DNA from: Armatimonadia bacterium
GTDB taxonomy: Bacteria > Armatimonadota > Zipacnadia > Zipacnadales > UBA11051
Length of the DNA stretch: 56,233 nt
Assembly (NCBI GenBank): GCA_039683575.1
Contig: JBDKRC010000083.1
Location: 1 to 56,233 of the forward strand
Direction of reading: 5' to 3'
A model generated the notes under the pieces. The model made no database searches and was not told the origin of the DNA. It worked only from the letters and a program-made list of their open reading frames with translations. Numbering within the stretch: position 1 is the first letter of the stretch; each line of letters starts with the position of its first letter. The position numbers and the translations under genes were made by a program. This document shows, one piece after another, positions 1-56,233 of the stretch.

Positions 1-24
1 TTAATCATTTATCCAGTTTTAGAT

Positions 25-108
25 CTATCCCAACGCCTTCTCTAAATCCCCTATAAGGTCTTCAACATCCTCCAATCCTATAGATAGACGGATTAAATCA
101 TCGGTGAT
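25..108 (-). other. 3' fragment of a PLP-dependent trans-sulfuration enzyme gene (cystathionine gamma-synthase/lyase or methionine gamma-lyase family); AT-rich, probably foreign or chimeric
   Basis: Translates as ITDDLIRLSIGLEDVEDLIGDLEKALG-stop, the typical C-terminal motif of this family. Bases 1-100 are much more AT-rich than the rest of the window, and similarity stops at ~108. Confidence 0.75.
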
Positions 109-450
109 GTCTCCCAGTCGACGCCGAGCCTGATCCTCGACGCCGAAACCGGTCTGCTGAGCAACGACTACTACCAGCGTGGCCACGGTGTCCTTTGGCG
201 TCGCGTCGCACCTCCAGACAGCGTGTTCGACCATCCGCTCAACTGGCCCCCTCCCGAGGCAGTCGCCACAGGCAGTCTGATCGGGGTCGATTCGGGCAAC
301 GTGAACGCCACTACGATGAGGGGTACACACTACCTCGCTTTCTACTCCGGCGAGGCTCCAGACACGGCGATCCTGGTATCTGCACTTCCGGCGCCGACTG
401 CCGCAAACTCGCTCCATAGCCCCTCGCGCCCCGGTGAGCCGCGAGAATAG
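100..450 (+). CDS. 5'-truncated gene, C-terminal part of a probable BNR/sialidase-like (exo-alpha-sialidase family) protein
   Basis: The frame of ORF 223..450 is open back to 97-100 and reads IGDVSQSTPSLILDAETGLLSNDYYQRGHGVLWRRVAPPDSVFDHPLNWPPPEAVATGS...HYLAFYSG. It has GC-rich codon usage and ends just before the next gene. The family call is from recall only. Confidence 0.5.
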   Translation: MGDVSQSTPSLILDAETGLLSNDYYQRGHGVLWRRVAPPDSVFDHPLNWPPPEAVATGSLIGVDSGNVNATTMRGTHYLAFYSGEAPDTAILVSALPAPTAANSLHSPSRPGEPRE

Positions 451-526
451 AGCGACAGGTCATTGACACACCAGCAACTGAATGGGGCACGCCACAAGCG
501 GCCGGTAAACTGCGGAGGAATACCAG

Positions 527-3500
527 ATGATACTGACAGTCCCACGGCATAGACAGACCTCCCGTCAACTTGGCTTGACGATGATCTTCATCGCCTCGCT
601 GGCCGCTGGCGTGGTCTTGGCCGCCCCCTTGCGAACGGGCGACGGCCTCGCGGGAGAGGCCAGTGGCACACGGCTGCAGCAGGTCGCCCTGGACGGCCAG
701 ACGCTCACCGGTTGCTCGGTCGAGACCTTGGTCATCGACCCGCGGACCGGCCAGCCTGCTGGCAGCCAATTCACAATCGCCGGCAGTTGGCGCTCCGTCG
801 GGGGCCGGCTGGTCCTGCAGGGCGAGGTGCGGGCTGCGGGCACTGAGGATCTCGTGGCCGATCTCGTAGTGCGGGTCAACGGCGCAGAACTGGCGCTCGG
901 CACCATGGCGGAAGACCCGCTGCTCCAGCCGGCGAAGCTGCTGTCAAAGCTGCCGCTGGTCAGCCTCCGCAACGGAGGCCAGGATCGTCTGGCACTCGCC
1001 GTACCGCCCGACAAGTTGGCCACCTTCGAGTTCCGCAAGGCCGAGGGAGCGGTCGAACTGCGCTATCGCTTTGGGTTCACCAGGGAGGCCCGCGAGGAAC
1101 TCAGGATGCGCGCCCCCTTCACCTGCACGCTGTACCGGACCGACCCGCGCTGGCATTTCCGCGCCGCCCTGGAGCGGTACTATGCCTTCTTCCCTGAAGT
1201 CTTCCGCCCCTTCGAAAAGCGCCAGGGGGGCTGGTTCTTCGCCGCCGAGACAGCCGACCTGCCCAACCCTCAGCACTTCTACTTCCACGAGGGCGGCCCG
1301 GCGGGTTGGGAGCAGGATGAGGCGCGCGGAATGGGCACTTTCCCGTACCGGGAGTCTTCGTCCTACACTGTCTCGCTGCCCGGCAATGTCCCGCCGAAGA
1401 ACTATGACGAGGCGATGGCCAGGTTCCGCGACCTCGCGCGGCAGATCACCCCGACTGAGTGGAAGCCCCAGCAGACTCTGGCCGTGGACAGCGAGGTCAA
1501 GCACTCGGGCGAACACGCGATCCTTGCCGACCCCGGCGACACCAGGGCCTGGGTTGGGGCGTCCCAGATGATCACGCTCACCCCCCCGGTGAGCAAGCCC
1601 ATCGCCGTCTCGGGCTTCAGCCGCGCGGAAGGTATCGACGGGCAGCCCGGCCAGGACTACTCGATCTATGTGGACGTGCTTTACGCCGATGGGTCCTATC
1701 TCTTCGGTCAGACGGCCATCTTCCAAACCGGCACGCACGACTGGCAGGAAGCGAAGAAGATCATCACGCCGACTGCTCCGGTCGCCGAGTTGCGGGTGTA
1801 CTGCCTGCTGCGCGGCCACGCGGGGAAGGCGTGGTTTGACGACCTGCGGATCGGCCCGGCCGACGCGCCGCAAGTGAACTGGCTCAAGAACCCCGGCTTT
1901 GAGACGGAGGCCAGGCGGCGCGACCTGCAGTACATCAGCGACAATGTGGCACACAACAGCAAGGGCGAATGGGTCTTCTCGATCACCGATAACCTCAGCG
2001 CCGATGTCGGCCCGCCCACGCCCCTGAATCTGCTGCGATTTACCCTCAACCCCGATCCCGACCTCCCCTCCACCGAGCAGCGCCCCGCCGTCGGCGCAGT
2101 GGAAATCAAGACCTTTGACGACATCTTCCGCGACCAGCCCGCGATCGACGGGGCCTACATCGATTCCGTGTCAGCCTGGATCTACGGTGTCCTAAACGGG
2201 CGCCGCGACCAGTGGCGGGCCAACGACCATCCCTTCACCTACGATCCCGGTAACCACAAGGTGGTGGCCGCGGGGCGGTGGGCAATGGTGAAGTACCTCC
2301 ACCGGCTACAGGAGCGCTACCACCCGCTGGGCAAGTCGGTCTTTACCAACATCCATGTCAACCTCGAGGCCTTTCCGCTGTACTTGGTCTCCGATGTGCC
2401 GGGCATCGAGAGCAGCCTCTTTCAGGATGAGGACTCGATGTTCTTCTATCGGGCCAGTGCCTCCCAGAAGCCCCTGCTGCTGCTCAACTTCATGAACCTG
2501 CACGGCCTCGACCAGCGAGAGACCGCGGTGAAGTACCACGTGAACGCCGCCCAATGGGGCGAGTTCCCGTCCACCGGCCGCTTCGTGCAGCGCGCCTACC
2601 AGGAGTACGGCGACGTGACCCATGCGTACTTGCCCGCGATCAAGGAGCTGTCGGCGGCAGGCTGGCAGCCGGTGCCCCTCGCCGACGGGGCGCGGGTGGA
2701 GCGCTTCGGCAGCGGTGAGGTGGTCTACTTCACCGTGCGGGCGCCGCAGGACGCCGTCCAGCAGGTCCTTACTATCGATCCCGCGGCACTGCCGAAGCCG
2801 GCGCGCGACCTGGTCGCCTATGATGCCCAGACTCTCGCCAGACTGTCGTTGCAGCGCCGCGACGGCAAGTGGGAGATCCCCTTCGCCCACGGCAACTCGG
2901 ACCTCACCATCGTCAGAGTGAGCAGCCGCGAGCAGGTGCTGCCGTGGCTTTTGGGCCGGGCCCGCCAGCATGCGCTGCAAGCCGGGCGGGTGCGGGGCAG
3001 AGACAGCCTCACTCCCGAAATACTGGCCCTCCAGCAGGCCCTGGTCGGCAAGCTGGATGCGCCGACGGCGCTGGCCAAGCTCCCGGACTGGCACGCGAAG
3101 CTGCAGGCAGCGTCCGCCAGCGTGGTGGGCAAGCCGGAGGACCTCTTCGCGCTCAGCAGTCGGCGCGAACTCGAGCAGGCGCGCGACGCCCTCGCCGCCG
3201 TCGCGACCGTCGTGGCAGCCGCGAACCCCTGGCTGGGCGGCGAGCGGATCGCCTACCCCGGCCAGGCTCTGACGGTGGCGGCAGAGCTACCGCGTACCGG
3301 CGGGGCTGGGCTACGCCTGCTCTCCATGGCGGCAGACCCCGCGGGGGGTGTGCCGGTGGAGACCAGGGCCACCGAGGGCGGCTTGACCGTAACAGCCCGC
3401 TCACAGGGGCACGTGCTGGTGCGGGCGCAGTTCGAGCTGACGCCCGCGCCGGGGCAGCCTGCGTGGCGCGTCGAGCGGACAGCGGCACTGCACATACTTC

Positions 3501-4243
3501 CCGCGGCGACCATGACCGTGAAGCAGGATAGCCTCACCGCGCAGGAGAGGGTCTACCGAGTCGAGGTGAGGCGGCAGGCGGGGCTGGGGAACCTCGAGGT
3601 GCTGGCTTCGACCAGCCCGGAGACCGTGATCGATGCCCCGCGGATGACGCTCGCCCCCGGCGAGCAGGCCGCCACCGTGCGGGTGCGGCGGAATGAAGAT
3701 GGCGTGACGCGCACCTTGCTGCTGCGGACGCTCTCGGGCGGCAACGAACTGGCGCGCGCCACCGTATCCTACCGTGACGAGCCGCCCCTGCCGGCGCACA
3801 ACCTGGCCCTGGCGAGCGGGGGCGCGAAGGTCAGCGCGGACTCGAGCTACCCCGGCGGTTACAGCCCCGCCGCTCTGACCAACGGCCGCATTGACACACA
3901 GGGGCTGCACTGGACCGAAACCGCCTGGGCCTCCTCGGATAACAGCCAGCCGCACTGGATCCAGATCGACCTGCCCAGGCCGGCCACGGTGCGTGAGGTC
4001 TGGGTGTACTGGGCGCAGGACGGCGGTCGCACGTATACGTCGCGAAAGTACCAGATCGTCGGCATCACCGCGGGCGGGCAGCGCGACTTATTGAGCGTGA
4101 ACGAGACGAGCACGCGCAGTTTCTCGCGCCATGTCATCCAGCCCACCGAACTCAGCGCGATCCGCCTCAACCAGAGCGCAGCAGGCGGCCCGGAGGGACG
4201 GCCTGGGATAATGTGGATTAGGGAAGTCGCCCTGGTGCAGTAG
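527..4243 (+). CDS. Large secreted carbohydrate-active protein: putative glycoside-hydrolase-like core with an inserted CBM4/9-like module and a C-terminal F5/8 type C (discoidin/CBM32) domain
   Basis: GGAGGA RBS before ATG 527, then a signal-peptide-like segment (IFIASLAAGVVLA). CBM4/9 motifs HSG, GTHDW, AWFDD and NPGFE; barrel-like IDGAYIDS; discoidin motifs NLAL..GAKVSADS, AWAS, PHWIQIDL and IREV. Confidence 0.75.
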   Translation: MILTVPRHRQTSRQLGLTMIFIASLAAGVVLAAPLRTGDGLAGEASGTRLQQVALDGQTLTGCSVETLVIDPRTGQPAGSQFTIAGSWRSVGGRLVLQGEVRAAGTEDLVADLVVRVNGAELALGTMAEDPLLQPAKLLSKLPLVSLRNGGQDRLALAVPPDKLATFEFRKAEGAVELRYRFGFTREAREELRMRAPFTCTLYRTDPRWHFRAALERYYAFFPEVFRPFEKRQGGWFFAAETADLPNPQHFYFHEGGPAGWEQDEARGMGTFPYRESSSYTVSLPGNVPPKNYDEAMARFRDLARQITPTEWKPQQTLAVDSEVKHSGEHAILADPGDTRAWVGASQMITLTPPVSKPIAVSGFSRAEGIDGQPGQDYSIYVDVLYADGSYLFGQTAIFQTGTHDWQEAKKIITPTAPVAELRVYCLLRGHAGKAWFDDLRIGPADAPQVNWLKNPGFETEARRRDLQYISDNVAHNSKGEWVFSITDNLSADVGPPTPLNLLRFTLNPDPDLPSTEQRPAVGAVEIKTFDDIFRDQPAIDGAYIDSVSAWIYGVLNGRRDQWRANDHPFTYDPGNHKVVAAGRWAMVKYLHRLQERYHPLGKSVFTNIHVNLEAFPLYLVSDVPGIESSLFQDEDSMFFYRASASQKPLLLLNFMNLHGLDQRETAVKYHVNAAQWGEFPSTGRFVQRAYQEYGDVTHAYLPAIKELSAAGWQPVPLADGARVERFGSGEVVYFTVRAPQDAVQQVLTIDPAALPKPARDLVAYDAQTLARLSLQRRDGKWEIPFAHGNSDLTIVRVSSREQVLPWLLGRARQHALQAGRVRGRDSLTPEILALQQALVGKLDAPTALAKLPDWHAKLQAASASVVGKPEDLFALSSRRELEQARDALAAVATVVAAANPWLGGERIAYPGQALTVAAELPRTGGAGLRLLSMAADPAGGVPVETRATEGGLTVTARSQGHVLVRAQFELTPAPGQPAWRVERTAALHILPAATMTVKQDSLTAQERVYRVEVRRQAGLGNLEVLASTSPETVIDAPRMTLAPGEQAATVRVRRNEDGVTRTLLLRTLSGGNELARATVSYRDEPPLPAHNLALASGGAKVSADSSYPGGYSPAALTNGRIDTQGLHWTETAWASSDNSQPHWIQIDLPRPATVREVWVYWAQDGGRTYTSRKYQIVGITAGGQRDLLSVNETSTRSFSRHVIQPTELSAIRLNQSAAGGPEGRPGIMWIREVALVQ

Positions 4244-4270
4244 ATGCGGTGTATCCGAGTTCAATAGGTA

Positions 4271-4405
4271 AGCCGTCCCGGCAGATTGCCCTCGGTCGTA
4301 CGATCGGCTTCCAGCCGCGAGATGACACCACCTCAGGCACGGCTTCCAGCCGTGCCGCCAGCGGCCCTCCGGTTATTCTTGCCGATTCAATCTGCCTGGG
4401 CGGCT
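4271..4405. repeat. Intergenic structured element with REP-like hairpins
   Basis: Two copies of CGGCTTCCAGCCG (4305-4317 and 4340-4352); the second extends to the hairpin GGCACGGCT-TCC-AGCCGTGCC. They are flanked by an imperfect inverted repeat, AGCCGTCCCGGCAGATTG (4271-4288) and CAATCTGCCTGGGCGGCT (4388-4405). Confidence 0.45.
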
Positions 4406-4462
4406 CAGCAGCCCCGCAGCTCTAGAAGATGAACGCGGGCGCACCCGACGCAACCGAGGGGC

Positions 4463-4492
4463 TTGACAGCCCCGGGGCGGAGGGCATACTAT
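4463..4492 (+). promoter_or_regulatory. Sigma70-type promoter of the regulator gene
   Basis: TTGACA at 4463-4468 followed by CATACT (16-bp spacer) or TACTAT (18-bp spacer). Confidence 0.6.
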
Positions 4493-4525
4493 ACCAATGG
4501 TTCAGTTGACTGAACCATTGGTATA
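4490..4525. promoter_or_regulatory. Perfect 17-bp-arm palindrome, probable operator
   Basis: TATACCAATGGTTCAGT-TG-ACTGAACCATTGGTATA overlaps the -10/+1 region. It contains TGGT/ACCA half-sites typical of GntR-family operators. Confidence 0.7.
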
Positions 4526-4548
4526 TTTGTTTCCCCAGGTCGAAAGCG

Positions 4549-5622
4549 ATGCCTTTGAACACTCATCTTGGCAAGGCGCAGCAGGTGGCCTCGGCCATCG
4601 AGGCCCAGATTGCCTCTGGCGCCTTCCGCCCCGGCACCTTGCTGCCCGCTGAACGCACACTGGCGGGAGACCACGGGGTGGCCCGCAATACCGTCCGCGC
4701 GGCCCTTGATGCTCTCGAGCAGGACGGCCTCATCCGGCATGAGGGACGGCGCGGCGCTGTCGTCTGCGCCTCCGCTGAGCTTGCCACCACTGCCCCCATT
4801 CTCCTCGTGCTGCCTTCCTCTGAAGACTCTGCCCCCGCGATGCTGAGCCCCGAAGCCACCGCGCTCATCGGCCAGACGCTCTGCGCGTGCGGGGGCTCCT
4901 CAACGCAGTTCCGCCTTCAGAGCATGCTCAAGGACGGGCGGGCGCTGGTGCGCAAGGTGCGCGAGGCTCGTGCGGCCGGCGTGCTGCTGATCGAGTGCCA
5001 CAACGCCGCGATATTGGGTACGCTGCAGGCCCAGGACATCCCCCACGTGGTCGTCAACCAGGAGTACGACGTGCCGGGTCCGGCAACCCGCGTGGACTTC
5101 CGGTGGGTCGGTCGCGAGGCAGCCAGGTACCTCCTAGCCCTTGGCCACCGTCGCCTCGGCGTCCTGTCCGGCCCGGCGGAGCGCGATATGTATGAGCAGA
5201 TGCTGGCGGGGCTGCGGGGGCGTTGCGCCGAGTCAGAAGTCTACCTCCCCTCCCACCGTCTGGTACGCGTCCGTTCGTGCAGCGAGGCCAGCCGCGAGGC
5301 CGCGCTCTCGATACTCTCGCTTGACGACCGCCCCACGGCTCTCTTTTGCACCCGCGACATCCGCGCCTATGGCGCGTACCTCGCCGCGCGCGACCTGGGC
5401 CTGCGGGTCCCCGAAGACCTTTCGCTCGTCGGCTACGACGACATCACCTGGCCCGGCGAGGGACGCCAGCTTCTCACCACCTTTCCCGAACCGGCCAGTG
5501 AACTGGGCGGCGCGGCGTTGCGTATGTTGAGTTCGTGGATCAGCACCGGCCACGCCCCCGCGGACGCCGTCATCCGCCCTGAACTGGTAGTGCGGGCCAG
5601 CACCGGACCGGCCTGCCTGTAG
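4549..5622 (+). CDS. Transcriptional regulator with a GntR winged HTH and a LacI-type sugar-binding domain
   Basis: N-terminal PGTLLPAERTLAGDHGVARNTVRAAL; C-terminal LGHRRLG, PTALFC and GLRVPEDLSLVGYDD. Confidence 0.9.
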   Translation: MPLNTHLGKAQQVASAIEAQIASGAFRPGTLLPAERTLAGDHGVARNTVRAALDALEQDGLIRHEGRRGAVVCASAELATTAPILLVLPSSEDSAPAMLSPEATALIGQTLCACGGSSTQFRLQSMLKDGRALVRKVREARAAGVLLIECHNAAILGTLQAQDIPHVVVNQEYDVPGPATRVDFRWVGREAARYLLALGHRRLGVLSGPAERDMYEQMLAGLRGRCAESEVYLPSHRLVRVRSCSEASREAALSILSLDDRPTALFCTRDIRAYGAYLAARDLGLRVPEDLSLVGYDDITWPGEGRQLLTTFPEPASELGGAALRMLSSWISTGHAPADAVIRPELVVRASTGPACL

Positions 5623-5701
5623 ACGGAAGTACCAAAGCGCGGTGCGAGTACCGGGCGCGCTGTCAGAAAGGCGATCACCACTTATTCGGGAGGCATCCCT
5701 G

Positions 5702-8700
5702 ATGAAGTTCGAGCGAGGAACTTGCCGCACCGGTTCGGTTATCGACCGGGCCGAGGCCATGGGTTTGGAGACCCGGCTGCTGTACGAGGCAGTCATTGAG
5801 TTGGCGAGTGAGGGCCTGCTGACTTCCCGTTGCGTTAACGCCGCTGCCGGTGTGGTGCTGACGCAACTGGGGCTGCCGGAGTACTTCTTCCGCAATATCT
5901 CCAAGGACGCGCTCAAGCGTGTCTTGCGTGCGGTCGCCAACAACGTTCAGGTGCGCGAGGACGATGAAGTCATCCTGCGCAGCGAGGTCTCCGAGGCACA
6001 GTTCGACATCGACGGCGGGGTTCAGGCCCGGATCGCCACGCCGCAAAACCGTGACCGCATGGAGGCGGTGCTGAATCCCGTCATGAGCGGCAATCGGGTG
6101 GAATACTACTTCAGCCCCGAGAGCCACTACTACACCTATATCGTCTATCCTCAGACGCCGCCGCCGCCGCGGCCCGATGGCCCGACGGAGGAGCTCTTCG
6201 CCTTCTCGCAAAGCCCTGCCACTCCCCGTGCTACGGCCAACCGCTACGTCAGCTTTCTGAAGCGCAGCAGGCGCCAGACGGTGCCTCTCGTGGAAGTCTC
6301 CGCGTCACCGAGCACGGGTGAGACCCGCATTATGTTCGGCGATGACTTCTCGCATTCGGTGCTCCCGGTGCTTCGCCAGATGCTCGACAGCCTTGGCCTG
6401 GTCTTGCAGCGCGCTTACTGGGAGACCTACCGGGGCAGCAGTGGGCGCCTTGAATCGGTTTGCTCGCTGTACTTGGCCGGCAACGACAGTCAGGCCCGTG
6501 TGCAGGAGGCCGTTGCCAACATCCGCTCCCTGCTGGCTATCCAGTCAGGCGACCTTGATGACCTCTACATATCAGGGCAGTTCACCTTCGCCGAGTACAT
6601 TTTTGCGACGGCGGCTGCGGCCTTCGTACACAGTTTCATCCACAAGGACCAGCAGATCGACCTGGATATCATGGGCGGGCTGGGCCGCAAAGACTTGCGG
6701 GACGCCTTCGCCCACCGCATATTTGGCGCCAGCCGCGCTGAGTACACCCAGCGCTGGGTCCTGGAAGCCGTCCGGCGCAGGCCCGACCTGGTCAAATGGC
6801 TCTATCGCCTGTTCGACCGCAAGTTCAATCCCGCCGGCAAGTCTCGCCCCAGCGCTGCGACGCTGGCACGAGAGATCGCCCGCTTCAGGGGGCAGGCAGC
6901 CATCGCGTTCGTGGACGACCGCACCGGCTATGACATCTTCAGTTACATGTCCCGAATGGTCACCGACGTCCTGAAAACAAACTTCTACAAGTCCGAGAAG
7001 CGCTCCCACGCCTTCCGCCTCGACCCGAAGCTGCTCGACCCGCTGGTCTTCACAGGGCCGGTCTACGGGGTGTTCTTCGTGCTGGGGTTCTATGCCACGG
7101 CCACGCACATGCGCGCCGAGGACGTGGCGCGCGGCGGAGTGCGGCTGATCCGGGTAACCCCGAGCAATCATGGCGACGAACTGGATAACATGCCCCTGCT
7201 CAACTACGCGCTTGGCCCGGTGGCTCAGCGTCTCAAGCACAAGGACATCGCTGAGAGCGGAGCCAAGGGCGTCGTCGTACCCCACCAGGAGTTCCCCCAC
7301 GAGGGCCTGCGGGCGGTGCTCGACTTTTCCGAAGGCGTCATGGACCTGACCCAGCCCTCCGACGAGGTGATAGATTACCTTGGCCAGCCGGAGATGCTCT
7401 TCTTCGGGCCCGACGAGGGCACGGCAGGCTTCATGGACGCCGTCGCCTACCGGGCCCGCGAGCGCGGCTACAAGTACTGGCGCACCGCCACCACCGGCAA
7501 GAGCTTCGGCATCCCGCACGACGAGTATGGGCTAACCTGTGACCGCCGCGTCTTTGGGCTCATCTCGCGGGGCAGCGAAGGGACCGAACTGGAGATCGAG
7601 GGTGTCCCGGTCCTGACCACCACCGACCCCTCGCGCCTCTATGCCGAAATCGGCGACCAGATAGACACGAGCGGCATGACGACAATGGGCGTCATGACCA
7701 CCCTGCGCACTGTCCTCGCCCATGCCGGGATGCCCGAGAAAGAGACCAACCTGATGATCACCGGCGGCCCGGACGGCGATCTGGGCGCCAACCAGATCCA
7801 GTCCTTCCGGGGCCGCATCTGCCTGATCGTCGACGGCGGTTCGGTTCTGTTCGATCCTGACGGCCTCGACCGCGAAGCCCTCATGACCATCGCCATGGCC
7901 AGGCACACCAGCCCGCGCCTGGACAGCATGGCCTACCCGGAGGCGAAGCTGGGGCCGCGGGGCTTCAGGATTCCCCGGCAGCCGGGGACCCTCAAGCTGC
8001 CCGATAGCACCGTCGTTCCTGACGGCGCTTTCTTCCACCGCAGCTTCCTCTTCAACCCGGAGGTTCACCGCTACATAGCCCAGGCCAAGATCACCGCTTT
8101 TGTGCCCTGCGGAGGCTTCAAGGACACCATCAATGGCGAAAACGTCCGGCAGTTCCTGGAGACCTTCACTGACCTGAAGGTCATCGTCGAAGGGGCGAAC
8201 GTATTCTTCGACGACGCCTCCCGCGAGCACATTGCCCGCGAGACAGACATCCTCCAGATCAAAGATTCCTCGGCCAACAAGGGCGGAGTGACCTCCAGCG
8301 CCATCGCCGAGGTCCTCAGCGCCTTCCTGCTGGGCGACAGCTACGAGCGCTTCCTGGTCGAGGACGCCCGCACCCGCTCGGGCCTGATCCGCTCTGTCCT
8401 CGACCTCATCGCCGCCAACGCTGTGGCCGAGACCGAGGTCCTGCTCGCTCTGCACCAGAAGACGGGTACCCCGCTGTACACGCTGTCCGTGCAGACCAGC
8501 GAGGAGCTGATGGCTCTCCAGCAGCAGCTCTACACCCGCCTGGACGACATCCTCGCCCAGCCTGAAGTAGTCCGGGCCACCATCGCTGCCTACGTGCCCG
8601 AGGTGCTGATGGAGCACCTTGGCATGGCGAAGGTACTACACGTGCTGAAGCGTCCAGAGCTGCAGGCCTACCGCAATGCCATCCTGACCAAGAAGATCGC

Positions 8701-8803
8701 CGCCATGGCGCTGTACAAGTACGCGGCGGACTGGGAAGCCTTCCTCGGCAGGCTGGAGGCGGACTTTGCTGGCGAGGTCCGGCGACTCGTGGCGCAGGCC
8801 TGA
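5702..8803 (+). CDS. gdh: Large (~1030 aa) NAD-specific glutamate dehydrogenase, GDH2-like form
   Basis: Motifs ARGGVR, KHKDIAESGAKG, FFGPDEGTA, TTGKS.GIPHD, GGPDGDLG, IVEGAN and KDSSANKGGV. GGAGG RBS before ATG 5702. Confidence 0.88.
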   Translation: MKFERGTCRTGSVIDRAEAMGLETRLLYEAVIELASEGLLTSRCVNAAAGVVLTQLGLPEYFFRNISKDALKRVLRAVANNVQVREDDEVILRSEVSEAQFDIDGGVQARIATPQNRDRMEAVLNPVMSGNRVEYYFSPESHYYTYIVYPQTPPPPRPDGPTEELFAFSQSPATPRATANRYVSFLKRSRRQTVPLVEVSASPSTGETRIMFGDDFSHSVLPVLRQMLDSLGLVLQRAYWETYRGSSGRLESVCSLYLAGNDSQARVQEAVANIRSLLAIQSGDLDDLYISGQFTFAEYIFATAAAAFVHSFIHKDQQIDLDIMGGLGRKDLRDAFAHRIFGASRAEYTQRWVLEAVRRRPDLVKWLYRLFDRKFNPAGKSRPSAATLAREIARFRGQAAIAFVDDRTGYDIFSYMSRMVTDVLKTNFYKSEKRSHAFRLDPKLLDPLVFTGPVYGVFFVLGFYATATHMRAEDVARGGVRLIRVTPSNHGDELDNMPLLNYALGPVAQRLKHKDIAESGAKGVVVPHQEFPHEGLRAVLDFSEGVMDLTQPSDEVIDYLGQPEMLFFGPDEGTAGFMDAVAYRARERGYKYWRTATTGKSFGIPHDEYGLTCDRRVFGLISRGSEGTELEIEGVPVLTTTDPSRLYAEIGDQIDTSGMTTMGVMTTLRTVLAHAGMPEKETNLMITGGPDGDLGANQIQSFRGRICLIVDGGSVLFDPDGLDREALMTIAMARHTSPRLDSMAYPEAKLGPRGFRIPRQPGTLKLPDSTVVPDGAFFHRSFLFNPEVHRYIAQAKITAFVPCGGFKDTINGENVRQFLETFTDLKVIVEGANVFFDDASREHIARETDILQIKDSSANKGGVTSSAIAEVLSAFLLGDSYERFLVEDARTRSGLIRSVLDLIAANAVAETEVLLALHQKTGTPLYTLSVQTSEELMALQQQLYTRLDDILAQPEVVRATIAAYVPEVLMEHLGMAKVLHVLKRPELQAYRNAILTKKIAAMALYKYAADWEAFLGRLEADFAGEVRRLVAQA

Positions 8804-8958
8804 GATGACCTCGACGTTGAGGAGTTGCCAGGAAGGCAACTTGATCAACATGGGAATACGCGAAGGCCCGAATCGCCGGAAAAGGCCCTCTACGGGGCTC
8901 TGAAGGCCGTCTTGTGTGTGTTGCGCAATTTCCGGGGGTCTGGGAGCCTCAAAAAGGC

Positions 8959-8984
8959 ACTATTCAACGGATTCGTTGAATAGT
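8959..8984. repeat. AT-rich perfect inverted repeat with 11-bp arms
   Basis: ACTATTCAACG-GATT-CGTTGAATAGT. Confidence 0.6.
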
Positions 8985-9044
8985 CGAGAGTGTGCCCTGC
9001 GGCCCGCACAGCGGCTCTGAGGGGATTTCATAGTCAAAAAACAC

Positions 9045-9090
9045 GAGCCTCTCCAGTCGCCGCAGGGCGCCGACTGGAGAGGCTCTTTTT
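9045..9090. terminator. Rho-independent terminator, probably bidirectional, between convergent genes
   Basis: 15-bp stem GAGCCTCTCCAGTCG / CGACTGGAGAGGCTC followed by TTTTT, with an A-run just upstream. Confidence 0.8.
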
Positions 9091-9200
9091 CATCTAATAG
9101 TTCTAGATAATAAGGCAGATATAGCTCATTTGCGACGCTTCTCTACCCGTAGAGTCCCAGAACTGCGGCCGGGAACCAGCCCCGTGCAGTCGCCCCCTGG

Positions 9201-12200
9201 CTACTGCGCCTCCGGGAGAGTGTAGGTCTGCCCCGGCTTCGCGTTGATCGTTACAGCCTTGCCCTCACGCGGCTTGTAAGTGATCCTGGCGGGCTTTGTG
9301 CCCATCACCAGCGTCTGCCTGGTGAACGCCCAGCGGATCGTGAAGTCACAGGGCCGGTCACTCGTGATCGTGTCACGCCCCCGAAGCTCGCGAAAGTCGC
9401 AGTAGGCCGTCTCCCCTGCGTCGCCCGCGGTGTACGTCGCCACCATTCGCGCTGTGACAGTGCCTTCACCACAGCGGGCCGGGCGATCCGGGGTTGGTGA
9501 CAGGAACAGGCTTGCGGCGGTGCCGCCTTCGGCCCGGATGGTGCCGTCCTTGTCGATGCTGCATGTGGAGGGCAAGACCTTGGTCAGGCACGTGGCAAAG
9601 GTGGTGTTGCTGGCCTCCCGCCTCAGAATCATCATCGGCATGAGCCTGTCGAGGGAGTTCGTGACGCTCTCGGCGGTGATAAGCTGCGTCGGTTCACCAC
9701 CGGCAACCGAGATATAGTGCCCCTTGCTTCTCTCGCCCCACTCCGTCTGAAGGCCGCCGGTGGTGAGCGTTGAGCCGCGTGGGCTGTGGATGTGCTGGTA
9801 GCCACACTTGGTGCCCAGCGTCTCACCCGCCATCAGGTCGAGCGGCACGCTCGCCTGCACCAGCGGCTCGTCAAGGTGCAGAGCATAGTCGTACACGTGC
9901 CGATCATTACTCTCAACGCGGTATACATCCAGCAGCTTCTCCCCCAGCAGCGCCACGGTCCGGGTGAGCTTCACCCCCGGGAACAGGCCTTCCACATGGG
10001 CCTGCACTACCTTGATTGTGGGGGTGGTGTAGAAGAAGTCCAGCTTGCCCCATGACTTCTCCTGGTAGCTATCGGCGAGGAACCCGTGGTCGGTCTCCCC
10101 GGCTGGCATCTGGCTCTTGCCGTCCACGGTGAGCGTGTTGTGGCTGACTGTGTGGGAGGTCCACTGCGCCTTCTCCGGACTCTCGTATTTGCATGAGCCG
10201 AAGTCGGGAATCAGGTGCTTGTTGTCATCCCAGACCACCAGACTGAGCTTGTCCGGATGCCCGTGCCCGCCGCCGTACGGGCCGTAGGTCAGGTTCACCG
10301 AGAAGGGAGTCCCGCGCAACAGTGCGAAGCCGGTCGAAGGGAACAAGCTGCAGCCGTCGGAGACCAGGCCGTTGTTGCAGAACTTGCCGTCGGTGAGCTT
10401 GAAGCTCCCGGTCTCGACTGGCCGCTCGTAAAGCAGGTCATCGAGGTTGAGGCCCGCCGAGGAAGCGTCGGTCATCACAGTGGAGCCAGAGGTGATCTGC
10501 GCGACCTGAGGGGGCAGCCTCTGCCAGTCAGCGTCATTGCCATCAACAACGATCCCCTGTGCGCGGGGCATGTTGATTGCCGGCGGGTTCCGGGGCTGCT
10601 GTGGGCCTATCACGACCTCCCCGCCCTGGCTGGAGTCATAGCGGTCGGTCTTGCAGGCCCAGCAGACCATCTTCTCCTTGGTGGTGGCCCCAGTCTTCGC
10701 GTCACAGTCATAAATGACGAAGTCGGCGGTGAGCTTCTGCCCCTCCTTCGGCGCGAAAGCCACGCCTTGCTCCGTGGGTCTAGGGGCAAGCTCGCTCAGG
10801 GGTATGGCGGCCTCAAGTGTGTAGCCGCCAGCGCTCCGAGCAACCGCATAGCGGGCGGCGCTGACTTCACCCACGGTCTTTCCGAAGCGGTCGAAGATGA
10901 CCGCCACCGGCTTTACCTTGTCGGCATCGCCGGGGCTGAGGCCATAGATGACGTCATAGGGCCCGAACTTCTCATCGCGCCACTTCAGCCCGACCCACAG
11001 CAAATCCCCCTGCCAGACCTCGCCCGGCTGGTCATGGCTGTTGCGCACAACCTGGTCGGTGATCTGCGCAGTGAGGTAGACAGACTTGTCATCATAGCTC
11101 AACCGTACCGCCCCCTGCGCGTCCCCCTCCCCCACCTTCGGCACCGTCACCAAGCGGCTGCGGTTGATCAGCCAAGCGTACTTGGGGTCGCGGTAACGCT
11201 CCCAGGCGGCTCGGTAGGCGGCGTTTGCGCTGAGGGGGCCCTTGCCGCTGTCGGCCACTACCGGCCAGGTATAGTCGGGGAAAGTGTAGTAGAACGGCCC
11301 ATCGAACATGAGCTTCAGGGACTTGGGGCCATTGTCCCCATCGCCCACACAGTAGTTGAGCAGCTTCTCGCGATCCGTGTTGTAGTCATCCGGCACCTGC
11401 AGCCTATACAGGTCAAGATTGCAGTTATAGGCGGCTTGGAGCAGCGGGAACAGGGCGCTGATGACAAAGCTGTGGTACCCCGCGGAGCGCTCCCAGAACA
11501 GCCCGTCGTCCTGGACGTCATGCGCCAGGAGGTGCTTGAGGCCATAGGGGCCGTCAAGGGCATGCTCCACCATGTCGGCGTCCTTGAGCATAAGCCCGGT
11601 CAGGCCGACCGCGCTGTCGAACCATGCCTGGAAGTTGTAGCACTTGTAGTGCAGGTCAGCTGGGCGGCCGTCTTTGGGGTCGTTGTAGTCCTTGACCCAG
11701 AACAGCTCTGCCGCCGGTCGCAGGAGGTCCTTCTCGATCTGCTGGTGATCCGCCAGCGTGAAGCAGGGGCTCTCGTAGACGAGGTCATAGGCCAGAATCA
11801 GCGGCACATACCACACCGCTTCGTAGAGACCCGAAACGGTCTTTGAGAGCTTCACCCGCTTGCCCCGGTCAGGGAGCGTCGGGTACAGCCTGGCATAGCC
11901 CAGCAGCGCATCGTGCACCCACTGCGCATACTTCTCATCGCCCAGCAGTTGGTAGTACAGTCCAACTTGCTGCAGGCGGTTGCTCAGTGAACTCATGTCA
12001 TCCGTGACGCCCGTCGGCACGCTGGCTGGCGTGCGGACCTGCGCGTCAGCAGACCCGCGCAAGGAGGCTGCGAGCTTTTGCCCCTCGTCGTTAGCCTGCA
12101 AGGCCGCTCGTGCGTGGTCCAGTTGCTCGGTGCTGTAGAGCAGATAGGGGTGGCGCTCCGGGACTCCCAGCCCTGCTTTCACTTCCGGCGCGGAGGCAGT

Positions 12201-13256
12201 GGCCCGGCAGACGGCGCGTTTCGCGACAGTACCGTCGGGTGATATGACAGCAATTGCGTACCAGTCCGCCACGGCGGCGGGGGCGAGGAAGCTCGTACCC
12301 TCGGTAGTCAACCCGGTAACCAGCGCTTGCCCCGCTTTGGCCGCTTCCGCTGCCGTCGCCGCCCGGTGGATGCTAACGCCCTGTGCGCGGCTGTCAGGCG
12401 CGAGTTGCCACTTCAGCCGCACCTGACCGTCAAGGCGACGGACGGCGGAGAGCTGTGTGGGGGCAGCGGGGGGAGGGAGAGCGCCGGTCTTAACGACAGC
12501 CTGCGCGGGCTTGGTCCCTGTCCCCTCGCCAAAGGCTGCCACGATGCTGTACTGGTAGCGGCTATTGCTCCGCAGGCCACGGTCCAGGAACTGCGGCTCG
12601 TTCACCGTGGCAATCAGACTGGCAGGCTTGCTGCCCTCCACGCGGTAGACCCGGTACTGCAGCAGGTCTTGATAGACCTCCGGGACCTCCCACTGCAGTT
12701 TGCACACGCCGCTCTTCTCCAGGCGCGCCTGCAGGTTCTGCGGGGCCGGCAGCGACGCCGGATCAAGCGTCCTGAGCGTGAGGTTCTCATAGCGGAAGTT
12801 GTGGTTGTAGTAGTGCAGGAAGCCAAGGCGGCCAGAAGCGGGGGGAGTGCCATAGGGGACGAGGGTGGTACCAACGACGGCGCCGTTCAGGCGCAAGACG
12901 GCGCGATCTGCGGCTACCACCAGACGGAAGTGGGCCGGTTTGCCGGGCGTCAGGCGGTCGGTGGGCAGGAAGAAGGCCTTGCGATTGGCCTTGTCGGCAG
13001 GATCAACGCTCCATACCACAAGCGCCCGCACCTGCGGGCCACCGCACGGGCTGCTGGTCATGTCGAAGTCGAGGATGAAGTCCCGGTGGTCCCGCGCAGT
13101 CAGCAGGTATAGGTCCGGCTGGCTCTTCCCCCCATCGCTGATATCAACGGCCCCGTCTGCCGAGAGCCGGTAATTCTCAGGTGCAGGCGCCCAGTCAACT
13201 CCTGCAGACGCTACTGTAAGGCAAAGCAGGGCAGCAAGCAGGCTAATGATGCGCAT
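9201..13256 (-). CDS. Secreted multidomain polysaccharide lyase (heparinase II/III, PL17-like) with DUF1080-like, FN3 and CBM9-like modules
   Basis: RBS GGAGG and signal peptide MRIISLLAALLCLTVASA at 13256. FN3 repeats (PAPQNL..LQW..YRVYR); HPYL; CYNFQAW; DGLFWERSAGYH; GGGHGHPDKLS; SHNTLTVDG. Confidence 0.8.
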   Translation of the reverse strand: MRIISLLAALLCLTVASAGVDWAPAPENYRLSADGAVDISDGGKSQPDLYLLTARDHRDFILDFDMTSSPCGGPQVRALVVWSVDPADKANRKAFFLPTDRLTPGKPAHFRLVVAADRAVLRLNGAVVGTTLVPYGTPPASGRLGFLHYYNHNFRYENLTLRTLDPASLPAPQNLQARLEKSGVCKLQWEVPEVYQDLLQYRVYRVEGSKPASLIATVNEPQFLDRGLRSNSRYQYSIVAAFGEGTGTKPAQAVVKTGALPPPAAPTQLSAVRRLDGQVRLKWQLAPDSRAQGVSIHRAATAAEAAKAGQALVTGLTTEGTSFLAPAAVADWYAIAVISPDGTVAKRAVCRATASAPEVKAGLGVPERHPYLLYSTEQLDHARAALQANDEGQKLAASLRGSADAQVRTPASVPTGVTDDMSSLSNRLQQVGLYYQLLGDEKYAQWVHDALLGYARLYPTLPDRGKRVKLSKTVSGLYEAVWYVPLILAYDLVYESPCFTLADHQQIEKDLLRPAAELFWVKDYNDPKDGRPADLHYKCYNFQAWFDSAVGLTGLMLKDADMVEHALDGPYGLKHLLAHDVQDDGLFWERSAGYHSFVISALFPLLQAAYNCNLDLYRLQVPDDYNTDREKLLNYCVGDGDNGPKSLKLMFDGPFYYTFPDYTWPVVADSGKGPLSANAAYRAAWERYRDPKYAWLINRSRLVTVPKVGEGDAQGAVRLSYDDKSVYLTAQITDQVVRNSHDQPGEVWQGDLLWVGLKWRDEKFGPYDVIYGLSPGDADKVKPVAVIFDRFGKTVGEVSAARYAVARSAGGYTLEAAIPLSELAPRPTEQGVAFAPKEGQKLTADFVIYDCDAKTGATTKEKMVCWACKTDRYDSSQGGEVVIGPQQPRNPPAINMPRAQGIVVDGNDADWQRLPPQVAQITSGSTVMTDASSAGLNLDDLLYERPVETGSFKLTDGKFCNNGLVSDGCSLFPSTGFALLRGTPFSVNLTYGPYGGGHGHPDKLSLVVWDDNKHLIPDFGSCKYESPEKAQWTSHTVSHNTLTVDGKSQMPAGETDHGFLADSYQEKSWGKLDFFYTTPTIKVVQAHVEGLFPGVKLTRTVALLGEKLLDVYRVESNDRHVYDYALHLDEPLVQASVPLDLMAGETLGTKCGYQHIHSPRGSTLTTGGLQTEWGERSKGHYISVAGGEPTQLITAESVTNSLDRLMPMMILRREASNTTFATCLTKVLPSTCSIDKDGTIRAEGGTAASLFLSPTPDRPARCGEGTVTARMVATYTAGDAGETAYCDFRELRGRDTITSDRPCDFTIRWAFTRQTLVMGTKPARITYKPREGKAVTINAKPGQTYTLPEAQ

Positions 13257-13320
13257 GGGCGTTTCCTCCGGCTGTAGTGTCCGTCGTCCGCAGACAGGCG
13301 CGCCACTTTCCCCGTCCAGG

Positions 13321-14124
13321 CTACGCCAGCGTCTGGCAGCGGAATTCACTGAACGTGGCGAAGGCGAAGCCTCGCTCCTGCGCGATCTGCAGCAGCGCCT
13401 CGACCTGCCGGCAGTCGCGGTCAAACCGCCGCAGGGACCACGGGTGCATCGTGGGACCGTAGTATGGCAGGGACTGGCCTAACGTGGTGTCCATGTCGGT
13501 CACAAAGGGGGCGCACCAGGCCTCGATGGTCTGCGGGGCGTCCGGACCGAGGGGCTGGCTCGGCGACTGCCACGGGTTGACCTTCGTCAGGATGTTCTCA
13601 TGCCAGCCATGCATGGGGATCTCCAACAGTTTGGGGAAGCCCTCCCCGGCGTAGGTGTACGGAGCGGTCACGGGAGCGGGCATGGTTCTGCCGGGGCCCC
13701 AGCCCTGGGAGCTGACGTACTCAAAGCCGATCTCCGCGAAGATGCCAAGCCGCTCGACGTCACCGCGGAAGCCTGTCACAGTGCCACCAGGGGCCCGAAA
13801 GCCGCGAGGCGTCACTCCGAAGACGTCGCCGATGAGATCCTGAGTGCGCTGCAGTTCATCACGCACCACTGCCGGATCAGCGCCCTCGAACTGGCAGTGG
13901 GAGTAGCTGTGAGAGCCGATCTCAAAGAGCGGATCGGTGAGCAGGTCGCGCAGTTCATCTCGGTTGTGTTCCACTAGCCGGCCAACCAGAAAGAAGGTGG
14001 CAGGAATCCGCAGGCGGCGGTGGATTGCCGTAAGCGCCCGTACGCCCTCCACGCATGTCGGCTGTTCCGTGTCGTATCCGGGCAGATAGCAGGGGCCCTT
14101 CAGACCCTTGTCAGCGTTACTCAT
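13321..14124 (-). CDS. Polysaccharide deacetylase (NodB/CE4-like)
   Basis: YDTE, IPATFFLVG, EIGSHSYSH, GFRAPGG and MHPW motifs. Confidence 0.85.
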   Translation of the reverse strand: MSNADKGLKGPCYLPGYDTEQPTCVEGVRALTAIHRRLRIPATFFLVGRLVEHNRDELRDLLTDPLFEIGSHSYSHCQFEGADPAVVRDELQRTQDLIGDVFGVTPRGFRAPGGTVTGFRGDVERLGIFAEIGFEYVSSQGWGPGRTMPAPVTAPYTYAGEGFPKLLEIPMHGWHENILTKVNPWQSPSQPLGPDAPQTIEAWCAPFVTDMDTTLGQSLPYYGPTMHPWSLRRFDRDCRQVEALLQIAQERGFAFATFSEFRCQTLA

Positions 14125-14156
14125 ACGATACTATCTCCTCTCCCCCATAGCCCGCG

Positions 14157-14855
14157 TCAGTGAACGAGGGTGTGCAACGTCGCGGCCACAATCAGAAGAC
14201 TGGCGAAGAGTGTTGGCACCAGGCAACCGGCGGAGAACCTCACCCGCGCTGGCGGGGAGACGATGATGCCGGGAATGGTCGGGGCTTCGATGGTGGCATT
14301 GGTGGCGCCCAGTATCTGCCGCAGGCCCTGCTCGATCTGACTGCGTTGCGCGGGCGTCAGTTGGTCACCAACCGGGGCCCAGTCGAGCACAGTCTCGCCG
14401 CTCTCCGCGAAGAGATCGAAGGCTTGCCCTGCCCGCATATCCGCCTTCATGTGCTCGGCCAGTGCCGCGCTGTAGACCTGGAGCAGCCGCTCCCACTGTT
14501 CGGGCGTCAGCCAGTGCTGCTTGTCTACCGCTTCCTGCGGGATCTTCAGGTTGACCTTCGCGGAGGTAACGCGGTTGATGCGAATTCCCCCGGCAAGGGT
14601 GGCCGTGGTGCTGACTGAGGTGTCGGCGGGCAGGTCCAGCGGTGGCATGGCTGGCCGCGCAGGGACAGGCGGAGGTGTGACGGGCGGCGCTGGCTGCGGT
14701 GCGGTCTGAGCGGCGGCCGGAACGAGCGTGATATCGAGGTCTTCCGCTTTCTGAAGCGCTGTGCCGCAATGCGAGCAGGTCTCCAACCCCTCGGGCAGCA
14801 CCACTCCGCAGTTTGGGCACTCGACTGATGGCCTATCACTCATCTTCCCAATCAC
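14157..14855 (-). CDS. Zinc-ribbon domain membrane-anchored protein (start 14855 GTG or 14843 ATG)
   Basis: CPNCG..CSHCG double zinc knuckle, a Pro-rich linker and a C-terminal hydrophobic helix. Confidence 0.65.
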   Translation of the reverse strand: MIGKMSDRPSVECPNCGVVLPEGLETCSHCGTALQKAEDLDITLVPAAAQTAPQPAPPVTPPPVPARPAMPPLDLPADTSVSTTATLAGGIRINRVTSAKVNLKIPQEAVDKQHWLTPEQWERLLQVYSAALAEHMKADMRAGQAFDLFAESGETVLDWAPVGDQLTPAQRSQIEQGLRQILGATNATIEAPTIPGIIVSPPARVRFSAGCLVPTLFASLLIVAATLHTLVH

Positions 14856-15081
14856 CTTGTTCCCCCCCTGAGTAGCATCCGGAACAGGGCTCGCCGTAGA
14901 CCCGGACACGATGTTGACTTCTCCGCCAGGCCCTATCATCCTCCCCGGCCAAAACCGTCCCCCGCATCTGCCGCAGAATCAGAACAAGGGCGCCGTAGCT
15001 GCCACGGCGAAGCACGCCAGCAGTCCGTTGGCTGCACAAACCCGCTTGATACGGGACATTCTGGCTTACCGGGAGCCCCCC

Positions 15082-15990
15082 ATGACCTGGATAGATACCC
15101 ACATTCACGTTAGCGACCTGGGTCCGGACGGGAGCCGTCGCGAGCGCTTTCTGGCCGATCTGCTCGACGTTCTCGACCGCTCCGGCGAAGACCTCCGCTT
15201 CGTCGTCAGTTGCGATGGGCCGTACTTCGGGCCGATGATCCGCGACCCGGAGGCGATCCTGGCTGGCAATCGTTTCATCCACGAACTCGTCCGCGAGGCC
15301 CCAGACCGGCTTTACGGGAGCTGCACCGTCAACCCCAACTTCCTGGACGCCTCGCTGCGAAGCATGGAGCAGTGCTTTGAGGAGTGGGGATTCGTGCAAT
15401 TGGGGGAGATGCTGCAGTACAGCATGAACTACCAGATGGACAGCGAACCGAGCGAACGGCTGGTGCGCCAGGCGGTCGCCTACGGCGTTCCGGTGCAGGT
15501 CCACCTGGGGACATACTGGGTGCGTGGCACTGACGGCTCTACCGACGGAATTCACCAGATTGATGACCTGCTAGGCATCGCCGAGCGCGTGCCCGAGGCG
15601 CAATACATTCTGGCCCATGCCATCGGCTGCGGGCCCGATCCGAGCTACGTGCCCTGGGCCGACATGTTCCTGGATGTGGTGCAGGGAGTCTGCGGAAGCT
15701 GGCCGGACAACTTCTGGGTCGAGATTCGCGACTTCCAGTGCCCTGCGCTGCCGCGGACCGTGGCGGAAGTGCCAACCAACCGCCTGCTCTCCGGCACCGA
15801 CTGGACCACGAGGATTGGTCCGCCCTTCCAGTCCTATGGCACCATGTTCGACGTCGCGGAGGCGGATAATCCCTTCCCGCCCGGCGTGCCGGCCTTCGTG
15901 AACTTCCTGAAGCAAGCGGGAGCGACGGAAGGGGACATCGATCTCGTCGCCGCGGGCAATGCGCGCCAACTGTACGGCATCAGCCGTTGA
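15082..15990 (+). CDS. Amidohydrolase_2 family metal-dependent hydrolase
   Basis: IDTHIH, VPVQVH, ILAH, LLSGTDW and GNARQLY motifs; GGAG RBS before ATG 15082. Confidence 0.85.
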
Positions 15991-16159
15991 GTGCTCTGCG
16001 CCTGGATGCGGGTGCCCTGGCGTGCGGCCACACAGATGGCCAGGTCACCCATGCCTCTGTGCACACTATATTGAGATCGTTGAGCCGGCTTTCGCAGGTA
16101 AAGACAAGAATAGTGGCGAACAGTTGAACATTGCGGCAATACCTGGAGGTACTCGACTA

Positions 16160-16846
16160 ATGCGTAAAGGTTTCACGTTGATTGAGCTTCTGGTTGTCAT
16201 CGCCATCATCGCCATTCTAGCGGCGATCCTGTTCCCGGTCTTCGCCAAGGCGCGAGAGAAGGCACGGCAAGCATCTTGCTTGAGCAACTGCAAGCAGATG
16301 GGGGTCTCGGTCATGATGTACGCGCAGGACTATGACGAACGCTACCCCGCCGTCCAGAACACCGGCGGCCCCTTCACCTACAACGGCTACACTCACAGCC
16401 AGATGCTCTGGTACATGGCAATTGAGCCCTACCACAAGAACGTACAGATCTTCAACTGCCCCTCCGCGGATTCAACCTGGCGCGGTCAGTACACCGGTGA
16501 TACTCGCTACGGTATCAACGTACGCATCACCTACTACAGCGCTACCAGCAACCCTTGCACTCTCGGCGAGATTGCGTACCCGGCGGAGACCGTGATCATT
16601 GCTGACTCCGACTGGACGCACAGCACTGGCGACTATGGATACAGCAACAGCTATATGCTCAACACCCCGTTCCACGTCAGCCGCTTTGTGCCGCAGCGCC
16701 ACAATGGGGGAGCCAACTTCGTGCTCTGTGACGGGCATGCCAAGTGGTACTCAGTGCCGCTCGACCCCAGCTACACAGGCACCGGCACCATCAAGCTCAC
16801 TCTCCCACCGGCAAACCTGAAGTGGTACGCCGATGGGCACGCCTAG
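16160..16846 (+). CDS. Prepilin-type N-terminal cleavage/methylation domain protein (DUF1559, H-X9-DG motif)
   Basis: [43 protein letters not shown]...YAQDYDE...[22 protein letters not shown]. Confidence 0.92.
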
Positions 16847-16893
16847 CGCCGGGCCGAGAACGGCCAGCGGCGACGGCTAAGCAGGCGTTCATG

Positions 16894-16932
16894 GAAGGGC
16901 AGGGCCTTTGAGGCCCTGCCCTTCGCGCTTTT
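16894..16932 (+). terminator. Rho-independent terminator
   Basis: GAAGGGCAGGGCCT-TTG-AGGCCCTGCCCTTC followed by GCGCTTTT, between convergent genes. Confidence 0.7.
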
Positions 16933-16982
16933 GGCTGTGACGAAGGCAGGCACCCACAGCCGTCTAGTTGGGAAGCGCGAAG

Positions 16983-19124
16983 CTAGATGAACCACACCAC
17001 GTAGCGGCGGACGAGTTCTCCGGCGTACAGGCCCACCAGGCTCCAAACACCCACTGAGAAGATGTGCCCCAGGGTGAAAGCCAGGAAGCCGGGCGCCACG
17101 CGGCGGTAGAGTTTCACCCCGCCGATGTGGAGGGTGCCTAACTTGACGAGCCACAGCAGGAGCGCGGGGAAGAACATATATGGCATGCCATGGCAGTTGG
17201 CGAGCGCGAAGCCGCCGGGGTGGAAGGGGAAACGCACCCACAAGTGCCGGCCGGTGATCATACCGATGACCATCAGAGCGCCCCAAAGGGTGTAGGTGAT
17301 GCGCCGGACGTCAGGCATCTGCGGCCGGTCCATCCACTGTGAGAGCTGGTTGTACTGGCCGACGATCTCCTGTGTCATGCCACCGCCGGTAATGTCGCCG
17401 GAGCTGGACAGAGTAACGCCGCCGTACTCGTAGATGGTCGCGAGGTTGGTCAGGAACCCGACGACCACTCCGACCACAATGGCCAGTAGTACTACATGGG
17501 CGATGGTGCGGCGGCTCTCCCCCAGCCTGTGAGCAGCCACGTAGCCCTCCTGGCCGGTACTGGTCAAGGCCTGGTTGACGGTACGCTGCATCCATGAGAA
17601 CATCGAGAGAATGGTGAAGGAGGCGTACTCCCGGCCAGTGATGAAGGCCCCACTGCCCAGGAAGGTAACCATGCTCTGCCGCTGGCCGTACAGCGGGTAT
17701 CCCCACACCACGGGCCAACCCATCTCGGCCCGGTTGCGGCAGTAGACGATGAGGACGCCGAACATGAGCCCGAAGTACAGCAGCGAAACCCACCAGACCA
17801 CCCCGAAGACGATGGGCAAGGTGAAGACCACGATCATCCCCACTATCGCCCCGAGGGCCGCAAAGCGGTAGCTGAGCGGCTCCTCGCTGTCGTTGATCTT
17901 GAGGCTGCCCACGGTGGCCAGAATGGTCTGCCAGAGGCTGCGGCGGGCCGACCAGACGAAATACAGCGCGAGTACTGCGAACGCTCCCATGGCCTGCTCG
18001 GCCATGAAGGGAAACCCGCTGGGCATATAGCCGACGATTTTTGCGAAGGGGCGGATCACCCACTCTCCCAGGCTGAAGAACCAGATGGAGAAGAGCACGT
18101 CCGAGGGCACCAGATAGCCCAGGCCGAGCAGCTCAGGCTTGTAGAAGATGGTGAAGCCTCGCATGGCGTTCCATGGCGACTCGGTGAAGATGTTCCCCAG
18201 CGGGTACGAGATGCCGAGCGCCGGCACAGCGGGGTTGACTGCCGCCACGGCGCTCATGGTGTTGTAGAGCACCGCCAGCGAGAAACCGATCCACACCACG
18301 GGATCGCGGTAGAAGTTGTGGCCGGAGAGCAGGCTGCCCTGGGGCCGAATCATCTCCACCGCGAAACTCGACATCGGGAACGAGAGGCGCTCATCTTCCT
18401 CCCAGTGCCGCCGGAAGAGCGTGACCAGACAGAAGGCGGCAATGAAGTAGGAGCAGATGTAGAAGGTCCACACCAGGAATGGAACCGCCCACAGCTTCCA
18501 GGGGATAATGCTAACACCCAGCAGCAAGTGGGCCGCGCCTTCGAGCGGCTGCCCGATGATCGGAATGCGGTCGAGACCGAGGGCCGGAATGACGGCATCC
18601 GAGCCTTCCCAGTAGAGGCGCCCGACCTCGGAACCGCCGGGGGCCAGTTGCCAGGGGATCGTCTGGGACATCTCTTCCAGGTGATTGGTAGGCAGACCGA
18701 AGTACTGTGTCGCCATCAGACAGGGCATGACCAGCCGGAACAGCCCGATGCCGGGCATCGGCGCGGCGATGGCCAGGAAGATGAAGACCACCAGGATCTC
18801 CACTGGCCTCAGCATCAGCCGCCGGCACCAACGCCCCAGGCCGGCGAACCTCCCCGTGATCTCAGTGAACCGGGCGGCCTTGCCCAGCAGGGCGCCCAGT
18901 CCGAGCAGCAAAAACAGACACATGATCGAGGCGACACAGGGAGTGGCCTCGGAAATCTGGCTGGTGAGGGTAATCAGCTCAGCTTGCCGCGTCCAGGCAG
19001 CGCACACGAACGTCAGGAGCAGGGCCACCAACAGGGCGCGGGCTGTGGCCGATTGGTACGGAGCTAGTCCACGGCCTGGCTCGTCAACGAGACTGGCGGC
19101 CGGCTTCTCGAGGGGATGGGACAA
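16983..19124 (-). CDS. Polytopic membrane protein (DUF6785/DUF6784-like, putative transporter); start uncertain
   Basis: Many transmembrane segments; motifs IPW..W..P, LFRRHWEEDERLSFP, DVLFSIWFF, RNRAEMG, RFPFHPGG and GGVKLYRR..P.F. TTG at 19124 is preceded by GAGGTG. Confidence 0.7.
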   Translation of the reverse strand: MSHPLEKPAASLVDEPGRGLAPYQSATARALLVALLLTFVCAAWTRQAELITLTSQISEATPCVASIMCLFLLLGLGALLGKAARFTEITGRFAGLGRWCRRLMLRPVEILVVFIFLAIAAPMPGIGLFRLVMPCLMATQYFGLPTNHLEEMSQTIPWQLAPGGSEVGRLYWEGSDAVIPALGLDRIPIIGQPLEGAAHLLLGVSIIPWKLWAVPFLVWTFYICSYFIAAFCLVTLFRRHWEEDERLSFPMSSFAVEMIRPQGSLLSGHNFYRDPVVWIGFSLAVLYNTMSAVAAVNPAVPALGISYPLGNIFTESPWNAMRGFTIFYKPELLGLGYLVPSDVLFSIWFFSLGEWVIRPFAKIVGYMPSGFPFMAEQAMGAFAVLALYFVWSARRSLWQTILATVGSLKINDSEEPLSYRFAALGAIVGMIVVFTLPIVFGVVWWVSLLYFGLMFGVLIVYCRNRAEMGWPVVWGYPLYGQRQSMVTFLGSGAFITGREYASFTILSMFSWMQRTVNQALTSTGQEGYVAAHRLGESRRTIAHVVLLAIVVGVVVGFLTNLATIYEYGGVTLSSSGDITGGGMTQEIVGQYNQLSQWMDRPQMPDVRRITYTLWGALMVIGMITGRHLWVRFPFHPGGFALANCHGMPYMFFPALLLWLVKLGTLHIGGVKLYRRVAPGFLAFTLGHIFSVGVWSLVGLYAGELVRRYVVWFI

Positions 19125-19481
19125 AGGATGCCACCTCAATCGGTTATACAACTTGCCAGATGGTTGCCGCTTTGGGGTCGCCAAGCGACGGTCAGAGACA
19201 ACGCCCGTTCTTTTGAGCTTCGCAGACCAGAAATCCTCCTGCAGAGTTGAGTTGGTGCGCGAGGATTGCCTTGGCATGTGACCGTGCAGGGGGAGAATGA
19301 GCAGAGCGAGAAGGGGACGAGGACTGCTCACCAACGCAGCGAATACTATCCAGACGAGCTTGAACACTCTGCAGCACCCACGCCGGAGATGAAAGCCGAA
19401 ATCCTCGGCGGCCTGGAGCGCCTGCTCTGGCCAGCCTTCACTGATCAACGGCTGACTGGCCGGCAGGCAAGGAGGACACTG

Positions 19482-20225
19482 ATGGACCTGAAGGGCAAGG
19501 TCGCAATCATTACCGGCGCCGGGCAGGGCATTGGCCGCGCGATCGCCCGGCGCTTTGCCGCGGATGGCGCGACGGTCGTGGTGGATGACATCAAGTTAGA
19601 GGAGGCCCAAGGCGTGGCCGACGAGATCACGGCCGCCGGTGGCCTGGCCCGGGCAGTCGTCGCCGATGTGACGAAGAGCGACCAGGTTAGGGCGATGGTC
19701 GCCACGGTGCTGGCGGAGTTCGGGCAGATTGACATCCTGGTCAACAACGCCGGCGGCGGCGCCGCGTTGTTGGGCAAGACTACGCCGTTCAGGGACGCCG
19801 CGGAAGAGACCTGGAAGTGGGTCATTGATCTCAATCTCCACGGCACGATGATCTGTACCCAGGCCGTCCTAAGCCACATGATCGAGCGCCGCTATGGCAA
19901 GATCCTCAACTTCGGCTCGATTGCCGGCGTTGGCGGGCTGCTGAACTGGACGGACTACGCCGCGGCGAAGGGGGCGATCATCGCCTTCACGAAGTCGCTG
20001 GCGATGGAGGTTGGCGAGTACGGCATCAACGTCAACTGTCTCTCGCCGGGGGCGATCATGTGCTACGGCCCGCGGGACTGGACGCATGGCACATGGCTGC
20101 GGCGCGGTGGCGAACCGGAGGAGGTGGCCGCGCTGGCGGCCTTTCTGGCCTCGGACGAGGCCGGCTACATCACCGGCGCCAACTACCTAATTGACGGCGG
20201 CCGCACACTCGGCCCCCTGCGCTAG
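19482..20225 (+). CDS. Short-chain dehydrogenase/reductase (FabG-like)
   Basis: TGAGQGIG, NNAG, YAAAK and GYITGANYLIDGG; AGGAGG RBS before ATG 19482. Confidence 0.92.
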   Translation: MDLKGKVAIITGAGQGIGRAIARRFAADGATVVVDDIKLEEAQGVADEITAAGGLARAVVADVTKSDQVRAMVATVLAEFGQIDILVNNAGGGAALLGKTTPFRDAAEETWKWVIDLNLHGTMICTQAVLSHMIERRYGKILNFGSIAGVGGLLNWTDYAAAKGAIIAFTKSLAMEVGEYGINVNCLSPGAIMCYGPRDWTHGTWLRRGGEPEEVAALAAFLASDEAGYITGANYLIDGGRTLGPLR

Positions 20226-20416
20226 GGCCGCCCACCCGGAGACGCCCTGGCAACGGGCGCTGCGCTTCCACCGGATGCTGGACGCCAAGGTTTGAGCCTT
20301 GCGAGCTACCGGGCTGCTCCACCGCGTGTTGGGTCATTAATGCGGCAGAATTTCACCGCGAATGCAAGGCCTTACACGGCTTTTGCTGCACTCCGTGGAC
20401 CCCATAGCCCCCACAA

Positions 20417-21457
20417 TCAAGCTTCATTACTGTATTCACTCCCCGCTTCCGGCCTCGCGCGCTCGCGGAAGAGCCAGTGCACCCCGGCGCTGTAGGCAAT
20501 CACCACTGGCAGGCCGAGAATGGCTGTGATCAGCATTGCGGTCAAGGCGAGATGGGAGGCTGAGGCGTTGTATGCGGTGAGGCTGAGCGTCGGATCCTGG
20601 GCTGGAAGCAGGGTTGGGTACAGGGCTACGGCCGAACTGCCGAAGAGGAGCAGGATGCTTACCGAAGAGGCGGCGAAGGCGACTGCATCGCGCTCGCCCA
20701 GGTGCGCAGCGCCGGCAACCGCTACCGCGAGGAGTGCGAGCATCGGGACTGCCCACAGGGCAGGCATACCTACGTAATTCGCGACGAGCCTCGGCGAGTT
20801 ACAGGCCAGAACGGCAAAGGCCGCTATCAACAGCGGGAAGGTGATGATCCACGTGTCGCGACCCCAGCGTCTGGCCCGGCGGCGCACCTCGCCTGTGGTC
20901 TTCAGCCTGATCCAGATCGCCCCGTGCAGAGTCACTGCCAGGAACAACAGGATGGTCACCAGCAGTGCCATTGGACTGAAGACAGCGCCAAACGCGAAAC
21001 GCAGCTCGCCGTCTGCGTCGAGCGGCAGCCCCGCTAGCACGTTACCCAGGAGCAGGCCCAGCGAGACTACTGCGGCCGTGCTGCTGACGCCGAAGATGAC
21101 ATCCCACACCTGGCGTGGGCGGGGCCGATGCTCCTTCTGAGCGTACTCCACCGACACCGTGCGTAGAATCAGCGCTAGCAGCAGGATGATCAGCAGGGGG
21201 TATAGGCCGCTTAGCAGCGCCGCGTATAGTGGCGGGAACGCGGCAAAGGTGGCCCCGCCGGCGGTGACCAGCCAGACTTGATTGCCATCCCAAAACGGGG
21301 CGATGGCAGTGAGCAGCTGGGTGCGTTCCTGACCACGGCGGGCCAAGAGATACCAGATGCCTGTGCCGAGGTCATAGCCATCGAGCACCACGAACATCGC
21401 CAGCAGGAAGAGCAGCAAAACGTACCAGACTATCTGCAGGGCGGCGAGCGTGATCAT
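20417..21457 (-). CDS. cydB: Cytochrome bd quinol oxidase subunit II
   Basis: VLDGYDLG, PFWDGNQVWLV and LTAYNAS; ATGA overlap with cydA. Confidence 0.93.
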   Translation of the reverse strand: MITLAALQIVWYVLLLFLLAMFVVLDGYDLGTGIWYLLARRGQERTQLLTAIAPFWDGNQVWLVTAGGATFAAFPPLYAALLSGLYPLLIILLLALILRTVSVEYAQKEHRPRPRQVWDVIFGVSSTAAVVSLGLLLGNVLAGLPLDADGELRFAFGAVFSPMALLVTILLFLAVTLHGAIWIRLKTTGEVRRRARRWGRDTWIITFPLLIAAFAVLACNSPRLVANYVGMPALWAVPMLALLAVAVAGAAHLGERDAVAFAASSVSILLLFGSSAVALYPTLLPAQDPTLSLTAYNASASHLALTAMLITAILGLPVVIAYSAGVHWLFRERARPEAGSEYSNEA

Positions 21458-22779
21458 GAGACATCCGCTTCTTCCAGAACTGGCGCGTCGTGTACTGCCC
21501 GGCGGATGAATACCAGCCACACGATGAACAGCAACAGGTACACCAGGCTAAGCACGATCATCGACACCCAGATATGCCCTGCCGGTACCACCTTCGACAC
21601 GCCCTCGCTGGTGCGGTAGAGGTTGTAGACGAGCCAAGGTTGCCGCCCCACCTCGGCGGCCATCCAACCCAGTTCATTCGCCAGGAAGGGCAGAGGGGTC
21701 GTGATTAACGCCAGCCAGAGGTACCACCGGTGCTTTGCCAGCCGGCGGCGCCAGAGCAGGTAGACGCCAAGGCCGCTGAAGGCGATGAAGTAGAAGCCCA
21801 GCGCGATCATCATGTGGAACGGAAAGAACATGAGCGGGACCGGTGGCCAGTTTTCACGTGGGAAGCTGTGGAGACCCTTCACGAGGTGATCGCGCCGCAG
21901 GCCCAGCAGGAGACTCAGGCCAGAGGGAATGCGAATGTCGTAGATCAGCCGGTCGTGCGCCATGTCTGGGATGCCGAAAATCAGCGCTGGAGCGTGGGTC
22001 TGGTCATCAAAGATGCCCTCGAAGGCAGCCATTTTGACGGGCTGCGTGGCGCCCACCTGGATCGCGTGGTAGTGGCCGAAGGCGAGTTGACCGAGCGACG
22101 TCAGCAGGCCGAGGATCAGTGCGAGACCAGCCGAGTACTGCGCCAGTTTCGAGCTTTTGCCCTTCAGCATCAGCCAGGCACTGACCCCGAGCATGAAGAG
22201 GCAGCCGGTCAGGATAGCGCCCGTGGTCGTGTGCAGAAAGCGCGGGATCATCGAGGGGCTGAAGAGGGCGAGCAGATAGTTGTCCAATTCGGCGCGGCCA
22301 TTGCGGAGGGCGTATCCTGCCGGCGTCTGCATCCAGGAGTTGGCAGCGAGGATCCAAAAGGCGGACAGAACCGCGCCGCCAGCCACGCCGATGGACACCA
22401 GCAGGTAGAAGAACGGCTTCATGCGATCATAGCCAAACAGGAGCACGTAGAGCAGGGTAGATTCCAGAAAGAAAGCGAAAATCCCCTCACTTGCGAGGAA
22501 AGGGCCGAAGACGTCGCCGACAAAGCGCGAGTAGCTGGCCCAGTTGGTTCCAAACTGGAACTCCATCGTGAGCCCGGTGGCCGCTCCGACGGCGAAGGTA
22601 AGGGCGGTGAGTCCGGTCCAGAAACGAGCCATCCGCTGATAGGAGGCGTCGCCTGTGCGCCAGTAGACGAACAGCAACCACACTACGAGCACCGCCAGCC
22701 CGATGCTAAGCGGCGCGGAAATGAAATGGAAGCCAATCGTCAGCGCAAACTGTAGTCTCGCCAGCAGTACGGTATCCAT
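21454..22779 (-). CDS. cydA: Cytochrome bd quinol oxidase subunit I (short Q-loop type)
   Basis: ARLQFA..GFH, EFQFGTNW, EGIFAFFLES, NSWMQTP, RFLH, QPVKMAAFEG and GWMAAEVGRQPW. Confidence 0.95.
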   Translation of the reverse strand: MDTVLLARLQFALTIGFHFISAPLSIGLAVLVVWLLFVYWRTGDASYQRMARFWTGLTALTFAVGAATGLTMEFQFGTNWASYSRFVGDVFGPFLASEGIFAFFLESTLLYVLLFGYDRMKPFFYLLVSIGVAGGAVLSAFWILAANSWMQTPAGYALRNGRAELDNYLLALFSPSMIPRFLHTTTGAILTGCLFMLGVSAWLMLKGKSSKLAQYSAGLALILGLLTSLGQLAFGHYHAIQVGATQPVKMAAFEGIFDDQTHAPALIFGIPDMAHDRLIYDIRIPSGLSLLLGLRRDHLVKGLHSFPRENWPPVPLMFFPFHMMIALGFYFIAFSGLGVYLLWRRRLAKHRWYLWLALITTPLPFLANELGWMAAEVGRQPWLVYNLYRTSEGVSKVVPAGHIWVSMIVLSLVYLLLFIVWLVFIRRAVHDAPVLEEADVS

Positions 22780-22796
22780 GACAGGTCAGCATGTCG

Positions 22797-24245
22797 TCAG
22801 CGGAAGCTGGTCGCAACCTCCCCGATTATAGCCAACAGTGGCGACGGGTACACGCCCAGCCACAGGATGATCAGGGCGAGTGCCACCAGTGCCACAGCAG
22901 TTGCTGCCGCAGCCAGGGCTGGAGTGCTGTGCCCTGGCACTGTTGACGCTTCTGCTCCCTCATCAGTGCGCGCATAGAGTATCGACGCCGCTCGCAGGTA
23001 GTAATACAGGCTGACGGTGCTGTTGACGATCAGCACACCTACCAAGGCCCACAGATGCGCGCCAACCCCCGCGGTCACCAGTACAAACTTACCGAGAAAC
23101 CCTGCCGTCAGCGGCAGGCCTGCCAGCGACAGCAGCGCCATCGTCAGCAGCCCCGCCAGCCATGGCCTCCGCCAGGCCAGACCCTGGTATTCCACCAGCA
23201 GTGCAGGCTCCTCGCGCTCATTCGACAGAGCGGTGATGACACCGAAAGCGGCCAGGGTGGCTGCGAAATAGGTGACGAGGTAGAAGCTCGCCACCGAGGC
23301 TCCGACACGGCCAGTCAGTAGCACCGCGATCAGCAGGTAGCCCATTTGAGCGATCGAGGAGTACGCCAGCAGGCGCTTGAGGTCGGGCTGCTTGAGCGCG
23401 AGCAGGTTTCCGACAGTCATTGAAAGTATGGCGCCCCAGGCGACCACCTGCCCCAGTGAGTGGTCCGCGCTGAGGTCAAGTACGGCCGTATACCGCAGCA
23501 GCAGGGCCAGAATTGCGCCTTTGGAGACCGTGGCGATGAACGCACTGACTGGTGCAGGCGCGCCTTCGTAGACGTCCGGCGTCCACAGATGGAAGGGGAC
23601 GACTGCTAATTTGAAGCCGATGCCGACGAAGATCAGCAGGAGACCACCGAGCAAGACCGGTGTCAGGGGCTGCGACAGCGGGGCCGCCAGATCGGCCAAA
23701 GCCATGGTCCCCAGTTGGCTGTAGATGAGCGCCATTCCGAACAACAGGAATGAGGAGGTCAGACCGGCCAGGACGAGATACTTGATGGCAGCCTCGACAC
23801 CTGGCGCGGGCGCAGCCCGGAAGGCGATCAGCGCGTAGAGCGAGATGCTGAGCATTTCGAGGCCCAGGAAGAAGGAAGCGAAGTGAGTGCTGGCGACGAG
23901 TGTCATACCGCCAAGTGTCGCCAACAGCAGCAGCAGATAGTACTCCTCGCGCTGCGTCTCATGGTGCTGCAGGTAGCCATAGCCAAGGAGTGTTAGTGCC
24001 AGGGCGACGAGCAGGAACAGACCGTGGTAGAACAGAGCGTAGTGATCCAGTATGAGCAGCGGTGCGAACGGGCGATCCGGCAGGCGCCAGGCCACAAGCA
24101 CCAGCAGCAGGGCGCTCAGGAGCCCAATCAGCGTGACATAGACCGTCATGCGGTGGCTGCGACAGGCGCCGATGACCAGCATAACGGCTACGGCGGTGGT
24201 GGCGGTCACGATCATCGGCGCGGCCATGTTGCCCAGAGGGTTCAC
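22797..24245 (-). CDS. nuoN: NADH-quinone oxidoreductase subunit N
   Basis: EAAIKY, GFKLAVVPFHLWTPDVYEGAP and KRLLAYSSIAQMGY; GTGA overlap with nuoM. Confidence 0.93.
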   Translation of the reverse strand: MNPLGNMAAPMIVTATTAVAVMLVIGACRSHRMTVYVTLIGLLSALLLVLVAWRLPDRPFAPLLILDHYALFYHGLFLLVALALTLLGYGYLQHHETQREEYYLLLLLATLGGMTLVASTHFASFFLGLEMLSISLYALIAFRAAPAPGVEAAIKYLVLAGLTSSFLLFGMALIYSQLGTMALADLAAPLSQPLTPVLLGGLLLIFVGIGFKLAVVPFHLWTPDVYEGAPAPVSAFIATVSKGAILALLLRYTAVLDLSADHSLGQVVAWGAILSMTVGNLLALKQPDLKRLLAYSSIAQMGYLLIAVLLTGRVGASVASFYLVTYFAATLAAFGVITALSNEREEPALLVEYQGLAWRRPWLAGLLTMALLSLAGLPLTAGFLGKFVLVTAGVGAHLWALVGVLIVNSTVSLYYYLRAASILYARTDEGAEASTVPGHSTPALAAAATAVALVALALIILWLGVYPSPLLAIIGEVATSFR

Positions 24246-25711
24246 GGCGCACCTCCCGGACCCAGCAGGGCGTCGAGAGCCTGCGCGGAGATGTTCAGGA
24301 AAGCCTGCGGAGCGAGCCCGAGACATAGGATGGCAAGGGCGAGAGCGGCCACAATTGCGAGTTCGGACGCGCGCAGATCGGGAATTGCCAACGGGTCGCG
24401 CGAGGGACCATACAGGACCCGGTCCAGCAGCCAGAGAGAGTAAACCAGAGCCAGTATCAAACCGGCAGCAGCGACTACGGCAAAGGATACGCTGAGGTGA
24501 TAGGTCCCGAGCAGCGTCAGGAACTCGCCGATGAAGTTACCCATCCCGGGCAGGCCGAGCGCCGCCATGGAGAAGAACATCATCGCCGCGCCCAGTCGCG
24601 GCACCACCCGCCACAGGCCGCCCATCGCCGCCATGTCGCGCGTGCCGAGGTGGTGCTGCAGGATGCCTGCCAGCACAAACAACGCGCCAGTGCTGACCCC
24701 GTGGCTGAGCATCTGGATAACCGCGCCCTGCAGGGCCAGCGCGTTCCAGGTGAAGACCCCGAGCAGGACAAAGCCGAGATGGCTGACGCTGGTGTACGCG
24801 ATGAGACGCTTCATGTCGGTCTGGGCGAACGCCATGTGCGCCCCGTAGAGAATGCCGATCACCGCCAGCACCAGTGCCGGCACGCTGAAAGCGCGTGCCG
24901 CCTCCGGAAAGAGCGGGACGACGAAGCGGATGAGCCCATAGCCGCCGGTCTTCAGCAACAGTCCCGCCAGCACGACGCTGCCGGCCGTTGGGGCTTGAGT
25001 ATGAGCATCGGGCAACCAGGTATGCAGCGGGACGACCGGGAGTTTGACGGCAAAGGCAACGAGGAAGCCCAGCATCATCAACATCCCGGAGAGCGGGGCC
25101 AGCGGCGTGCTGAGCAGTTGCTGATACTCGAAAGTTGCCACTCCCGTTTGTTGCAGGTGCGTGAAGAAGAGTGCGACGATCGCCACGAGCATCAGCAGGC
25201 CGCTGAGCTGCGTGAACAGGAAGAATTTGATAGCGGCGTAGTGGCGGCGCTCATGCCCCCACAGGTCGATCAGGAAGTACATCGGGATCAGCATCAGCTC
25301 CCAGAAGAAGTAGAACAGGAAGAGGTCCATCGCCAGAAAGACGCCCGTCACCCCGGCGAGGACCCACAGCAGGTTGAGGTGAAACAGGCCGACCCGCTCG
25401 TCGATCTGGCTCCACGAGATTCCGACGGAGACGATCCCGAGCAGGCCGGTCAGCAGGATCAGCAGCAGACTGAGGCCGTCGATGGTGAGGCTGAAGCTGA
25501 TGCCAAGCTGCGGGATCCACCGGGCCTGGAGGGCCTGCAGCCACGGGTCGGCAGCGGACGTGCTGGAGGGCCAGAGGGTGATCGCGAGGGACAGTTGCGC
25601 GGTCATCGCCACCAGCGCCAGCACCCGCGCCGCTAGCGCGCTGAAGCGGCTGAGCGCGAAGCTCAGGATGCCGCCGACCAGCGGGATTGCGATCAGCCAT
25701 ACGAGTGTCAT
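24242..25711 (-). CDS. nuoM: NADH-quinone oxidoreductase subunit M
   Basis: FFWELMLIP, VKLPVVPLHTWLPDAH, LLKTGGYG and KRLIAYTSVSHLG. Confidence 0.95.
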   Translation of the reverse strand: MTLVWLIAIPLVGGILSFALSRFSALAARVLALVAMTAQLSLAITLWPSSTSAADPWLQALQARWIPQLGISFSLTIDGLSLLLILLTGLLGIVSVGISWSQIDERVGLFHLNLLWVLAGVTGVFLAMDLFLFYFFWELMLIPMYFLIDLWGHERRHYAAIKFFLFTQLSGLLMLVAIVALFFTHLQQTGVATFEYQQLLSTPLAPLSGMLMMLGFLVAFAVKLPVVPLHTWLPDAHTQAPTAGSVVLAGLLLKTGGYGLIRFVVPLFPEAARAFSVPALVLAVIGILYGAHMAFAQTDMKRLIAYTSVSHLGFVLLGVFTWNALALQGAVIQMLSHGVSTGALFVLAGILQHHLGTRDMAAMGGLWRVVPRLGAAMMFFSMAALGLPGMGNFIGEFLTLLGTYHLSVSFAVVAAAGLILALVYSLWLLDRVLYGPSRDPLAIPDLRASELAIVAALALAILCLGLAPQAFLNISAQALDALLGPGGAP

Positions 25712-27582
25712 CGCAGCACCACGACCGCCAGCAGCACCAGCGTCCCGACAGCAGCCGCGAGGGCATAGGAACGCACGCGGCCCGTCTGGCTGAGGGAGAG
25801 CAGGCGGTGAAGAGCAATAGTGACCGCCGCCAAACCCGTGTAGAAGGCGTCAACGAAGTCGGCACGGTTCAGACGCGCGAGATAGACCCACGGGCGGACG
25901 AAGAGCCGGCTATAGAGCCAGTCGAAGCCCCAGCCGACGAACCAGAAGCGATGCAGAACCCGAATTGCCGGTGCGGTTCCGAGGTTCTCTGCCCAGCGCG
26001 GCTGCCTAAGATACAGCAGCGCGGCGATGGCGAGCCCCGCGAGCGTCGCTATGATCGGCAGCACCTGCAATGAGGCGGCGGCACCACCCTCGCCGGGCGC
26101 GGCGCTGGCTGTCGAGAGGAAGCTGCCGCGCAGCAGGGCGGTGAAGGCGCCGGTACCTCCGTGCGGGAGGTTGAGGTACCCGGCGACGACTGCGAGCGTG
26201 GCGAGCACCACGAGGGGCACGGCCGTCACCAGGCCCTGGCGCCGCCGTGGCTCCAGTCTGCGCTCGCCGAAGAACACCAGAAACACCATGCGGAAGGCAT
26301 AGACGGAGGTCAGCAGAGCCCCGATCAGGCCGGCCAGCCAAAAGCCCACGTTGCTCCCATACGCGGCGTTAAGAATGGCGTCCTTGCTGAAAAAGCCGGC
26401 CGTCACCCACGGAATCGCGGACAGCGACGCTGCCCCAATCAGGAAGGTCCAGAAGGCCAAGGGGAAATCGCGCCGCAAGCCGCCCATCTTGAGGATGTTG
26501 TGCTCTTCCTCAAGGCCCTGGATGACCACGCCGCCGCTGAGGAAAAGCAGCGACTTGAAGAAGGCGTGGGTGAAGAGATGGAATATTGCAGCCGACCAGG
26601 CGCCGACGCCGAGCGCGAGAAGCATGTAGCCGACCTGGCTCATGGTTGAGTAAGCCAGCACGCGCTTGAGATCCCATTGCGTCAGCGCGCTGCACGCCGC
26701 CAGCAGCAACGTCGCGGCACCCACGAGCGCCACCAGCCACTGCACGATTGGAGCCAGTTCGAAAACCACGTGCATCCGCGCGATCAGGTATACACCGGCA
26801 GTGACCATCGTTGCGGCATGAATGAGGGCGCTGACTGGCGTGGGGCCAGCCATGGCGTCCGGCAACCACGTCTGCAGCGGAAGCTGCGCCGATTTGCCGA
26901 CCGCGCCGCCAAGCAGTAAGGCTGCCGCGGCGACTGCCAGCGAACTCCCAACCGGCCATTGCAGGCTCGCCCGCTGCATCAGCTCCTGAATCTGCAGCGT
27001 GCCAAGTTGGGTGAAGATCAGCAGCAGACCGATGAGCAGCGCCGTATCGCCGACGCGCGTGATGAGGAAGGCTTTGAAGGCAGCAGTCACATTCCTGCGC
27101 TCGCGATACCAAAAGCCAATGAGTAGGTAGCTGCACAGGCCCACGCCCTCCCAGCCGAGGTAGAGCAACAACAGGTTGTCGGCGAGGACCAGCGTCAGCA
27201 TGGAGCCGACAAACAGATTCATGAAGCAGAAGAAGCGCGCGTAGCCGTCATCTTCGGCCATGAACTGGGCCGAGTAGAGCAGAATCAGGGCTCCCACGAA
27301 CGTGACGACGGCACACATGACCAGTGAGAGCGGGTCAAGGTAGAAGGCGATGGACGGCTGCAGTTCGCCAAGGCTCAGCCACCTGTATAGCACCTGCGTC
27401 TGCCCCTGTAGGGAGCCGCTCAGAAAGTGGCTACCGGCCCACGCCGTCAGCACGAACGAAGCAGCGGTGGCGCCGACGCCGATGATCGCCACGACCACAC
27501 GAGGCAGGCGCGAGCCCGCCAGCCCCAGCAGGAGGCTGGCCGCCAGAGGCAGGAGTGGGATGAGGTACAGCGGGCTCGCCAT
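25708..27582 (-). CDS. nuoL: NADH-quinone oxidoreductase subunit L
   Basis: GWEGVGLCSYLLIGFW, GKSAQLPLQTWLPDAMAGPTPVSALIHAATMV and HAFFK. Confidence 0.95.
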   Translation of the reverse strand: MASPLYLIPLLPLAASLLLGLAGSRLPRVVVAIIGVGATAASFVLTAWAGSHFLSGSLQGQTQVLYRWLSLGELQPSIAFYLDPLSLVMCAVVTFVGALILLYSAQFMAEDDGYARFFCFMNLFVGSMLTLVLADNLLLLYLGWEGVGLCSYLLIGFWYRERRNVTAAFKAFLITRVGDTALLIGLLLIFTQLGTLQIQELMQRASLQWPVGSSLAVAAAALLLGGAVGKSAQLPLQTWLPDAMAGPTPVSALIHAATMVTAGVYLIARMHVVFELAPIVQWLVALVGAATLLLAACSALTQWDLKRVLAYSTMSQVGYMLLALGVGAWSAAIFHLFTHAFFKSLLFLSGGVVIQGLEEEHNILKMGGLRRDFPLAFWTFLIGAASLSAIPWVTAGFFSKDAILNAAYGSNVGFWLAGLIGALLTSVYAFRMVFLVFFGERRLEPRRRQGLVTAVPLVVLATLAVVAGYLNLPHGGTGAFTALLRGSFLSTASAAPGEGGAAASLQVLPIIATLAGLAIAALLYLRQPRWAENLGTAPAIRVLHRFWFVGWGFDWLYSRLFVRPWVYLARLNRADFVDAFYTGLAAVTIALHRLLSLSQTGRVRSYALAAAVGTLVLLAVVVLR

Positions 27583-27583
27583 G

Positions 27584-27895
27584 CTAACCACGCATCCTGC
27601 TGATCAGGTCGGTGTCGAGGGTGCCGAAATGATGCCGCGCCGCCAGCGCCAGCGCCAGCCCTAAAGCAACCTCCGAGCCGGTGACTGCTAAGATGAACAG
27701 GAACATGATCTGCCCGTCCGCCTGCTGCCAGCGCTGCCCGGCCACCACGAAGGCCAGCCCGGCGGCGTTGAACATGATCTCCAGCGACATCAGCACGAAG
27801 ATGAGATTGCGCCGCATCAGGACGCCGATCAGCCCCAGCAGGAACAACACCGTGGCGAGCATCAGCCCAAACTGAAGGGAGGCCGTCCCTGTCAT
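27584..27895 (-). CDS. nuoK: NADH-quinone oxidoreductase subunit K
   Basis: RRNLIFVLMSLEIMFN and SEVALGLAL. Confidence 0.93.
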   Translation of the reverse strand: MTGTASLQFGLMLATVLFLLGLIGVLMRRNLIFVLMSLEIMFNAAGLAFVVAGQRWQQADGQIMFLFILAVTGSEVALGLALALAARHHFGTLDTDLISRMRG

Positions 27896-28407
27896 CTGCC
27901 GCGCTCCTCGGGAACTGCCCGGTACCGCCGTCCGATGTGATAGGCCCCGACGAGACCGCTGAGCAACACAAATGAGGCGAGTTCGACGGCAAGGCCGTAG
28001 ACGCTGAACAACCGAATGCCGACTTGGCGCGGCCCGATCATTGCCACGCCAAAGTTGGCCGTCGCCGGCACCAGAATCAGATAGGCAAGCTCCAGCAGCA
28101 GCAAGAGCGCCAGCAGGCCCGGCAGCACCCAGATCGGGCCCTGGAAGATCAGGCGCTCGTGATCCACAATCTCCGAACCGAGGTTGAACATCATCACCAC
28201 GAAGACGAACAGGACCATAATCGCCCCGGCGTAGATAATGACTTCCAGCGCCGCCACGAACGGCGCGCCGAGCAGGAAGAACACGACCGCCACCGCCAGG
28301 AGCGACACGACCAGGTAGAGCAGCGCATGAACCGCGTTGAGCCGCGTGATCACCAGGATGGTGGACACGACGGCAATGGCGGCGGACAGGTGTAGCAGGA
28401 TGGTCAT
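27892..28407 (-). CDS. nuoJ: NADH-quinone oxidoreductase subunit J
   Basis: NAVHALLYL and LEVIIYAGAIMVLFVFVVMM. Confidence 0.93.
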   Translation of the reverse strand: MTILLHLSAAIAVVSTILVITRLNAVHALLYLVVSLLAVAVVFFLLGAPFVAALEVIIYAGAIMVLFVFVVMMFNLGSEIVDHERLIFQGPIWVLPGLLALLLLLELAYLILVPATANFGVAMIGPRQVGIRLFSVYGLAVELASFVLLSGLVGAYHIGRRYRAVPEERGR

Positions 28408-28429
28408 GATCGTCTACGGCAGCGGACTG

Positions 28430-28945
28430 CTACGGCAGAAGGCTCCGGACGTCCACCGGCGGCCGCTCCTCCACCCCCTCGCCCTTTGCCTTGCCGTCGA
28501 TCGCGACACCCGAGATCTTGTAGAAGTCGTACTCGTGGTACTTTCCCGGGCCGCTGATCAGCAGGTCCTCCTTCTCGTACACGAGGCTGTCGCGCTGGTA
28601 CTCCGCCATCTCATAGTCAGGCGTAAGTTGGATCGCATATGTGGGGCAGGCATCCTCGCAGAAGCCGCAAAATATGCAGCGCGAGAAGTTGATCCGGAAG
28701 AACTCAGGATAGCGGCGGCCATCCGGCTTCTCCGCCGCCTGCAGGGCGATGCAATCCACCGGGCAGGCCACGGCGCAGAGGTAGCAGGCGACGCAGCGCT
28801 CGTCACCGGAGGGATCGCGCGTAAGGACGATCCGCCCACGCCAGCGCGCCGCCAGGTAGCGTCTCTGCTCCGGGTACTGGATGGTCTCGCGCCGCAAGAA
28901 CGCGTGCTTGAACACCTCCCAGATAGTCAGCAGGAGGCTAAGCAT
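28430..28945 (-). CDS. nuoI: NADH-quinone oxidoreductase subunit I
   Basis: Two ferredoxin motifs, [12 protein letters not shown] and [12 protein letters not shown]. Confidence 0.95.
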
Positions 28946-29915
28946 TGAAGTAGCCATCCCATAGCAGCACCGCCAGGCCGGTAAGCAGCAGGTTGACCAG
29001 TGACAGCGGCAGCAGGAGCTTCCAGCCGAAGGCCATCAACTGATCGAAGCGCGGGCGTGGAAAGGCGGCGCGCCCGAACAGGAAGATCGCGACGAAGATC
29101 ACCATCTTACCGAGGAACCACAGCACCGGCGGGATGTGCGGGATCAGAAGAGACTGCCAGCCGCCCAGGAAGAGAATCACGATTAGCGCCGAGATCAGCG
29201 TGATGCCGAAGTACTCGCCGAGAAAGAACAGGGCGAACTTGATCCCTGAGTATTCAGTGTGGTAGCCGGCGACGATCTCATTCTCCGCTTCTGGCAGATC
29301 GAAAGGCAGGCGCCGCGTCTCTGCGAAACCCGCGATCAGGAAGACCGCAAAGCCGATGAACTGCGGGATGATGAACCACAGACGCCGCTGGGCCTGGATG
29401 ATATCCGTGAGGTTGAACGACTGCGCCATCAGCACGACGCCCATCAGCGACAGGCCCATGAAGACCTCATAGCTGATCATCTGGCCAGCGCCGCGCAGAG
29501 CGCCCTGGAGGGGATATTTGCTGTTGGAGGCCCAGCCGCCGAGAACGATACTGTAGACCGTGAGTGATGACATTCCGAGGAAGAAGAGCAGGCCGATGTT
29601 GAGATTCGCGACTTCGATGCCGGGCGCGAAGCTGATGATGGCGAAGGACATCAGGGTGAAGATGATGATGAGCGCGGGCGCGATCACGAACAACGCGCGA
29701 TCGGCGAAAGGCGGGGTCCAGTCCTCCTTGAAGAGCAACTTGATCATATCCGCCACGACCTGAAACATCCCCAAGGGTCCGACGCGGTTGGGGCCATAGC
29801 GATCCTGGAACAGCGACAGGAACCGGCGCTCAATCCAGGTAAGCCCGGGGGCGAAGACCATCACGAAGATGATGACGCCGAGGATGATGAGCAGGTACTT
29901 GAGGATCTCGTTCAC
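28938..29915 (-). CDS. nuoH: NADH-quinone oxidoreductase subunit H
   Basis: [20 protein letters not shown] and [27 protein letters not shown] overlap with the stop of the fusion gene. Confidence 0.95.
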
Positions 29916-32900
29916 AGCGTCTCACCTGCCTGATTGGGCGGCGGGCCAAAACCTGTGACCGTCGCCCAATCCGGTAGACTCATCCCCGGCAGCCCCGGCA
30001 GGCCTGCCGTCAATGCCGCGACCCCCTCCGGCAGATCCTCGCAAGCCTCCACCAACACCCGCAGCCGCAGATGCTCCGTCAGGACCTCCACCGTCTGCCC
30101 CGGCTCCAGCTTGAGCCGCTCCAAGTCCCGCGGATGGAGGGCCACGTAGGGTTTCGGAGCCAGTTCGCTGATGCCGGGGCTATGGACGCTCAACTCTTCG
30201 GAGCCGAAGACATGGTGCACGGGGACCACCAGCAGAGCATCCTCGCGGCGCGAGAAGGCCGCAACAGAAACGGTGTTGTAGGCGGGCGCATTGTCGGAAG
30301 GAGCTATGAGCCGCTTGCCCGCAGGCCCGCCCCGCAGAGGCCCCGCGACGGTCTCCTGATAGCGCGTAATCGCCTGCGGCGAGTTCCACCCCGGCGCGCG
30401 GTACCGGGCGATGAGCGAGGGTGGGGGAGAGACGTGATGACCCTCCATGGAGAAGTTGAACGGTGCGTCCGGATCGTCGGGGGGCGGTGGCTCGTGCACC
30501 GTCTCATTCGCGTGCATGGCAGTGCGCCCGCTGTAGCGCTCGGGCTGCCGCGGCAGCTTCTGCCCCACCATCCGGAAGTCCGACAGCGGTGCCGCTTGCG
30601 CGGTGCCCGCCAGCTCTGACAGTTTGTCGGCCTCCAAAATCAGGTCATCGAGGCTGTCCCAGGACGTCCGGCCATTCCGCGCCTCAATCATCTCGGCGAT
30701 CCAGCGCCAACTCTCCCGCACGCTGCCCTCCGGCACAAAGACCTCAAAATGCCGCTGTGCGCGCCCCTCGTTGTTGATCAGGGTGCCAGTGCTCTCGGCG
30801 AACGTCGCCGCCGGAAGGATGACGTCGGCATAGGGTGTCGTGGCATTCTCAAGATGATCGATCACCACGAGATGCTCCGCCGCGCGCAGGAGGCGATCCG
30901 CCGTCTCCTCCGCCAGTTCGCGGTGAAGGTCGTTTTCCAGCACAATCGTCGCCAGCGTCGCGTCATGCTCCAGGCGCGCCAACGCCGCCTCGAGACTTCC
31001 TCCCCCGAGCATTGCCGCGCCCATGCTGTTGCAGTGTGGGGCCGTGAAGAAGAGCCGCACGTTCTGACCCGTCCTCTGCAGTGCCCAGGCCACGTTCGCC
31101 GCGGCCTGTACTGCCTGCGGCGCACCGGTGCAGTGCCCGGCAATGATGACCGGGAGGTCAGCCATCTTGAGCTGTTCGGCGATCTCCCGGGCCAGTGAGG
31201 CGATTTCGGGCGGCACCCCCTCGGGCTTTGGGCTCGCGGGGTCCAGAGCCTGGGCCACTGCGAATCCCAACAACGCGATGTCATCGGGTGCCGCGCGATA
31301 CGTCTGCGTGGCCGCATCATCCAGACGCGTGCTGACGGAACTGGCGATGTAGAGCGGTCCCTTCGTCCGCTGCACCGCCTCACGCAGCGCGGTGTCTTCA
31401 TACGAGTGGAGGTGCAGCGTCTTCGCGTCCTTCAGGGGTGCTTGTAGCACGGTCTGGCGTAGCGACAGGGCCAGCATGGGAGCATCGTTGGGGATGTCCT
31501 CACCCAGAACCAGAGCCGCGTCGCACTTGCCCACCTCCGCGAGCGAGGCCGACGCGACGGGCCCCTCCCGGAGGACTCGCAGTATCTCCCGCTGTATCGC
31601 GAGGTTACGCTCGGACAGGCCACTATGGAAGTTGGCTTCGCCAACGAGCGTCCGTAGCGCCAAATTCGCCTCCACAGAAGCCCGCGGTGAGCCGATGCCG
31701 ATCAGACCGTGGTTGCGCACTATGTCGGATAGGGTCTCAGACAGCGTCGCCGGGCTCGCCTCGTCGAAAGTATCGCTGGCGGACCGCCGCAGGCGCGGCT
31801 CGCGCAGGCGCTTGTCGCTATTGACGAATTCGTACCCGTAGCGTCCGCGGTCACATAGGAAATAGCCGTTCACGTCGTAGTTGTAGCGCGCTCGGATGCG
31901 CCTGAGCATCCCGTACCGCTCGCCGGGGATCGTGTTGCAGCCAAGCCCGCAGTGCACGCACACCGACGGCGCGGTCTGCAGGTCCCACTTGCGCGTGAAG
32001 TGCTGCTTGAAGGTCTTATCGGTGAAGACGCCGGTGGGGCAGACTTCAACCAGGTTGCCCGCGAATTCGCTCTCCAGCACGCCGTCCTCGAACCGCCCGA
32101 AGTAGACGTGATCATGCCAGCCGAAGACGTTGAAATCGCGGCCCCCGGCATAGTCGCAATAGAACCGCACGCACCGGTAGCACTGGATGCACCGGTTCAT
32201 CTCGTGGTTCACGAAGGGGCCGAGATACTGGTTCCTGTGGGTGCGCTTGTCGAAGCGGTACCGGCGGTAGACATGGCCATTCATGATAGTCATGTCCTGC
32301 AGGTGGCATTCCCCGCCCTCATCGCAGACCGGGCAGTCGTGCGGGTGGTTGACCATCAACCATTCGGCGACGCTGCGGCGGAAAGCCGCGGCCTCCTCGT
32401 CACTGATTGAGATTCGCATGCCATCGTGGACGTCCGTCATGCATGACATGACGATCCGGCCCTTTTTGTCGTTCTCGTTCTTGAAGACTTTGACCGCGCA
32501 CTGCCGACAGGCGCCGACTGAGTGCATGGCGGGATGCCAGCAGAAATATGGCAGGTCAAAGCCCAGTGCCAGACAGGCCTCCAGGAGATTGCCGTTCTCG
32601 TAGCCGGCGATCGAATATGGTTGGTTGTCCACATAGATCGTGGGAGTGTCAGGCGATCCGGCCTTTAAGGCCGGGGTAATGGGCGCGCGGGCTTGTGGCG
32701 TTCCGCTCTCGGCAGTCGCCCGAACGTCTCCGCCCATTGGCGGGGTGAGTGACGTATCTATGTCACCAGCCTCATTTTGTGGCGCCAATTGAGACGGGGG
32801 CGTCGGGGGTGGTGTATCTGCCGACGATGTCTCCTCCGCTCTGCGCCACGCACGCCAATAGACGTATGCCGCCGCCAGAAACAACGGCAGCGCCCCCGCG

Positions 32901-35134
32901 CCGATGAAGATTAGATCCGCCGGCAGCCGCGCCCAAGCCAGAGCTTGCATGAACCAGTGGTCCAGGAAAGCCGGGCTTCTGGCGTGCCAGTAACCGTTGG
33001 TAATGACGTCATAGAACTGCAGTACGCCGCCGGGAAACAGGTTCAGCCCCACCATCCCCAGCAGGCCCAGATTCAGTCCCCAAAAGGAGACCCGGATGAG
33101 TCGCTCAGCGACATGCCAGTCCGCGTCGGTCGCCGTCTGTCGCAAAGCGAGTACCACAAAAGCCACTCCGAGCATGCCAAAGACACCCATGAGGGCGCCG
33201 TGGGCGTGATTGGCAGTCAGGTTCGTCCCGGCCTCATAGTAGCTGACCACCGGCAGGTTAATAAGGAAGCCGAAAACCCCGGCCCCAAGGAAATTCCACA
33301 CGCCAACCGCGATAAGAAAGTAGAAGGCCCACTTGTGAGGAAAAGAGACTATCTGGCCGCTGGCGTCTTTGCCGGAGCGCATAAGTGCGACGAAGCCGGA
33401 AGCCTCCAAAGTCAGCAGCACCAGCGGCACCACCTCCATGGCTGAAAAGGTGGCCGAAAGTGCCATTGAGACGGCTGACTGTCCCGTCCAGTACCAGTGG
33501 TGGCCGGTTCCGAGGGTACCGCTACCGAGGAACAGGATCGCATCGAGGTAAATGATACGCTTGGCCGTGAGCTGCGACACCAGCCCTAACTTGAGGAAGA
33601 TCATTGCAACCATTACGGTGGCAAAGAGTTCAAAGAAGCCCTCGACCCACAGATGGATGATGAAGAAACGCCAGGTATCGACGATGGTGAAGTGACTGGT
33701 ACTCTTGAAGAAGAAGGCCGGCAGGTAGAAAATGGGTATGCAGAAGGCGGTCAGGAGAAACAGGTTCGTGACTTCACGCCGCTGCCGATCCTGACGCGCC
33801 GGTGCTACCGCTCTGACAAGCAGCAAAGTCCATAGGACCAGTCCCAGCGCCAGCATGACCTGCCAGGCTCGGCCGATCTCGAGGTATTCCCAGCCCTGGT
33901 TGCCGATCCAGAACCACAAGTTGCCCAGAAGCTGCTTAACCCCCGCCCACTCGCCGAGCAGGCTGCCGCCCACTGTGCCCAGCAGGACCAGGAACAACAA
34001 GTTGATCCCCGCGGCCTGCCAGCGTGGTTGGCTGTTCCCCAGCGCGGAAGCAATCGTCAGACCGCCGCCCACAAAGGCGGTCGCAATCCACAGGATAGCC
34101 AGTTGCAGATGCCAACTGCGCAAGACAGTGCTCGGCAGCAGATTGGTCAGATCGAAGCCATAGAAGCTCCGCGGATCAACGGTGTAATGTGCCAATAGCC
34201 CGCCCACCAGCGTCTGCGCCAGCAGCATGGCCGTTGCGAGTACGAAGAACTTCAGTGTGGCTCGCTCTGCGGGGCCAGCATCTTCGCGCATCAGGTGTGA
34301 CGCCGTCTCCAGGTCCTGGGCGCGATGCCAACCCAGAACACGGAATCTGCCGAACGCCAGAAGCACCAAGGCAATGCCGACCAGGAGGGATATCAGACTC
34401 AGGCCACTCCACAAGATGGCCGGTCCGGACGGACCGTTGCCAACTGCCGGATCGTAGGGGAAGTTGTTGGTGTAGGAGTACGCTTTTCCGGGGGCCAGCG
34501 CCGTCGCCGCCCAGGCAGTCCAGGCGAAGAATGCTGTCAGTTGGCGCAATTCGTCCGGGTCAGAGATCATCTTCACCGGAAGGCCACGGTTCGCCGGCGT
34601 GCTGGAGAAGAAAGCCCGCCAATGGCCAATCTGGCGCTGGAACGAAGACACCTCGGGTGGCGTCAGCGTCAGCACCCCGGTGTGCGGATCATACCGGTTC
34701 TGACTGAGCAGGGCGTGGACCTGACTTTGCAGGCTGAGACGGTCAAGGCTCTCCAATCCCCCGCCAGGGCGGACGGGACTGCGGTCTGACAAGTATTCCC
34801 CGACCCCCAGAGCGAGCAGGTGCAGATACTCTGCCGTGAAATCAGGCCCAAGATAAGCGCCGTGGCCCCAGACCGTGCCGTTGTTCATGAGGCCATACTT
34901 GAGAAACACCTGCTGACCCGCGATCACGTCGGCGCCGGTGAAGACGATCTTGCCTGAGCTGTCGACACTCTTCCCGGGGATGGGTGGGGCTCCTTCTGGG
35001 CGGTAGGCGCTGATGGCAATGCCCAGAAGAACCACAAGCTCCGCCGCGATAACGACGATTACGGCTCGTCGCCACCACGGAGACAATTCGTTTTGTGAAA
35101 CTGGCACGTTCTCAGGCATTTTGGGTCCAGTCAA
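29912..35134 (-). CDS. norZ-nuoG: Fusion protein: quinol-dependent nitric oxide reductase (qNor/NorZ, aa ~1-765), linker, and full-length NuoG (aa ~831-1740); start 35134 TTG or 35119 ATG
   Basis: qNor motifs: GTVWGHGAYLGPD, YSYTNNFP, RSWHLQ, NQGWEYLEIGR, IHLWVEGFFE, GTGHHWYW, MEVVPL, FGFLINLP and NHAHGA. NuoG motifs: FCWHP..GACRQC..SC (N1b), HPHDCPVCDEGGEC (N5), CIQCYRC..CPTG (N4) and CVHCGLGC..LCDRGR (N7). The frame is single and uninterrupted. Confidence 0.9.
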   Translation of the reverse strand: MTGPKMPENVPVSQNELSPWWRRAVIVVIAAELVVLLGIAISAYRPEGAPPIPGKSVDSSGKIVFTGADVIAGQQVFLKYGLMNNGTVWGHGAYLGPDFTAEYLHLLALGVGEYLSDRSPVRPGGGLESLDRLSLQSQVHALLSQNRYDPHTGVLTLTPPEVSSFQRQIGHWRAFFSSTPANRGLPVKMISDPDELRQLTAFFAWTAWAATALAPGKAYSYTNNFPYDPAVGNGPSGPAILWSGLSLISLLVGIALVLLAFGRFRVLGWHRAQDLETASHLMREDAGPAERATLKFFVLATAMLLAQTLVGGLLAHYTVDPRSFYGFDLTNLLPSTVLRSWHLQLAILWIATAFVGGGLTIASALGNSQPRWQAAGINLLFLVLLGTVGGSLLGEWAGVKQLLGNLWFWIGNQGWEYLEIGRAWQVMLALGLVLWTLLLVRAVAPARQDRQRREVTNLFLLTAFCIPIFYLPAFFFKSTSHFTIVDTWRFFIIHLWVEGFFELFATVMVAMIFLKLGLVSQLTAKRIIYLDAILFLGSGTLGTGHHWYWTGQSAVSMALSATFSAMEVVPLVLLTLEASGFVALMRSGKDASGQIVSFPHKWAFYFLIAVGVWNFLGAGVFGFLINLPVVSYYEAGTNLTANHAHGALMGVFGMLGVAFVVLALRQTATDADWHVAERLIRVSFWGLNLGLLGMVGLNLFPGGVLQFYDVITNGYWHARSPAFLDHWFMQALAWARLPADLIFIGAGALPLFLAAAYVYWRAWRRAEETSSADTPPPTPPSQLAPQNEAGDIDTSLTPPMGGDVRATAESGTPQARAPITPALKAGSPDTPTIYVDNQPYSIAGYENGNLLEACLALGFDLPYFCWHPAMHSVGACRQCAVKVFKNENDKKGRIVMSCMTDVHDGMRISISDEEAAAFRRSVAEWLMVNHPHDCPVCDEGGECHLQDMTIMNGHVYRRYRFDKRTHRNQYLGPFVNHEMNRCIQCYRCVRFYCDYAGGRDFNVFGWHDHVYFGRFEDGVLESEFAGNLVEVCPTGVFTDKTFKQHFTRKWDLQTAPSVCVHCGLGCNTIPGERYGMLRRIRARYNYDVNGYFLCDRGRYGYEFVNSDKRLREPRLRRSASDTFDEASPATLSETLSDIVRNHGLIGIGSPRASVEANLALRTLVGEANFHSGLSERNLAIQREILRVLREGPVASASLAEVGKCDAALVLGEDIPNDAPMLALSLRQTVLQAPLKDAKTLHLHSYEDTALREAVQRTKGPLYIASSVSTRLDDAATQTYRAAPDDIALLGFAVAQALDPASPKPEGVPPEIASLAREIAEQLKMADLPVIIAGHCTGAPQAVQAAANVAWALQRTGQNVRLFFTAPHCNSMGAAMLGGGSLEAALARLEHDATLATIVLENDLHRELAEETADRLLRAAEHLVVIDHLENATTPYADVILPAATFAESTGTLINNEGRAQRHFEVFVPEGSVRESWRWIAEMIEARNGRTSWDSLDDLILEADKLSELAGTAQAAPLSDFRMVGQKLPRQPERYSGRTAMHANETVHEPPPPDDPDAPFNFSMEGHHVSPPPSLIARYRAPGWNSPQAITRYQETVAGPLRGGPAGKRLIAPSDNAPAYNTVSVAAFSRREDALLVVPVHHVFGSEELSVHSPGISELAPKPYVALHPRDLERLKLEPGQTVEVLTEHLRLRVLVEACEDLPEGVAALTAGLPGLPGMSLPDWATVTGFGPPPNQAGETL

Positions 35135-35137
35135 CGT

Positions 35138-36412
35138 CTACGTGCGGTACGGGCAGCGGTGATCGCTGATGTGGCGGTCAAAATCGTCACGGAAGTGCAA
35201 CAGCGCGCTCTCGATGGGCGCCATCGCGCCGGGCGCGAGCGCGCAGAAGGTGAGATTCATCCGCACCTGCTTCACATGGTGCTCCAGAATCTCCATATCA
35301 GACGGCTGGCCCTTGCCAGCTTCGATTGCGGCCAGAGTGCGCATTACCCACGGCAGCCCCTCCCGGCAGGGGGTGCACCAGCCGCACGACTCGCGCGCGA
35401 AAAACGCCGTCATTCCATACAGCAGGTCCACCGGGCACGTCCGGTCATCGAGCACCGTGATCGTGCCGGTCCCGAGGCGGCTGTGGATGGCGTCCATGCT
35501 GTCAAAGTCCATCGGCGTGCCCAGGTCCTTCTCGGTCACGAAGGAGGTGGAAGCGCCGCCTGGGAGCAGCGCGCGGAATTTGTAGCCCTCCGCCATGCCG
35601 CCCGCATAGTGCTCCAGAATCTGCTCGATAGGCATCCCCATGGGCAGTTCCCATAGTCCTGGCTTTTGCACATGTCCGCTGGCCCCGTAGAGTTTGGTCC
35701 CGGCGTCGTCTGTTAACGCGAGGCCTTTGAACCACTGCGGGCCGCGCTGGACGATATGCGGGACGCAGCAGACGGTCTCGACGTTGTTGACGACGGTGGG
35801 CTTGCCCAAAAGACCGATCGTCTGTGGGTAGGGAGGCTTGGCGCGGGGGATGGCTCGTTTGCCCTCAAGCGCGTCGATCAGGCCTTCTTCCTCGCCGCAC
35901 ATATAGCGCCCGGCGCTGGCGTGAATGTGCAGCTTCAGCTTGTACGGGCTGCCCATAGCGCTATCGCCGAGTATCCCCGCCTGCTCCGCCTCCTGTAGCG
36001 CCGCCGCGAGGCGCTGGTACGCCAGCCGGTACTCCCAGCGCAGGAAGATGAAGGCGATGTCCGCCTGAATTGCATATGAGGAGATGATTGCGCCCTCGAT
36101 GACTTGATGCGGGTCCCCCTCCAGCAGCCAGCGGTCCTTCATCGTCCCCGGTTCCATCTCGTCGGCGTTGACGCAGAAGTACTTCGGGTGCCGCGCTTGG
36201 TCGCTCATGTCGGTGAAGGACCACTTCTGGCCCGTCGGAAAGCCCGCCCCGCCCCTGCCGCGTAGTCCCGAATCCGAAACCGCCTTCTGGACTTCCTGTG
36301 GGCTCAGGCTAAGCGCCTGGCGCAGCGCCTCATAGCCGCCAGCCTGGCGGTACTCGTCAAGGCTCAGCGGCTCGCGGTTCGGCTTGATGCGGCCAGTCAG
36401 CGGCGTCTCCAC
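35138..36412 (-). CDS. nuoF: NADH-quinone oxidoreductase subunit F
   Basis: GLRGRGGAGFPTG, NADEMEPG, YMCGEE and ESCGWCTPCREG..C. Confidence 0.95.
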   Translation of the reverse strand: METPLTGRIKPNREPLSLDEYRQAGGYEALRQALSLSPQEVQKAVSDSGLRGRGGAGFPTGQKWSFTDMSDQARHPKYFCVNADEMEPGTMKDRWLLEGDPHQVIEGAIISSYAIQADIAFIFLRWEYRLAYQRLAAALQEAEQAGILGDSAMGSPYKLKLHIHASAGRYMCGEEEGLIDALEGKRAIPRAKPPYPQTIGLLGKPTVVNNVETVCCVPHIVQRGPQWFKGLALTDDAGTKLYGASGHVQKPGLWELPMGMPIEQILEHYAGGMAEGYKFRALLPGGASTSFVTEKDLGTPMDFDSMDAIHSRLGTGTITVLDDRTCPVDLLYGMTAFFARESCGWCTPCREGLPWVMRTLAAIEAGKGQPSDMEILEHHVKQVRMNLTFCALAPGAMAPIESALLHFRDDFDRHISDHRCPYRT

Positions 36413-36424
36413 TATTTCACCTGG

Positions 36425-36889
36425 CTACGGGTATTGCTCGAGTATCTGCGCAATCTTCTCCGCGGTGAGCTGAACGTGCAGATCGTCATCCACCATCATC
36501 ACCGGGGCCAGATCGCACGCCCCCAGGCACCCATTTGGCAAGAGCGTGAAGCGATCGTCGGCGGTGGTTTGACCCATCCCGATGCCCAGTTGCTGCTCCA
36601 GCGACTCCCGCACCGGGTTGTAGCCCATGATCCAGCAACTGACGCTGTCGCAGATCAGGATGACGTGCCGGCCCACGGGCTCTCGGTAGATGAGGTTGTA
36701 GAAGGTTGCGACCGTGTCGATTTCGGCGGGGTCGAGCCCCAGGACCCGCGCGAGATCACGCACGTGCTCATCCGACACCCAGCGGTGCTGCTGCTGGACG
36801 ATCCGCAACGCGCCCACAATGGCCCCCCGTGGGTCCTCGTACTTGTCGCGCTCCGCCTGGAGGTCGCGAATCTCGCTATCGCTAAGCAT
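36425..36889 (-). CDS. nuoE: NADH-quinone oxidoreductase subunit E
   Basis: VATFY, CDSVSC and CLGACDLAP (2Fe-2S cluster N1a). Confidence 0.95.
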   Translation of the reverse strand: MLSDSEIRDLQAERDKYEDPRGAIVGALRIVQQQHRWVSDEHVRDLARVLGLDPAEIDTVATFYNLIYREPVGRHVILICDSVSCWIMGYNPVRESLEQQLGIGMGQTTADDRFTLLPNGCLGACDLAPVMMVDDDLHVQLTAEKIAQILEQYP

Positions 36890-36892
36890 GGC

Positions 36893-38644
36893 TCACCGAT
36901 CAACGTCTGCAAGGACGAAATCAAGGCTGCCGAGGATGGACGCGAGGTCTGGGATCATCAGCCCGCGTCCCAGCATCGGCACCATCTGGATGTGCGGAAA
37001 TGATGGCGTGCGGATGCGCGTGCGGTAGGACATGACATCCCCATCACTCACGAGGTAGTACGTATTGTTACCCTTGGCCCCCTCAACCCCGACGGCGGCC
37101 TCTCCCGCGGGCACGACCGGCCCCCAGGAGACGTGAACGAAGTGGTCGATGAGGGTCTCGATATCCTGCATCGTGTTGTGCTCTTTGAGCGGCGGGGTGG
37201 CAGCCGGATGCAGCGACTTGTAGGTTCCGGACGGCATATGGTCGAGGCATTGTTCGATGATCCGCAGGCTCTGGCGCATCTCTTCCATGTGAACGACAGC
37301 GCGGTCATAGGCGTCGCCGCGCTCGCCGGTGGGGATATCGAATTCGAACTGCTCATAGCCGCCATAGGGGCGATTCTTGCGCCAGTCCCACTGCTTGCCG
37401 CAAGCCCGCAGCACGGGCCCGGTGGCGCCCCACTCAATCGCCTGCTCGGTTGTCAGCGCCCCAATCCCCACCGTGCGCGCGCGGAAGAGCCTGTTGAGCA
37501 TCACCATCCGTCGGTACTCAGTCAGGCGCTTGTCCATGCGCTTGAGATAAGTGCGAACCAGCGGGTCGTAGCCTTCCGGCAAGTCCTGCGCCACGCCGCC
37601 GATGCGGAACCATCCTGGGTGCATTCGCGCGCCGGTGATCGCCTCCACGATGTCAAAGGCATGCTCACGGTCATTGAACATGTAGAAGACTGGGGAGAGC
37701 ATGCCCAGGTCCTGCGCGAAGGTCCCCATGAAGACGAGGTGGCTGATGATCCGGAACAACTCCGCCAGCATGATGCGGATTACCCGCGCGCGGTCCGGCA
37801 CCTGAATCCCCGCCAGCGCCTCGACGGCCATGACGTAGGGGAAGTTGTTGATCACCCCCGCCAGGTAGTCAACGCGGTCGGTGTAAGGAATGTATGTGTG
37901 CCAGCTCTGCCGCTCACCCATCTTTTCGGCGCCGCGGTGGTGGAAGCCGATATCGGGGAAGATGTCGACGATCTCCTGCCCCCGGAGCTTGAGCACCAGC
38001 CTCAGTACGCCGTGGGTGGACGGGTGATGTGGGCCCATGTTGAGGTACAGGTAGTCAAAATCCGCCTCACGCTTCTCGCCACCAAGGAGCCGCGGGTCGA
38101 ACTCCATCATCTGCTCGAATTCCGAGGCCTTGGTCTCTGGCTGATGATAGATGCCCATATCGGTCGCTCGCGCCGGGTGCTCTTTGCGCAGCGGGTGGCC
38201 TTCCCACCATGGCGGCATCAGAATGCGCCGCAAGTCGGGGTGGCCCGTGAAGCCGATCCCGAACATGTCGAAGACTTCCCGCTCATACCAGTTGGCACAG
38301 GGCCACAGGCTCGTGATCGAGGGCGCCGAGGGCGCTTCACCCGTAAGCGCCACCTTCAGACGCAGGTCCTGATTGCGGTCATACGAAAGCAGGTGGTAGA
38401 CGAGTGTGAAGTCAGCGGGCGGCTGGTCGGGGCGGTGGAGGCGCTGCCGCTCGTCAATGGCAGTGAGGTCGTAAAGCGTACGGTAGGGGCTGGGAAGGGT
38501 TTCCTTCAGGTGGCGGAGCAGTGACTCGACAATCCGCGGCTGAACCCAGACGGTGGGGATGCCATCGGCGGTCAGTTGCGGGCGCACGTCGACCGGACCG
38601 AACGCGGCCTGAAGCTCCTTTACCACCTCCAGCTCCTCAACCAT
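36893..38644 (-). CDS. nuoCD: NADH-quinone oxidoreductase fused subunit C/D
   Basis: [11 protein letters not shown] and GHPLRK (C part); [28 protein letters not shown] and ADVDR (D part). Confidence 0.95.
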
Positions 38645-38671
38645 GTCGAAGTCCTGTTCCCCTGCAAAGCG

Positions 38672-39292
38672 TCAGATTTGGTCCGGTGGCTTCAGAAGTG
38701 TCTGTGCGGTACGCTCCGCGCGCCGTTCGTCTCGCTGTGAGGGCAACTTTGGCCGCACTACCCCTTGCGGGCCAACTACCCAACTCAGCGGGCGCTGCTC
38801 GTCACCCACAAGCTCGCGCAGCATCAGCAGCCCGTGCATGAATGCCTCGGGGCTGGGCGGGCAGCCCTGGATATACACATCAACCGGGAGGAAGGTGTCC
38901 ACTCCCTGCACGACGCTGTAAATGTCGTACATCCCGCCGGAGTTCGCGCACGATCCCATCGAAATGACCCAGCGCGGGGCCATCATCTGCTCGTAGAGCT
39001 GCTGGATGACCGGCGCCATCTTAACGAAGACGGTGCCGGAGATCACAATGAGATCGGCTTCCCGAGGCGTCGAGCGGATGACCTCCGCGCCGAAGCGGGC
39101 GATATCGTAGCGGCTGGTGAGGCTGGTCGCCATCTCGACATAGCAGCACGACAGGCCGAAGTTGAAGGGCCACAGCGAGTTCTTGCGGCCCCACGATACG
39201 AGCCGCTGGAGCGTCGTGAAGATGACGTTCTCGCCGATCAGCCGCGAGAGCGGGCCATTGGTCAGTTTACCGCCGGGTTCTGCTTCAGACAT
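38672..39292 (-). CDS. nuoB: NADH-quinone oxidoreductase subunit B
   Basis: [20 protein letters not shown] and GCPP. Confidence 0.95.
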
Positions 39293-39707
39293 GGTGCTGA
39301 TCACCGTCCGGCGCGGCCCGACCCAGATGCTGCGCCGACGTGCCCCACTCCAGTGCGCCGATGCCCCACAGATAGCCCAAAGCCGCCAGCAGCACGCCGA
39401 TGAAGATCGAAATCTGCCCGTACGCCGCCCAACCCGTCTCGCGAGCCGATACGGCCCAGGTGTAGATGAACACGGCCTCCAGATCGAAGACTACGAAGAA
39501 CATCGCCATCAGGTAGTACTCGGCGGGCACCCGCGCCCGGGCACTGCCGGTGGGGATCATTCCGCCTTCGTACGGCGTCCCCGTGGCGCGCTGCTTGTGG
39601 CGCTGTCCGAGCAGCCATGGCACAAAGATCATCGCGGCTGCCAGCAACACCACTAATACGGTATATAGCACCAGCGGCCAGATCAGGGGCGCCTGCGCGT
39701 CCGTCAT
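39285..39707 (-). CDS. nuoA: NADH-quinone oxidoreductase subunit A
   Basis: [19 protein letters not shown] and GALEW; ATGA overlap with the zwf stop. Confidence 0.93.
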
Positions 39708-41263
39708 GCCTTTTCACCCCCGGGACGTGCCTCAGGCGGCTCGCACACATCCGGATCGTTGAGCGGAGTGGGCATCTGCCATGCCCGCCCGTCCCGCGCT
39801 ATTAACGCCTCGCCGGTCTCTGGCCCCCACGTGCCGGCGGCATAGTTCGGGAAGTCCTCGGCTACCTCGGACCAGCCCTCGATGATGGGCATGACGATGG
39901 CCCACGAGGCCTCGACCTGGTCCCGGCGCTTGAAGAGCGTGGCATCCCCAATCATCGCGTCCGCCAGCAGCGTCTCGTACGCCTGCGCGGGCTCACGGTG
40001 GAAGGCCTGCTTGTAACTGAACTGCATATCCACGGGGCTGAGCTTCATCCCCTGTCCCGGACGCTTGGCATAGAACCGCAGCCGGATGCCTTCCTCCGGA
40101 TCAATGTAGAGCACCAGCCGGTTCATCTGATAGCTGCCGATTGCGGAGGGGGGGAACGCCTGGTGCGGCGCGGGGCGGAAGTTGATGCTGACCTCCGACA
40201 CTGTCTGCGCCATCCGTTTGCCCGTGCGCAGGTAGAACGGCACGTCCTGCCAGCGCCAGTTATCGATGAAGAGCTTGACGGCCGCGTAGGTCTCGGTGTC
40301 AGACTGCGGATCGACACCTGGCTCCTGGCGATACCCCGGCACCTTCTCGCCCTCGATCCAACCCGGGCCGTACTGCCCGCGGGCGGTGAAGTCATGCACT
40401 TGCGCCACCTCGATCGGCCGCACAGCCCGCAGAACTTCCACTTTCTTGTCGCGGATGGTATCGGCCTCAAAAGCGACCGGGGCGTCCATGGCGGTCAGGC
40501 ACATCACCTGCATCAGATGGTTCTCGATCATGTCCCGCAAGGCGCCGGTTTTCTCGTAGTACGGCCCCCGGTGCTCCACGCCCAGCTTCTCAGGCATGTT
40601 GATCTGCACGTGGTCCACGTAGCGACGGTCCCAGATGGGCTCGAAGATGCCATTGGCAAAGCGCAGGGCGAGGATGTTTTGGACGGTCTCCTTGCCCAGG
40701 AAGTGGTCGATGCGGAAGATCTGGGATTCATCGAACGCTGTTGCCAGCTTGCGATTGAGCTCGGCCGCGGAATTGGCATCCCAACCAAAGGGCTTCTCCA
40801 GTACTATCCTGCTCTTCTGGCGGTCCTGCGCCAGCCCGGCGGCCTTTAGCTGTTCAATCAGGCCCTCGACCACCGAGGGCGGCGTCGCCTGGTAGAACAG
40901 TCGGACCGCGTTGCCCTGCCACTGCTGGTTCAGTTCGTCCAGCTTCTGACTTATCTTCTCGTACAGCTTCCTGTCAGTCAGGTCCGCGACGACATAGTCG
41001 TTGATGCACTTGAGAAATGCCTGCCACTGCTTCGTCTCGGTCTTGCCAAACCTCGAAAACTCGTCAGTGCCGTCGCGCAACTGTCTGATGAAGTCTTTCG
41101 GTGACATTTCCCGAGCGTCGGTGCCAATCAGCGCGAACTTGTCAGGTAGTCCGCCGTCAAGGTACAGGTCATACAGGGCGGGCACTAACTTGCGCTTAGT
41201 GAGGTCGCCACCGGCGCCGAATATCACCAGTACAACGGGGTCAGGGTACTGCAGCTTCTCCAA
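39704..41263 (-). CDS. zwf: Glucose-6-phosphate 1-dehydrogenase
   Basis: IFGAGGDL, EKPFG, RIDHFLGKE, GALRDMIENH and WQDVPFYLRTGKR. TTG start follows GAGGGAGG. Confidence 0.95.
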   Translation of the reverse strand: MEKLQYPDPVVLVIFGAGGDLTKRKLVPALYDLYLDGGLPDKFALIGTDAREMSPKDFIRQLRDGTDEFSRFGKTETKQWQAFLKCINDYVVADLTDRKLYEKISQKLDELNQQWQGNAVRLFYQATPPSVVEGLIEQLKAAGLAQDRQKSRIVLEKPFGWDANSAAELNRKLATAFDESQIFRIDHFLGKETVQNILALRFANGIFEPIWDRRYVDHVQINMPEKLGVEHRGPYYEKTGALRDMIENHLMQVMCLTAMDAPVAFEADTIRDKKVEVLRAVRPIEVAQVHDFTARGQYGPGWIEGEKVPGYRQEPGVDPQSDTETYAAVKLFIDNWRWQDVPFYLRTGKRMAQTVSEVSINFRPAPHQAFPPSAIGSYQMNRLVLYIDPEEGIRLRFYAKRPGQGMKLSPVDMQFSYKQAFHREPAQAYETLLADAMIGDATLFKRRDQVEASWAIVMPIIEGWSEVAEDFPNYAAGTWGPETGEALIARDGRAWQMPTPLNDPDVCEPPEARPGGEKA

Positions 41264-41291
41264 AACGCCGCCCTCCCTCACTTGCCTCGCG

Positions 41292-42791
41292 CTAATCGGC
41301 CTTCTGGCCCGGTCCCTCGTTGTTGGCGCGCGCCTCTCTGCCGGCCAAAGCTCCGGCACCGACCAGGGGCTCGCCCTCCTCCCACGCGGTGTGGAAATGC
41401 CCCTTCTTGTCCGTCCGTTCGTAGGTGTGAGCCCCGAAATAGTCGCGCTGCGCAGCGATGAGGTTGTCCGGCAGCCAATTGCTACGCAAGGTATCGTAGT
41501 ATGCCAGGGCAGTCATGAAACCCGGGGCGGGGAGGCCGCTACGGCCAGCCACCAGTGCCACCTCCCGCAGATCGTCCTGTCGCTCGTTCAGTTCCGCACT
41601 GATGACCGGCGAAAGCAGCAGGCTGAGTAGGTCTGGCTGCTCGGCGTAGGCCTGCCTGACCTTTCCCAGAAGCTTCGCCCGGATAATGCATCCGCCGCGC
41701 CAGATACGGGCGACGTGCTCAAGATCCAGCCCGTAGTCATAGGCTTCGGAGGCGACACGAAGCTGGTCCATGCCGTTCGCGTATGAGATCAGGAACCCCG
41801 CGTAGAGAGCAGCACCGAGCTTGTTCAGGAACTCCAGGCGGTCACATTCCAGACGTCCGCGCGGCCCCTTGAGAACCTGGCTGGCCAGTTGCCGCTGCGG
41901 TAACATCATCGACAAGTCGCGCATTTCCACCGCGGCGTCGATGATCGGGATCGCCTGGTGTAGCTCCATGGCATCCTGAGACGCCCACATACCAGTGCCT
42001 TTTTGATTGGCGACGTCGCGGATGACGTCAATCAGCCGCTGCCCTGTGCCTTCGTCGCTTCGGCAGAAGATGTTGGAGGTGACCTCGACCAGGTAACCAC
42101 CGAGGTCACCCTCATTCCAACCCGCGTAGACGTCATGAAGTTCATCATCGTTCAGGCCCAGCCCGCGCTTCATGAGGTCGTACCCCTCGGCAATCAGTTG
42201 CATCAGAGCGTACTCGATGCCATTGTGCATCATCTTCACGTAGTGACCGGCCGAACCAGGGCCGAGGTACGTCACGCAGGGCTCATCGTCGACTTTGGCC
42301 GCCGCCGCCTCCAGCATCGGCCGCACGCGGTCATAGGCCTGCCGCGGGCCGCCGGGCATGATACTCGGCCCCTGGCGAGCGCCTTCCTCGCCGCCTGAGA
42401 TGCCAACACCGAGGAAGTGCAGCCCCTTCTCCGACAGCGCCTTCTCACGCAGATTGGTGTCGCTGAAGTGTGAATTGCCCCCGTCGATGATGATGTCCCC
42501 TTGCTGTAGATGTGGCAGCAGGTCGCGGATCACCGCATCAACCGGTGGCCCCGCAGGCACCAGCATCATCACCACCCGGGGCTTTTTGAGCAGCTTTATC
42601 AGCCCTTCCAGGCTGTCCACCGCGTCAATTCGGCGGGTCTCGCTGTGATCGCCAAGTCCCTTGAGCTTGCTCGGATCCTTGTCGTATCCGGCCACCGCAT
42701 ATCCATGATCTTCGAGATTCAGTGACAAATTCAGGCCCATGACGCCCAGGCCAATCATCCCCAGATCAACGCTCTGTTCTTCTCCCATCAC
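41292..42791 (-). CDS. gnd: 6-phosphogluconate dehydrogenase, decarboxylating (long-chain)
   Basis: GLGVMG, IDGGNS, SGGEEGA, VKMMHNGIEY, KGTG, WRGGCIIR and QRDYFGAHTY. Confidence 0.95.
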   Translation of the reverse strand: MMGEEQSVDLGMIGLGVMGLNLSLNLEDHGYAVAGYDKDPSKLKGLGDHSETRRIDAVDSLEGLIKLLKKPRVVMMLVPAGPPVDAVIRDLLPHLQQGDIIIDGGNSHFSDTNLREKALSEKGLHFLGVGISGGEEGARQGPSIMPGGPRQAYDRVRPMLEAAAAKVDDEPCVTYLGPGSAGHYVKMMHNGIEYALMQLIAEGYDLMKRGLGLNDDELHDVYAGWNEGDLGGYLVEVTSNIFCRSDEGTGQRLIDVIRDVANQKGTGMWASQDAMELHQAIPIIDAAVEMRDLSMMLPQRQLASQVLKGPRGRLECDRLEFLNKLGAALYAGFLISYANGMDQLRVASEAYDYGLDLEHVARIWRGGCIIRAKLLGKVRQAYAEQPDLLSLLLSPVISAELNERQDDLREVALVAGRSGLPAPGFMTALAYYDTLRSNWLPDNLIAAQRDYFGAHTYERTDKKGHFHTAWEEGEPLVGAGALAGREARANNEGPGQKAD

Positions 42792-42818
42792 ACACTCCCC
42801 AGCGGTCCGGCTGCGGCG

Positions 42819-43427
42819 TTAGCGCAGACCAAGCTCTGCCAGCGCCGCCCGCGTGCTTTCGAGATCGACATGGCGCACCGCCGTCAATCCGAACTCCCGC
42901 GCCACCTCAACGAACATCTCCCGATCCTCCAGATAGACTGATTCCGAGAGGCTGGCCTGCGCCACGTCAACCGCGATCCGGTAGATGTCGAAGTCGGGCT
43001 TGCGGTAATGGACGAAGCACGAGGCAACGAAGATATCGATCAATTCGCGCAGGTTGAACGCCTTCACCCGATGCTCAACCAACTCGCGAGGGTCATTGGT
43101 AACGGCCACCACCTGCAGTCGGTGCCGCACTTTGAGTTCGCGCACCAGGCCAATAACGTCTTCATGTGGCTGGGATTGGTCGAACATGAACTTCGCAAAG
43201 TCCTCGGGCGTGAAAGACTGTTCGGTATAGAAGATCACGCGTCTCAGGTACGTCGTCAGATCCGTCTTTCCCGCCTCCCACGCGCCAAAAGCCAGACTGT
43301 GTCGCTCCTCCACCTCGTCGTGGTCCAAATGGAAGGCCTCGATGGCACGAGCGCGTGCGTGGCGGTCCCACCCATTGGTTAGCAGCACGCCACCAAGGTC
43401 CACGAAGAGGGTCTTGATTGTCTGCAT
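42819..43427 (-). CDS. HAD-family phosphatase (YihX-like)
   Basis: FVDLGGVLL, TN, RKPD and YLEDR motifs; GGAGG RBS. Confidence 0.88.
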   Translation of the reverse strand: MQTIKTLFVDLGGVLLTNGWDRHARARAIEAFHLDHDEVEERHSLAFGAWEAGKTDLTTYLRRVIFYTEQSFTPEDFAKFMFDQSQPHEDVIGLVRELKVRHRLQVVAVTNDPRELVEHRVKAFNLRELIDIFVASCFVHYRKPDFDIYRIAVDVAQASLSESVYLEDREMFVEVAREFGLTAVRHVDLESTRAALAELGLR

Positions 43428-43733
43428 GAGTACCCACCTCCGAGGCCGGTAGCCTTGCCTGCAGGCCGCGCAGCACTTCCAGCTAGGACGCGCTGCGAGC
43501 CGACATGGGTCATTTCGGGAATAATGGGGCCGCCCCCCTGACTCTTTCTAAAGTAGCAATTTCGGTCTATTGTGAAAGAAGTGGGAATGGGGAGGGCGAA
43601 TATCCACATCCGTCGCACGGTCTGGCTATAGTATTGGATGCAGAGGTGGAAGATGGCGCAGACGCGACAGACGTATGATTCTGAACCGCCGGTTCTCGAA
43701 GGGGTAAAAGGCGGCGCAGAAGGGAGGCAACAA

Positions 43734-44630
43734 TCGGGGGGGCGGGCCCGGCGGCTGACCGACGGCTTCCTGCAGTTGCAGAGCCACTACTGCTTTGCCG
43801 AGCACTTTTGCAGGGTGAACCGGCCCAATGAGAAGGGCGTGGTGGAGGGGACGGTCAAGTTCGCGCGGCTCAAGTGCTTGGTGCTGGTGCCGCAGGCGCA
43901 AGACCTCGAGGAACTCAACGCGCGGCTGACCGACCAATGCCGCCAGGATCTGTGCCGTACGCTACGCGGCCAGAAAGCCAGCAAAGCCGTGCTGCTGGGC
44001 CAAGACCAGGCGGCGTTTTCGCCGCTGCCGCAAGTCTCCTTCGATGCCTGCCGCAAAGTGCTGACCCGGGCCTGTTCGCTGTCGCTGGTGCGCTTCGATA
44101 CCAATGACTACTCCGTGCCCACGACCTACGCCCACCATGACCTGCTGGTGAAGGGCTACGTGGACCGGGTGGAGGTGTGCTGCGCCGATCAGGTAATCGC
44201 ACAGCATCAGCGGTGCTGGGGCCGCGAGGAGTACTGCCTGGAGCCGCTGCACTACCTGGCCTTGCTGGAGCGCAAGCCGGGGGCTCTGGACTATGGCCGG
44301 CCCTTCGCCGACTGGGACTTGCCGGAGTGCTTCGCGGTGCTGCAGGCGCGGCTGGAGCACGAGTTTGGCGGGGAGGGGACGCGGGAGTACATCCGCGTCC
44401 TGAAACTGCTGGCGGATCATTCGCTGGCCGATCTGGCCCGGGCCATCGAACGGAGCCTGCGCTGTAACGCCCTGGTCCGCGATGCCATCGCCCAGTTCCT
44501 GATACCCCAGGAAGACTGGCGGCACGGCACCTTCCGCCTCGACGGCCGCGAGCACCTGCGGCAGGTGCAGGTGGCCCAGACCGAGGTAGCCGCCTACGCC
44601 GCCCTGATGGGGGGAGGCGGGGCGCCATGA
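43734..44630 (+). pseudogene. istA: IS21-family transposase IstA, 5'-truncated
   Basis: FLQLQSHY.F..HFC...PNEKGVVEG, VRFDTNDYSVP and HYLALLERKPGALD. The N-terminal HTH and most of the catalytic core are absent. Confidence 0.85.
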
Positions 44631-45412
44631 GCGAGGGCAAGTCCACCGTACTTTTACAGCACTACCTCAAGCAACTCAAGCTGCCCAGTGTCCTGCGCGA
44701 ATACGAGAAACTGGCGACCGTCTGCCAGCAGGAGCGGGCTGACTACCAGACCTACCTCTTGCGCCTGGCCGAAGTCGAGATGGCCGATCGCGAGCGACGG
44801 GTCGCCGAGCGGCGCGTCAAAGCGGCGCGCTTCCCGGTGCTCAAGACGCTGGATACCTTTGACTTCAAGGCCCAACCGGCACTCAACCAGGAGTTGGTGC
44901 GCCAGCTCTTGCGCGGCGAGTACCTCGATAAGCGCGAGAACGTGCTCTTCATCGGCAACAGCGGCACCGGCAAGACGCATCTGGCGACCGCCTTAGCTTT
45001 CGCTGCCTGCCAGCAGGGCCGCAGCGTGCGCTTCTTCTCCGCCACCGGGCTCGTCACGCAACTGCTGGAAAAGAGACAGGATCGGGAACTGGAACGGTTC
45101 CAAAGACAGCTCGAGCGGCTGGAGCTGATCGTGCTGGATGAGCTGGGCTACGTGCCCTTCTCCAAAGCCGGCGCCGAGCTGCTGTTCGACGTAGTGGGCC
45201 GCGCCTACGAACGCACCAGCCTGATCCTGACCACCAACCTGCCCTTTGAGGAGTGGACCGAGATCATGGGCAGCGAGCGTTTGACGGGCGCGCTCTTGGA
45301 CCGGCTCACCCACCGGGTGCACATCCTGGAGGCCAACGGCCCCAGCTGCCGGCTGGCGGAGGCCAAACGGCGACTGAAGGCGCCGGGAGGCAAGGCCAAG
45401 CCTGGGGGCTGA
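44627..45412 (+). CDS. istB: IS21-family helper ATPase IstB
   Basis: LKQLKLP, ARFP, Walker A GNSGTGKT, Walker B VLDELG and ALLDRLTH; ATGA overlap with istA. Confidence 0.95.
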   Translation: MSEGKSTVLLQHYLKQLKLPSVLREYEKLATVCQQERADYQTYLLRLAEVEMADRERRVAERRVKAARFPVLKTLDTFDFKAQPALNQELVRQLLRGEYLDKRENVLFIGNSGTGKTHLATALAFAACQQGRSVRFFSATGLVTQLLEKRQDRELERFQRQLERLELIVLDELGYVPFSKAGAELLFDVVGRAYERTSLILTTNLPFEEWTEIMGSERLTGALLDRLTHRVHILEANGPSCRLAEAKRRLKAPGGKAKPGG

Positions 45413-45609
45413 AGCGGCCGGGCCTATGGATAAGCCGTGCACAGCCGGTGGACAGCCCGCGCTCGATGCTTGGGGGCCTCACTGCGGCCTGTCCACCGGC
45501 TGCACACCGCTCGCCCACCAGCCCCGGCCACCCCATATCCACAGGCCCTGGGGTAGCGGCCCGAGCTCGAAAACGGCATGCAGGCCAAAACAGGCGGCAA
45601 ACCAGCAGC

Positions 45610-45638
45610 TTGACACCCGCCGTAGGGCGGGCTATATA
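45610..45638 (+). promoter_or_regulatory. Outward-facing sigma70-like promoter inside the IS21 right end
   Basis: TTGACA (45610-45615), 17-bp spacer, TATATA (45633-45638). Confidence 0.5.
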
Positions 45639-45967
45639 ACGGGGGCACTGCCTCCCATTTGCTCCGCCAACCGCCTCCCAATTGCTCCGCCATTTTCAGA
45701 GCACGAGAAGACGCCTTGAGTGCTGGCGGAACGAGCATCGTAGTACTTTCCCCCCCCTGCCACCCGCGACGCTCCTGACGCGATTGTTGCACATGCATTC
45801 TGCACTGAAGTCGGCAGAACCCCTCGCCACGCCTCACACCTACTTCCCCGGTTGCGGAGCTTTCTTTTATCTTGCCCGAGTCATCTCCCGCCCTGTCTCG
45901 ACTAAGCCAATGTAAGCAGCAAACAGTTCGCTCTTAAAGAGCACAGCGAGACAGGGAGGCAACCTCA

Positions 45968-46324
45968 GTGAAGAACTTGGCCAAGCTCATCGTCCTCGGA
46001 GCCGTCTGCAGCATGCTTTTCGTCGCAATCGTACCGGCCCACGCCACCGTCCTGGAGACCGGCAGCATCGCCGCCGGAGAGGTGGACATCTACAAGGTAG
46101 ACCTTCGCGCTGGTGTAACCTACAGCATCGGCGCAATCGCGGGCAACAGGGGCGCCGATCTGGACCTGCTGGTGCTGGACGCGGATGCCAACGTCAGGAC
46201 CGCCGACACCGGTTCCAGCCCGGATGCCGCCGTCCGCTTCACCCCCTCCTACAGCGGAACCTACTACCTCAGCGTCGTCGCTTCCTCGGGCTCCACCGAA
46301 TACCTCGTCATGGTAGCGCCGTAG
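45968..46324 (+). CDS. Small secreted protein with a PPC (pre-peptidase C-terminal)-like domain
   Basis: GGAGG RBS; signal peptide ending AHA; motifs D.Y...L.AG..Y, DLDL.VLD and FTP..SGTYYL.V. Confidence 0.75.
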   Translation: MKNLAKLIVLGAVCSMLFVAIVPAHATVLETGSIAAGEVDIYKVDLRAGVTYSIGAIAGNRGADLDLLVLDADANVRTADTGSSPDAAVRFTPSYSGTYYLSVVASSGSTEYLVMVAP

Positions 46325-46351
46325 CCGACAACCGGTGCCGCAAAGCACAGC

Positions 46352-46385
46352 GCGGCGGAGACCTCAATGGTCTCCGCCGCATTTT
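46352..46385 (+). terminator. Rho-independent terminator
   Basis: GCGGCGGAGACC-TCAAT-GGTCTCCGCCGC-ATTTT. Confidence 0.7.
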
Positions 46386-46512
46386 CATTGTGACCGCCCA
46401 GCACGGGGGGCCCCCCAGGTGAGTTTGCCTGTAGCAGCAGCCACTGCGGACCCGCAGCACACACATCGGACGCGCGCGCTATCCTCGTCGTTTGGCGGGA
46501 GCACCCCAATCC

Positions 46513-49500
46513 CTAAGGCATCAGGGCCTGCACACGCTTCTGGGCTTCGCCTGAGTATGGGCCAGCTGGTTGGGCTTTGACGTAGGCCTGATACTCCTTT
46601 ACCGCCTCGGGCTTCTTGCCCGCACTGTCGTAGAGCAGCCCCAGACAGAAATGTGCCAGGGCCAGCTCTGGCCGCTTGGCGAGCAGATCGATCAGGTCCT
46701 TGTCACACCCTACGTCCAACGCCTTCTGCGGGCCGGTCTGGACCAGCCGACGGTACTGCGCCACGGCCTCCTCATCCTTGCCGTACGCCAGGAGGGCGAC
46801 GGCGAGGTTGCCAGTCAGGTACTCACTGTCGGGGAACCGCTTCAGGCCGTCCGCGTCTGCTGTCGCAGCCTCCCCCAGACGCCCCGCCAGATACAGATAC
46901 CAGCCGAGATTGACCCAACCGGTTCTGAAGCTCGGGTCGAGTTCCGTGGCCCGCCGTGCGTCGGCAATCGCCTTGTCGTACTGCTTCAGTTCACCGTAGA
47001 CGGCTCCCCGATTGAGGTAGGCCATCGCATACTTGGGGTCAAGTTCAAGCGCCTTACTGTAATCGGCGAGGGCCCGCTCCCAGTCACCTTGGTTCTGGTA
47101 GACGCAACCACGCTGGAAACAGTAGTCAGAATCGCGCGGCTGCAATTCCACGGCTTTGGTGAGGTCCGCAATGGCCCGGTCATACTCCTTGCGGGAATGG
47201 TACACGTCTCCCCGATTGCGGTAAGCTGCCGCAAACTTGGGGTCAAGCTCAAGCGTCTTGCCGTAGTCGGCAAGGGCGTGTTCCCAATCACCCATATTAT
47301 GATAGACGCGGCCCCGTTCGAAGCAGTAGTCAGGATCACGTGGCTGCAATTCGACTCCTCTGGTGAAGTCCGCAATTGCCCGGTCGTACTCCTTGCGCTC
47401 ATGGTACACTGTCCCGCGGCCGTAGTAGGCCAGGGCGCACCCGGCATCCAGCTCGATTACCGTGCTGAAGTCCGCGATAGCGCCGGTGTGGTCGCCCTTG
47501 TGGTAACGCGCCCAACCCCGGTTGTAGTAGCCATCGACATAGTTGGGGAACAACTCAATGGCCTTCGTGTAGTCAGCGATGGCATGGTCATACTGCTCCT
47601 GGTCATAGAAGACGTTCCCGCGGTTGTAGTAGGCCCAAGCGTAATCGGGCTTGAGTTCTAAGGCCCTCGTCAGATCGGCCAGGGCTTTGGCATAGTCGTC
47701 TTTGGCCTTGAAGGCGACGCCCCGCCGGGCGTAGTAGGAGGCCTCAGCGGGTTTGAGTTCGATGGCCTTGGTGTAGTCGGCCACTGCCAGATCGTAGCTG
47801 CCCTTCGCGGAGTATGCCTCGCCCCGGCCACCATAGTAGGAAGGATCCTTGTCATCCAGCGCGATGGCCCGAGTGTAGTCAGCAAGCGCCAAGTCAGTAT
47901 CGCCCTGCTTGGCGTACGCTCCGGCACGAACTGCATGCGCAAAATCATCCTTCGGCGACAGATCGAGGGCCTGGCTCAGATCAGCGATGGCGCGGTCATA
48001 CTGCTTGCTGTCATAGTAGGCAAAGCCCCGCCAGCGATACACGTCGGTTAGCTTGGGGTCCAGTTCCAGCGCCTTGTCATAGTCGCTTACCGCGCGGCCG
48101 GAGTCGCCGCGGACGGAGTAGGAGCGACCGCGCCAGAATCGGGCCTCGGCGCTCTTCGGGTCCAGTTTGCATGCTGTATCTAGACTGGCGATCGCCTTTT
48201 CGTAATCGTCCTTCCAGTAATAGGCTTCCCCCAGACCAAGATGAGCCTTCGCATCTCCGGGATTAGCTTCGATGGCCTTGGCGCATTCGGCAACGGTGCG
48301 ACCATGGCCCGTCCATTTCTTCTGCATATCGCGGTATAGCTCTGCTTCTTCAAGTCTGGCGTCAGAGTCCTGGAGCATCTTTTGCAGCTTCTGCAGAGTG
48401 GCCGCAGCCGCGACCGCCTTCTTCTGAGCCACCGCGCGCTCACGCATGCGCTGGATACTCTCATCCCCAGGGTCCAACTGCAGGGACTTGTCAAAATCCG
48501 CGATGGCCAGGTCGTACTCCTTCTGGTCGGAGTAGGCGAGCCCTCGGATGCTATAGGCTGGAGCGTAGTTGGGGTCAAGTTCAACCGCTTTGCTTAGGTC
48601 AGCAATGGCGTGCTCATAGTCCTTCTTCTGCAGATACACGCGACCCCGGCCATTGTATTTCAGGGGATCTTGAGGCGCGAGTTCGACGGCCTTGTTGTAG
48701 TCTTTCAGTGCTTGGTCAAGGTCCCCCTTGCCCTCGTAAGCACTCCCCCTGGAACTGTACAGCAAGGCATTCACGGGATCTTGCTCCAACAATTTGTTGT
48801 AGTCCGCTATGGCCAGGTCGTACTTACCCAGTTCCACGTACACCATGTCGCGGAAAGCCATAGCGAGCGGGCCCACGGTCTTGGGATCAAGCTCGATGGC
48901 CTTGGTGGCATCGGCGATAGCCTTGTCGTACTCGTCATTCTTCCAATACGCGAGTCCACGGAACACATAGGCCAACGCGTCCTTGGGGTCAAGTTCCGTG
49001 GACTTGGCTATGTCAGCGCGCGCCCGCTCCCACTGACCTTTCTTAGCGTAAGCAAAACCGCGCATAATCCAGGCAGCGATGGTGTTGGGGTCAAGCTCAA
49101 TCGCTTTGCTCACATCAGCGATGGCGGGATCGTACTGTCCCTGTTGGAGCTTCGCCATACCTCTGATGACATATGCCTTGGTGTAGCTAACATCCAGTTC
49201 CAGCGCCTTTGTGCAAGATGCGACAGTCCGCTCGTAGTCACCCATGCCAGCGTAGGAGTTCGCCAGGTGATGGTATGTCACGGCGTCCTGCTTGCCCAAA
49301 CGCAAGGCCTCCTCATACTCGGGGACCGCGTCGGCGAACCGGCGGACAAAAAGCAACTGTTCGGCTCGTTCGTAATGGGCCGCCGCCGCCGCCCGGTCGG
49401 CTCTGGTCACAAAGCCCTGCGTCGCCTGCTCATAGGCGGCCTGCAATTGCTTCTCTTTCGCCTGCCAATCCCGTTGCAGGGCCTCCGACGTGGCTCCGCC

Positions 49501-50334
49501 ACCCGCCCGCTGCGCCTCCCGTATGGACTCCTGATAGGCCTCCGCCTGGGTGCTCATGATCTGGGACAAGGCTTCGACCGACGCGGCTTCCCAGGCACTC
49601 TGTGAGGTTTTCACGGCCTCGTCGAACTTGCCTTCGTATAACAGGCGTCGGGCCTCGGCAAGCTGCTGGTAGACCCCTGGCTTCTCCTCCCGGGATTTGG
49701 TATCTACCTTGCTGACCTTCCCTCCAAGGTACTGGCAGAGAGCACAGGCGACTTCCGCCTCGATTTCCTGTAAGCCGGTCTCGGTAGCCGGACCAGATTG
49801 CGTAACCCCGCTGCCCTCTACAATTGCCCCGGTTGTCATGTCCACAACCCGCAGGCTGACAGCCACGGTTTTGCCGACACCGAAGCCCTCGGCGACCCGG
49901 ATAGAACCCACGATCAGGTGGGTGGCCCCCAGTAGTTTGTTGGGGACCTGTTTCAGATTCCCAGCGCCAGGGAGAGGTATGGACACAGCGATCCCGTTTG
50001 GGTCCTCAATCTTCTGGGTGCGGATCGCGTCAATCAGCAGGGCGAGGCGTCCTTCACTGGCCCAGCCATCGGCAACCGGGGGCAACGAGCGGATCCGCAG
50101 CACCTGCGCGATCTGTGCCCGCTCCACCTGGTTCAGGCCCGTGTCCTTAGCCGCCAGGCGCGTCGAGATCCCATCCGCTATCCCTACCCCGACCCAGGCG
50201 TCTTTCTCTCCGTTCGGCGAGATCGTCTCCAGGCCGACTACCGCCACCCGCGTCGGCGCGGCGATAGCCAGCGCCAGCGGGAGCACCCAGACTGTCAGCA
50301 GCACCATCGGACGACAGAAACATGTTCCTGGCAT
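46513..50334 (-). CDS. Secreted TPR-repeat protein with an N-terminal CsgG/TolB-N-like domain
   Basis: Signal peptide; RVAVVG..VER..LGATHLIVGS..VSLRVVDM.TG; more than 20 TPRs of the form AY..RG..Y...YD.AIADY.KA.ELDP. Confidence 0.85.
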   Translation of the reverse strand: MPGTCFCRPMVLLTVWVLPLALAIAAPTRVAVVGLETISPNGEKDAWVGVGIADGISTRLAAKDTGLNQVERAQIAQVLRIRSLPPVADGWASEGRLALLIDAIRTQKIEDPNGIAVSIPLPGAGNLKQVPNKLLGATHLIVGSIRVAEGFGVGKTVAVSLRVVDMTTGAIVEGSGVTQSGPATETGLQEIEAEVACALCQYLGGKVSKVDTKSREEKPGVYQQLAEARRLLYEGKFDEAVKTSQSAWEAASVEALSQIMSTQAEAYQESIREAQRAGGGATSEALQRDWQAKEKQLQAAYEQATQGFVTRADRAAAAAHYERAEQLLFVRRFADAVPEYEEALRLGKQDAVTYHHLANSYAGMGDYERTVASCTKALELDVSYTKAYVIRGMAKLQQGQYDPAIADVSKAIELDPNTIAAWIMRGFAYAKKGQWERARADIAKSTELDPKDALAYVFRGLAYWKNDEYDKAIADATKAIELDPKTVGPLAMAFRDMVYVELGKYDLAIADYNKLLEQDPVNALLYSSRGSAYEGKGDLDQALKDYNKAVELAPQDPLKYNGRGRVYLQKKDYEHAIADLSKAVELDPNYAPAYSIRGLAYSDQKEYDLAIADFDKSLQLDPGDESIQRMRERAVAQKKAVAAAATLQKLQKMLQDSDARLEEAELYRDMQKKWTGHGRTVAECAKAIEANPGDAKAHLGLGEAYYWKDDYEKAIASLDTACKLDPKSAEARFWRGRSYSVRGDSGRAVSDYDKALELDPKLTDVYRWRGFAYYDSKQYDRAIADLSQALDLSPKDDFAHAVRAGAYAKQGDTDLALADYTRAIALDDKDPSYYGGRGEAYSAKGSYDLAVADYTKAIELKPAEASYYARRGVAFKAKDDYAKALADLTRALELKPDYAWAYYNRGNVFYDQEQYDHAIADYTKAIELFPNYVDGYYNRGWARYHKGDHTGAIADFSTVIELDAGCALAYYGRGTVYHERKEYDRAIADFTRGVELQPRDPDYCFERGRVYHNMGDWEHALADYGKTLELDPKFAAAYRNRGDVYHSRKEYDRAIADLTKAVELQPRDSDYCFQRGCVYQNQGDWERALADYSKALELDPKYAMAYLNRGAVYGELKQYDKAIADARRATELDPSFRTGWVNLGWYLYLAGRLGEAATADADGLKRFPDSEYLTGNLAVALLAYGKDEEAVAQYRRLVQTGPQKALDVGCDKDLIDLLAKRPELALAHFCLGLLYDSAGKKPEAVKEYQAYVKAQPAGPYSGEAQKRVQALMP

Positions 50335-50435
50335 TTCTCTCTCCCCTCCTTCTCGGGAGCGCCGAGAGGCTCAGAGCACGATCAGCAACGACGACTGCGC
50401 TGGCCCCGGCTATTTGCCCCAGGCACCCCTTGATC

Positions 50436-52694
50436 TCAACTCGCACTGTGCGCCTCCAAGTAGCTCCTCGCTCGTCGAGCGTCAATGACAACTACCCCTG
50501 GAACGGGGGGGGTCAATTCGCCTGTGCCACCGAAATCCAGCATCTCACCGGTCTGCTCCAGCTTCTCGAGCAGGCCGACCTTGGCCGCTTCCTGCCGCCC
50601 CCGCTCCAGGGCCTGCTCAAAGGTGGAACCCTTAACGGCCAGCAGCGTAGTGTCCAGCACGTCCCAGGTGGCCCCGGCGTCTGACCACGTCCGCCAGCCG
50701 ACGAAGGCGTGGGTGTCGGTGATAATGAGCAGGGGATCGAAGGAGGGCATCAGCACAGAGGCAAAGAGGATCGTCCCATCCAGGCAATTGGCGCGCTGCT
50801 TGGCGAGCACCTGGTCAGGCAGAAGCACGTTCTGTCCGGCATTCGCCGGGAAATCAATCCGCGCGTCCTCGACATACGCTATCCCCCTACTCCCAAGGGC
50901 CTGGTAGACAGCCCCCACCTGGGCCCTGACCGCTGCCCGCTGCTGCTCTCGGGTGTCGGTGGGCCAACCAGAGGGGTTGAGGAACGTCGGCTGGTAGCCG
51001 TAGAGCCCACGCATCTTGCAGAGACCAGCGGCCTCGGTGCGAACGGCTGCCAGCGCCTCGCTGTTGTCGCGCAGCCAGGCCACGATGGTGCAGTCTGCCA
51101 CCAGCGACGGGCCTTTGCGAGTCTTCAGCCGGGCCAGCCAGGAACGCGCCGGCAGCAACCGGACCTGCAGGGAGTCCTCCAGTAACGGCGGCCCGCCCGC
51201 GGCCAACGCGACCTTGCAGCTGATCAGGGTTGAGGCCGGGGTCGTGATACCGGCGACCTTCTCGGGGTCCAGCGGTGGGGTTTGGGCGATCTGCTTGTGC
51301 TCGCCCGGTGCGAGCGTCACTTCCTGGACGAAGTCCCGGGCATAGCCGGGCACGCCCGTGGTGAGCCGCAGACGGAGGCTGGTGTCACCCTTGTTGTCGA
51401 AGCTGTAGTCAACTAGAGCCGGCGCGATCAGGTAGTCATACTGGCCGGTGGGAACTACGTCGTAGTTGAAGGCTACGCGGCCCTCTATCTGGGTCTGCCC
51501 CAGCGGGAGCAATTCGGCGGGTTTGAGCAAGTCTGCGCAGGCACTGGCGACCTCCTCGACCAGCTTGTCGAGATCCGGTCCCGACTTGACGACCGCCAAC
51601 TGCGCTTCTCCCGTGGCGGAGGGGATCACGCGGGCGTTCAACTGATAGTTGTCCCCTCGTTTCAGCAGCGTCGTACCGACGATAAGGTCGGGGGTCAACA
51701 GCCCGCCCGCTTTCGCGGCCGTCGTCCGGTCGAAAAGCCCGTTTTCCACAAGTCCCATCTCTTCGAAGACCCTCTGCAGATGCTCGCGCTCAACCAATCG
51801 CACGTTCATTGCCTTCTGCCGCTTGGCCAACTCCGTGGTCAAGAGCGAGGCAGTCCATTGTCCCTCGAAGGCTTGCAGGGGCGCAACGATGGTCGTCGCA
51901 CCGACGGTCAGCCGGCGCCGGTTACCCTCTTCAGCCTGGGGACGCAGCCTGGGAGGTGAGACTACTACCATGCCTGGGGTGACGGTGGCCTTCCCTATGA
52001 GGCTTGCCCTGGCACCTCCCGGCTGGACCTCCAGCACCTTGACGCGCCCTATGTCCGTCCTGGATTGGAAAACGACTGCACCGGCGTCATGGACAGCCTC
52101 GCCAAGTTGCTGAACGAGCAGTTCCTCACCCACCCTCAAGCCGTCCCTCTCCCCCAGGTTGATGATGACCGCCTCGTCTGCCACCGAGATCACCTTGCCA
52201 GCCAGCGGGAAAGCGTCAGCGGCTTCCTCCGACAGGTCATACGCCAGATACGACACGTAGGGCACGGTCACGCCGACGGCCGTGAACGCATAGGCCTGCC
52301 GGCCGGCTTCCGGCCCCGAGGCCCGGATGAACGTGATCTCCGCCTGCGTGGCGAGGGCATCGCCCTGGAGCACCCCGGTGATGAGGTAGTCCACGTTGGG
52401 CAACTGTAGGGCAGCGACCGTCTTCTCAGGGTCGCGGATGATGCCGTCCGACGCCAGATTCTTCTCCTTCAGGAGTGCATCGAGGCGGGAGCGCTCGATG
52501 ACCGCGAAGCGACCCGTCTGCTGCAGGGCGATCTCCAGACTATGTGCCAGCACCTCATGCATATTGGCCAGGGCTGGCACATGGTGGTAATTGCTCATCC
52601 CCACCACCGCCACCCGCGGTGGCGCCGCCTGCACAGCCGCCGCCAGGAGAGCGGCGAGAAGGACAAAGACTGAATAACGCTGGATGCTGGTCAT
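50436..52694 (-). CDS. Secreted protein with two CsgG-like domains, a FlgT-C-like domain and a C-terminal transglutaminase-like (Cys-His-Asp) domain
   Basis: Signal peptide AVQA; GRFAVIERSRLDALLKE; VIINLG..DGL..G; LVEREHL..AAKAGGLL; RANCLDG..HAFVGW..LDTT. Confidence 0.7.
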   Translation of the reverse strand: MTSIQRYSVFVLLAALLAAAVQAAPPRVAVVGMSNYHHVPALANMHEVLAHSLEIALQQTGRFAVIERSRLDALLKEKNLASDGIIRDPEKTVAALQLPNVDYLITGVLQGDALATQAEITFIRASGPEAGRQAYAFTAVGVTVPYVSYLAYDLSEEAADAFPLAGKVISVADEAVIINLGERDGLRVGEELLVQQLGEAVHDAGAVVFQSRTDIGRVKVLEVQPGGARASLIGKATVTPGMVVVSPPRLRPQAEEGNRRRLTVGATTIVAPLQAFEGQWTASLLTTELAKRQKAMNVRLVEREHLQRVFEEMGLVENGLFDRTTAAKAGGLLTPDLIVGTTLLKRGDNYQLNARVIPSATGEAQLAVVKSGPDLDKLVEEVASACADLLKPAELLPLGQTQIEGRVAFNYDVVPTGQYDYLIAPALVDYSFDNKGDTSLRLRLTTGVPGYARDFVQEVTLAPGEHKQIAQTPPLDPEKVAGITTPASTLISCKVALAAGGPPLLEDSLQVRLLPARSWLARLKTRKGPSLVADCTIVAWLRDNSEALAAVRTEAAGLCKMRGLYGYQPTFLNPSGWPTDTREQQRAAVRAQVGAVYQALGSRGIAYVEDARIDFPANAGQNVLLPDQVLAKQRANCLDGTILFASVLMPSFDPLLIITDTHAFVGWRTWSDAGATWDVLDTTLLAVKGSTFEQALERGRQEAAKVGLLEKLEQTGEMLDFGGTGELTPPVPGVVVIDARRARSYLEAHSAS

Positions 52695-52742
52695 GAGAGG
52701 TCACTCCTCAGCAAAATGCCGGCGCTGACAGACTGTCGCCGG

Positions 52743-55700
52743 TCATGGCTGCAACGCCTCTAACCGTGCGCGGCTCTCGGCCGCATACTTGCCCTGCGGC
52801 TGGGCTTTGAGATAGGCCTGGTATTCCGTGATCGCCTCAGCCTTCTGTCCCGCGCCGTCGTAGAGCAAGCCTATGCAGAAATGGGCCAGCCCCAACTCCG
52901 GCCGCTTGACGACCAGATCGCTCAGGTCCTTGCCGCACCCGCCGTCCAAAGCCCTCTGCGCGCCGATCTGGACCAGCCGACGGTACTGCGCGACTGCCTC
53001 TTCGTCCTTTCCCGACGTAAGGAGGGCGATGGCGAGATTGCCAGTCAGATACTCACTGTCGGGGAAGCGCTTCAGCCCCTCCCGGGCGGCAGCGGCTGCC
53101 TCCTCAAGGCGCCCAACCAGATACAGACTCCAGGTGAGGCCAACCCAGGTATCGATTAGTTCCGGCTTGAGGTCGCTGGCTCTCTTGAAGTCCGCAGTGG
53201 CTTGGGGATACTGCTTCAACTGAACATAGACGCGGCCCCGGTGGGCGTAGGCCTCGGCAAAGTCAGGCTTGAGCTCGACGGCTGTGGTCCAGTCCGCCAA
53301 GGCTTGCTCGTACTGTTTCAGCCAATAGTGGATGTCCCCCCTCACAAAGTGCATATCGACGGAGTCCGGCTTGAGTTCGATGGCCTTCGTGCAGTCTACG
53401 AGAGCGTGGTCAAACTGCTGGAGTTGACAGTAGATGATGGCGCGACTGAAGTAGGCAGCGGCGGAGTTCGGCTCGAGTTCGATGGCTTTCTCATAGTCTG
53501 CCAGGGCTTTGTCATACTGGCGAAGTCGGAAGTAAGTATCCCCTCGGCTGGTGTAGGCGGCGTAGTCCGGCTTGAGCTCAATGACTGTCGTGTAGTCCGC
53601 GATGGCTTTGTCATGCTGCTCCAGGGTGGCATAGACGCCAGCCCGGTTGCTGTAGGCCACCGCCAGGCCCGGCTGCAGTTCGGTGGCCTTCGTGCAGTCC
53701 GCCAGAGCCTGATCACACTGTTTCAGAACCATGTAGAGGCTTCCCCGAAGTACATAGGCCCACGCGTACCCGGGCTTGAACTCGATTGCTTTCGTCCAGT
53801 CCGCCAGGGCTTGATCATACTGCTTCAGCTCAAAGTACACGACCCCCCGTTCAGTATAGATTTCCGCGGAGTCCGGCTGCAGTTCGATGGCCTTCGTATA
53901 GTCCGCCAAAGCTTGGTCATATTGCCCCAGCTCATCGCAGGCGTTTCCCATACCTTGGTAGACTCTCGCCAGATTTGGGAGGCGCTTGATGGTCGGGTCG
54001 AGAGCAGCGAGTTTCTGGACCGCTAACGCTTCCACAGACAGTACGCTACGGTAGGGGGACTCGATGTTCAGTATCATATAAGCAGCCATCGACAGTGCCT
54101 TCGGGTCCAGCTCTTCTGCCTTGTCAAAGTCTGCAAGGGCGTTGTCGTAGTGCCGTGTTTTGAGGTATGCAAGGCATCTCCATGCGTATGCCATGGCGTC
54201 GGGCTGCAGTTGGATTCCCATGCTGAAGTCCGATATTGCCTTGTCCCACTGCTCCAGTTGCATCAGAACACAACCACGACAGAAGTAGGCTTCTTGGTAT
54301 CGCGAGTCAAGCCTGATCGCGCCGTCGAAATCCGCAAGCGCCGCCTGCGGATCACCTCCCTCAACACGCGCCTGGGCTCTTCGGCAGTACGTGAGGGAAT
54401 CGGGCTCCAAGTCAATGGCCTTACTGAAGTCGGCAATTGCGTGTGGGAAGTCCCTGAGTTTCAGGCGGGCGCCGCCACGTCGTTCGTACGCATACGCGTC
54501 TGTCGGATCCAGCTCAATCGCTCGGCTGAAGTCGGAGATCGCCAAGTCGTAGCTGCACATGTTGAAATGGAGTATGCCGCGCGTGCGGAACACGTACGCG
54601 GTGCGCGGTGCCAGCTTTGCTGCCTCGTTGTAGTCGGACAGGGCTTCGGCGAACTTGCCTATCGTCGCATAGGCATGCCCTCGCATAAGTACCCAATCAG
54701 CATTGCTCGGCTGCAGCCTGATCGCCTCTCCAATGTCAGAGACGCCCAGAGCCCCTTGGCCCCTGAGTTCGAGCATCAGCCCACGGAAGGCATAGAAGAA
54801 CGCACAGTCAGGTTCGTGCTCAATGGCCCGGGTGTAAGCAGTGGTAGCCCCTTCTAGATCATGGGTATGCCAGAGGCTGTAGGCTAGGCCAAGCCACGTA
54901 TCGGCATCGTCCTTCCCCTCCTTGATTGCCTCCTGGTAGTTCTGGATCGCCTCCGCGTACTTCTCCATGTCGCGAGAAGCCTCGGCCAGGGAGAAGTGCG
55001 CCACCGCATGCGGCTTGCCCGTCTGGCCAACGGCTGCTCTAGCCGCTTCATACCAACGTTGTTGTCCGTTTATCACATCCTCGGGCTTCTCCTGGCGGCG
55101 GGCCTCAACGACGCGCCAACGATGAGCATCTACCTCCGCTAACAGCAGTTTGGAGACAACGTCCCCTGAGGCGTCCTGCCGACCCGCTTCGGCTACTTTC
55201 AGGGCATCGTCATAGCGACCTTCGTACAGCAGCCGCTGGGCCTCTGCCAAGGCCTGCTCGAGGGCCGTTGGAACCGTCTCCATCTTTTTCATCTCCGCCG
55301 TAACCTTGCCCCCCATTCCCCGGCACACTTCGCATGCCAGGCTAACTGCTGCCCGCTGCAGCCCGTCAGATGTGACCTTGCCCGCGCAGGTTACCCCGGT
55401 GTCTCCGACGTCTCCCGTGGCCATGTCCACGATTCGTACGCTGAGCGAGAACGGTTTCCCAACTCCACTGCCGTCGGGCAACTCAACGCTTCCCACGATT
55501 AGGTGTGTAGCGCCCAGCAGCTTCATCCCGGAGTCGGGAGCTTGACTCTTCGAATTGCGTGTGTCTTCAATCTCCTGAGTACGGATGGCCTGAATCGCCT
55601 TCTCCAGCTGCGCCGGGTCTTGGTAGTCAAGCTGCACGGGCAGCGCTCCTCGCAGGCGCAGCACCTGTGCGATCTCGATGCGCTCCACCTTCTGCAGCCC

Positions 55701-55886
55701 GGTCTTCCCGGCGGACAGCCGCGTGGCCAGGGCAGACCCCAGACTCACCCCGACCCACGCGTCCTGCTCGGCGTTCCGTGAGTACGTAGCCAGCCCCACC
55801 ACCGCCACCCGCTTGTCATCCCCCCACCCTGGGACGCAGGAGACGAGGCCGATCAGCAGCACTGTCATGATCCCTACTCTTGACAT
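52743..55886 (-). CDS. Secreted TPR-repeat protein with an N-terminal CsgG-like domain; paralog of 46513-50334
   Basis: AGGAG RBS before ATG 55886; same N-terminal domain (DAWVGV, IAQVLR, KLLGATHLIVGS) and same C-terminus (GLKRFPDSEYLTGNLA). Confidence 0.85.
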   Translation of the reverse strand: MSRVGIMTVLLIGLVSCVPGWGDDKRVAVVGLATYSRNAEQDAWVGVSLGSALATRLSAGKTGLQKVERIEIAQVLRLRGALPVQLDYQDPAQLEKAIQAIRTQEIEDTRNSKSQAPDSGMKLLGATHLIVGSVELPDGSGVGKPFSLSVRIVDMATGDVGDTGVTCAGKVTSDGLQRAAVSLACEVCRGMGGKVTAEMKKMETVPTALEQALAEAQRLLYEGRYDDALKVAEAGRQDASGDVVSKLLLAEVDAHRWRVVEARRQEKPEDVINGQQRWYEAARAAVGQTGKPHAVAHFSLAEASRDMEKYAEAIQNYQEAIKEGKDDADTWLGLAYSLWHTHDLEGATTAYTRAIEHEPDCAFFYAFRGLMLELRGQGALGVSDIGEAIRLQPSNADWVLMRGHAYATIGKFAEALSDYNEAAKLAPRTAYVFRTRGILHFNMCSYDLAISDFSRAIELDPTDAYAYERRGGARLKLRDFPHAIADFSKAIDLEPDSLTYCRRAQARVEGGDPQAALADFDGAIRLDSRYQEAYFCRGCVLMQLEQWDKAISDFSMGIQLQPDAMAYAWRCLAYLKTRHYDNALADFDKAEELDPKALSMAAYMILNIESPYRSVLSVEALAVQKLAALDPTIKRLPNLARVYQGMGNACDELGQYDQALADYTKAIELQPDSAEIYTERGVVYFELKQYDQALADWTKAIEFKPGYAWAYVLRGSLYMVLKQCDQALADCTKATELQPGLAVAYSNRAGVYATLEQHDKAIADYTTVIELKPDYAAYTSRGDTYFRLRQYDKALADYEKAIELEPNSAAAYFSRAIIYCQLQQFDHALVDCTKAIELKPDSVDMHFVRGDIHYWLKQYEQALADWTTAVELKPDFAEAYAHRGRVYVQLKQYPQATADFKRASDLKPELIDTWVGLTWSLYLVGRLEEAAAAAREGLKRFPDSEYLTGNLAIALLTSGKDEEAVAQYRRLVQIGAQRALDGGCGKDLSDLVVKRPELGLAHFCIGLLYDGAGQKAEAITEYQAYLKAQPQGKYAAESRARLEALQP

Positions 55887-55965
55887 GGCTATTCTCCTAC
55901 GGAAGATGCTGCACATATCCACCTGGTCTCCTGCGTCCCGGACGTCGTCTGGGTGACTTGTCGGG

Positions 55966-56233
55966 TTAGCCTTTTACGTAGTTCTTGAGCTTCGGGTAGG
56001 TATCATCCACTACCAGGACCGCCACGGCTATGAACTTGCCCAGTGAGGCGCTGTCCAGGCCAGACAGTGGGAAACGGTCCAGGTAGATGACCTGCCGTCC
56101 TTCATCGGCCAGAAGGAAGCTGCCATGCGGCAGTTCGCCGGGACGTTCCAGCAGCCACGGGAAGACTGCCACATCCCACTTCCGAACATCATCCACCTTG
56201 ATGACGCGGCTGAAGAGGCAAACCGTCTGAAAA
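55966..56233 (-). CDS. 3' part of a gene running off the window; possibly YbjN/T3SS-chaperone-like fold
   Basis: The frame is open to the window edge. The pattern LLERPGELPHGSFLL..VIYLDRFPLSGLD..F loosely resembles YbjN/CesT domains. Confidence 0.4.
   Translation of the reverse strand, partial: FQTVCLFSRVIKVDDVRKWDVAVFPWLLERPGELPHGSFLLADEGRQVIYLDRFPLSGLDSASLGKFIAVAVLVVDDTYPKLKNYVKG

Follow-up and report, generated by a model that had tools for sequence, protein, structure and literature searches.

The window, by which we mean the whole stretch of DNA analyzed here (56,233 nt, contig JBDKRC010000083.1 of an Armatimonadia bacterium), carries a block of 18 open reading frames (ORFs), all co-oriented on the minus strand from position 43427 to position 20417 and separated by intergenic gaps of at most 30 nt. 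The gene order is HAD, gnd, zwf, nuoA, nuoB, nuoCD (fused), nuoE, nuoF, a 1740-aa ORF that joins an NO reductase of the qNor type to NuoG, nuoH, nuoI, nuoJ, nuoK, nuoL, nuoM, nuoN, cydA, and cydB. A Pfam search gave a clear assignment for 18 of the 18 ORFs, and every enzyme in the block belongs to a known family. The block adjoins an insertion-sequence remnant. Its features are as follows.

42819..43427, minus strand: HAD-superfamily hydrolase, 202 aa, the first gene (Pfam PF00702, E=1.2e-13).
41292..42791, minus strand: gnd, long-form 6-phosphogluconate dehydrogenase (PF00393, E=3.4e-110; NF006765, 620 bits versus a cut-off of 413).
39704..41263, minus strand: zwf, glucose-6-phosphate dehydrogenase (TIGR00871, 597 bits versus a cut-off of 400).
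39285..39707, minus strand: nuoA (PF00507), in an ATGA overlap with the zwf stop.
38672..39304, minus strand: nuoB (PF01058).
36893..38644, minus strand: nuoCD, fused as in E. coli-type operons (NF008728, 925 bits versus a cut-off of 840; PF00329 and PF00346).
36425..36889, minus strand: nuoE (PF01257).
35138..36412, minus strand: nuoF (PF01512, PF10589).
32828..35119, minus strand: qNor part of the fusion ORF, residues 6-769 of protein P0001 (PF22085, E=1.3e-51; PF00115, E=1.4e-48).
32642..32827, minus strand: qNor-NuoG spacer of 62 codons, lying between both domains and holding the palindrome CCGGCCTTAAAGGCCGG.
29912..32641, minus strand: NuoG part of the fusion ORF, residues 832-1740 (TIGR01973, 583.5 bits versus a cut-off of 470).
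28938..29915, minus strand: nuoH (PF00146).
28430..28957, minus strand: nuoI (Fer4 families).
27892..28407, minus strand: nuoJ (PF00499).
27584..27895, minus strand: nuoK (PF00420).
25708..27591, minus strand: nuoL (PF00361, PF00662).
24242..25711, minus strand: nuoM (PF00361).
22797..24245, minus strand: nuoN (PF00361).
21454..22779, minus strand: cydA, short form, 441 aa (PF01654, E=7e-149, 496 bits).
20417..21457, minus strand: cydB, with its ATG at 21457 (PF02322, 284 bits; TIGR00203, 222 bits versus a cut-off of 117).

The HAD protein, whose ATG is preceded by the Shine-Dalgarno sequence GGAGGTG, has DLGGV as its motif I, without the second Asp, and its single NCBIfam match, TIGR02247, scores under the cut-off of that family. 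The zwf and nuoN ORFs are open to 41359 and 24326, respectively; their likely starts are TTG at 41263, behind the Shine-Dalgarno sequence GGGAGGG, and GTG at 24245, within a GTGA overlap and preceded by GGGAGG. Members of the CydA and CydB families are encoded next to each other, with an ATGA overlap, which identifies the pair as a cytochrome bd; the TIGR00203 match to CydB begins at residue 22 of the ORF.

Three junctions were read directly from the sequence: the ATGA at 39704-39707 combines the zwf stop with the nuoA start, 17 nt separate the nuoN stop from the cydA ATG, and the ATGA at 21454-21457 combines the cydA stop with the cydB start. The remaining ones, computed with the most likely start codons, include gaps of 27 nt (HAD-gnd), 28 nt (gnd-zwf), 27 nt (nuoB-CD), 3 nt (nuoCD-E), 12 nt (nuoE-F), 3 to 18 nt (nuoF-fusion ORF), and 22 nt (nuoI-J) and overlaps of 8 to 20 nt (nuoA-B and nuoH-I), 8 nt (nuoK-L), and 4 nt each (nuoJ-K, nuoL-M, and nuoM-N), with a GTGA overlap between the fusion ORF and nuoH. 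The description of this region in an earlier note as 18 co-oriented genes with gaps of no more than ~30 bp and specific start/stop overlaps was borne out on re-reading, and so was its remark that no internal terminator is obvious. Consensus scans of positions 19500-39400 found 12 terminator-like sites against 11.4 expected from shuffles and 0 promoter-like sites of the sigma-70 type against 3.1 expected; on the minus strand of 39000-44000, the same kind of scan found neither. Co-orientation, gaps too small for promoters, and terminator-like sites not above chance make the block a probable single transcription unit.

It is distinctly unlikely that the block instead consists of several head-to-tail units (e.g., HAD-gnd-zwf, nuo, and cydAB) with internal promoters, the tight spacing reflecting compaction only. 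The promoter scans were limited to sigma-70-type consensus sites, and in other genomes the same partners occur in other orders (nuoN-zwf-cydA, zwf-nuoA) and should be expressible from different positions. However, the zwf-nuoA and cydA-cydB overlaps and the 17-nt nuoN-cydA gap leave no room for a conventional promoter and leader, and the terminator-like sites do not exceed chance. Among the RNA-library contigs compared with positions 29500-36800, one bridges nuoF and qNor (record 13 of library X2, 34978-35259) and none lies over the spacer; contigs from X2 and two further metatranscriptomes, X3 and X6, match nuoG, qNor, nuoF, and nuoE, most of them with 100% identity to the window. DNA contamination of such libraries is possible.

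The earlier note had listed qNor as a separate gene and missed its in-frame join to nuoG. The single 1740-aa ORF consists of an intact qNOR, a 62-residue spacer, and an intact NuoG with no stop between them; the qNor part has no stop codon of its own and continues for 971 residues into NuoG. Residues 37-756 align with the qNOR of PDB entry 3AYF (E=3.5e-168) with the metal-ligand motifs kept. The motifs SWHLQ, HLWVEG, GTGHHWYW, and NHAHGA align with His355, His508/Glu512, His559/560, and His651/653 of 3AYF (positions counted within the alignment), which we take to be the ligands of heme b, heme b3, and FeB (His, His-His, His-x-His, and Glu). The N-terminal cytochrome c-like domain (PF22085, residues 53-227) has no heme c site, as CXXCH is absent from all 1740 residues, and hydropathy peaks are confined to residues 24-759. 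The nearest stand-alone qNORs are 67% identical, have 760-766 aa, and end ~10 residues past YWRAWRR. In the NuoG part, the Cys/His columns of the Fe-S clusters (2Fe-2S and three 4Fe-4S) are invariant across 10 sequences. The NuoG start, in turn, is lost: the window reads ...SPDTPTIYVD where nine relatives begin with M-x-TIY, and ATG, GTG, and TTG are all absent from the start position of the relatives.

The own genome is a 96% complete metagenome assembly in 352 contigs, and the join occurs in no other record among the matches listed, which might evoke a chimeric contig or a missed base hiding the qNor stop. Such an artefact is extremely improbable. Separately assembled contigs of one DNA run (X1), derived from a strain ~1% divergent from the window, cross both junctions without gaps and have the same in-frame junction: a 703-nt contig (record 3) extends over 32554-33256, from one domain edge through the complete spacer to the other, and differs from the window by 9 substitutions and no gap, and record 5 covers 33511-35890, across nuoF/qNor. 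Further, because NuoG has no start codon and its domain shares a reading frame with that of qNor, correcting one inserted or deleted base would not yield two separate genes, and the spacing between nuoF and qNor is just 3 to 18 nt. The fusion is real DNA. X1 may stem from the same sample as the assembly, in which case the two strains would represent a single site.

A different question is whether the join is of any use. It could be an accident without benefit, of recent origin and due to read-through once the qNor stop was lost, in which a clumsy fusion is tolerated or free NuoG is made from an internal start, the rest of the block encoding ordinary separate enzymes; we regard this as a real, if somewhat unlikely, possibility. 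The spacer, rich in Pro, Thr, and Ala (P, A, T, S, and G account for 41 of its 62 residues), shows no codon bias: windows of equal length (62 codons) along the ORF have a GC3 of 0.77 (standard deviation, 0.064), whereas that of the spacer is 0.58, within the lowest 0.06%. Its palindrome CCGGCCTTAAAGGCCGG resembles a former hairpin and is broken in the other strain, and similar DNA or peptide was found in no examined locus and nowhere else in the own genome. Shuffled spacers are stop-free in a given frame in 24% of cases, so that an open, in-frame join is expected for ~24% x 1/3 of random spacers. The spacer thus looks like untranslated DNA pressed into service, and its low GC3 together with the 24% of open shuffles makes a neutral accident plausible. 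The two strains differ in the spacer at four positions (I>L, T>P, L>S, and K=K), three of which change the residue and none of which creates a stop. The fusion is also a singleton among the matches listed, and a second complex I locus (C223/C2), for which the earlier note had suggested a check, is present in the genome and could cover a loss.

On the other hand, the differences between the two join-carrying strains are mostly synonymous in both flanking domains. X1 and the window differ at 56 positions in all, of which 33 in the fusion ORF and 2 in nuoH are listed; the synonymous/nonsynonymous counts among the 33 are 16/6 for NuoG, 6/1 for qNor, and 1/3 for the spacer, a pattern which, among the differences listed, indicates that both halves of the fusion are under constraint. 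Free NuoG may be made from the internal starts (ATG at residue 800 or GTG at residue 835); with the regular start gone, its translation would have to begin at an unconventional site that lacks an upstream Shine-Dalgarno sequence. Finally, cydAB and qNor are the only such enzymes of the genome, which makes decay of the operon unlikely.

The qNor-NuoG join is the rarest feature of the block. Protein searches covered 5.8 billion and 1.84 billion proteins, and no join-spanning protein besides the window's own was present among the best 120 of 908 matches, the best 150 of an exhaustive search, or the results of a "longer" search. In 75 loci examined, the nuoF-nuoG gap is 9 to 475 nt and could in no case accommodate qNor; in 76 stand-alone qNors, the extension past the aligned end never exceeds 27 codons; and the literature searched yielded no description of a terminal reductase fused to a complex I subunit. 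Other N-terminal additions to NuoG do exist: a NuoF C-terminal Fe-S domain precedes it in P0242 and P0358, and a Uma2 nuclease domain in P0311. In contrast to the window, these extra parts are never a membrane enzyme, and some are possibly gene-calling artefacts. Judging from these proteins, the NuoG N terminus is a site of insertions and read-through.

The two sugar-phosphate dehydrogenases are both named in NCBIfam after NADP-dependent equivalogs. Although Gnd scores above the cut-off of the NADP-dependent family NF006765/TIGR00873, it does not have the Asn-Arg-Thr/Ser triad that contacts the 2'-phosphate; in an ungapped alignment, D-K-D stands at the N-R-T/L of PDB entries 2P4Q, 2W8Z, and 2IYO. 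According to the accessible part of PMC5090862, residues N32, R33, and T34 of 6-phosphogluconate dehydrogenase bind the 2'-phosphate, NAD-preferring enzymes have Asp there, and the N32D replacement alone raises the Km for NADP 460-fold. Aligned with PDB 9EMM and 1DPG-type chains, Zwf has GAGGDL and GTDAR where canonical enzymes have [AG]-R; it has no equivalents of K18 and R50 of the E. coli enzyme, and an Asp precedes the R50 position. Since GT-D-A-R aligns ungapped with GT-A-R-Q and GF-A-R-R, with the Arg one position later, a one-residue alignment shift is possible. Loss of the R50-equivalent Arg has been tied to loosened or NAD-directed specificity in the portions available of PMC4807051 and PMC8546961. 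The Asp signature is found in seven of the eight nuo-linked Zwfs (the window and six of seven other loci, L050 being the exception), and the Arg is kept in four of the eight. The nuo-linked Gnds of L084 and L082 also carry Asp. By comparison, the two other Zwfs of the own genome are canonical (A-R or G-R), and its other Gnd has S-R-T. The operon Zwf and Gnd are predicted to prefer NAD+ and to make NADH; the missing 2'-phosphate signature fits a flow of their electrons to complex I. The operon includes no lactonase, and the literature searched held no paper on NAD-type genes for these two dehydrogenases within a complex I operon.

In enterobacteria, zwf is a stress-induced source of NADPH, and cytochrome bd tolerates NO. 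The block could accordingly be read as a stress regulon and not as an electron path, with Zwf and Gnd supplying NADPH for nitrosative or oxidative repair, cytochrome bd and qNor detoxifying NO, and complex I merely co-located. The NADP-dependent NCBIfam names would suit such a regulon, as would the failure to find nirK or nirS in the genome, so that NO must come from outside. We consider this very doubtful, because the 2'-phosphate-binding residues are replaced in both enzymes but kept in the other copies of the genome, the Asp signature recurs in nuo-adjoining Zwfs of other phyla, and full pentose-phosphate sets adjoin nuo and qNor in L148.

In several phyla, zwf, gnd, HAD, and cydA genes are found beside this nuo type, always in other gene orders. 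Of 54 loci with at least 2 kb of sequence upstream of nuoA, 3 have a co-oriented zwf on that side; of 44 loci with at least 2 kb downstream of nuoN, 4 have zwf immediately after nuoN, followed by cydA in 2 of these; gnd abuts nuoA in L084, and L082 has a gnd remnant with a PGI-like gene before it. Relatives of the HAD protein (49 to 55% identical) adjoin nuo or qNor clusters in L010, L021, L050, L064, and L148. Nuo-like genes lie within 6 kb of qNor in 4 of 80 metagenome qNor loci, 3 of them (L148, L158, and L160) of the E. coli type; L148 also has tkt, rpiB, tal, and the same HAD, and L158 has tkt. The synteny check proposed in the earlier note gave a divided answer: linkage of zwf, gnd, HAD, or cydA to nuo recurs, but the exact adjacencies gnd-zwf-nuoA and nuoN-cydA were found in 0 of those 54 and 0 of those 44 loci, respectively. 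Among order-level relatives with this nuo type, zwf, gnd, or HAD was seen in none of the four with at least 5.8 kb upstream of nuoA.

The operon cydA is the sole cydA match in the own genome, the operon qNor is its sole COX1-family (heme-copper) match, and neither COX1 outside the operon nor nirK or nirS was found in this 96%-complete genome. Among the 40 relatives searched, cydA is present in six and COX1 in five; all six relatives with this nuo type have cydA and/or COX1. As the earlier note had stated, bd and qNor both draw on quinol, being members of quinol-dependent families. Its larger proposal, a self-contained module leading from sugar phosphate to O2 and NO that might serve at oxic-anoxic interfaces, is supported in part, by gene content, packing, the absence of the NADP signature from Zwf and Gnd, and the failure to find COX1, nirK, or nirS elsewhere in the genome; the exact adjacencies are not conserved in the loci compared.

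We favor, with a probability of about 55%, a reading of the block as a respiratory cassette that comprises a donor branch, a coupling site, and two quinol-oxidizing end enzymes in one probable operon, with qNor inserted and read through into nuoG. Glucose-6-phosphate and 6-phosphogluconate would be oxidized by Zwf and Gnd built for NAD+ rather than NADP+, the NADH by an E. coli-type 13-gene complex I, and the resulting quinol would be reoxidized by cytochrome bd (with O2) or by qNor (reducing NO to N2O). The qNor gene would have been inserted between nuoF and nuoG and then have lost its stop codon, so that ~62 codons of former noncoding spacer are now read through into nuoG, whose own start was lost. 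The predicted product is a 14-helix membrane NO reductase that a flexible linker rich in Pro attaches to NuoG, a cytoplasmic subunit of complex I. We infer from sequence that there is a single transcript, that both dehydrogenases prefer NAD+, that the fused protein is made with both halves working, and that the tether co-localizes quinol production and use. Known structures of complex I have the NuoG N terminus at a great distance from the membrane, which the tether could span only in a well-extended form.

A bolder possibility, to which we give tentative credence at most and which we hold to be unlikely, is that the 190-kDa qNor-NuoG protein is made and built into complex I, leaving the NO reductase covalently tethered to the NADH dehydrogenase and possibly pairing two complexes, since qNORs dimerize. 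The outcome would be a hard-wired NADH:NO (with bd, NADH:O2) supercomplex fed by an NAD-linked pentose-phosphate branch and would place the only O2- or NO-reducing chain found in the genome on one 23-kb cassette. Should the fusion protein assemble, nature would have tested whether a quinol user gains from being tethered to a quinol producer, which bears on the debate over substrate channelling in respiratory supercomplexes; should the fusion be an accident that the cell tolerates, what is left is an operon of uncommon makeup but otherwise ordinary. In several phyla, Zwf and Gnd encoded next to complex I of this type bear an NAD-type signature, which suggests a catabolic pentose-phosphate route that yields NADH and is wired directly to respiration. 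With a whole donor-to-acceptor chain on one block beside an insertion-sequence remnant, in an order in which most genomes searched yielded neither cytochrome bd nor any heme-copper enzyme, the locus suggests how (micro)aerobic and NO-tolerant respiration may be acquired in a single step.

The closest parallel within the order is locus L179 of the relative G021, where the same nuo type (nuoA-N) is located, co-oriented, directly behind quinol-oxidizing and terminal enzymes, an alternative complex III and a cbb3 oxidase. Unlike those in the window, these partners depend on cytochrome c (ActD, multiheme c, CcoN, and CcoO/P), and the locus has neither sugar-phosphate dehydrogenases nor the fusion. 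Stand-alone qNORs (PDB 3AYF, 6QQ5, and 6FWF) share with the window protein the N-terminal helix, the heme-free cytochrome c-like domain, and the 12-helix catalytic core but comprise 750-800 residues, in contrast to the NuoG-fused copy; the solved ones are active as dimers, as stated in the sections available of PMC6713497 and PMC13031933. Both CydAB families are matched, with CydA scoring under the E. coli CydA/AppC equivalog cut-offs, and the window genes stand directly behind nuoN. In 80 related nuo loci from many phyla, nuoG is 49 to 58% identical (up to 76% in one segment) and the other nuo genes mostly 40 to 76%. With the E. coli-type nuo operon, the window shares the 13-gene order A, B, CD, E, F, G, H, I, J, K, L, M, N and the fused nuoCD; it differs by the 2.3-kb qNor coding region between nuoF and nuoG, fused to nuoG, and adds zwf, gnd, and HAD upstream and cydAB downstream.

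Every long ORF within 43427-20417 lies on the minus strand, and Pfam names the members of this block as a HAD-superfamily hydrolase, gnd, zwf, nuoA, nuoB, a fused nuoCD, nuoE, nuoF, one 1740-aa ORF, nuoH to nuoN, cydA, and cydB. With every junction read in the sequence, the stop codon of zwf overlaps the start codon of nuoA in an ATGA at 39704-39707, 17 nt separate nuoN and cydA, another ATGA at 21454-21457 joins cydA and cydB, and the remaining gaps are all 30 nt or shorter, with overlaps at seven junctions. Consensus scans found no excess of terminator- or promoter-like sites in the block over shuffled sequences. Given these junctions and the lack of such an excess, the tight packing of co-oriented genes described in the earlier note stands. 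FNR/CRP-type boxes gave 12 matches in the window versus 8.2 expected, none of them within the 210 nt that precede HAD; no Rfam families or tRNAs were detected in the window.

The reading that appears most likely of those weighed, with a probability of roughly 55%, is that the block is a co-expressed cassette carrying a real, evolutionarily young qNor-NuoG fusion with both halves under selection. In such a cassette, electrons from sugar phosphates would pass to NADH and through complex I to quinol, and from quinol either to O2 via the bd oxidase or to NO via qNor.

On the donor side, Gnd and Zwf of the operon are both predicted from their alignments to lack the residues that bind the 2'-phosphate of NADP. 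An ungapped alignment places D-K-D in the operon Gnd at the positions that read N-R-T or N-R-L in three solved 6-phosphogluconate dehydrogenases (6PGDHs). According to excerpts of PMC5090862, the three residues at the N-R-T positions hold the 2'-phosphate of NADP, the first of them is Asp in the NAD-preferring 6PGDHs, and the Km for NADP rises 460-fold upon the N32D replacement alone. The operon Zwf reads GAGGDL and GT-D-A-R, versus GT-A-R-Q in the Leuconostoc enzyme and GF-A-R-R in 9EMM, so that counterparts of E. coli K18 and R50 are missing and an Asp stands just before the R50 position, although an Arg one position later in this Zwf leaves some doubt over the alignment at that point (excerpts of PMC4807051 provide background on the cofactor residues of G6PDHs). 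Most G6PDHs and 6PGDHs depend on NADP (excerpts of PMC4518329), and Zwfs devoid of the R50-type Arg have been classed as NAD specific and occur chiefly in genomes carrying multiple zwf copies (excerpts of PMC8546961). The other copies in this genome (contigs C128 and C210) are two Zwfs with GV-A-R and AA-G-R and a short Gnd with S-R-T at these positions, which makes the operon copies the odd ones.

In typical HAD phosphatases, the second Asp of the first motif serves as the general acid. In the HAD protein of the operon (42819-43427, minus strand), this motif reads DLGGV and the second Asp is missing; no paralog of this protein was found in its own genome at E<1e-8.

The NO-reducing step would fall to one part of the 1740-aa ORF:

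35134-29912, minus strand: fusion ORF (P0001), 1740 aa, in three parts

The first part is a complete qNOR, with the NorB cytochrome c-like domain at residues 53 to 227 and the COX1 core at residues 292 to 738. The second consists of 62 residues (770 to 831), 41 of which are Pro, Ala, Thr, Ser, or Gly, and the third is a complete NuoG (TIGR01973, 583 bits versus a cut-off of 470). The "qNor" of the earlier note is thus not a separate gene, as it is joined in frame with NuoG. The closest stand-alone qNORs are 760 to 766 aa long, share 67% identity, and end about 10 residues past the YWRAWRR motif. On the other side of the spacer, PDTPTIY aligns with the M-x-TIY start of nine NuoG relatives, and the start codon is absent there. 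Aligned with the solved enzyme 3AYF over residues 37 to 756 (E=3.5e-168), the qNOR part retains the SWHLQ, HLWVEG, GHH, and H-x-H motifs at the aligned 3AYF residues, which are taken here to be the heme and FeB ligands. CXXCH is absent from the fusion protein, and its hydrophobic peaks are confined to residues 24 to 759. The qNOR topology comprises 14 helices, which would put the C terminus in the cytoplasm, the side where NuoG resides. In the NuoG part, all Fe-S ligand columns are invariant in the alignment with its relatives.

For the join to be an assembly or sequencing artefact, more than one error would have been required, given that the two domains are in the same frame and that NuoG has no start of its own. 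Logan contigs of the DNA run X1 span positions 29500 to 36800 with ∼1% differences and zero gaps. A single 703-nt contig, corresponding to 32554-33256, covers the last qNor helices, the entire spacer, and the first 29 codons of NuoG, and a second one crosses the nuoF/qNor junction. X1, which may be the source sample of the assembly (6.2 Mb in 352 contigs, 96% complete, with the window being one entire 56-kb contig), shows a second strain but not necessarily a second place. The X1 differences listed number 33 in the fusion ORF and 2 in nuoH, with 21 more beyond these. Among those listed, the ratio of synonymous to non-synonymous changes is 16 to 6 in the NuoG part, 6 to 1 in the qNor part, and 1 to 3 in the spacer, where none of the four differences creates a stop. 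Both halves of the fusion are under purifying selection, while none is visible on the spacer. At residue 1075 of the fusion (31911, minus strand), X1 has Glu versus the Gly found in the window and in nine NuoG relatives; this Glu may be an error, coming from a single contig with a depth of ∼6.5.

The study that X1 belongs to, whose runs are labelled wastewater metagenome, also includes three metatranscriptome runs with contigs in nuoG, qNor, nuoF, and nuoE. Most of these contigs are 100% identical to the window, and one bridges nuoF and qNor. Their cover has a hole at 32428-32915, which includes the spacer and is not evidence of absence.

The simplest history of the join would be the insertion of a qNor gene between nuoF and nuoG, followed by the loss of the qNor stop codon, after which a short non-coding spacer that happened to be in frame was read through. 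Several properties of the spacer would also suit a tether that is a tolerated accident rather than an advantage, a reading that is plausible but less likely than the cassette reading. Its GC3 is 0.58, compared to 0.77 ± 0.064 across this ORF in windows of 62 codons (the lowest 0.06%); it carries a 17-nt perfect palindrome, CCGGCCTTAAAGGCCGG (32660-32676, minus strand), that is broken in the X1 strain by two of its four spacer differences; no similar DNA or peptide was found in the 168 fetched loci or in its own genome; and, when its bases are shuffled, 24% of the resulting sequences remain open in a given frame.

A search with residues 560 to 1110 among proteins of 957 to 3045 aa returned 908 matches; the best 120 of these included a single protein across the join, that of the window itself, the others being plain NuoG. 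An exhaustive phmmer search with residues 500 to 1100 against 1.84 billion representatives revealed no protein with both halves among the best 150, and the portion of the junction query that corresponds to qNor matched in none of 40 relatives. The window's own protein was also the only qNOR relative longer than 1389 aa that was found, in a search that is itself weak evidence. In 75 related genome loci that have both genes, the gap between nuoF and nuoG is 9 to 475 nt, and all 76 complete qNor genes that stand alone stop no more than 27 codons beyond the aligned end. NuoG proteins with other N-terminal additions do occur, namely, with the NuoF C-terminal domain (P0242 and P0358) and with a Uma2 nuclease domain (P0311). 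The literature search found no paper on a qNor-NuoG fusion or on zwf or gnd within nuo operons.

The genes flanking the block and those farther left on the contig are as follows.

527-13424 region: F5/8 type C gene, 1238 aa
527-13424 region: heparinase II/III, alginate lyase, and CBM9 gene, 1407 aa
527-13424 region: GntR/LacI-type regulator
527-13424 region: NAD-glutamate dehydrogenase-like gene, 1053 aa
15959-16846, plus strand: DUF1559/N-methyl protein, of a family giving more than 150 matches in this genome versus 0 in 14 control genomes
16983-19448, minus strand: DUF6785/DUF6784 protein, with 22 to 40 matches per genome in the four closest relatives searched, of which three belong to the same genus and one to the same family
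43638-45412, plus strand, and 45420-45524: IS21-family pair, immediately upstream of HAD and oriented divergently to the operon

The contig's left part (527-13424) carries large carbohydrate-active genes that look secreted. In the IS21 pair, istA encodes 330 aa with only the C-terminal domain of the Mu transposase and looks 5'-truncated, istB is complete, and a 41-nt inverted repeat follows it. A search for flanking repeats that would indicate an insertion of the block yielded only short chance matches. The left-flank gene belongs to a large family (20 to 40 copies per genome, ∼60% identity to same-genus matches); the right-flank gene has no match in same-genus genomes.

The second nuo locus that the earlier note had proposed looking for is indeed present, at C223:48716-55707 (A, B, C/D, H, I, K, and L) and C2:14664-17546 (M and N) on other contigs of the genome. 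Its products are 33 to 49% identical to those of the operon, and it has no adjacent nuoE, nuoF, or nuoG. NuoE/NuoF-like pairs are encoded on contigs C12, C22, C49, and C302, with a NuoG-like gene nearby on C12, C49, and C302. The genome has no COX1-family match other than the operon's qNor and no cydA other than that of the operon. Neither nirK nor nirS was found in this 96%-complete genome, so NO would come from neighbors.

The same note had proposed a synteny search for gnd-zwf-nuoA and nuoN-cydA. In the 80 best NuoG-related loci (one genome per species), onto which the window proteins were mapped, neither exact order was found, with 54 loci having sufficient flanking sequence for the former and 44 for the latter; it is the partners that recur near nuo. 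zwf lies upstream of nuoA, in the same orientation, in three loci (L012, L057, and L083; 42 to 43% identity) and immediately after nuoN in four (L027, L050, L082, and L084), where its 52 to 60% identity makes it closer than the paralogs in the window's own genome (41 to 47%). The Asp next to the R50 position is common to six of the seven nuo-linked Zwfs of these other loci, with L050 differing. In L082 and L084, zwf is followed by cydA, and in L084, gnd adjoins nuoA and is preceded by a PGI-like gene. L082 has, also after a PGI-like gene, a 212-aa ORF (4932-5570) that combines 47 N-terminal residues of a Gnd-type NAD-binding domain (YDKN) with a complete NuoA and looks like a remnant of a gnd deleted before nuoA. 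The zwf-nuo loci are labelled Nitrospirota, Planctomycetota, Chloroflexota, Actinomycetota, and one deltaproteobacterium. HAD relatives (49 to 55% identity) are found beside nuo in L010, L021, L050, and L064. L050 also shows two nuoF-like stretches in tandem at 7428-9988 and several frame breaks in its nuo genes, which may represent a real duplication or errors in the record.

Among 80 qNor loci from metagenomes, four have nuo-like genes within 6 kb, three of them of the E. coli type (L148, L158, and L160). L148 (1-11772) carries a divergent nuoA, UbiA, DoxDA, DUF2231, qNor, cytochrome b5-DUF2231, transketolase, RpiB, transaldolase, and a HAD protein 50% identical to that of the window; L158 (1-11428) carries divergent nuoF to nuoA, UbiA, qNor, and transketolase. 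That the partners recur while their order varies argues for function over shared descent, with the recurrence counts being small and the kinship of the loci uncorrected.

Among 40 relatives, cydA is found in 6 and COX1 in 5, and each of the six relatives with this nuo type has one or both of them; in four of these six, with at least 5.8 kb available upstream of nuoA, this region lacks zwf, gnd, and HAD. In an order-level relative (L179; G021:C89 1-7500), the genes directly upstream of the same nuo type and co-oriented with it encode an alternative complex III and a cbb3 oxidase, represented by a molybdopterin/Fe-S subunit, ActD, a multiheme cytochrome c, CcoN, and a fused CcoO/P.

Follow-up and report, generated by a model that had tools for sequence, protein, structure and literature searches.

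A qNor-linker-NuoG reading frame in a nuo operon

The window, which is the whole 56,233-nt stretch of DNA that was analysed, carries a complete nuo operon in which all 13 nuo genes are intact open reading frames (ORFs). Between nuoF and nuoH lies a single long ORF whose first possible start codon is TTG (Table 1). The preliminary description of this DNA had placed one 1740-residue ORF at the nuoG position, and its coordinates and strand proved exactly right. [quoted passage not shown]

Table 1. Features of the nuo cluster and parts of the fused ORF, with positions in the window
Feature	Position	Strand	Remarks
IS21-type transposase pair (Mu-transposase C-terminal domain protein and IstB ATPase)	43638..45412	+	upstream cluster edge
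zwf (G6PD), gnd (6PGD), HAD hydrolase	39704..43427	-	directly upstream of nuoA
nuoA	39285..39707	-	
nuoB	38672..39304	-	
nuoCD	36893..38644	-	fused C/D subunit, E. coli-type operon hallmark
nuoE	36425..36889	-	
nuoF	35138..36412	-	stop codon 3 nt before first possible start of fused ORF
Fused qNor-linker-NuoG ORF	29912..35134	-	1740 aa, calculated 190.5 kDa
qNor (NorZ) part	32840..35134	-	residues 1-765; N-terminal helix, haem-less cytochrome-c-like domain, NorB/COX1 core
Linker	32645..32839	-	residues 766-830; 12 Pro, 10 Ala and 9 Thr among 65
NuoG part	29912..32644	-	residues 831-1740 and stop codon; E. coli-type
nuoH	28938..29915	-	start overlaps stop of fused ORF by 4 nt
nuoI, nuoJ, nuoK, nuoL, nuoM, nuoN	22797..28957	-	
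cydA and cydB (cytochrome bd quinol oxidase)	20417..22779	-	directly downstream of nuoN

The N-terminal part combines a NorB cytochrome-c-like N-terminal domain (PF22085, residues 53-227, 176 bits) and a NorB/COX1 core (COX1, PF00115, residues 292-738, 166 bits) in one chain. The Geobacillus qNOR 3AYF aligns at full length over residues 36-758 of the fused protein (564 bits), in agreement with the complete qNor at about residues 1-765 that had been claimed. His342, His494, Glu498, His545, His546, His643 and His645 are identical to the aligned 3AYF residues, and we take them to be the haem b and haem b3 ligands and the FeB site (three His and one Glu). Compared with the quinol site of 3AYF, presumably His328, Glu332 and Asp746 in the Geobacillus (Gs) numbering, His316 and Asp740 are kept, and Asp321 stands in place of Glu. 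Residues 1-290 contain no Cys, and a haem-c motif is accordingly missing from the N-terminal domain. Shared with qNOR/NorZ enzymes (such as 3AYF and the Alcaligenes and Neisseria qNORs) are the ligands of haem b, haem b3 and FeB, the quinol-site His and Asp and the haem-less N-terminus. An identity as nitric oxide dismutase was rejected, since canonical qNOR residues occupy the catalytic and quinol sites when these are judged against the general dismutase signatures. By these domain and residue comparisons, the qNor part belongs to the qNORs, with a predicted quinol-dependent reduction of NO to N2O. The last hydrophobic segment (residues 741-759) is followed by WRAWRR, with no hydrophobic peak beyond it, and homology to the 14-helix 3AYF predicts a cytoplasmic C-terminus, as the topological feasibility argued for earlier demands. 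The 79 stand-alone qNor homologues end 6-30 residues (median 12) past the last helix, whereas the fused qNor runs 975 more residues into NuoG.

The C-terminal part contains the domains Fer2_4 (residues 832-909), NADH-G_4Fe-4S_3 (919-954), Fer4_Nqo3 (972-1038) and Molybdop_Fe4S4 (1053-1106), then Molybdopterin and Molydop_binding (1648-1713), and scores 581.1 bits with the NuoG model TIGR01973 against a cut-off of 470.05. This half aligns with residues 3-892 of E. coli NuoG (939 bits), the Cys/His motifs of clusters N1b, N5, N4 and N7 are all identical to those of E. coli NuoG, and the alignment includes the E. coli-specific G-loop region; a complete E. coli-type NuoG with all four Fe-S motifs at about residues 831-1740, as first described, is thus borne out by alignment. 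PMC8357420 gives the N7 cysteines as 228, 231, 235 and 263 and the G-loop as specific to E. coli. The N1b/N4/N5/N7 motifs, the G-loop region, the placement between nuoF and nuoH and the fused nuoCD are shared with E. coli-type NuoG (PDB 7P63 and 7NYR), from which the present protein differs in having no canonical start and an 830-residue membrane-protein extension at its N-terminus.

The codon at the canonical NuoG start is ACT (Thr830), where relatives begin with M/V-(A/P)-T-I-Y and E. coli NuoG with M1. The NuoG half is not encoded as a separate polypeptide with its own start, and no stop codon precedes it for 830 codons. The replacement of the canonical start by ACT argues for a genuine fusion rather than two genes. 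In-frame TTG (Leu783), ATG (Met800) and GTG (Val835) codons lie near this position, so internal initiation is possible; the original statement that NuoG lacks a start codon of its own thus applies to the canonical position and not to its neighbourhood. No recognisable ribosome-binding motif precedes these internal candidates, nor is one present at 5 of 9 gene starts inspected in the operon; since most operon genes are without a clear Shine-Dalgarno motif, its absence at the internal candidates is uninformative. No other NuoG passing the family cut-off was found anywhere in the 6.2-Mb genome (a 352-contig metagenome bin), which extends to the whole genome what had been said of the window.

The GC3 of the linker is 0.585, compared with 0.737 in the qNor part and 0.75-0.875 in the nuo genes (genome bias 0.74-0.88), and a tblastn search with the linker as query found 0 matches in 80 qNor loci. 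A promoter and terminator scan found none in the linker (5 sites versus 2.9 ± 1.8 expected, all outside it), and the 6-bp hairpin present at 32658-32674 lacks a T-run and is not maintained in the second assembly described below. The remaining two frames of the linker contain stops, as does any alternative reading into nuoG. Among 200,000 shuffles of the linker, 20% were stop-free, and the correct frame adds a factor of 1/3, which gives about 7% by chance; an open in-frame linker of 195 nt is therefore not rare by chance, and the fusion frame alone is weak evidence of selection. The lack of the genome codon bias suggests that the fusion is young. The linker looks like recently recruited non-coding DNA, and the fusion probably arose recently, when a norZ gained by lateral transfer lost its stop codon.

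The fused frame in a second assembly, and RNA-library contigs

Independently built contigs from run X1, about 1% divergent from the window, tile positions 29500-35600 at an even depth of about 6x without indels. This assembly comes from another pipeline and another run, possibly from the same study as the source sample, and so represents a second assembly and a second strain rather than a second habitat. Record 4 of X1 (703 nt, 32554-33256) spans the entire linker with flanks of 91 nt and 417 nt, and record 6 crosses the nuoF/qNor junction. On records 4 and 2, none of the 9 and 14 differences, respectively, closes the frame, and the X1 contigs have neither a stop nor an indel in the linker, the outcome that the preliminary description had left to a check across the linker and the nuoF/qNor junction. 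Wherever it was checked, the reading frame is thus uninterrupted in a second strain: throughout the linker and the NuoG half, and in a smaller part of the qNor half. Two apparent joints in X1 and some loose ends were read as other organisms, as they have short sides (24-26 nt) or fall within conserved cores at a distance from the junctions.

The listed strain differences in the two domains number 32, and 26 of them are synonymous (qNor, 9 of 10; NuoG, 17 of 22); a further 15 X1 differences on the long contigs in or near the ORF, 13 in 33239-35600 and 2 in 29500-30914, fall outside this listed set. About 25% synonymous differences are expected if changes are random (binomial p = 5.8e-10 against a synonymous fraction of 0.28), which points to purifying selection on both halves. 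The linker carries 4 of the 9 differences of record 4, and 3 of these 4 are non-synonymous.

Both halves are touched by contigs of the RNA library X2 that match the window at 100% identity, and one such contig (34978-35259) links nuoF to qNor. The depth of X2 is zero in the bins 32356-33579, and no RNA contig covers the linker. These contigs are a hint of expression, though an RNA library can contain DNA. Two data sets from other studies, X5 and X7, gave short pieces of low depth, none of them over a junction; record 27 of X7 reaches only 20 nt on the qNor side, and neither data set speaks for or against the fusion.

Relatives and the surrounding genome

Among billions of proteins, no second protein with both qNor and NuoG domains was found; the search of a representative library omitted the fused protein itself, and fused relatives could hide behind a cluster representative. 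The literature searched holds no report of a qNor-NuoG fusion, so that the novelty that had been suggested, pending a search, appears to be real. Six oddly placed matches were rejected as qNor-NuoG fusions: four read through from NuoF into NuoG, one consists of a NuoG preceded by an unrelated stretch, and one is a frameshifted qNor fragment. At the level of sequence we conclude that the fusion is real and, among the databases searched, unique, with a function that is putative.

At E<=1e-10, a qNor was found in 0 of 40 same-order relatives. Six same-order relatives have the order nuoB-CD-E-F-G-H..., with an alignment gap of 8-186 nt between nuoF and nuoG and no qNor between them. The nearest qNors are 53-63% identical and spread over many phyla, and the fusion is limited to one species-level lineage. 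Long C-terminal additions occur in other qNors, since 21 other long qNor proteins of 964-1169 aa were found, one of which adds a YwiC-like domain; this suggests that the qNor C-terminus tolerates extensions.

The best matches of zwf in near relatives reach only 38-41% identity, and cydA has no match in 2 of 3 same-genus genomes. The position of zwf-gnd upstream and cydAB downstream on the same strand suggests that the cluster is a compact respiratory island, probably of horizontal origin. Direct or inverted repeats were sought at the flanks as marks of an insertion, and only short, chance-like matches were found. In the 96%-complete genome, none of nirK, nirS and nrfA was found, and any NO would thus have to come from neighbouring organisms. 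The qNor part is the only COX1-family match in the genome. A nosZ propeller search had no match in the genome and none in the control genomes either. Besides this operon, the genome has a second NuoD-type gene, on contig C223, and another four NuoF/NuoG-like modules.

Probable origin and putative role of the fusion

We lean towards a genuine, evolutionarily recent in-frame gene fusion as the explanation of the locus. A laterally acquired norZ would have entered a nuo operon of the E. coli type at the nuoF-nuoG spacer, which is very short, and would have lost its stop codon, so that translation would continue through about 60 formerly non-coding codons into a nuoG whose own start was replaced. 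The predicted product is a 14-helix qNor membrane body followed by a flexible, Pro/Thr/Ala-rich cytoplasmic tether of about 65-70 residues and by NuoG, which would occupy its usual place in the NADH-oxidising module of complex I. We infer that the polypeptide stays intact and joins complex I, and likewise infer in which direction electrons flow and what the fusion does in the cell. Judging from the enzyme families, electrons would pass from NADH through the FMN/Fe-S chain to quinone in complex I, and then from quinol through the qNor haems to two NO, yielding N2O, with no direct wiring through the tether. Direct transfer from the NuoG clusters to the qNor haems was rejected, since quinol delivers its electrons to qNor close to the outer membrane face, a long way from the Fe-S chain on the cytoplasmic side. 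The N-terminus of NuoG sits high on the peripheral arm, and the tether would thus need to be fairly extended. The fusion may mainly enforce co-expression, a 1:1 stoichiometry and proximity, and the island would allow an organism that otherwise ferments, and that has no other haem-copper enzyme, to oxidise NAD(P)H with O2 through cytochrome bd or with its neighbours' NO through qNor. The loading of every complex I with one qNor, and a role of the tether in NO respiration or in protecting Fe-S clusters, both proposed at first, gained no support here and are hypothetical. That the intact chain is kept by selection, with a qNor leashed to every complex I as an obligate proton-pumping NADH:NO oxidoreductase, is a possibility that we raise tentatively.

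The same ORF may in effect yield two proteins, through an internal NuoG start (Met800, Leu783 or Val835) or proteolysis of the linker, with the tether a neutral by-product of the insertion. We consider this unlikely, though it is in line with the in-frame ATG, TTG and GTG codons close upstream of or just within the NuoG start, with a linker that appears unconstrained in its strain differences and GC3, is rich in Pro, Thr and Ala and is without a homologue, with the chance expectation of about 7% for an open in-frame linker, and with the restriction of the fusion to a single lineage. However, with no stop codon, ribosomes starting at qNor must still make the fused chain, and a start at Val835 would take four residues off the beginning of the conserved first strand; the missing ribosome-binding motifs also speak against internal starts, weakly, given their absence from most of the operon starts.

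It is improbable that the fusion is a damaging accident in which the tethered NuoG is unable to join the peripheral arm, leaving this complex I copy to decay while other NADH-oxidising modules are used. The additional NuoD-type gene and NuoF/NuoG-like modules and the recent origin of the fusion are compatible with such decay, but both halves are under purifying selection between strains, the Fe-S and haem/FeB ligands and the nuo genes are all intact, and RNA-library contigs lie on the fused gene. About as improbable is a sequencing or assembly artefact, in which norZ and nuoG would be separate and a stop hidden by a missed base or a chimeric join. The source genome is a many-contig metagenome bin, the fused protein is a database singleton, and the confirming run is shallow; against this, the second assembly has the same arrangement with no indel at the linker or the junctions, NuoG has no start codon at the canonical position, and a chimera would need two precise joins fitting one whole gene into a spacer of 8-11 nt.

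With a genuine fusion as the favoured reading, the locus can be set beside known systems. The NuoCD encoded here and the NuoBCD of two other loci (L043 and L080) indicate that neighbouring nuo genes readily fuse in frame; these fusions join touching subunits of one complex, whereas qNor-NuoG joins complex I to a different respiratory enzyme. NorVW flavorubredoxin, flavohaemoglobin Hmp and fungal P450nor are soluble NADH-dependent consumers of NO that involve no quinone pool and conserve no energy. The overall NADH-driven removal of NO would be the same here, but complex I would pump protons. The Nrc-Nar 'nitrate respirasome' of Thermus thermophilus NAR1 likewise places an NADH dehydrogenase beside a nitrogen-oxide reductase in a mobile, IS-rich cluster. 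In its description (PMC7694296), the association was proposed to serve efficient electron transfer on a two-hybrid basis and is, according to its authors, biochemically unproven; it differs in that the proteins are separate, that its dehydrogenase is an enzyme other than complex I and that nitrate rather than NO accepts the electrons. The qNORs have been reported to be active as dimers, and if the fused qNor dimerises in this way, two complex I molecules would be paired.

If the tethered enzyme is real, it would join complex I covalently to a terminal reductase for the first time, and nature would have supplied a case for testing whether proximity between a quinone reductase and a quinol oxidase matters. 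The role of supercomplexes (faster electron transfer, stoichiometry or protein stabilisation) has long been debated, and a natural tether would give a direct handle on it. The tethered enzyme would likewise amount to a minimal chain for NO respiration with energy conservation, in an organism for which nirK, nirS and nrfA were not found. If it is instead a tolerated accident, the locus would be a clean, datable snapshot of an operon insertion becoming a multi-domain protein, with its traces still readable: a stop codon lost, a spacer recruited as a linker and a downstream start erased. The host is an uncultured wastewater bacterium, and the fusion bears on which organisms consume NO and emit N2O in wastewater communities.

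A single reading frame joins qNor to NuoG

The proposal that a nitric oxide reductase (qNor) is fused in frame to complex I subunit NuoG at the nuoG position was borne out. A single ORF encodes 1740 aa from its first possible start (TTG), which lies 3 nt after the nuoF stop, and its own stop overlaps nuoH by 4 nt. The genes nuoA, nuoB, nuoCD, nuoE and nuoF lie upstream and nuoH-nuoN downstream, all on the same strand. Two qNor domains are followed, after a gap behind COX1, by the complete NuoG domain set (Pfam), and the ORF scores 581 bits against the NCBIfam NuoG equivalog TIGR01973 (cut-off 470). The window is one entire 56-kb contig of a 6.2-Mb genome (352 contigs, 96% complete), and the statement that it holds no other nuoG can be extended: no second NuoG above the family cut-off was found elsewhere in the genome.

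Features of the fused ORF and its surroundings
Feature	Position	Strand or source
Fused ORF	29912-35134	(-)
NorB_cytochrome_c-like	residues 53-227 of fused ORF	Pfam
COX1	residues 292-738 of fused ORF	Pfam
Fer2_4	residues 832-909 of fused ORF	Pfam
NADH-G_4Fe-4S_3	residues 919-954 of fused ORF	Pfam
Fer4_Nqo3	residues 972-1038 of fused ORF	Pfam
Molybdop_Fe4S4	residues 1053-1106 of fused ORF	Pfam
Molybdopterin	between Molybdop_Fe4S4 and Molydop_binding in fused ORF	Pfam
Molydop_binding	residues 1648-1713 of fused ORF	Pfam
Hairpin in linker	32658-32674	
zwf, gnd, HAD hydrolase	upstream of nuoA	same strand
cydAB	downstream of nuoN	same strand
HAD hydrolase-gnd-zwf-nuoA-N-cydAB, head to tail	20417-43427	(-)
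IS21-type transposase pair	43638-45412, upstream edge of cluster	
821-aa protein	16983-19448	(-)

Both enzymes had been described as complete, and near full-length alignments with intact motifs agree. Residues 36-758 of the qNor part (residues 1-765) align end to end with residues 38-765 of the Geobacillus stearothermophilus qNOR structure 3AYF (564 bits). His342, His643 and His645 are identical to the 3AYF residues at the haem b/b3 histidine positions, as are His494, Glu498, His545 and His546 to those at the FeB site; among the quinol-site residues, His316 and Asp740 are shared and Asp321 takes the place of the Geobacillus Glu. These haem b/b3, FeB and quinol-site roles are the ones given in the literature. 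The N-terminal domain contains no cysteine and therefore binds no haem c. The qNor half is an ordinary member of the qNOR family. The last hydropathy peak of the fused chain (741-759) is followed by WRAWRR and by no later peak, and homology to the 14-helix template places the qNor C-terminus in the cytoplasm, the side that NuoG must occupy, which upholds the view that the fusion is topologically feasible.

Stand-alone homologues of the qNor part (79) end 6-30 residues (median 12) past the last helix, and the database proteins closest to it, among the matches listed, are 758-775 aa long. Another 21 long qNor proteins have 964-1169 aa, one of them with a YwiC-like domain (PF14256), which argues that the qNor C-terminus tolerates cargo. 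Among such qNors with long C-terminal additions (database proteins P0003-P0023), one carries PF20046, and haloarchaeal qNors (Natronococcus, Natrinema, Haladaptatus) have ~250-350 extra residues without a Pfam match.

The NuoG part (residues 831-1740) covers residues 3-892 of E. coli NuoG (939 bits), and the Cys/His motifs of N1b, N5, N4 and the E. coli-type extra cluster N7 are all identical to those of E. coli. The N7 cysteines and the G-loop of E. coli NuoG are named in an excerpt of PMC8357420. Where the NuoG of relatives starts with M/V-(A/P)-T-I-Y, the fused ORF reads Thr(ACT)-Pro-Thr-Ile-Tyr, in line with the claim that NuoG has no start codon of its own. Apart from not being encoded as a polypeptide of its own, with a start codon at the usual place, it is an ordinary E. 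coli-type NuoG.

The linker between the two parts (residues 766-830) contains 12 Pro, 10 Ala and 9 Thr and would form a tether of ~65-70 residues. Its GC3 is 0.585, compared with 0.737 for the qNor part and 0.75-0.875 for the nuo genes, and tblastn against 80 qNor loci found no homologue of it. A hairpin in the linker has a 6-bp GC-rich stem and a 5-nt loop with no T-run after it.

The frame in a second strain and selection on its two halves

We compared the window with contigs assembled by a different pipeline from X1, a wastewater DNA run containing a divergent strain. Together these contigs cover 29500-35600 with a uniform depth of ~6x; they diverge from the window by ~1%, and no indels were reported. 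Record 4, of 703 nt, corresponds to 32554-33256; it spans the whole linker (32645-32839) and reaches 91 nt into NuoG and 417 nt into qNor. Record 6 spans the nuoF/qNor junction. None of the listed X1 differences creates a stop in the ORF. Differences are fully listed on records 2 and 4 (30895-33256), and a further 13 in 33239-35600 and 2 in 29500-30914 fall outside the listing, so that verification of the X1 frame is complete in the linker and over most of NuoG, and partial in qNor. Mapping reads across 32600-32900 and 35100-35160 had been named as a check; the X1 contigs run through the linker and the nuoF/qNor junction with no indel reported, and the linker has no stop. These results show one reading frame in two strains, the qNor half of X1 being partly checked.

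X2, an RNA library of the same study, yielded contigs that match the window with 100% identity at six places in both halves, and one (34978-35259) joins nuoF and qNor; none lies over the linker, and RNA libraries can include DNA. For this locus, two further studies' runs yielded small fragments only.

Within the enzyme domains, 26 of 32 listed X1 differences are synonymous (qNor 9/10, NuoG 17/22; binomial p = 5.8e-10 against a synonymous fraction of 0.28, with ~25% of all possible single changes synonymous). This excess indicates that both halves have been under purifying selection since the strains split and that the fusion is older than the split. In the linker, three of four differences change a residue. 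A stretch of 195 nt would be both open and in frame by chance in ~7% of cases, so the frame alone is no proof of selection for the tether. Two of the four linker differences lie in the hairpin, one weakening the stem and one in the loop. Taken together, these results show intact catalytic sites, embedding in the operon and purifying selection on both halves.

Probable origin and apparent uniqueness of the fusion

No qNor was found at E<=1e-10 among 40 same-order genomes. The E. coli-type nuo operon is present in six of them (subunits 45-74% identical), and in all six nuoG directly follows nuoF, with alignment gaps of 8, 8, 9, 11, 51 and 186 nt. Across species-representative genomes, the closest qNors share 53-63% identity and are spread over many phyla. 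No flanking repeats marking a norZ insertion were found. In the simplest reading, norZ came from elsewhere together with part of its 3' flank; it would have landed in the nuoF-nuoG spacer and lost its stop, the flank would have become the linker, and the nuoG start codon, now useless, would have drifted away. The fusion is probably young.

In two relatives (L013 / G026:C126 and L010 / G021:C89), the frame containing nuoG stays open well upstream (1242 and 1011 aa); the upstream part at L010 has no recognisable domain and resembles an out-of-frame nuoF 3' end. Two Desulfobaccales-like/deltaproteobacterial MAG contigs (L043, 1-9737; L080, 1-10802) carry a unit of UbiA prenyltransferase, qNor and cytochrome-b5/DUF2231 genes, with a divergent E. 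coli-type nuo operon (fused NuoBCD) ~2.7 kb away. They are a second, unfused case of qNor near complex I genes, with a shared layout, and may be close kin.

Searches for other proteins with both COX1/NorB and NuoG domains gave no second case in what they covered. Among 22 matches to the qNor part in proteins of 957-3045 aa, only the window's own protein has NuoG domains, and only it has COX1 among the 120 listed of 542 long proteins matching the NuoG part. A junction search (residues 600-880) among short proteins gave 6135 matches; every one of the 120 listed is qNor-only, with query coverage of 52-67%. A HMMER pass with residues 560-1000 over 1.84 billion cluster representatives gave 8166 matches; the best 150 each match one side of the junction, either the end of qNor or the beginning of NuoG, and none matches both. 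The window's own protein is absent from the listed HMMER matches, so a cluster's representative could be masking fused relatives. Six oddly placed HMMER matches proved on inspection to be four NuoF-NuoG read-throughs, one NuoG preceded by unrelated sequence and one frameshifted qNor fragment, and none was a qNor-NuoG fusion. In proteins P0263, P0289, P0360 and P0394 the end of NuoF continues directly into the beginning of NuoG, and they are either real fusions or frameshifted gene calls; P0050, a NuoG, also carries the NuoF 4Fe-4S domain. No description of a qNor-NuoG fusion was found among the titles and abstract lines searched. The fusion is real and, within the searches made, unique, and is built from two known enzymes.

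Proposed tethering and respiratory context

The fused chain would be translated as a protein of 190.5 kDa (calculated mass). Its qNor moiety would insert in the membrane, and the tether would allow NuoG to take up its position close to NuoF and NuoE, with electrons travelling through the quinone pool and not through the tether. In complex I the NuoG N-terminus lies ~80-100 Å above the membrane, and a Pro-rich chain of 70 residues measures ~250 Å along its contour; the tether could bridge this distance if moderately extended. That the chain is made intact, is selectively kept and provides complex I with a tethered qNor seems to us a tentative reading, and rather an unlikely one. qNORs are reportedly active as dimers; that dimerised fused chains would bring complex I molecules together in pairs is speculation.

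NuoCD and NuoBCD fusions are common and join subunits within complex I, whereas the fused ORF joins one to another respiratory enzyme; our searches found no other case of the latter. The nearest documented functional analogue comes from Thermus thermophilus NAR1, whose mobile nar-nrc cluster encodes a dedicated NADH dehydrogenase; an excerpt of PMC7694296 proposes, without proof, that this enzyme and nitrate reductase form a "nitrate respirasome".

The genome has no haem-copper family member besides the fused gene, and nirK, nirS and nrfA were not found in it; a nosZ search matched nothing, and neither did its controls. The genome also has four additional NuoF/NuoG-like modules and another NuoD-type gene, which may point to a largely fermentative lifestyle. 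The further NuoF-like genes lie on contigs C12, C49, C22 and C302, with NuoG-like N-terminal domains in frames of 538-687 aa, and these modules may belong to bifurcating hydrogenase or formate dehydrogenase; the NuoD-type gene is on C223.

In near relatives the closest zwf matches reach only 38-41% identity, and no cydA match was found in two of three same-genus genomes. Together with the colinearity of zwf/gnd and cydAB with the nuo genes and the IS21 edge, this makes the cluster look like a horizontally acquired, self-contained respiratory island, apparently with two quinol-oxidising exits, cytochrome bd (O2) and qNor (NO). About 1 kb beyond cydB lies the gene for the 821-aa protein, which contains DUF6785 and DUF6784.
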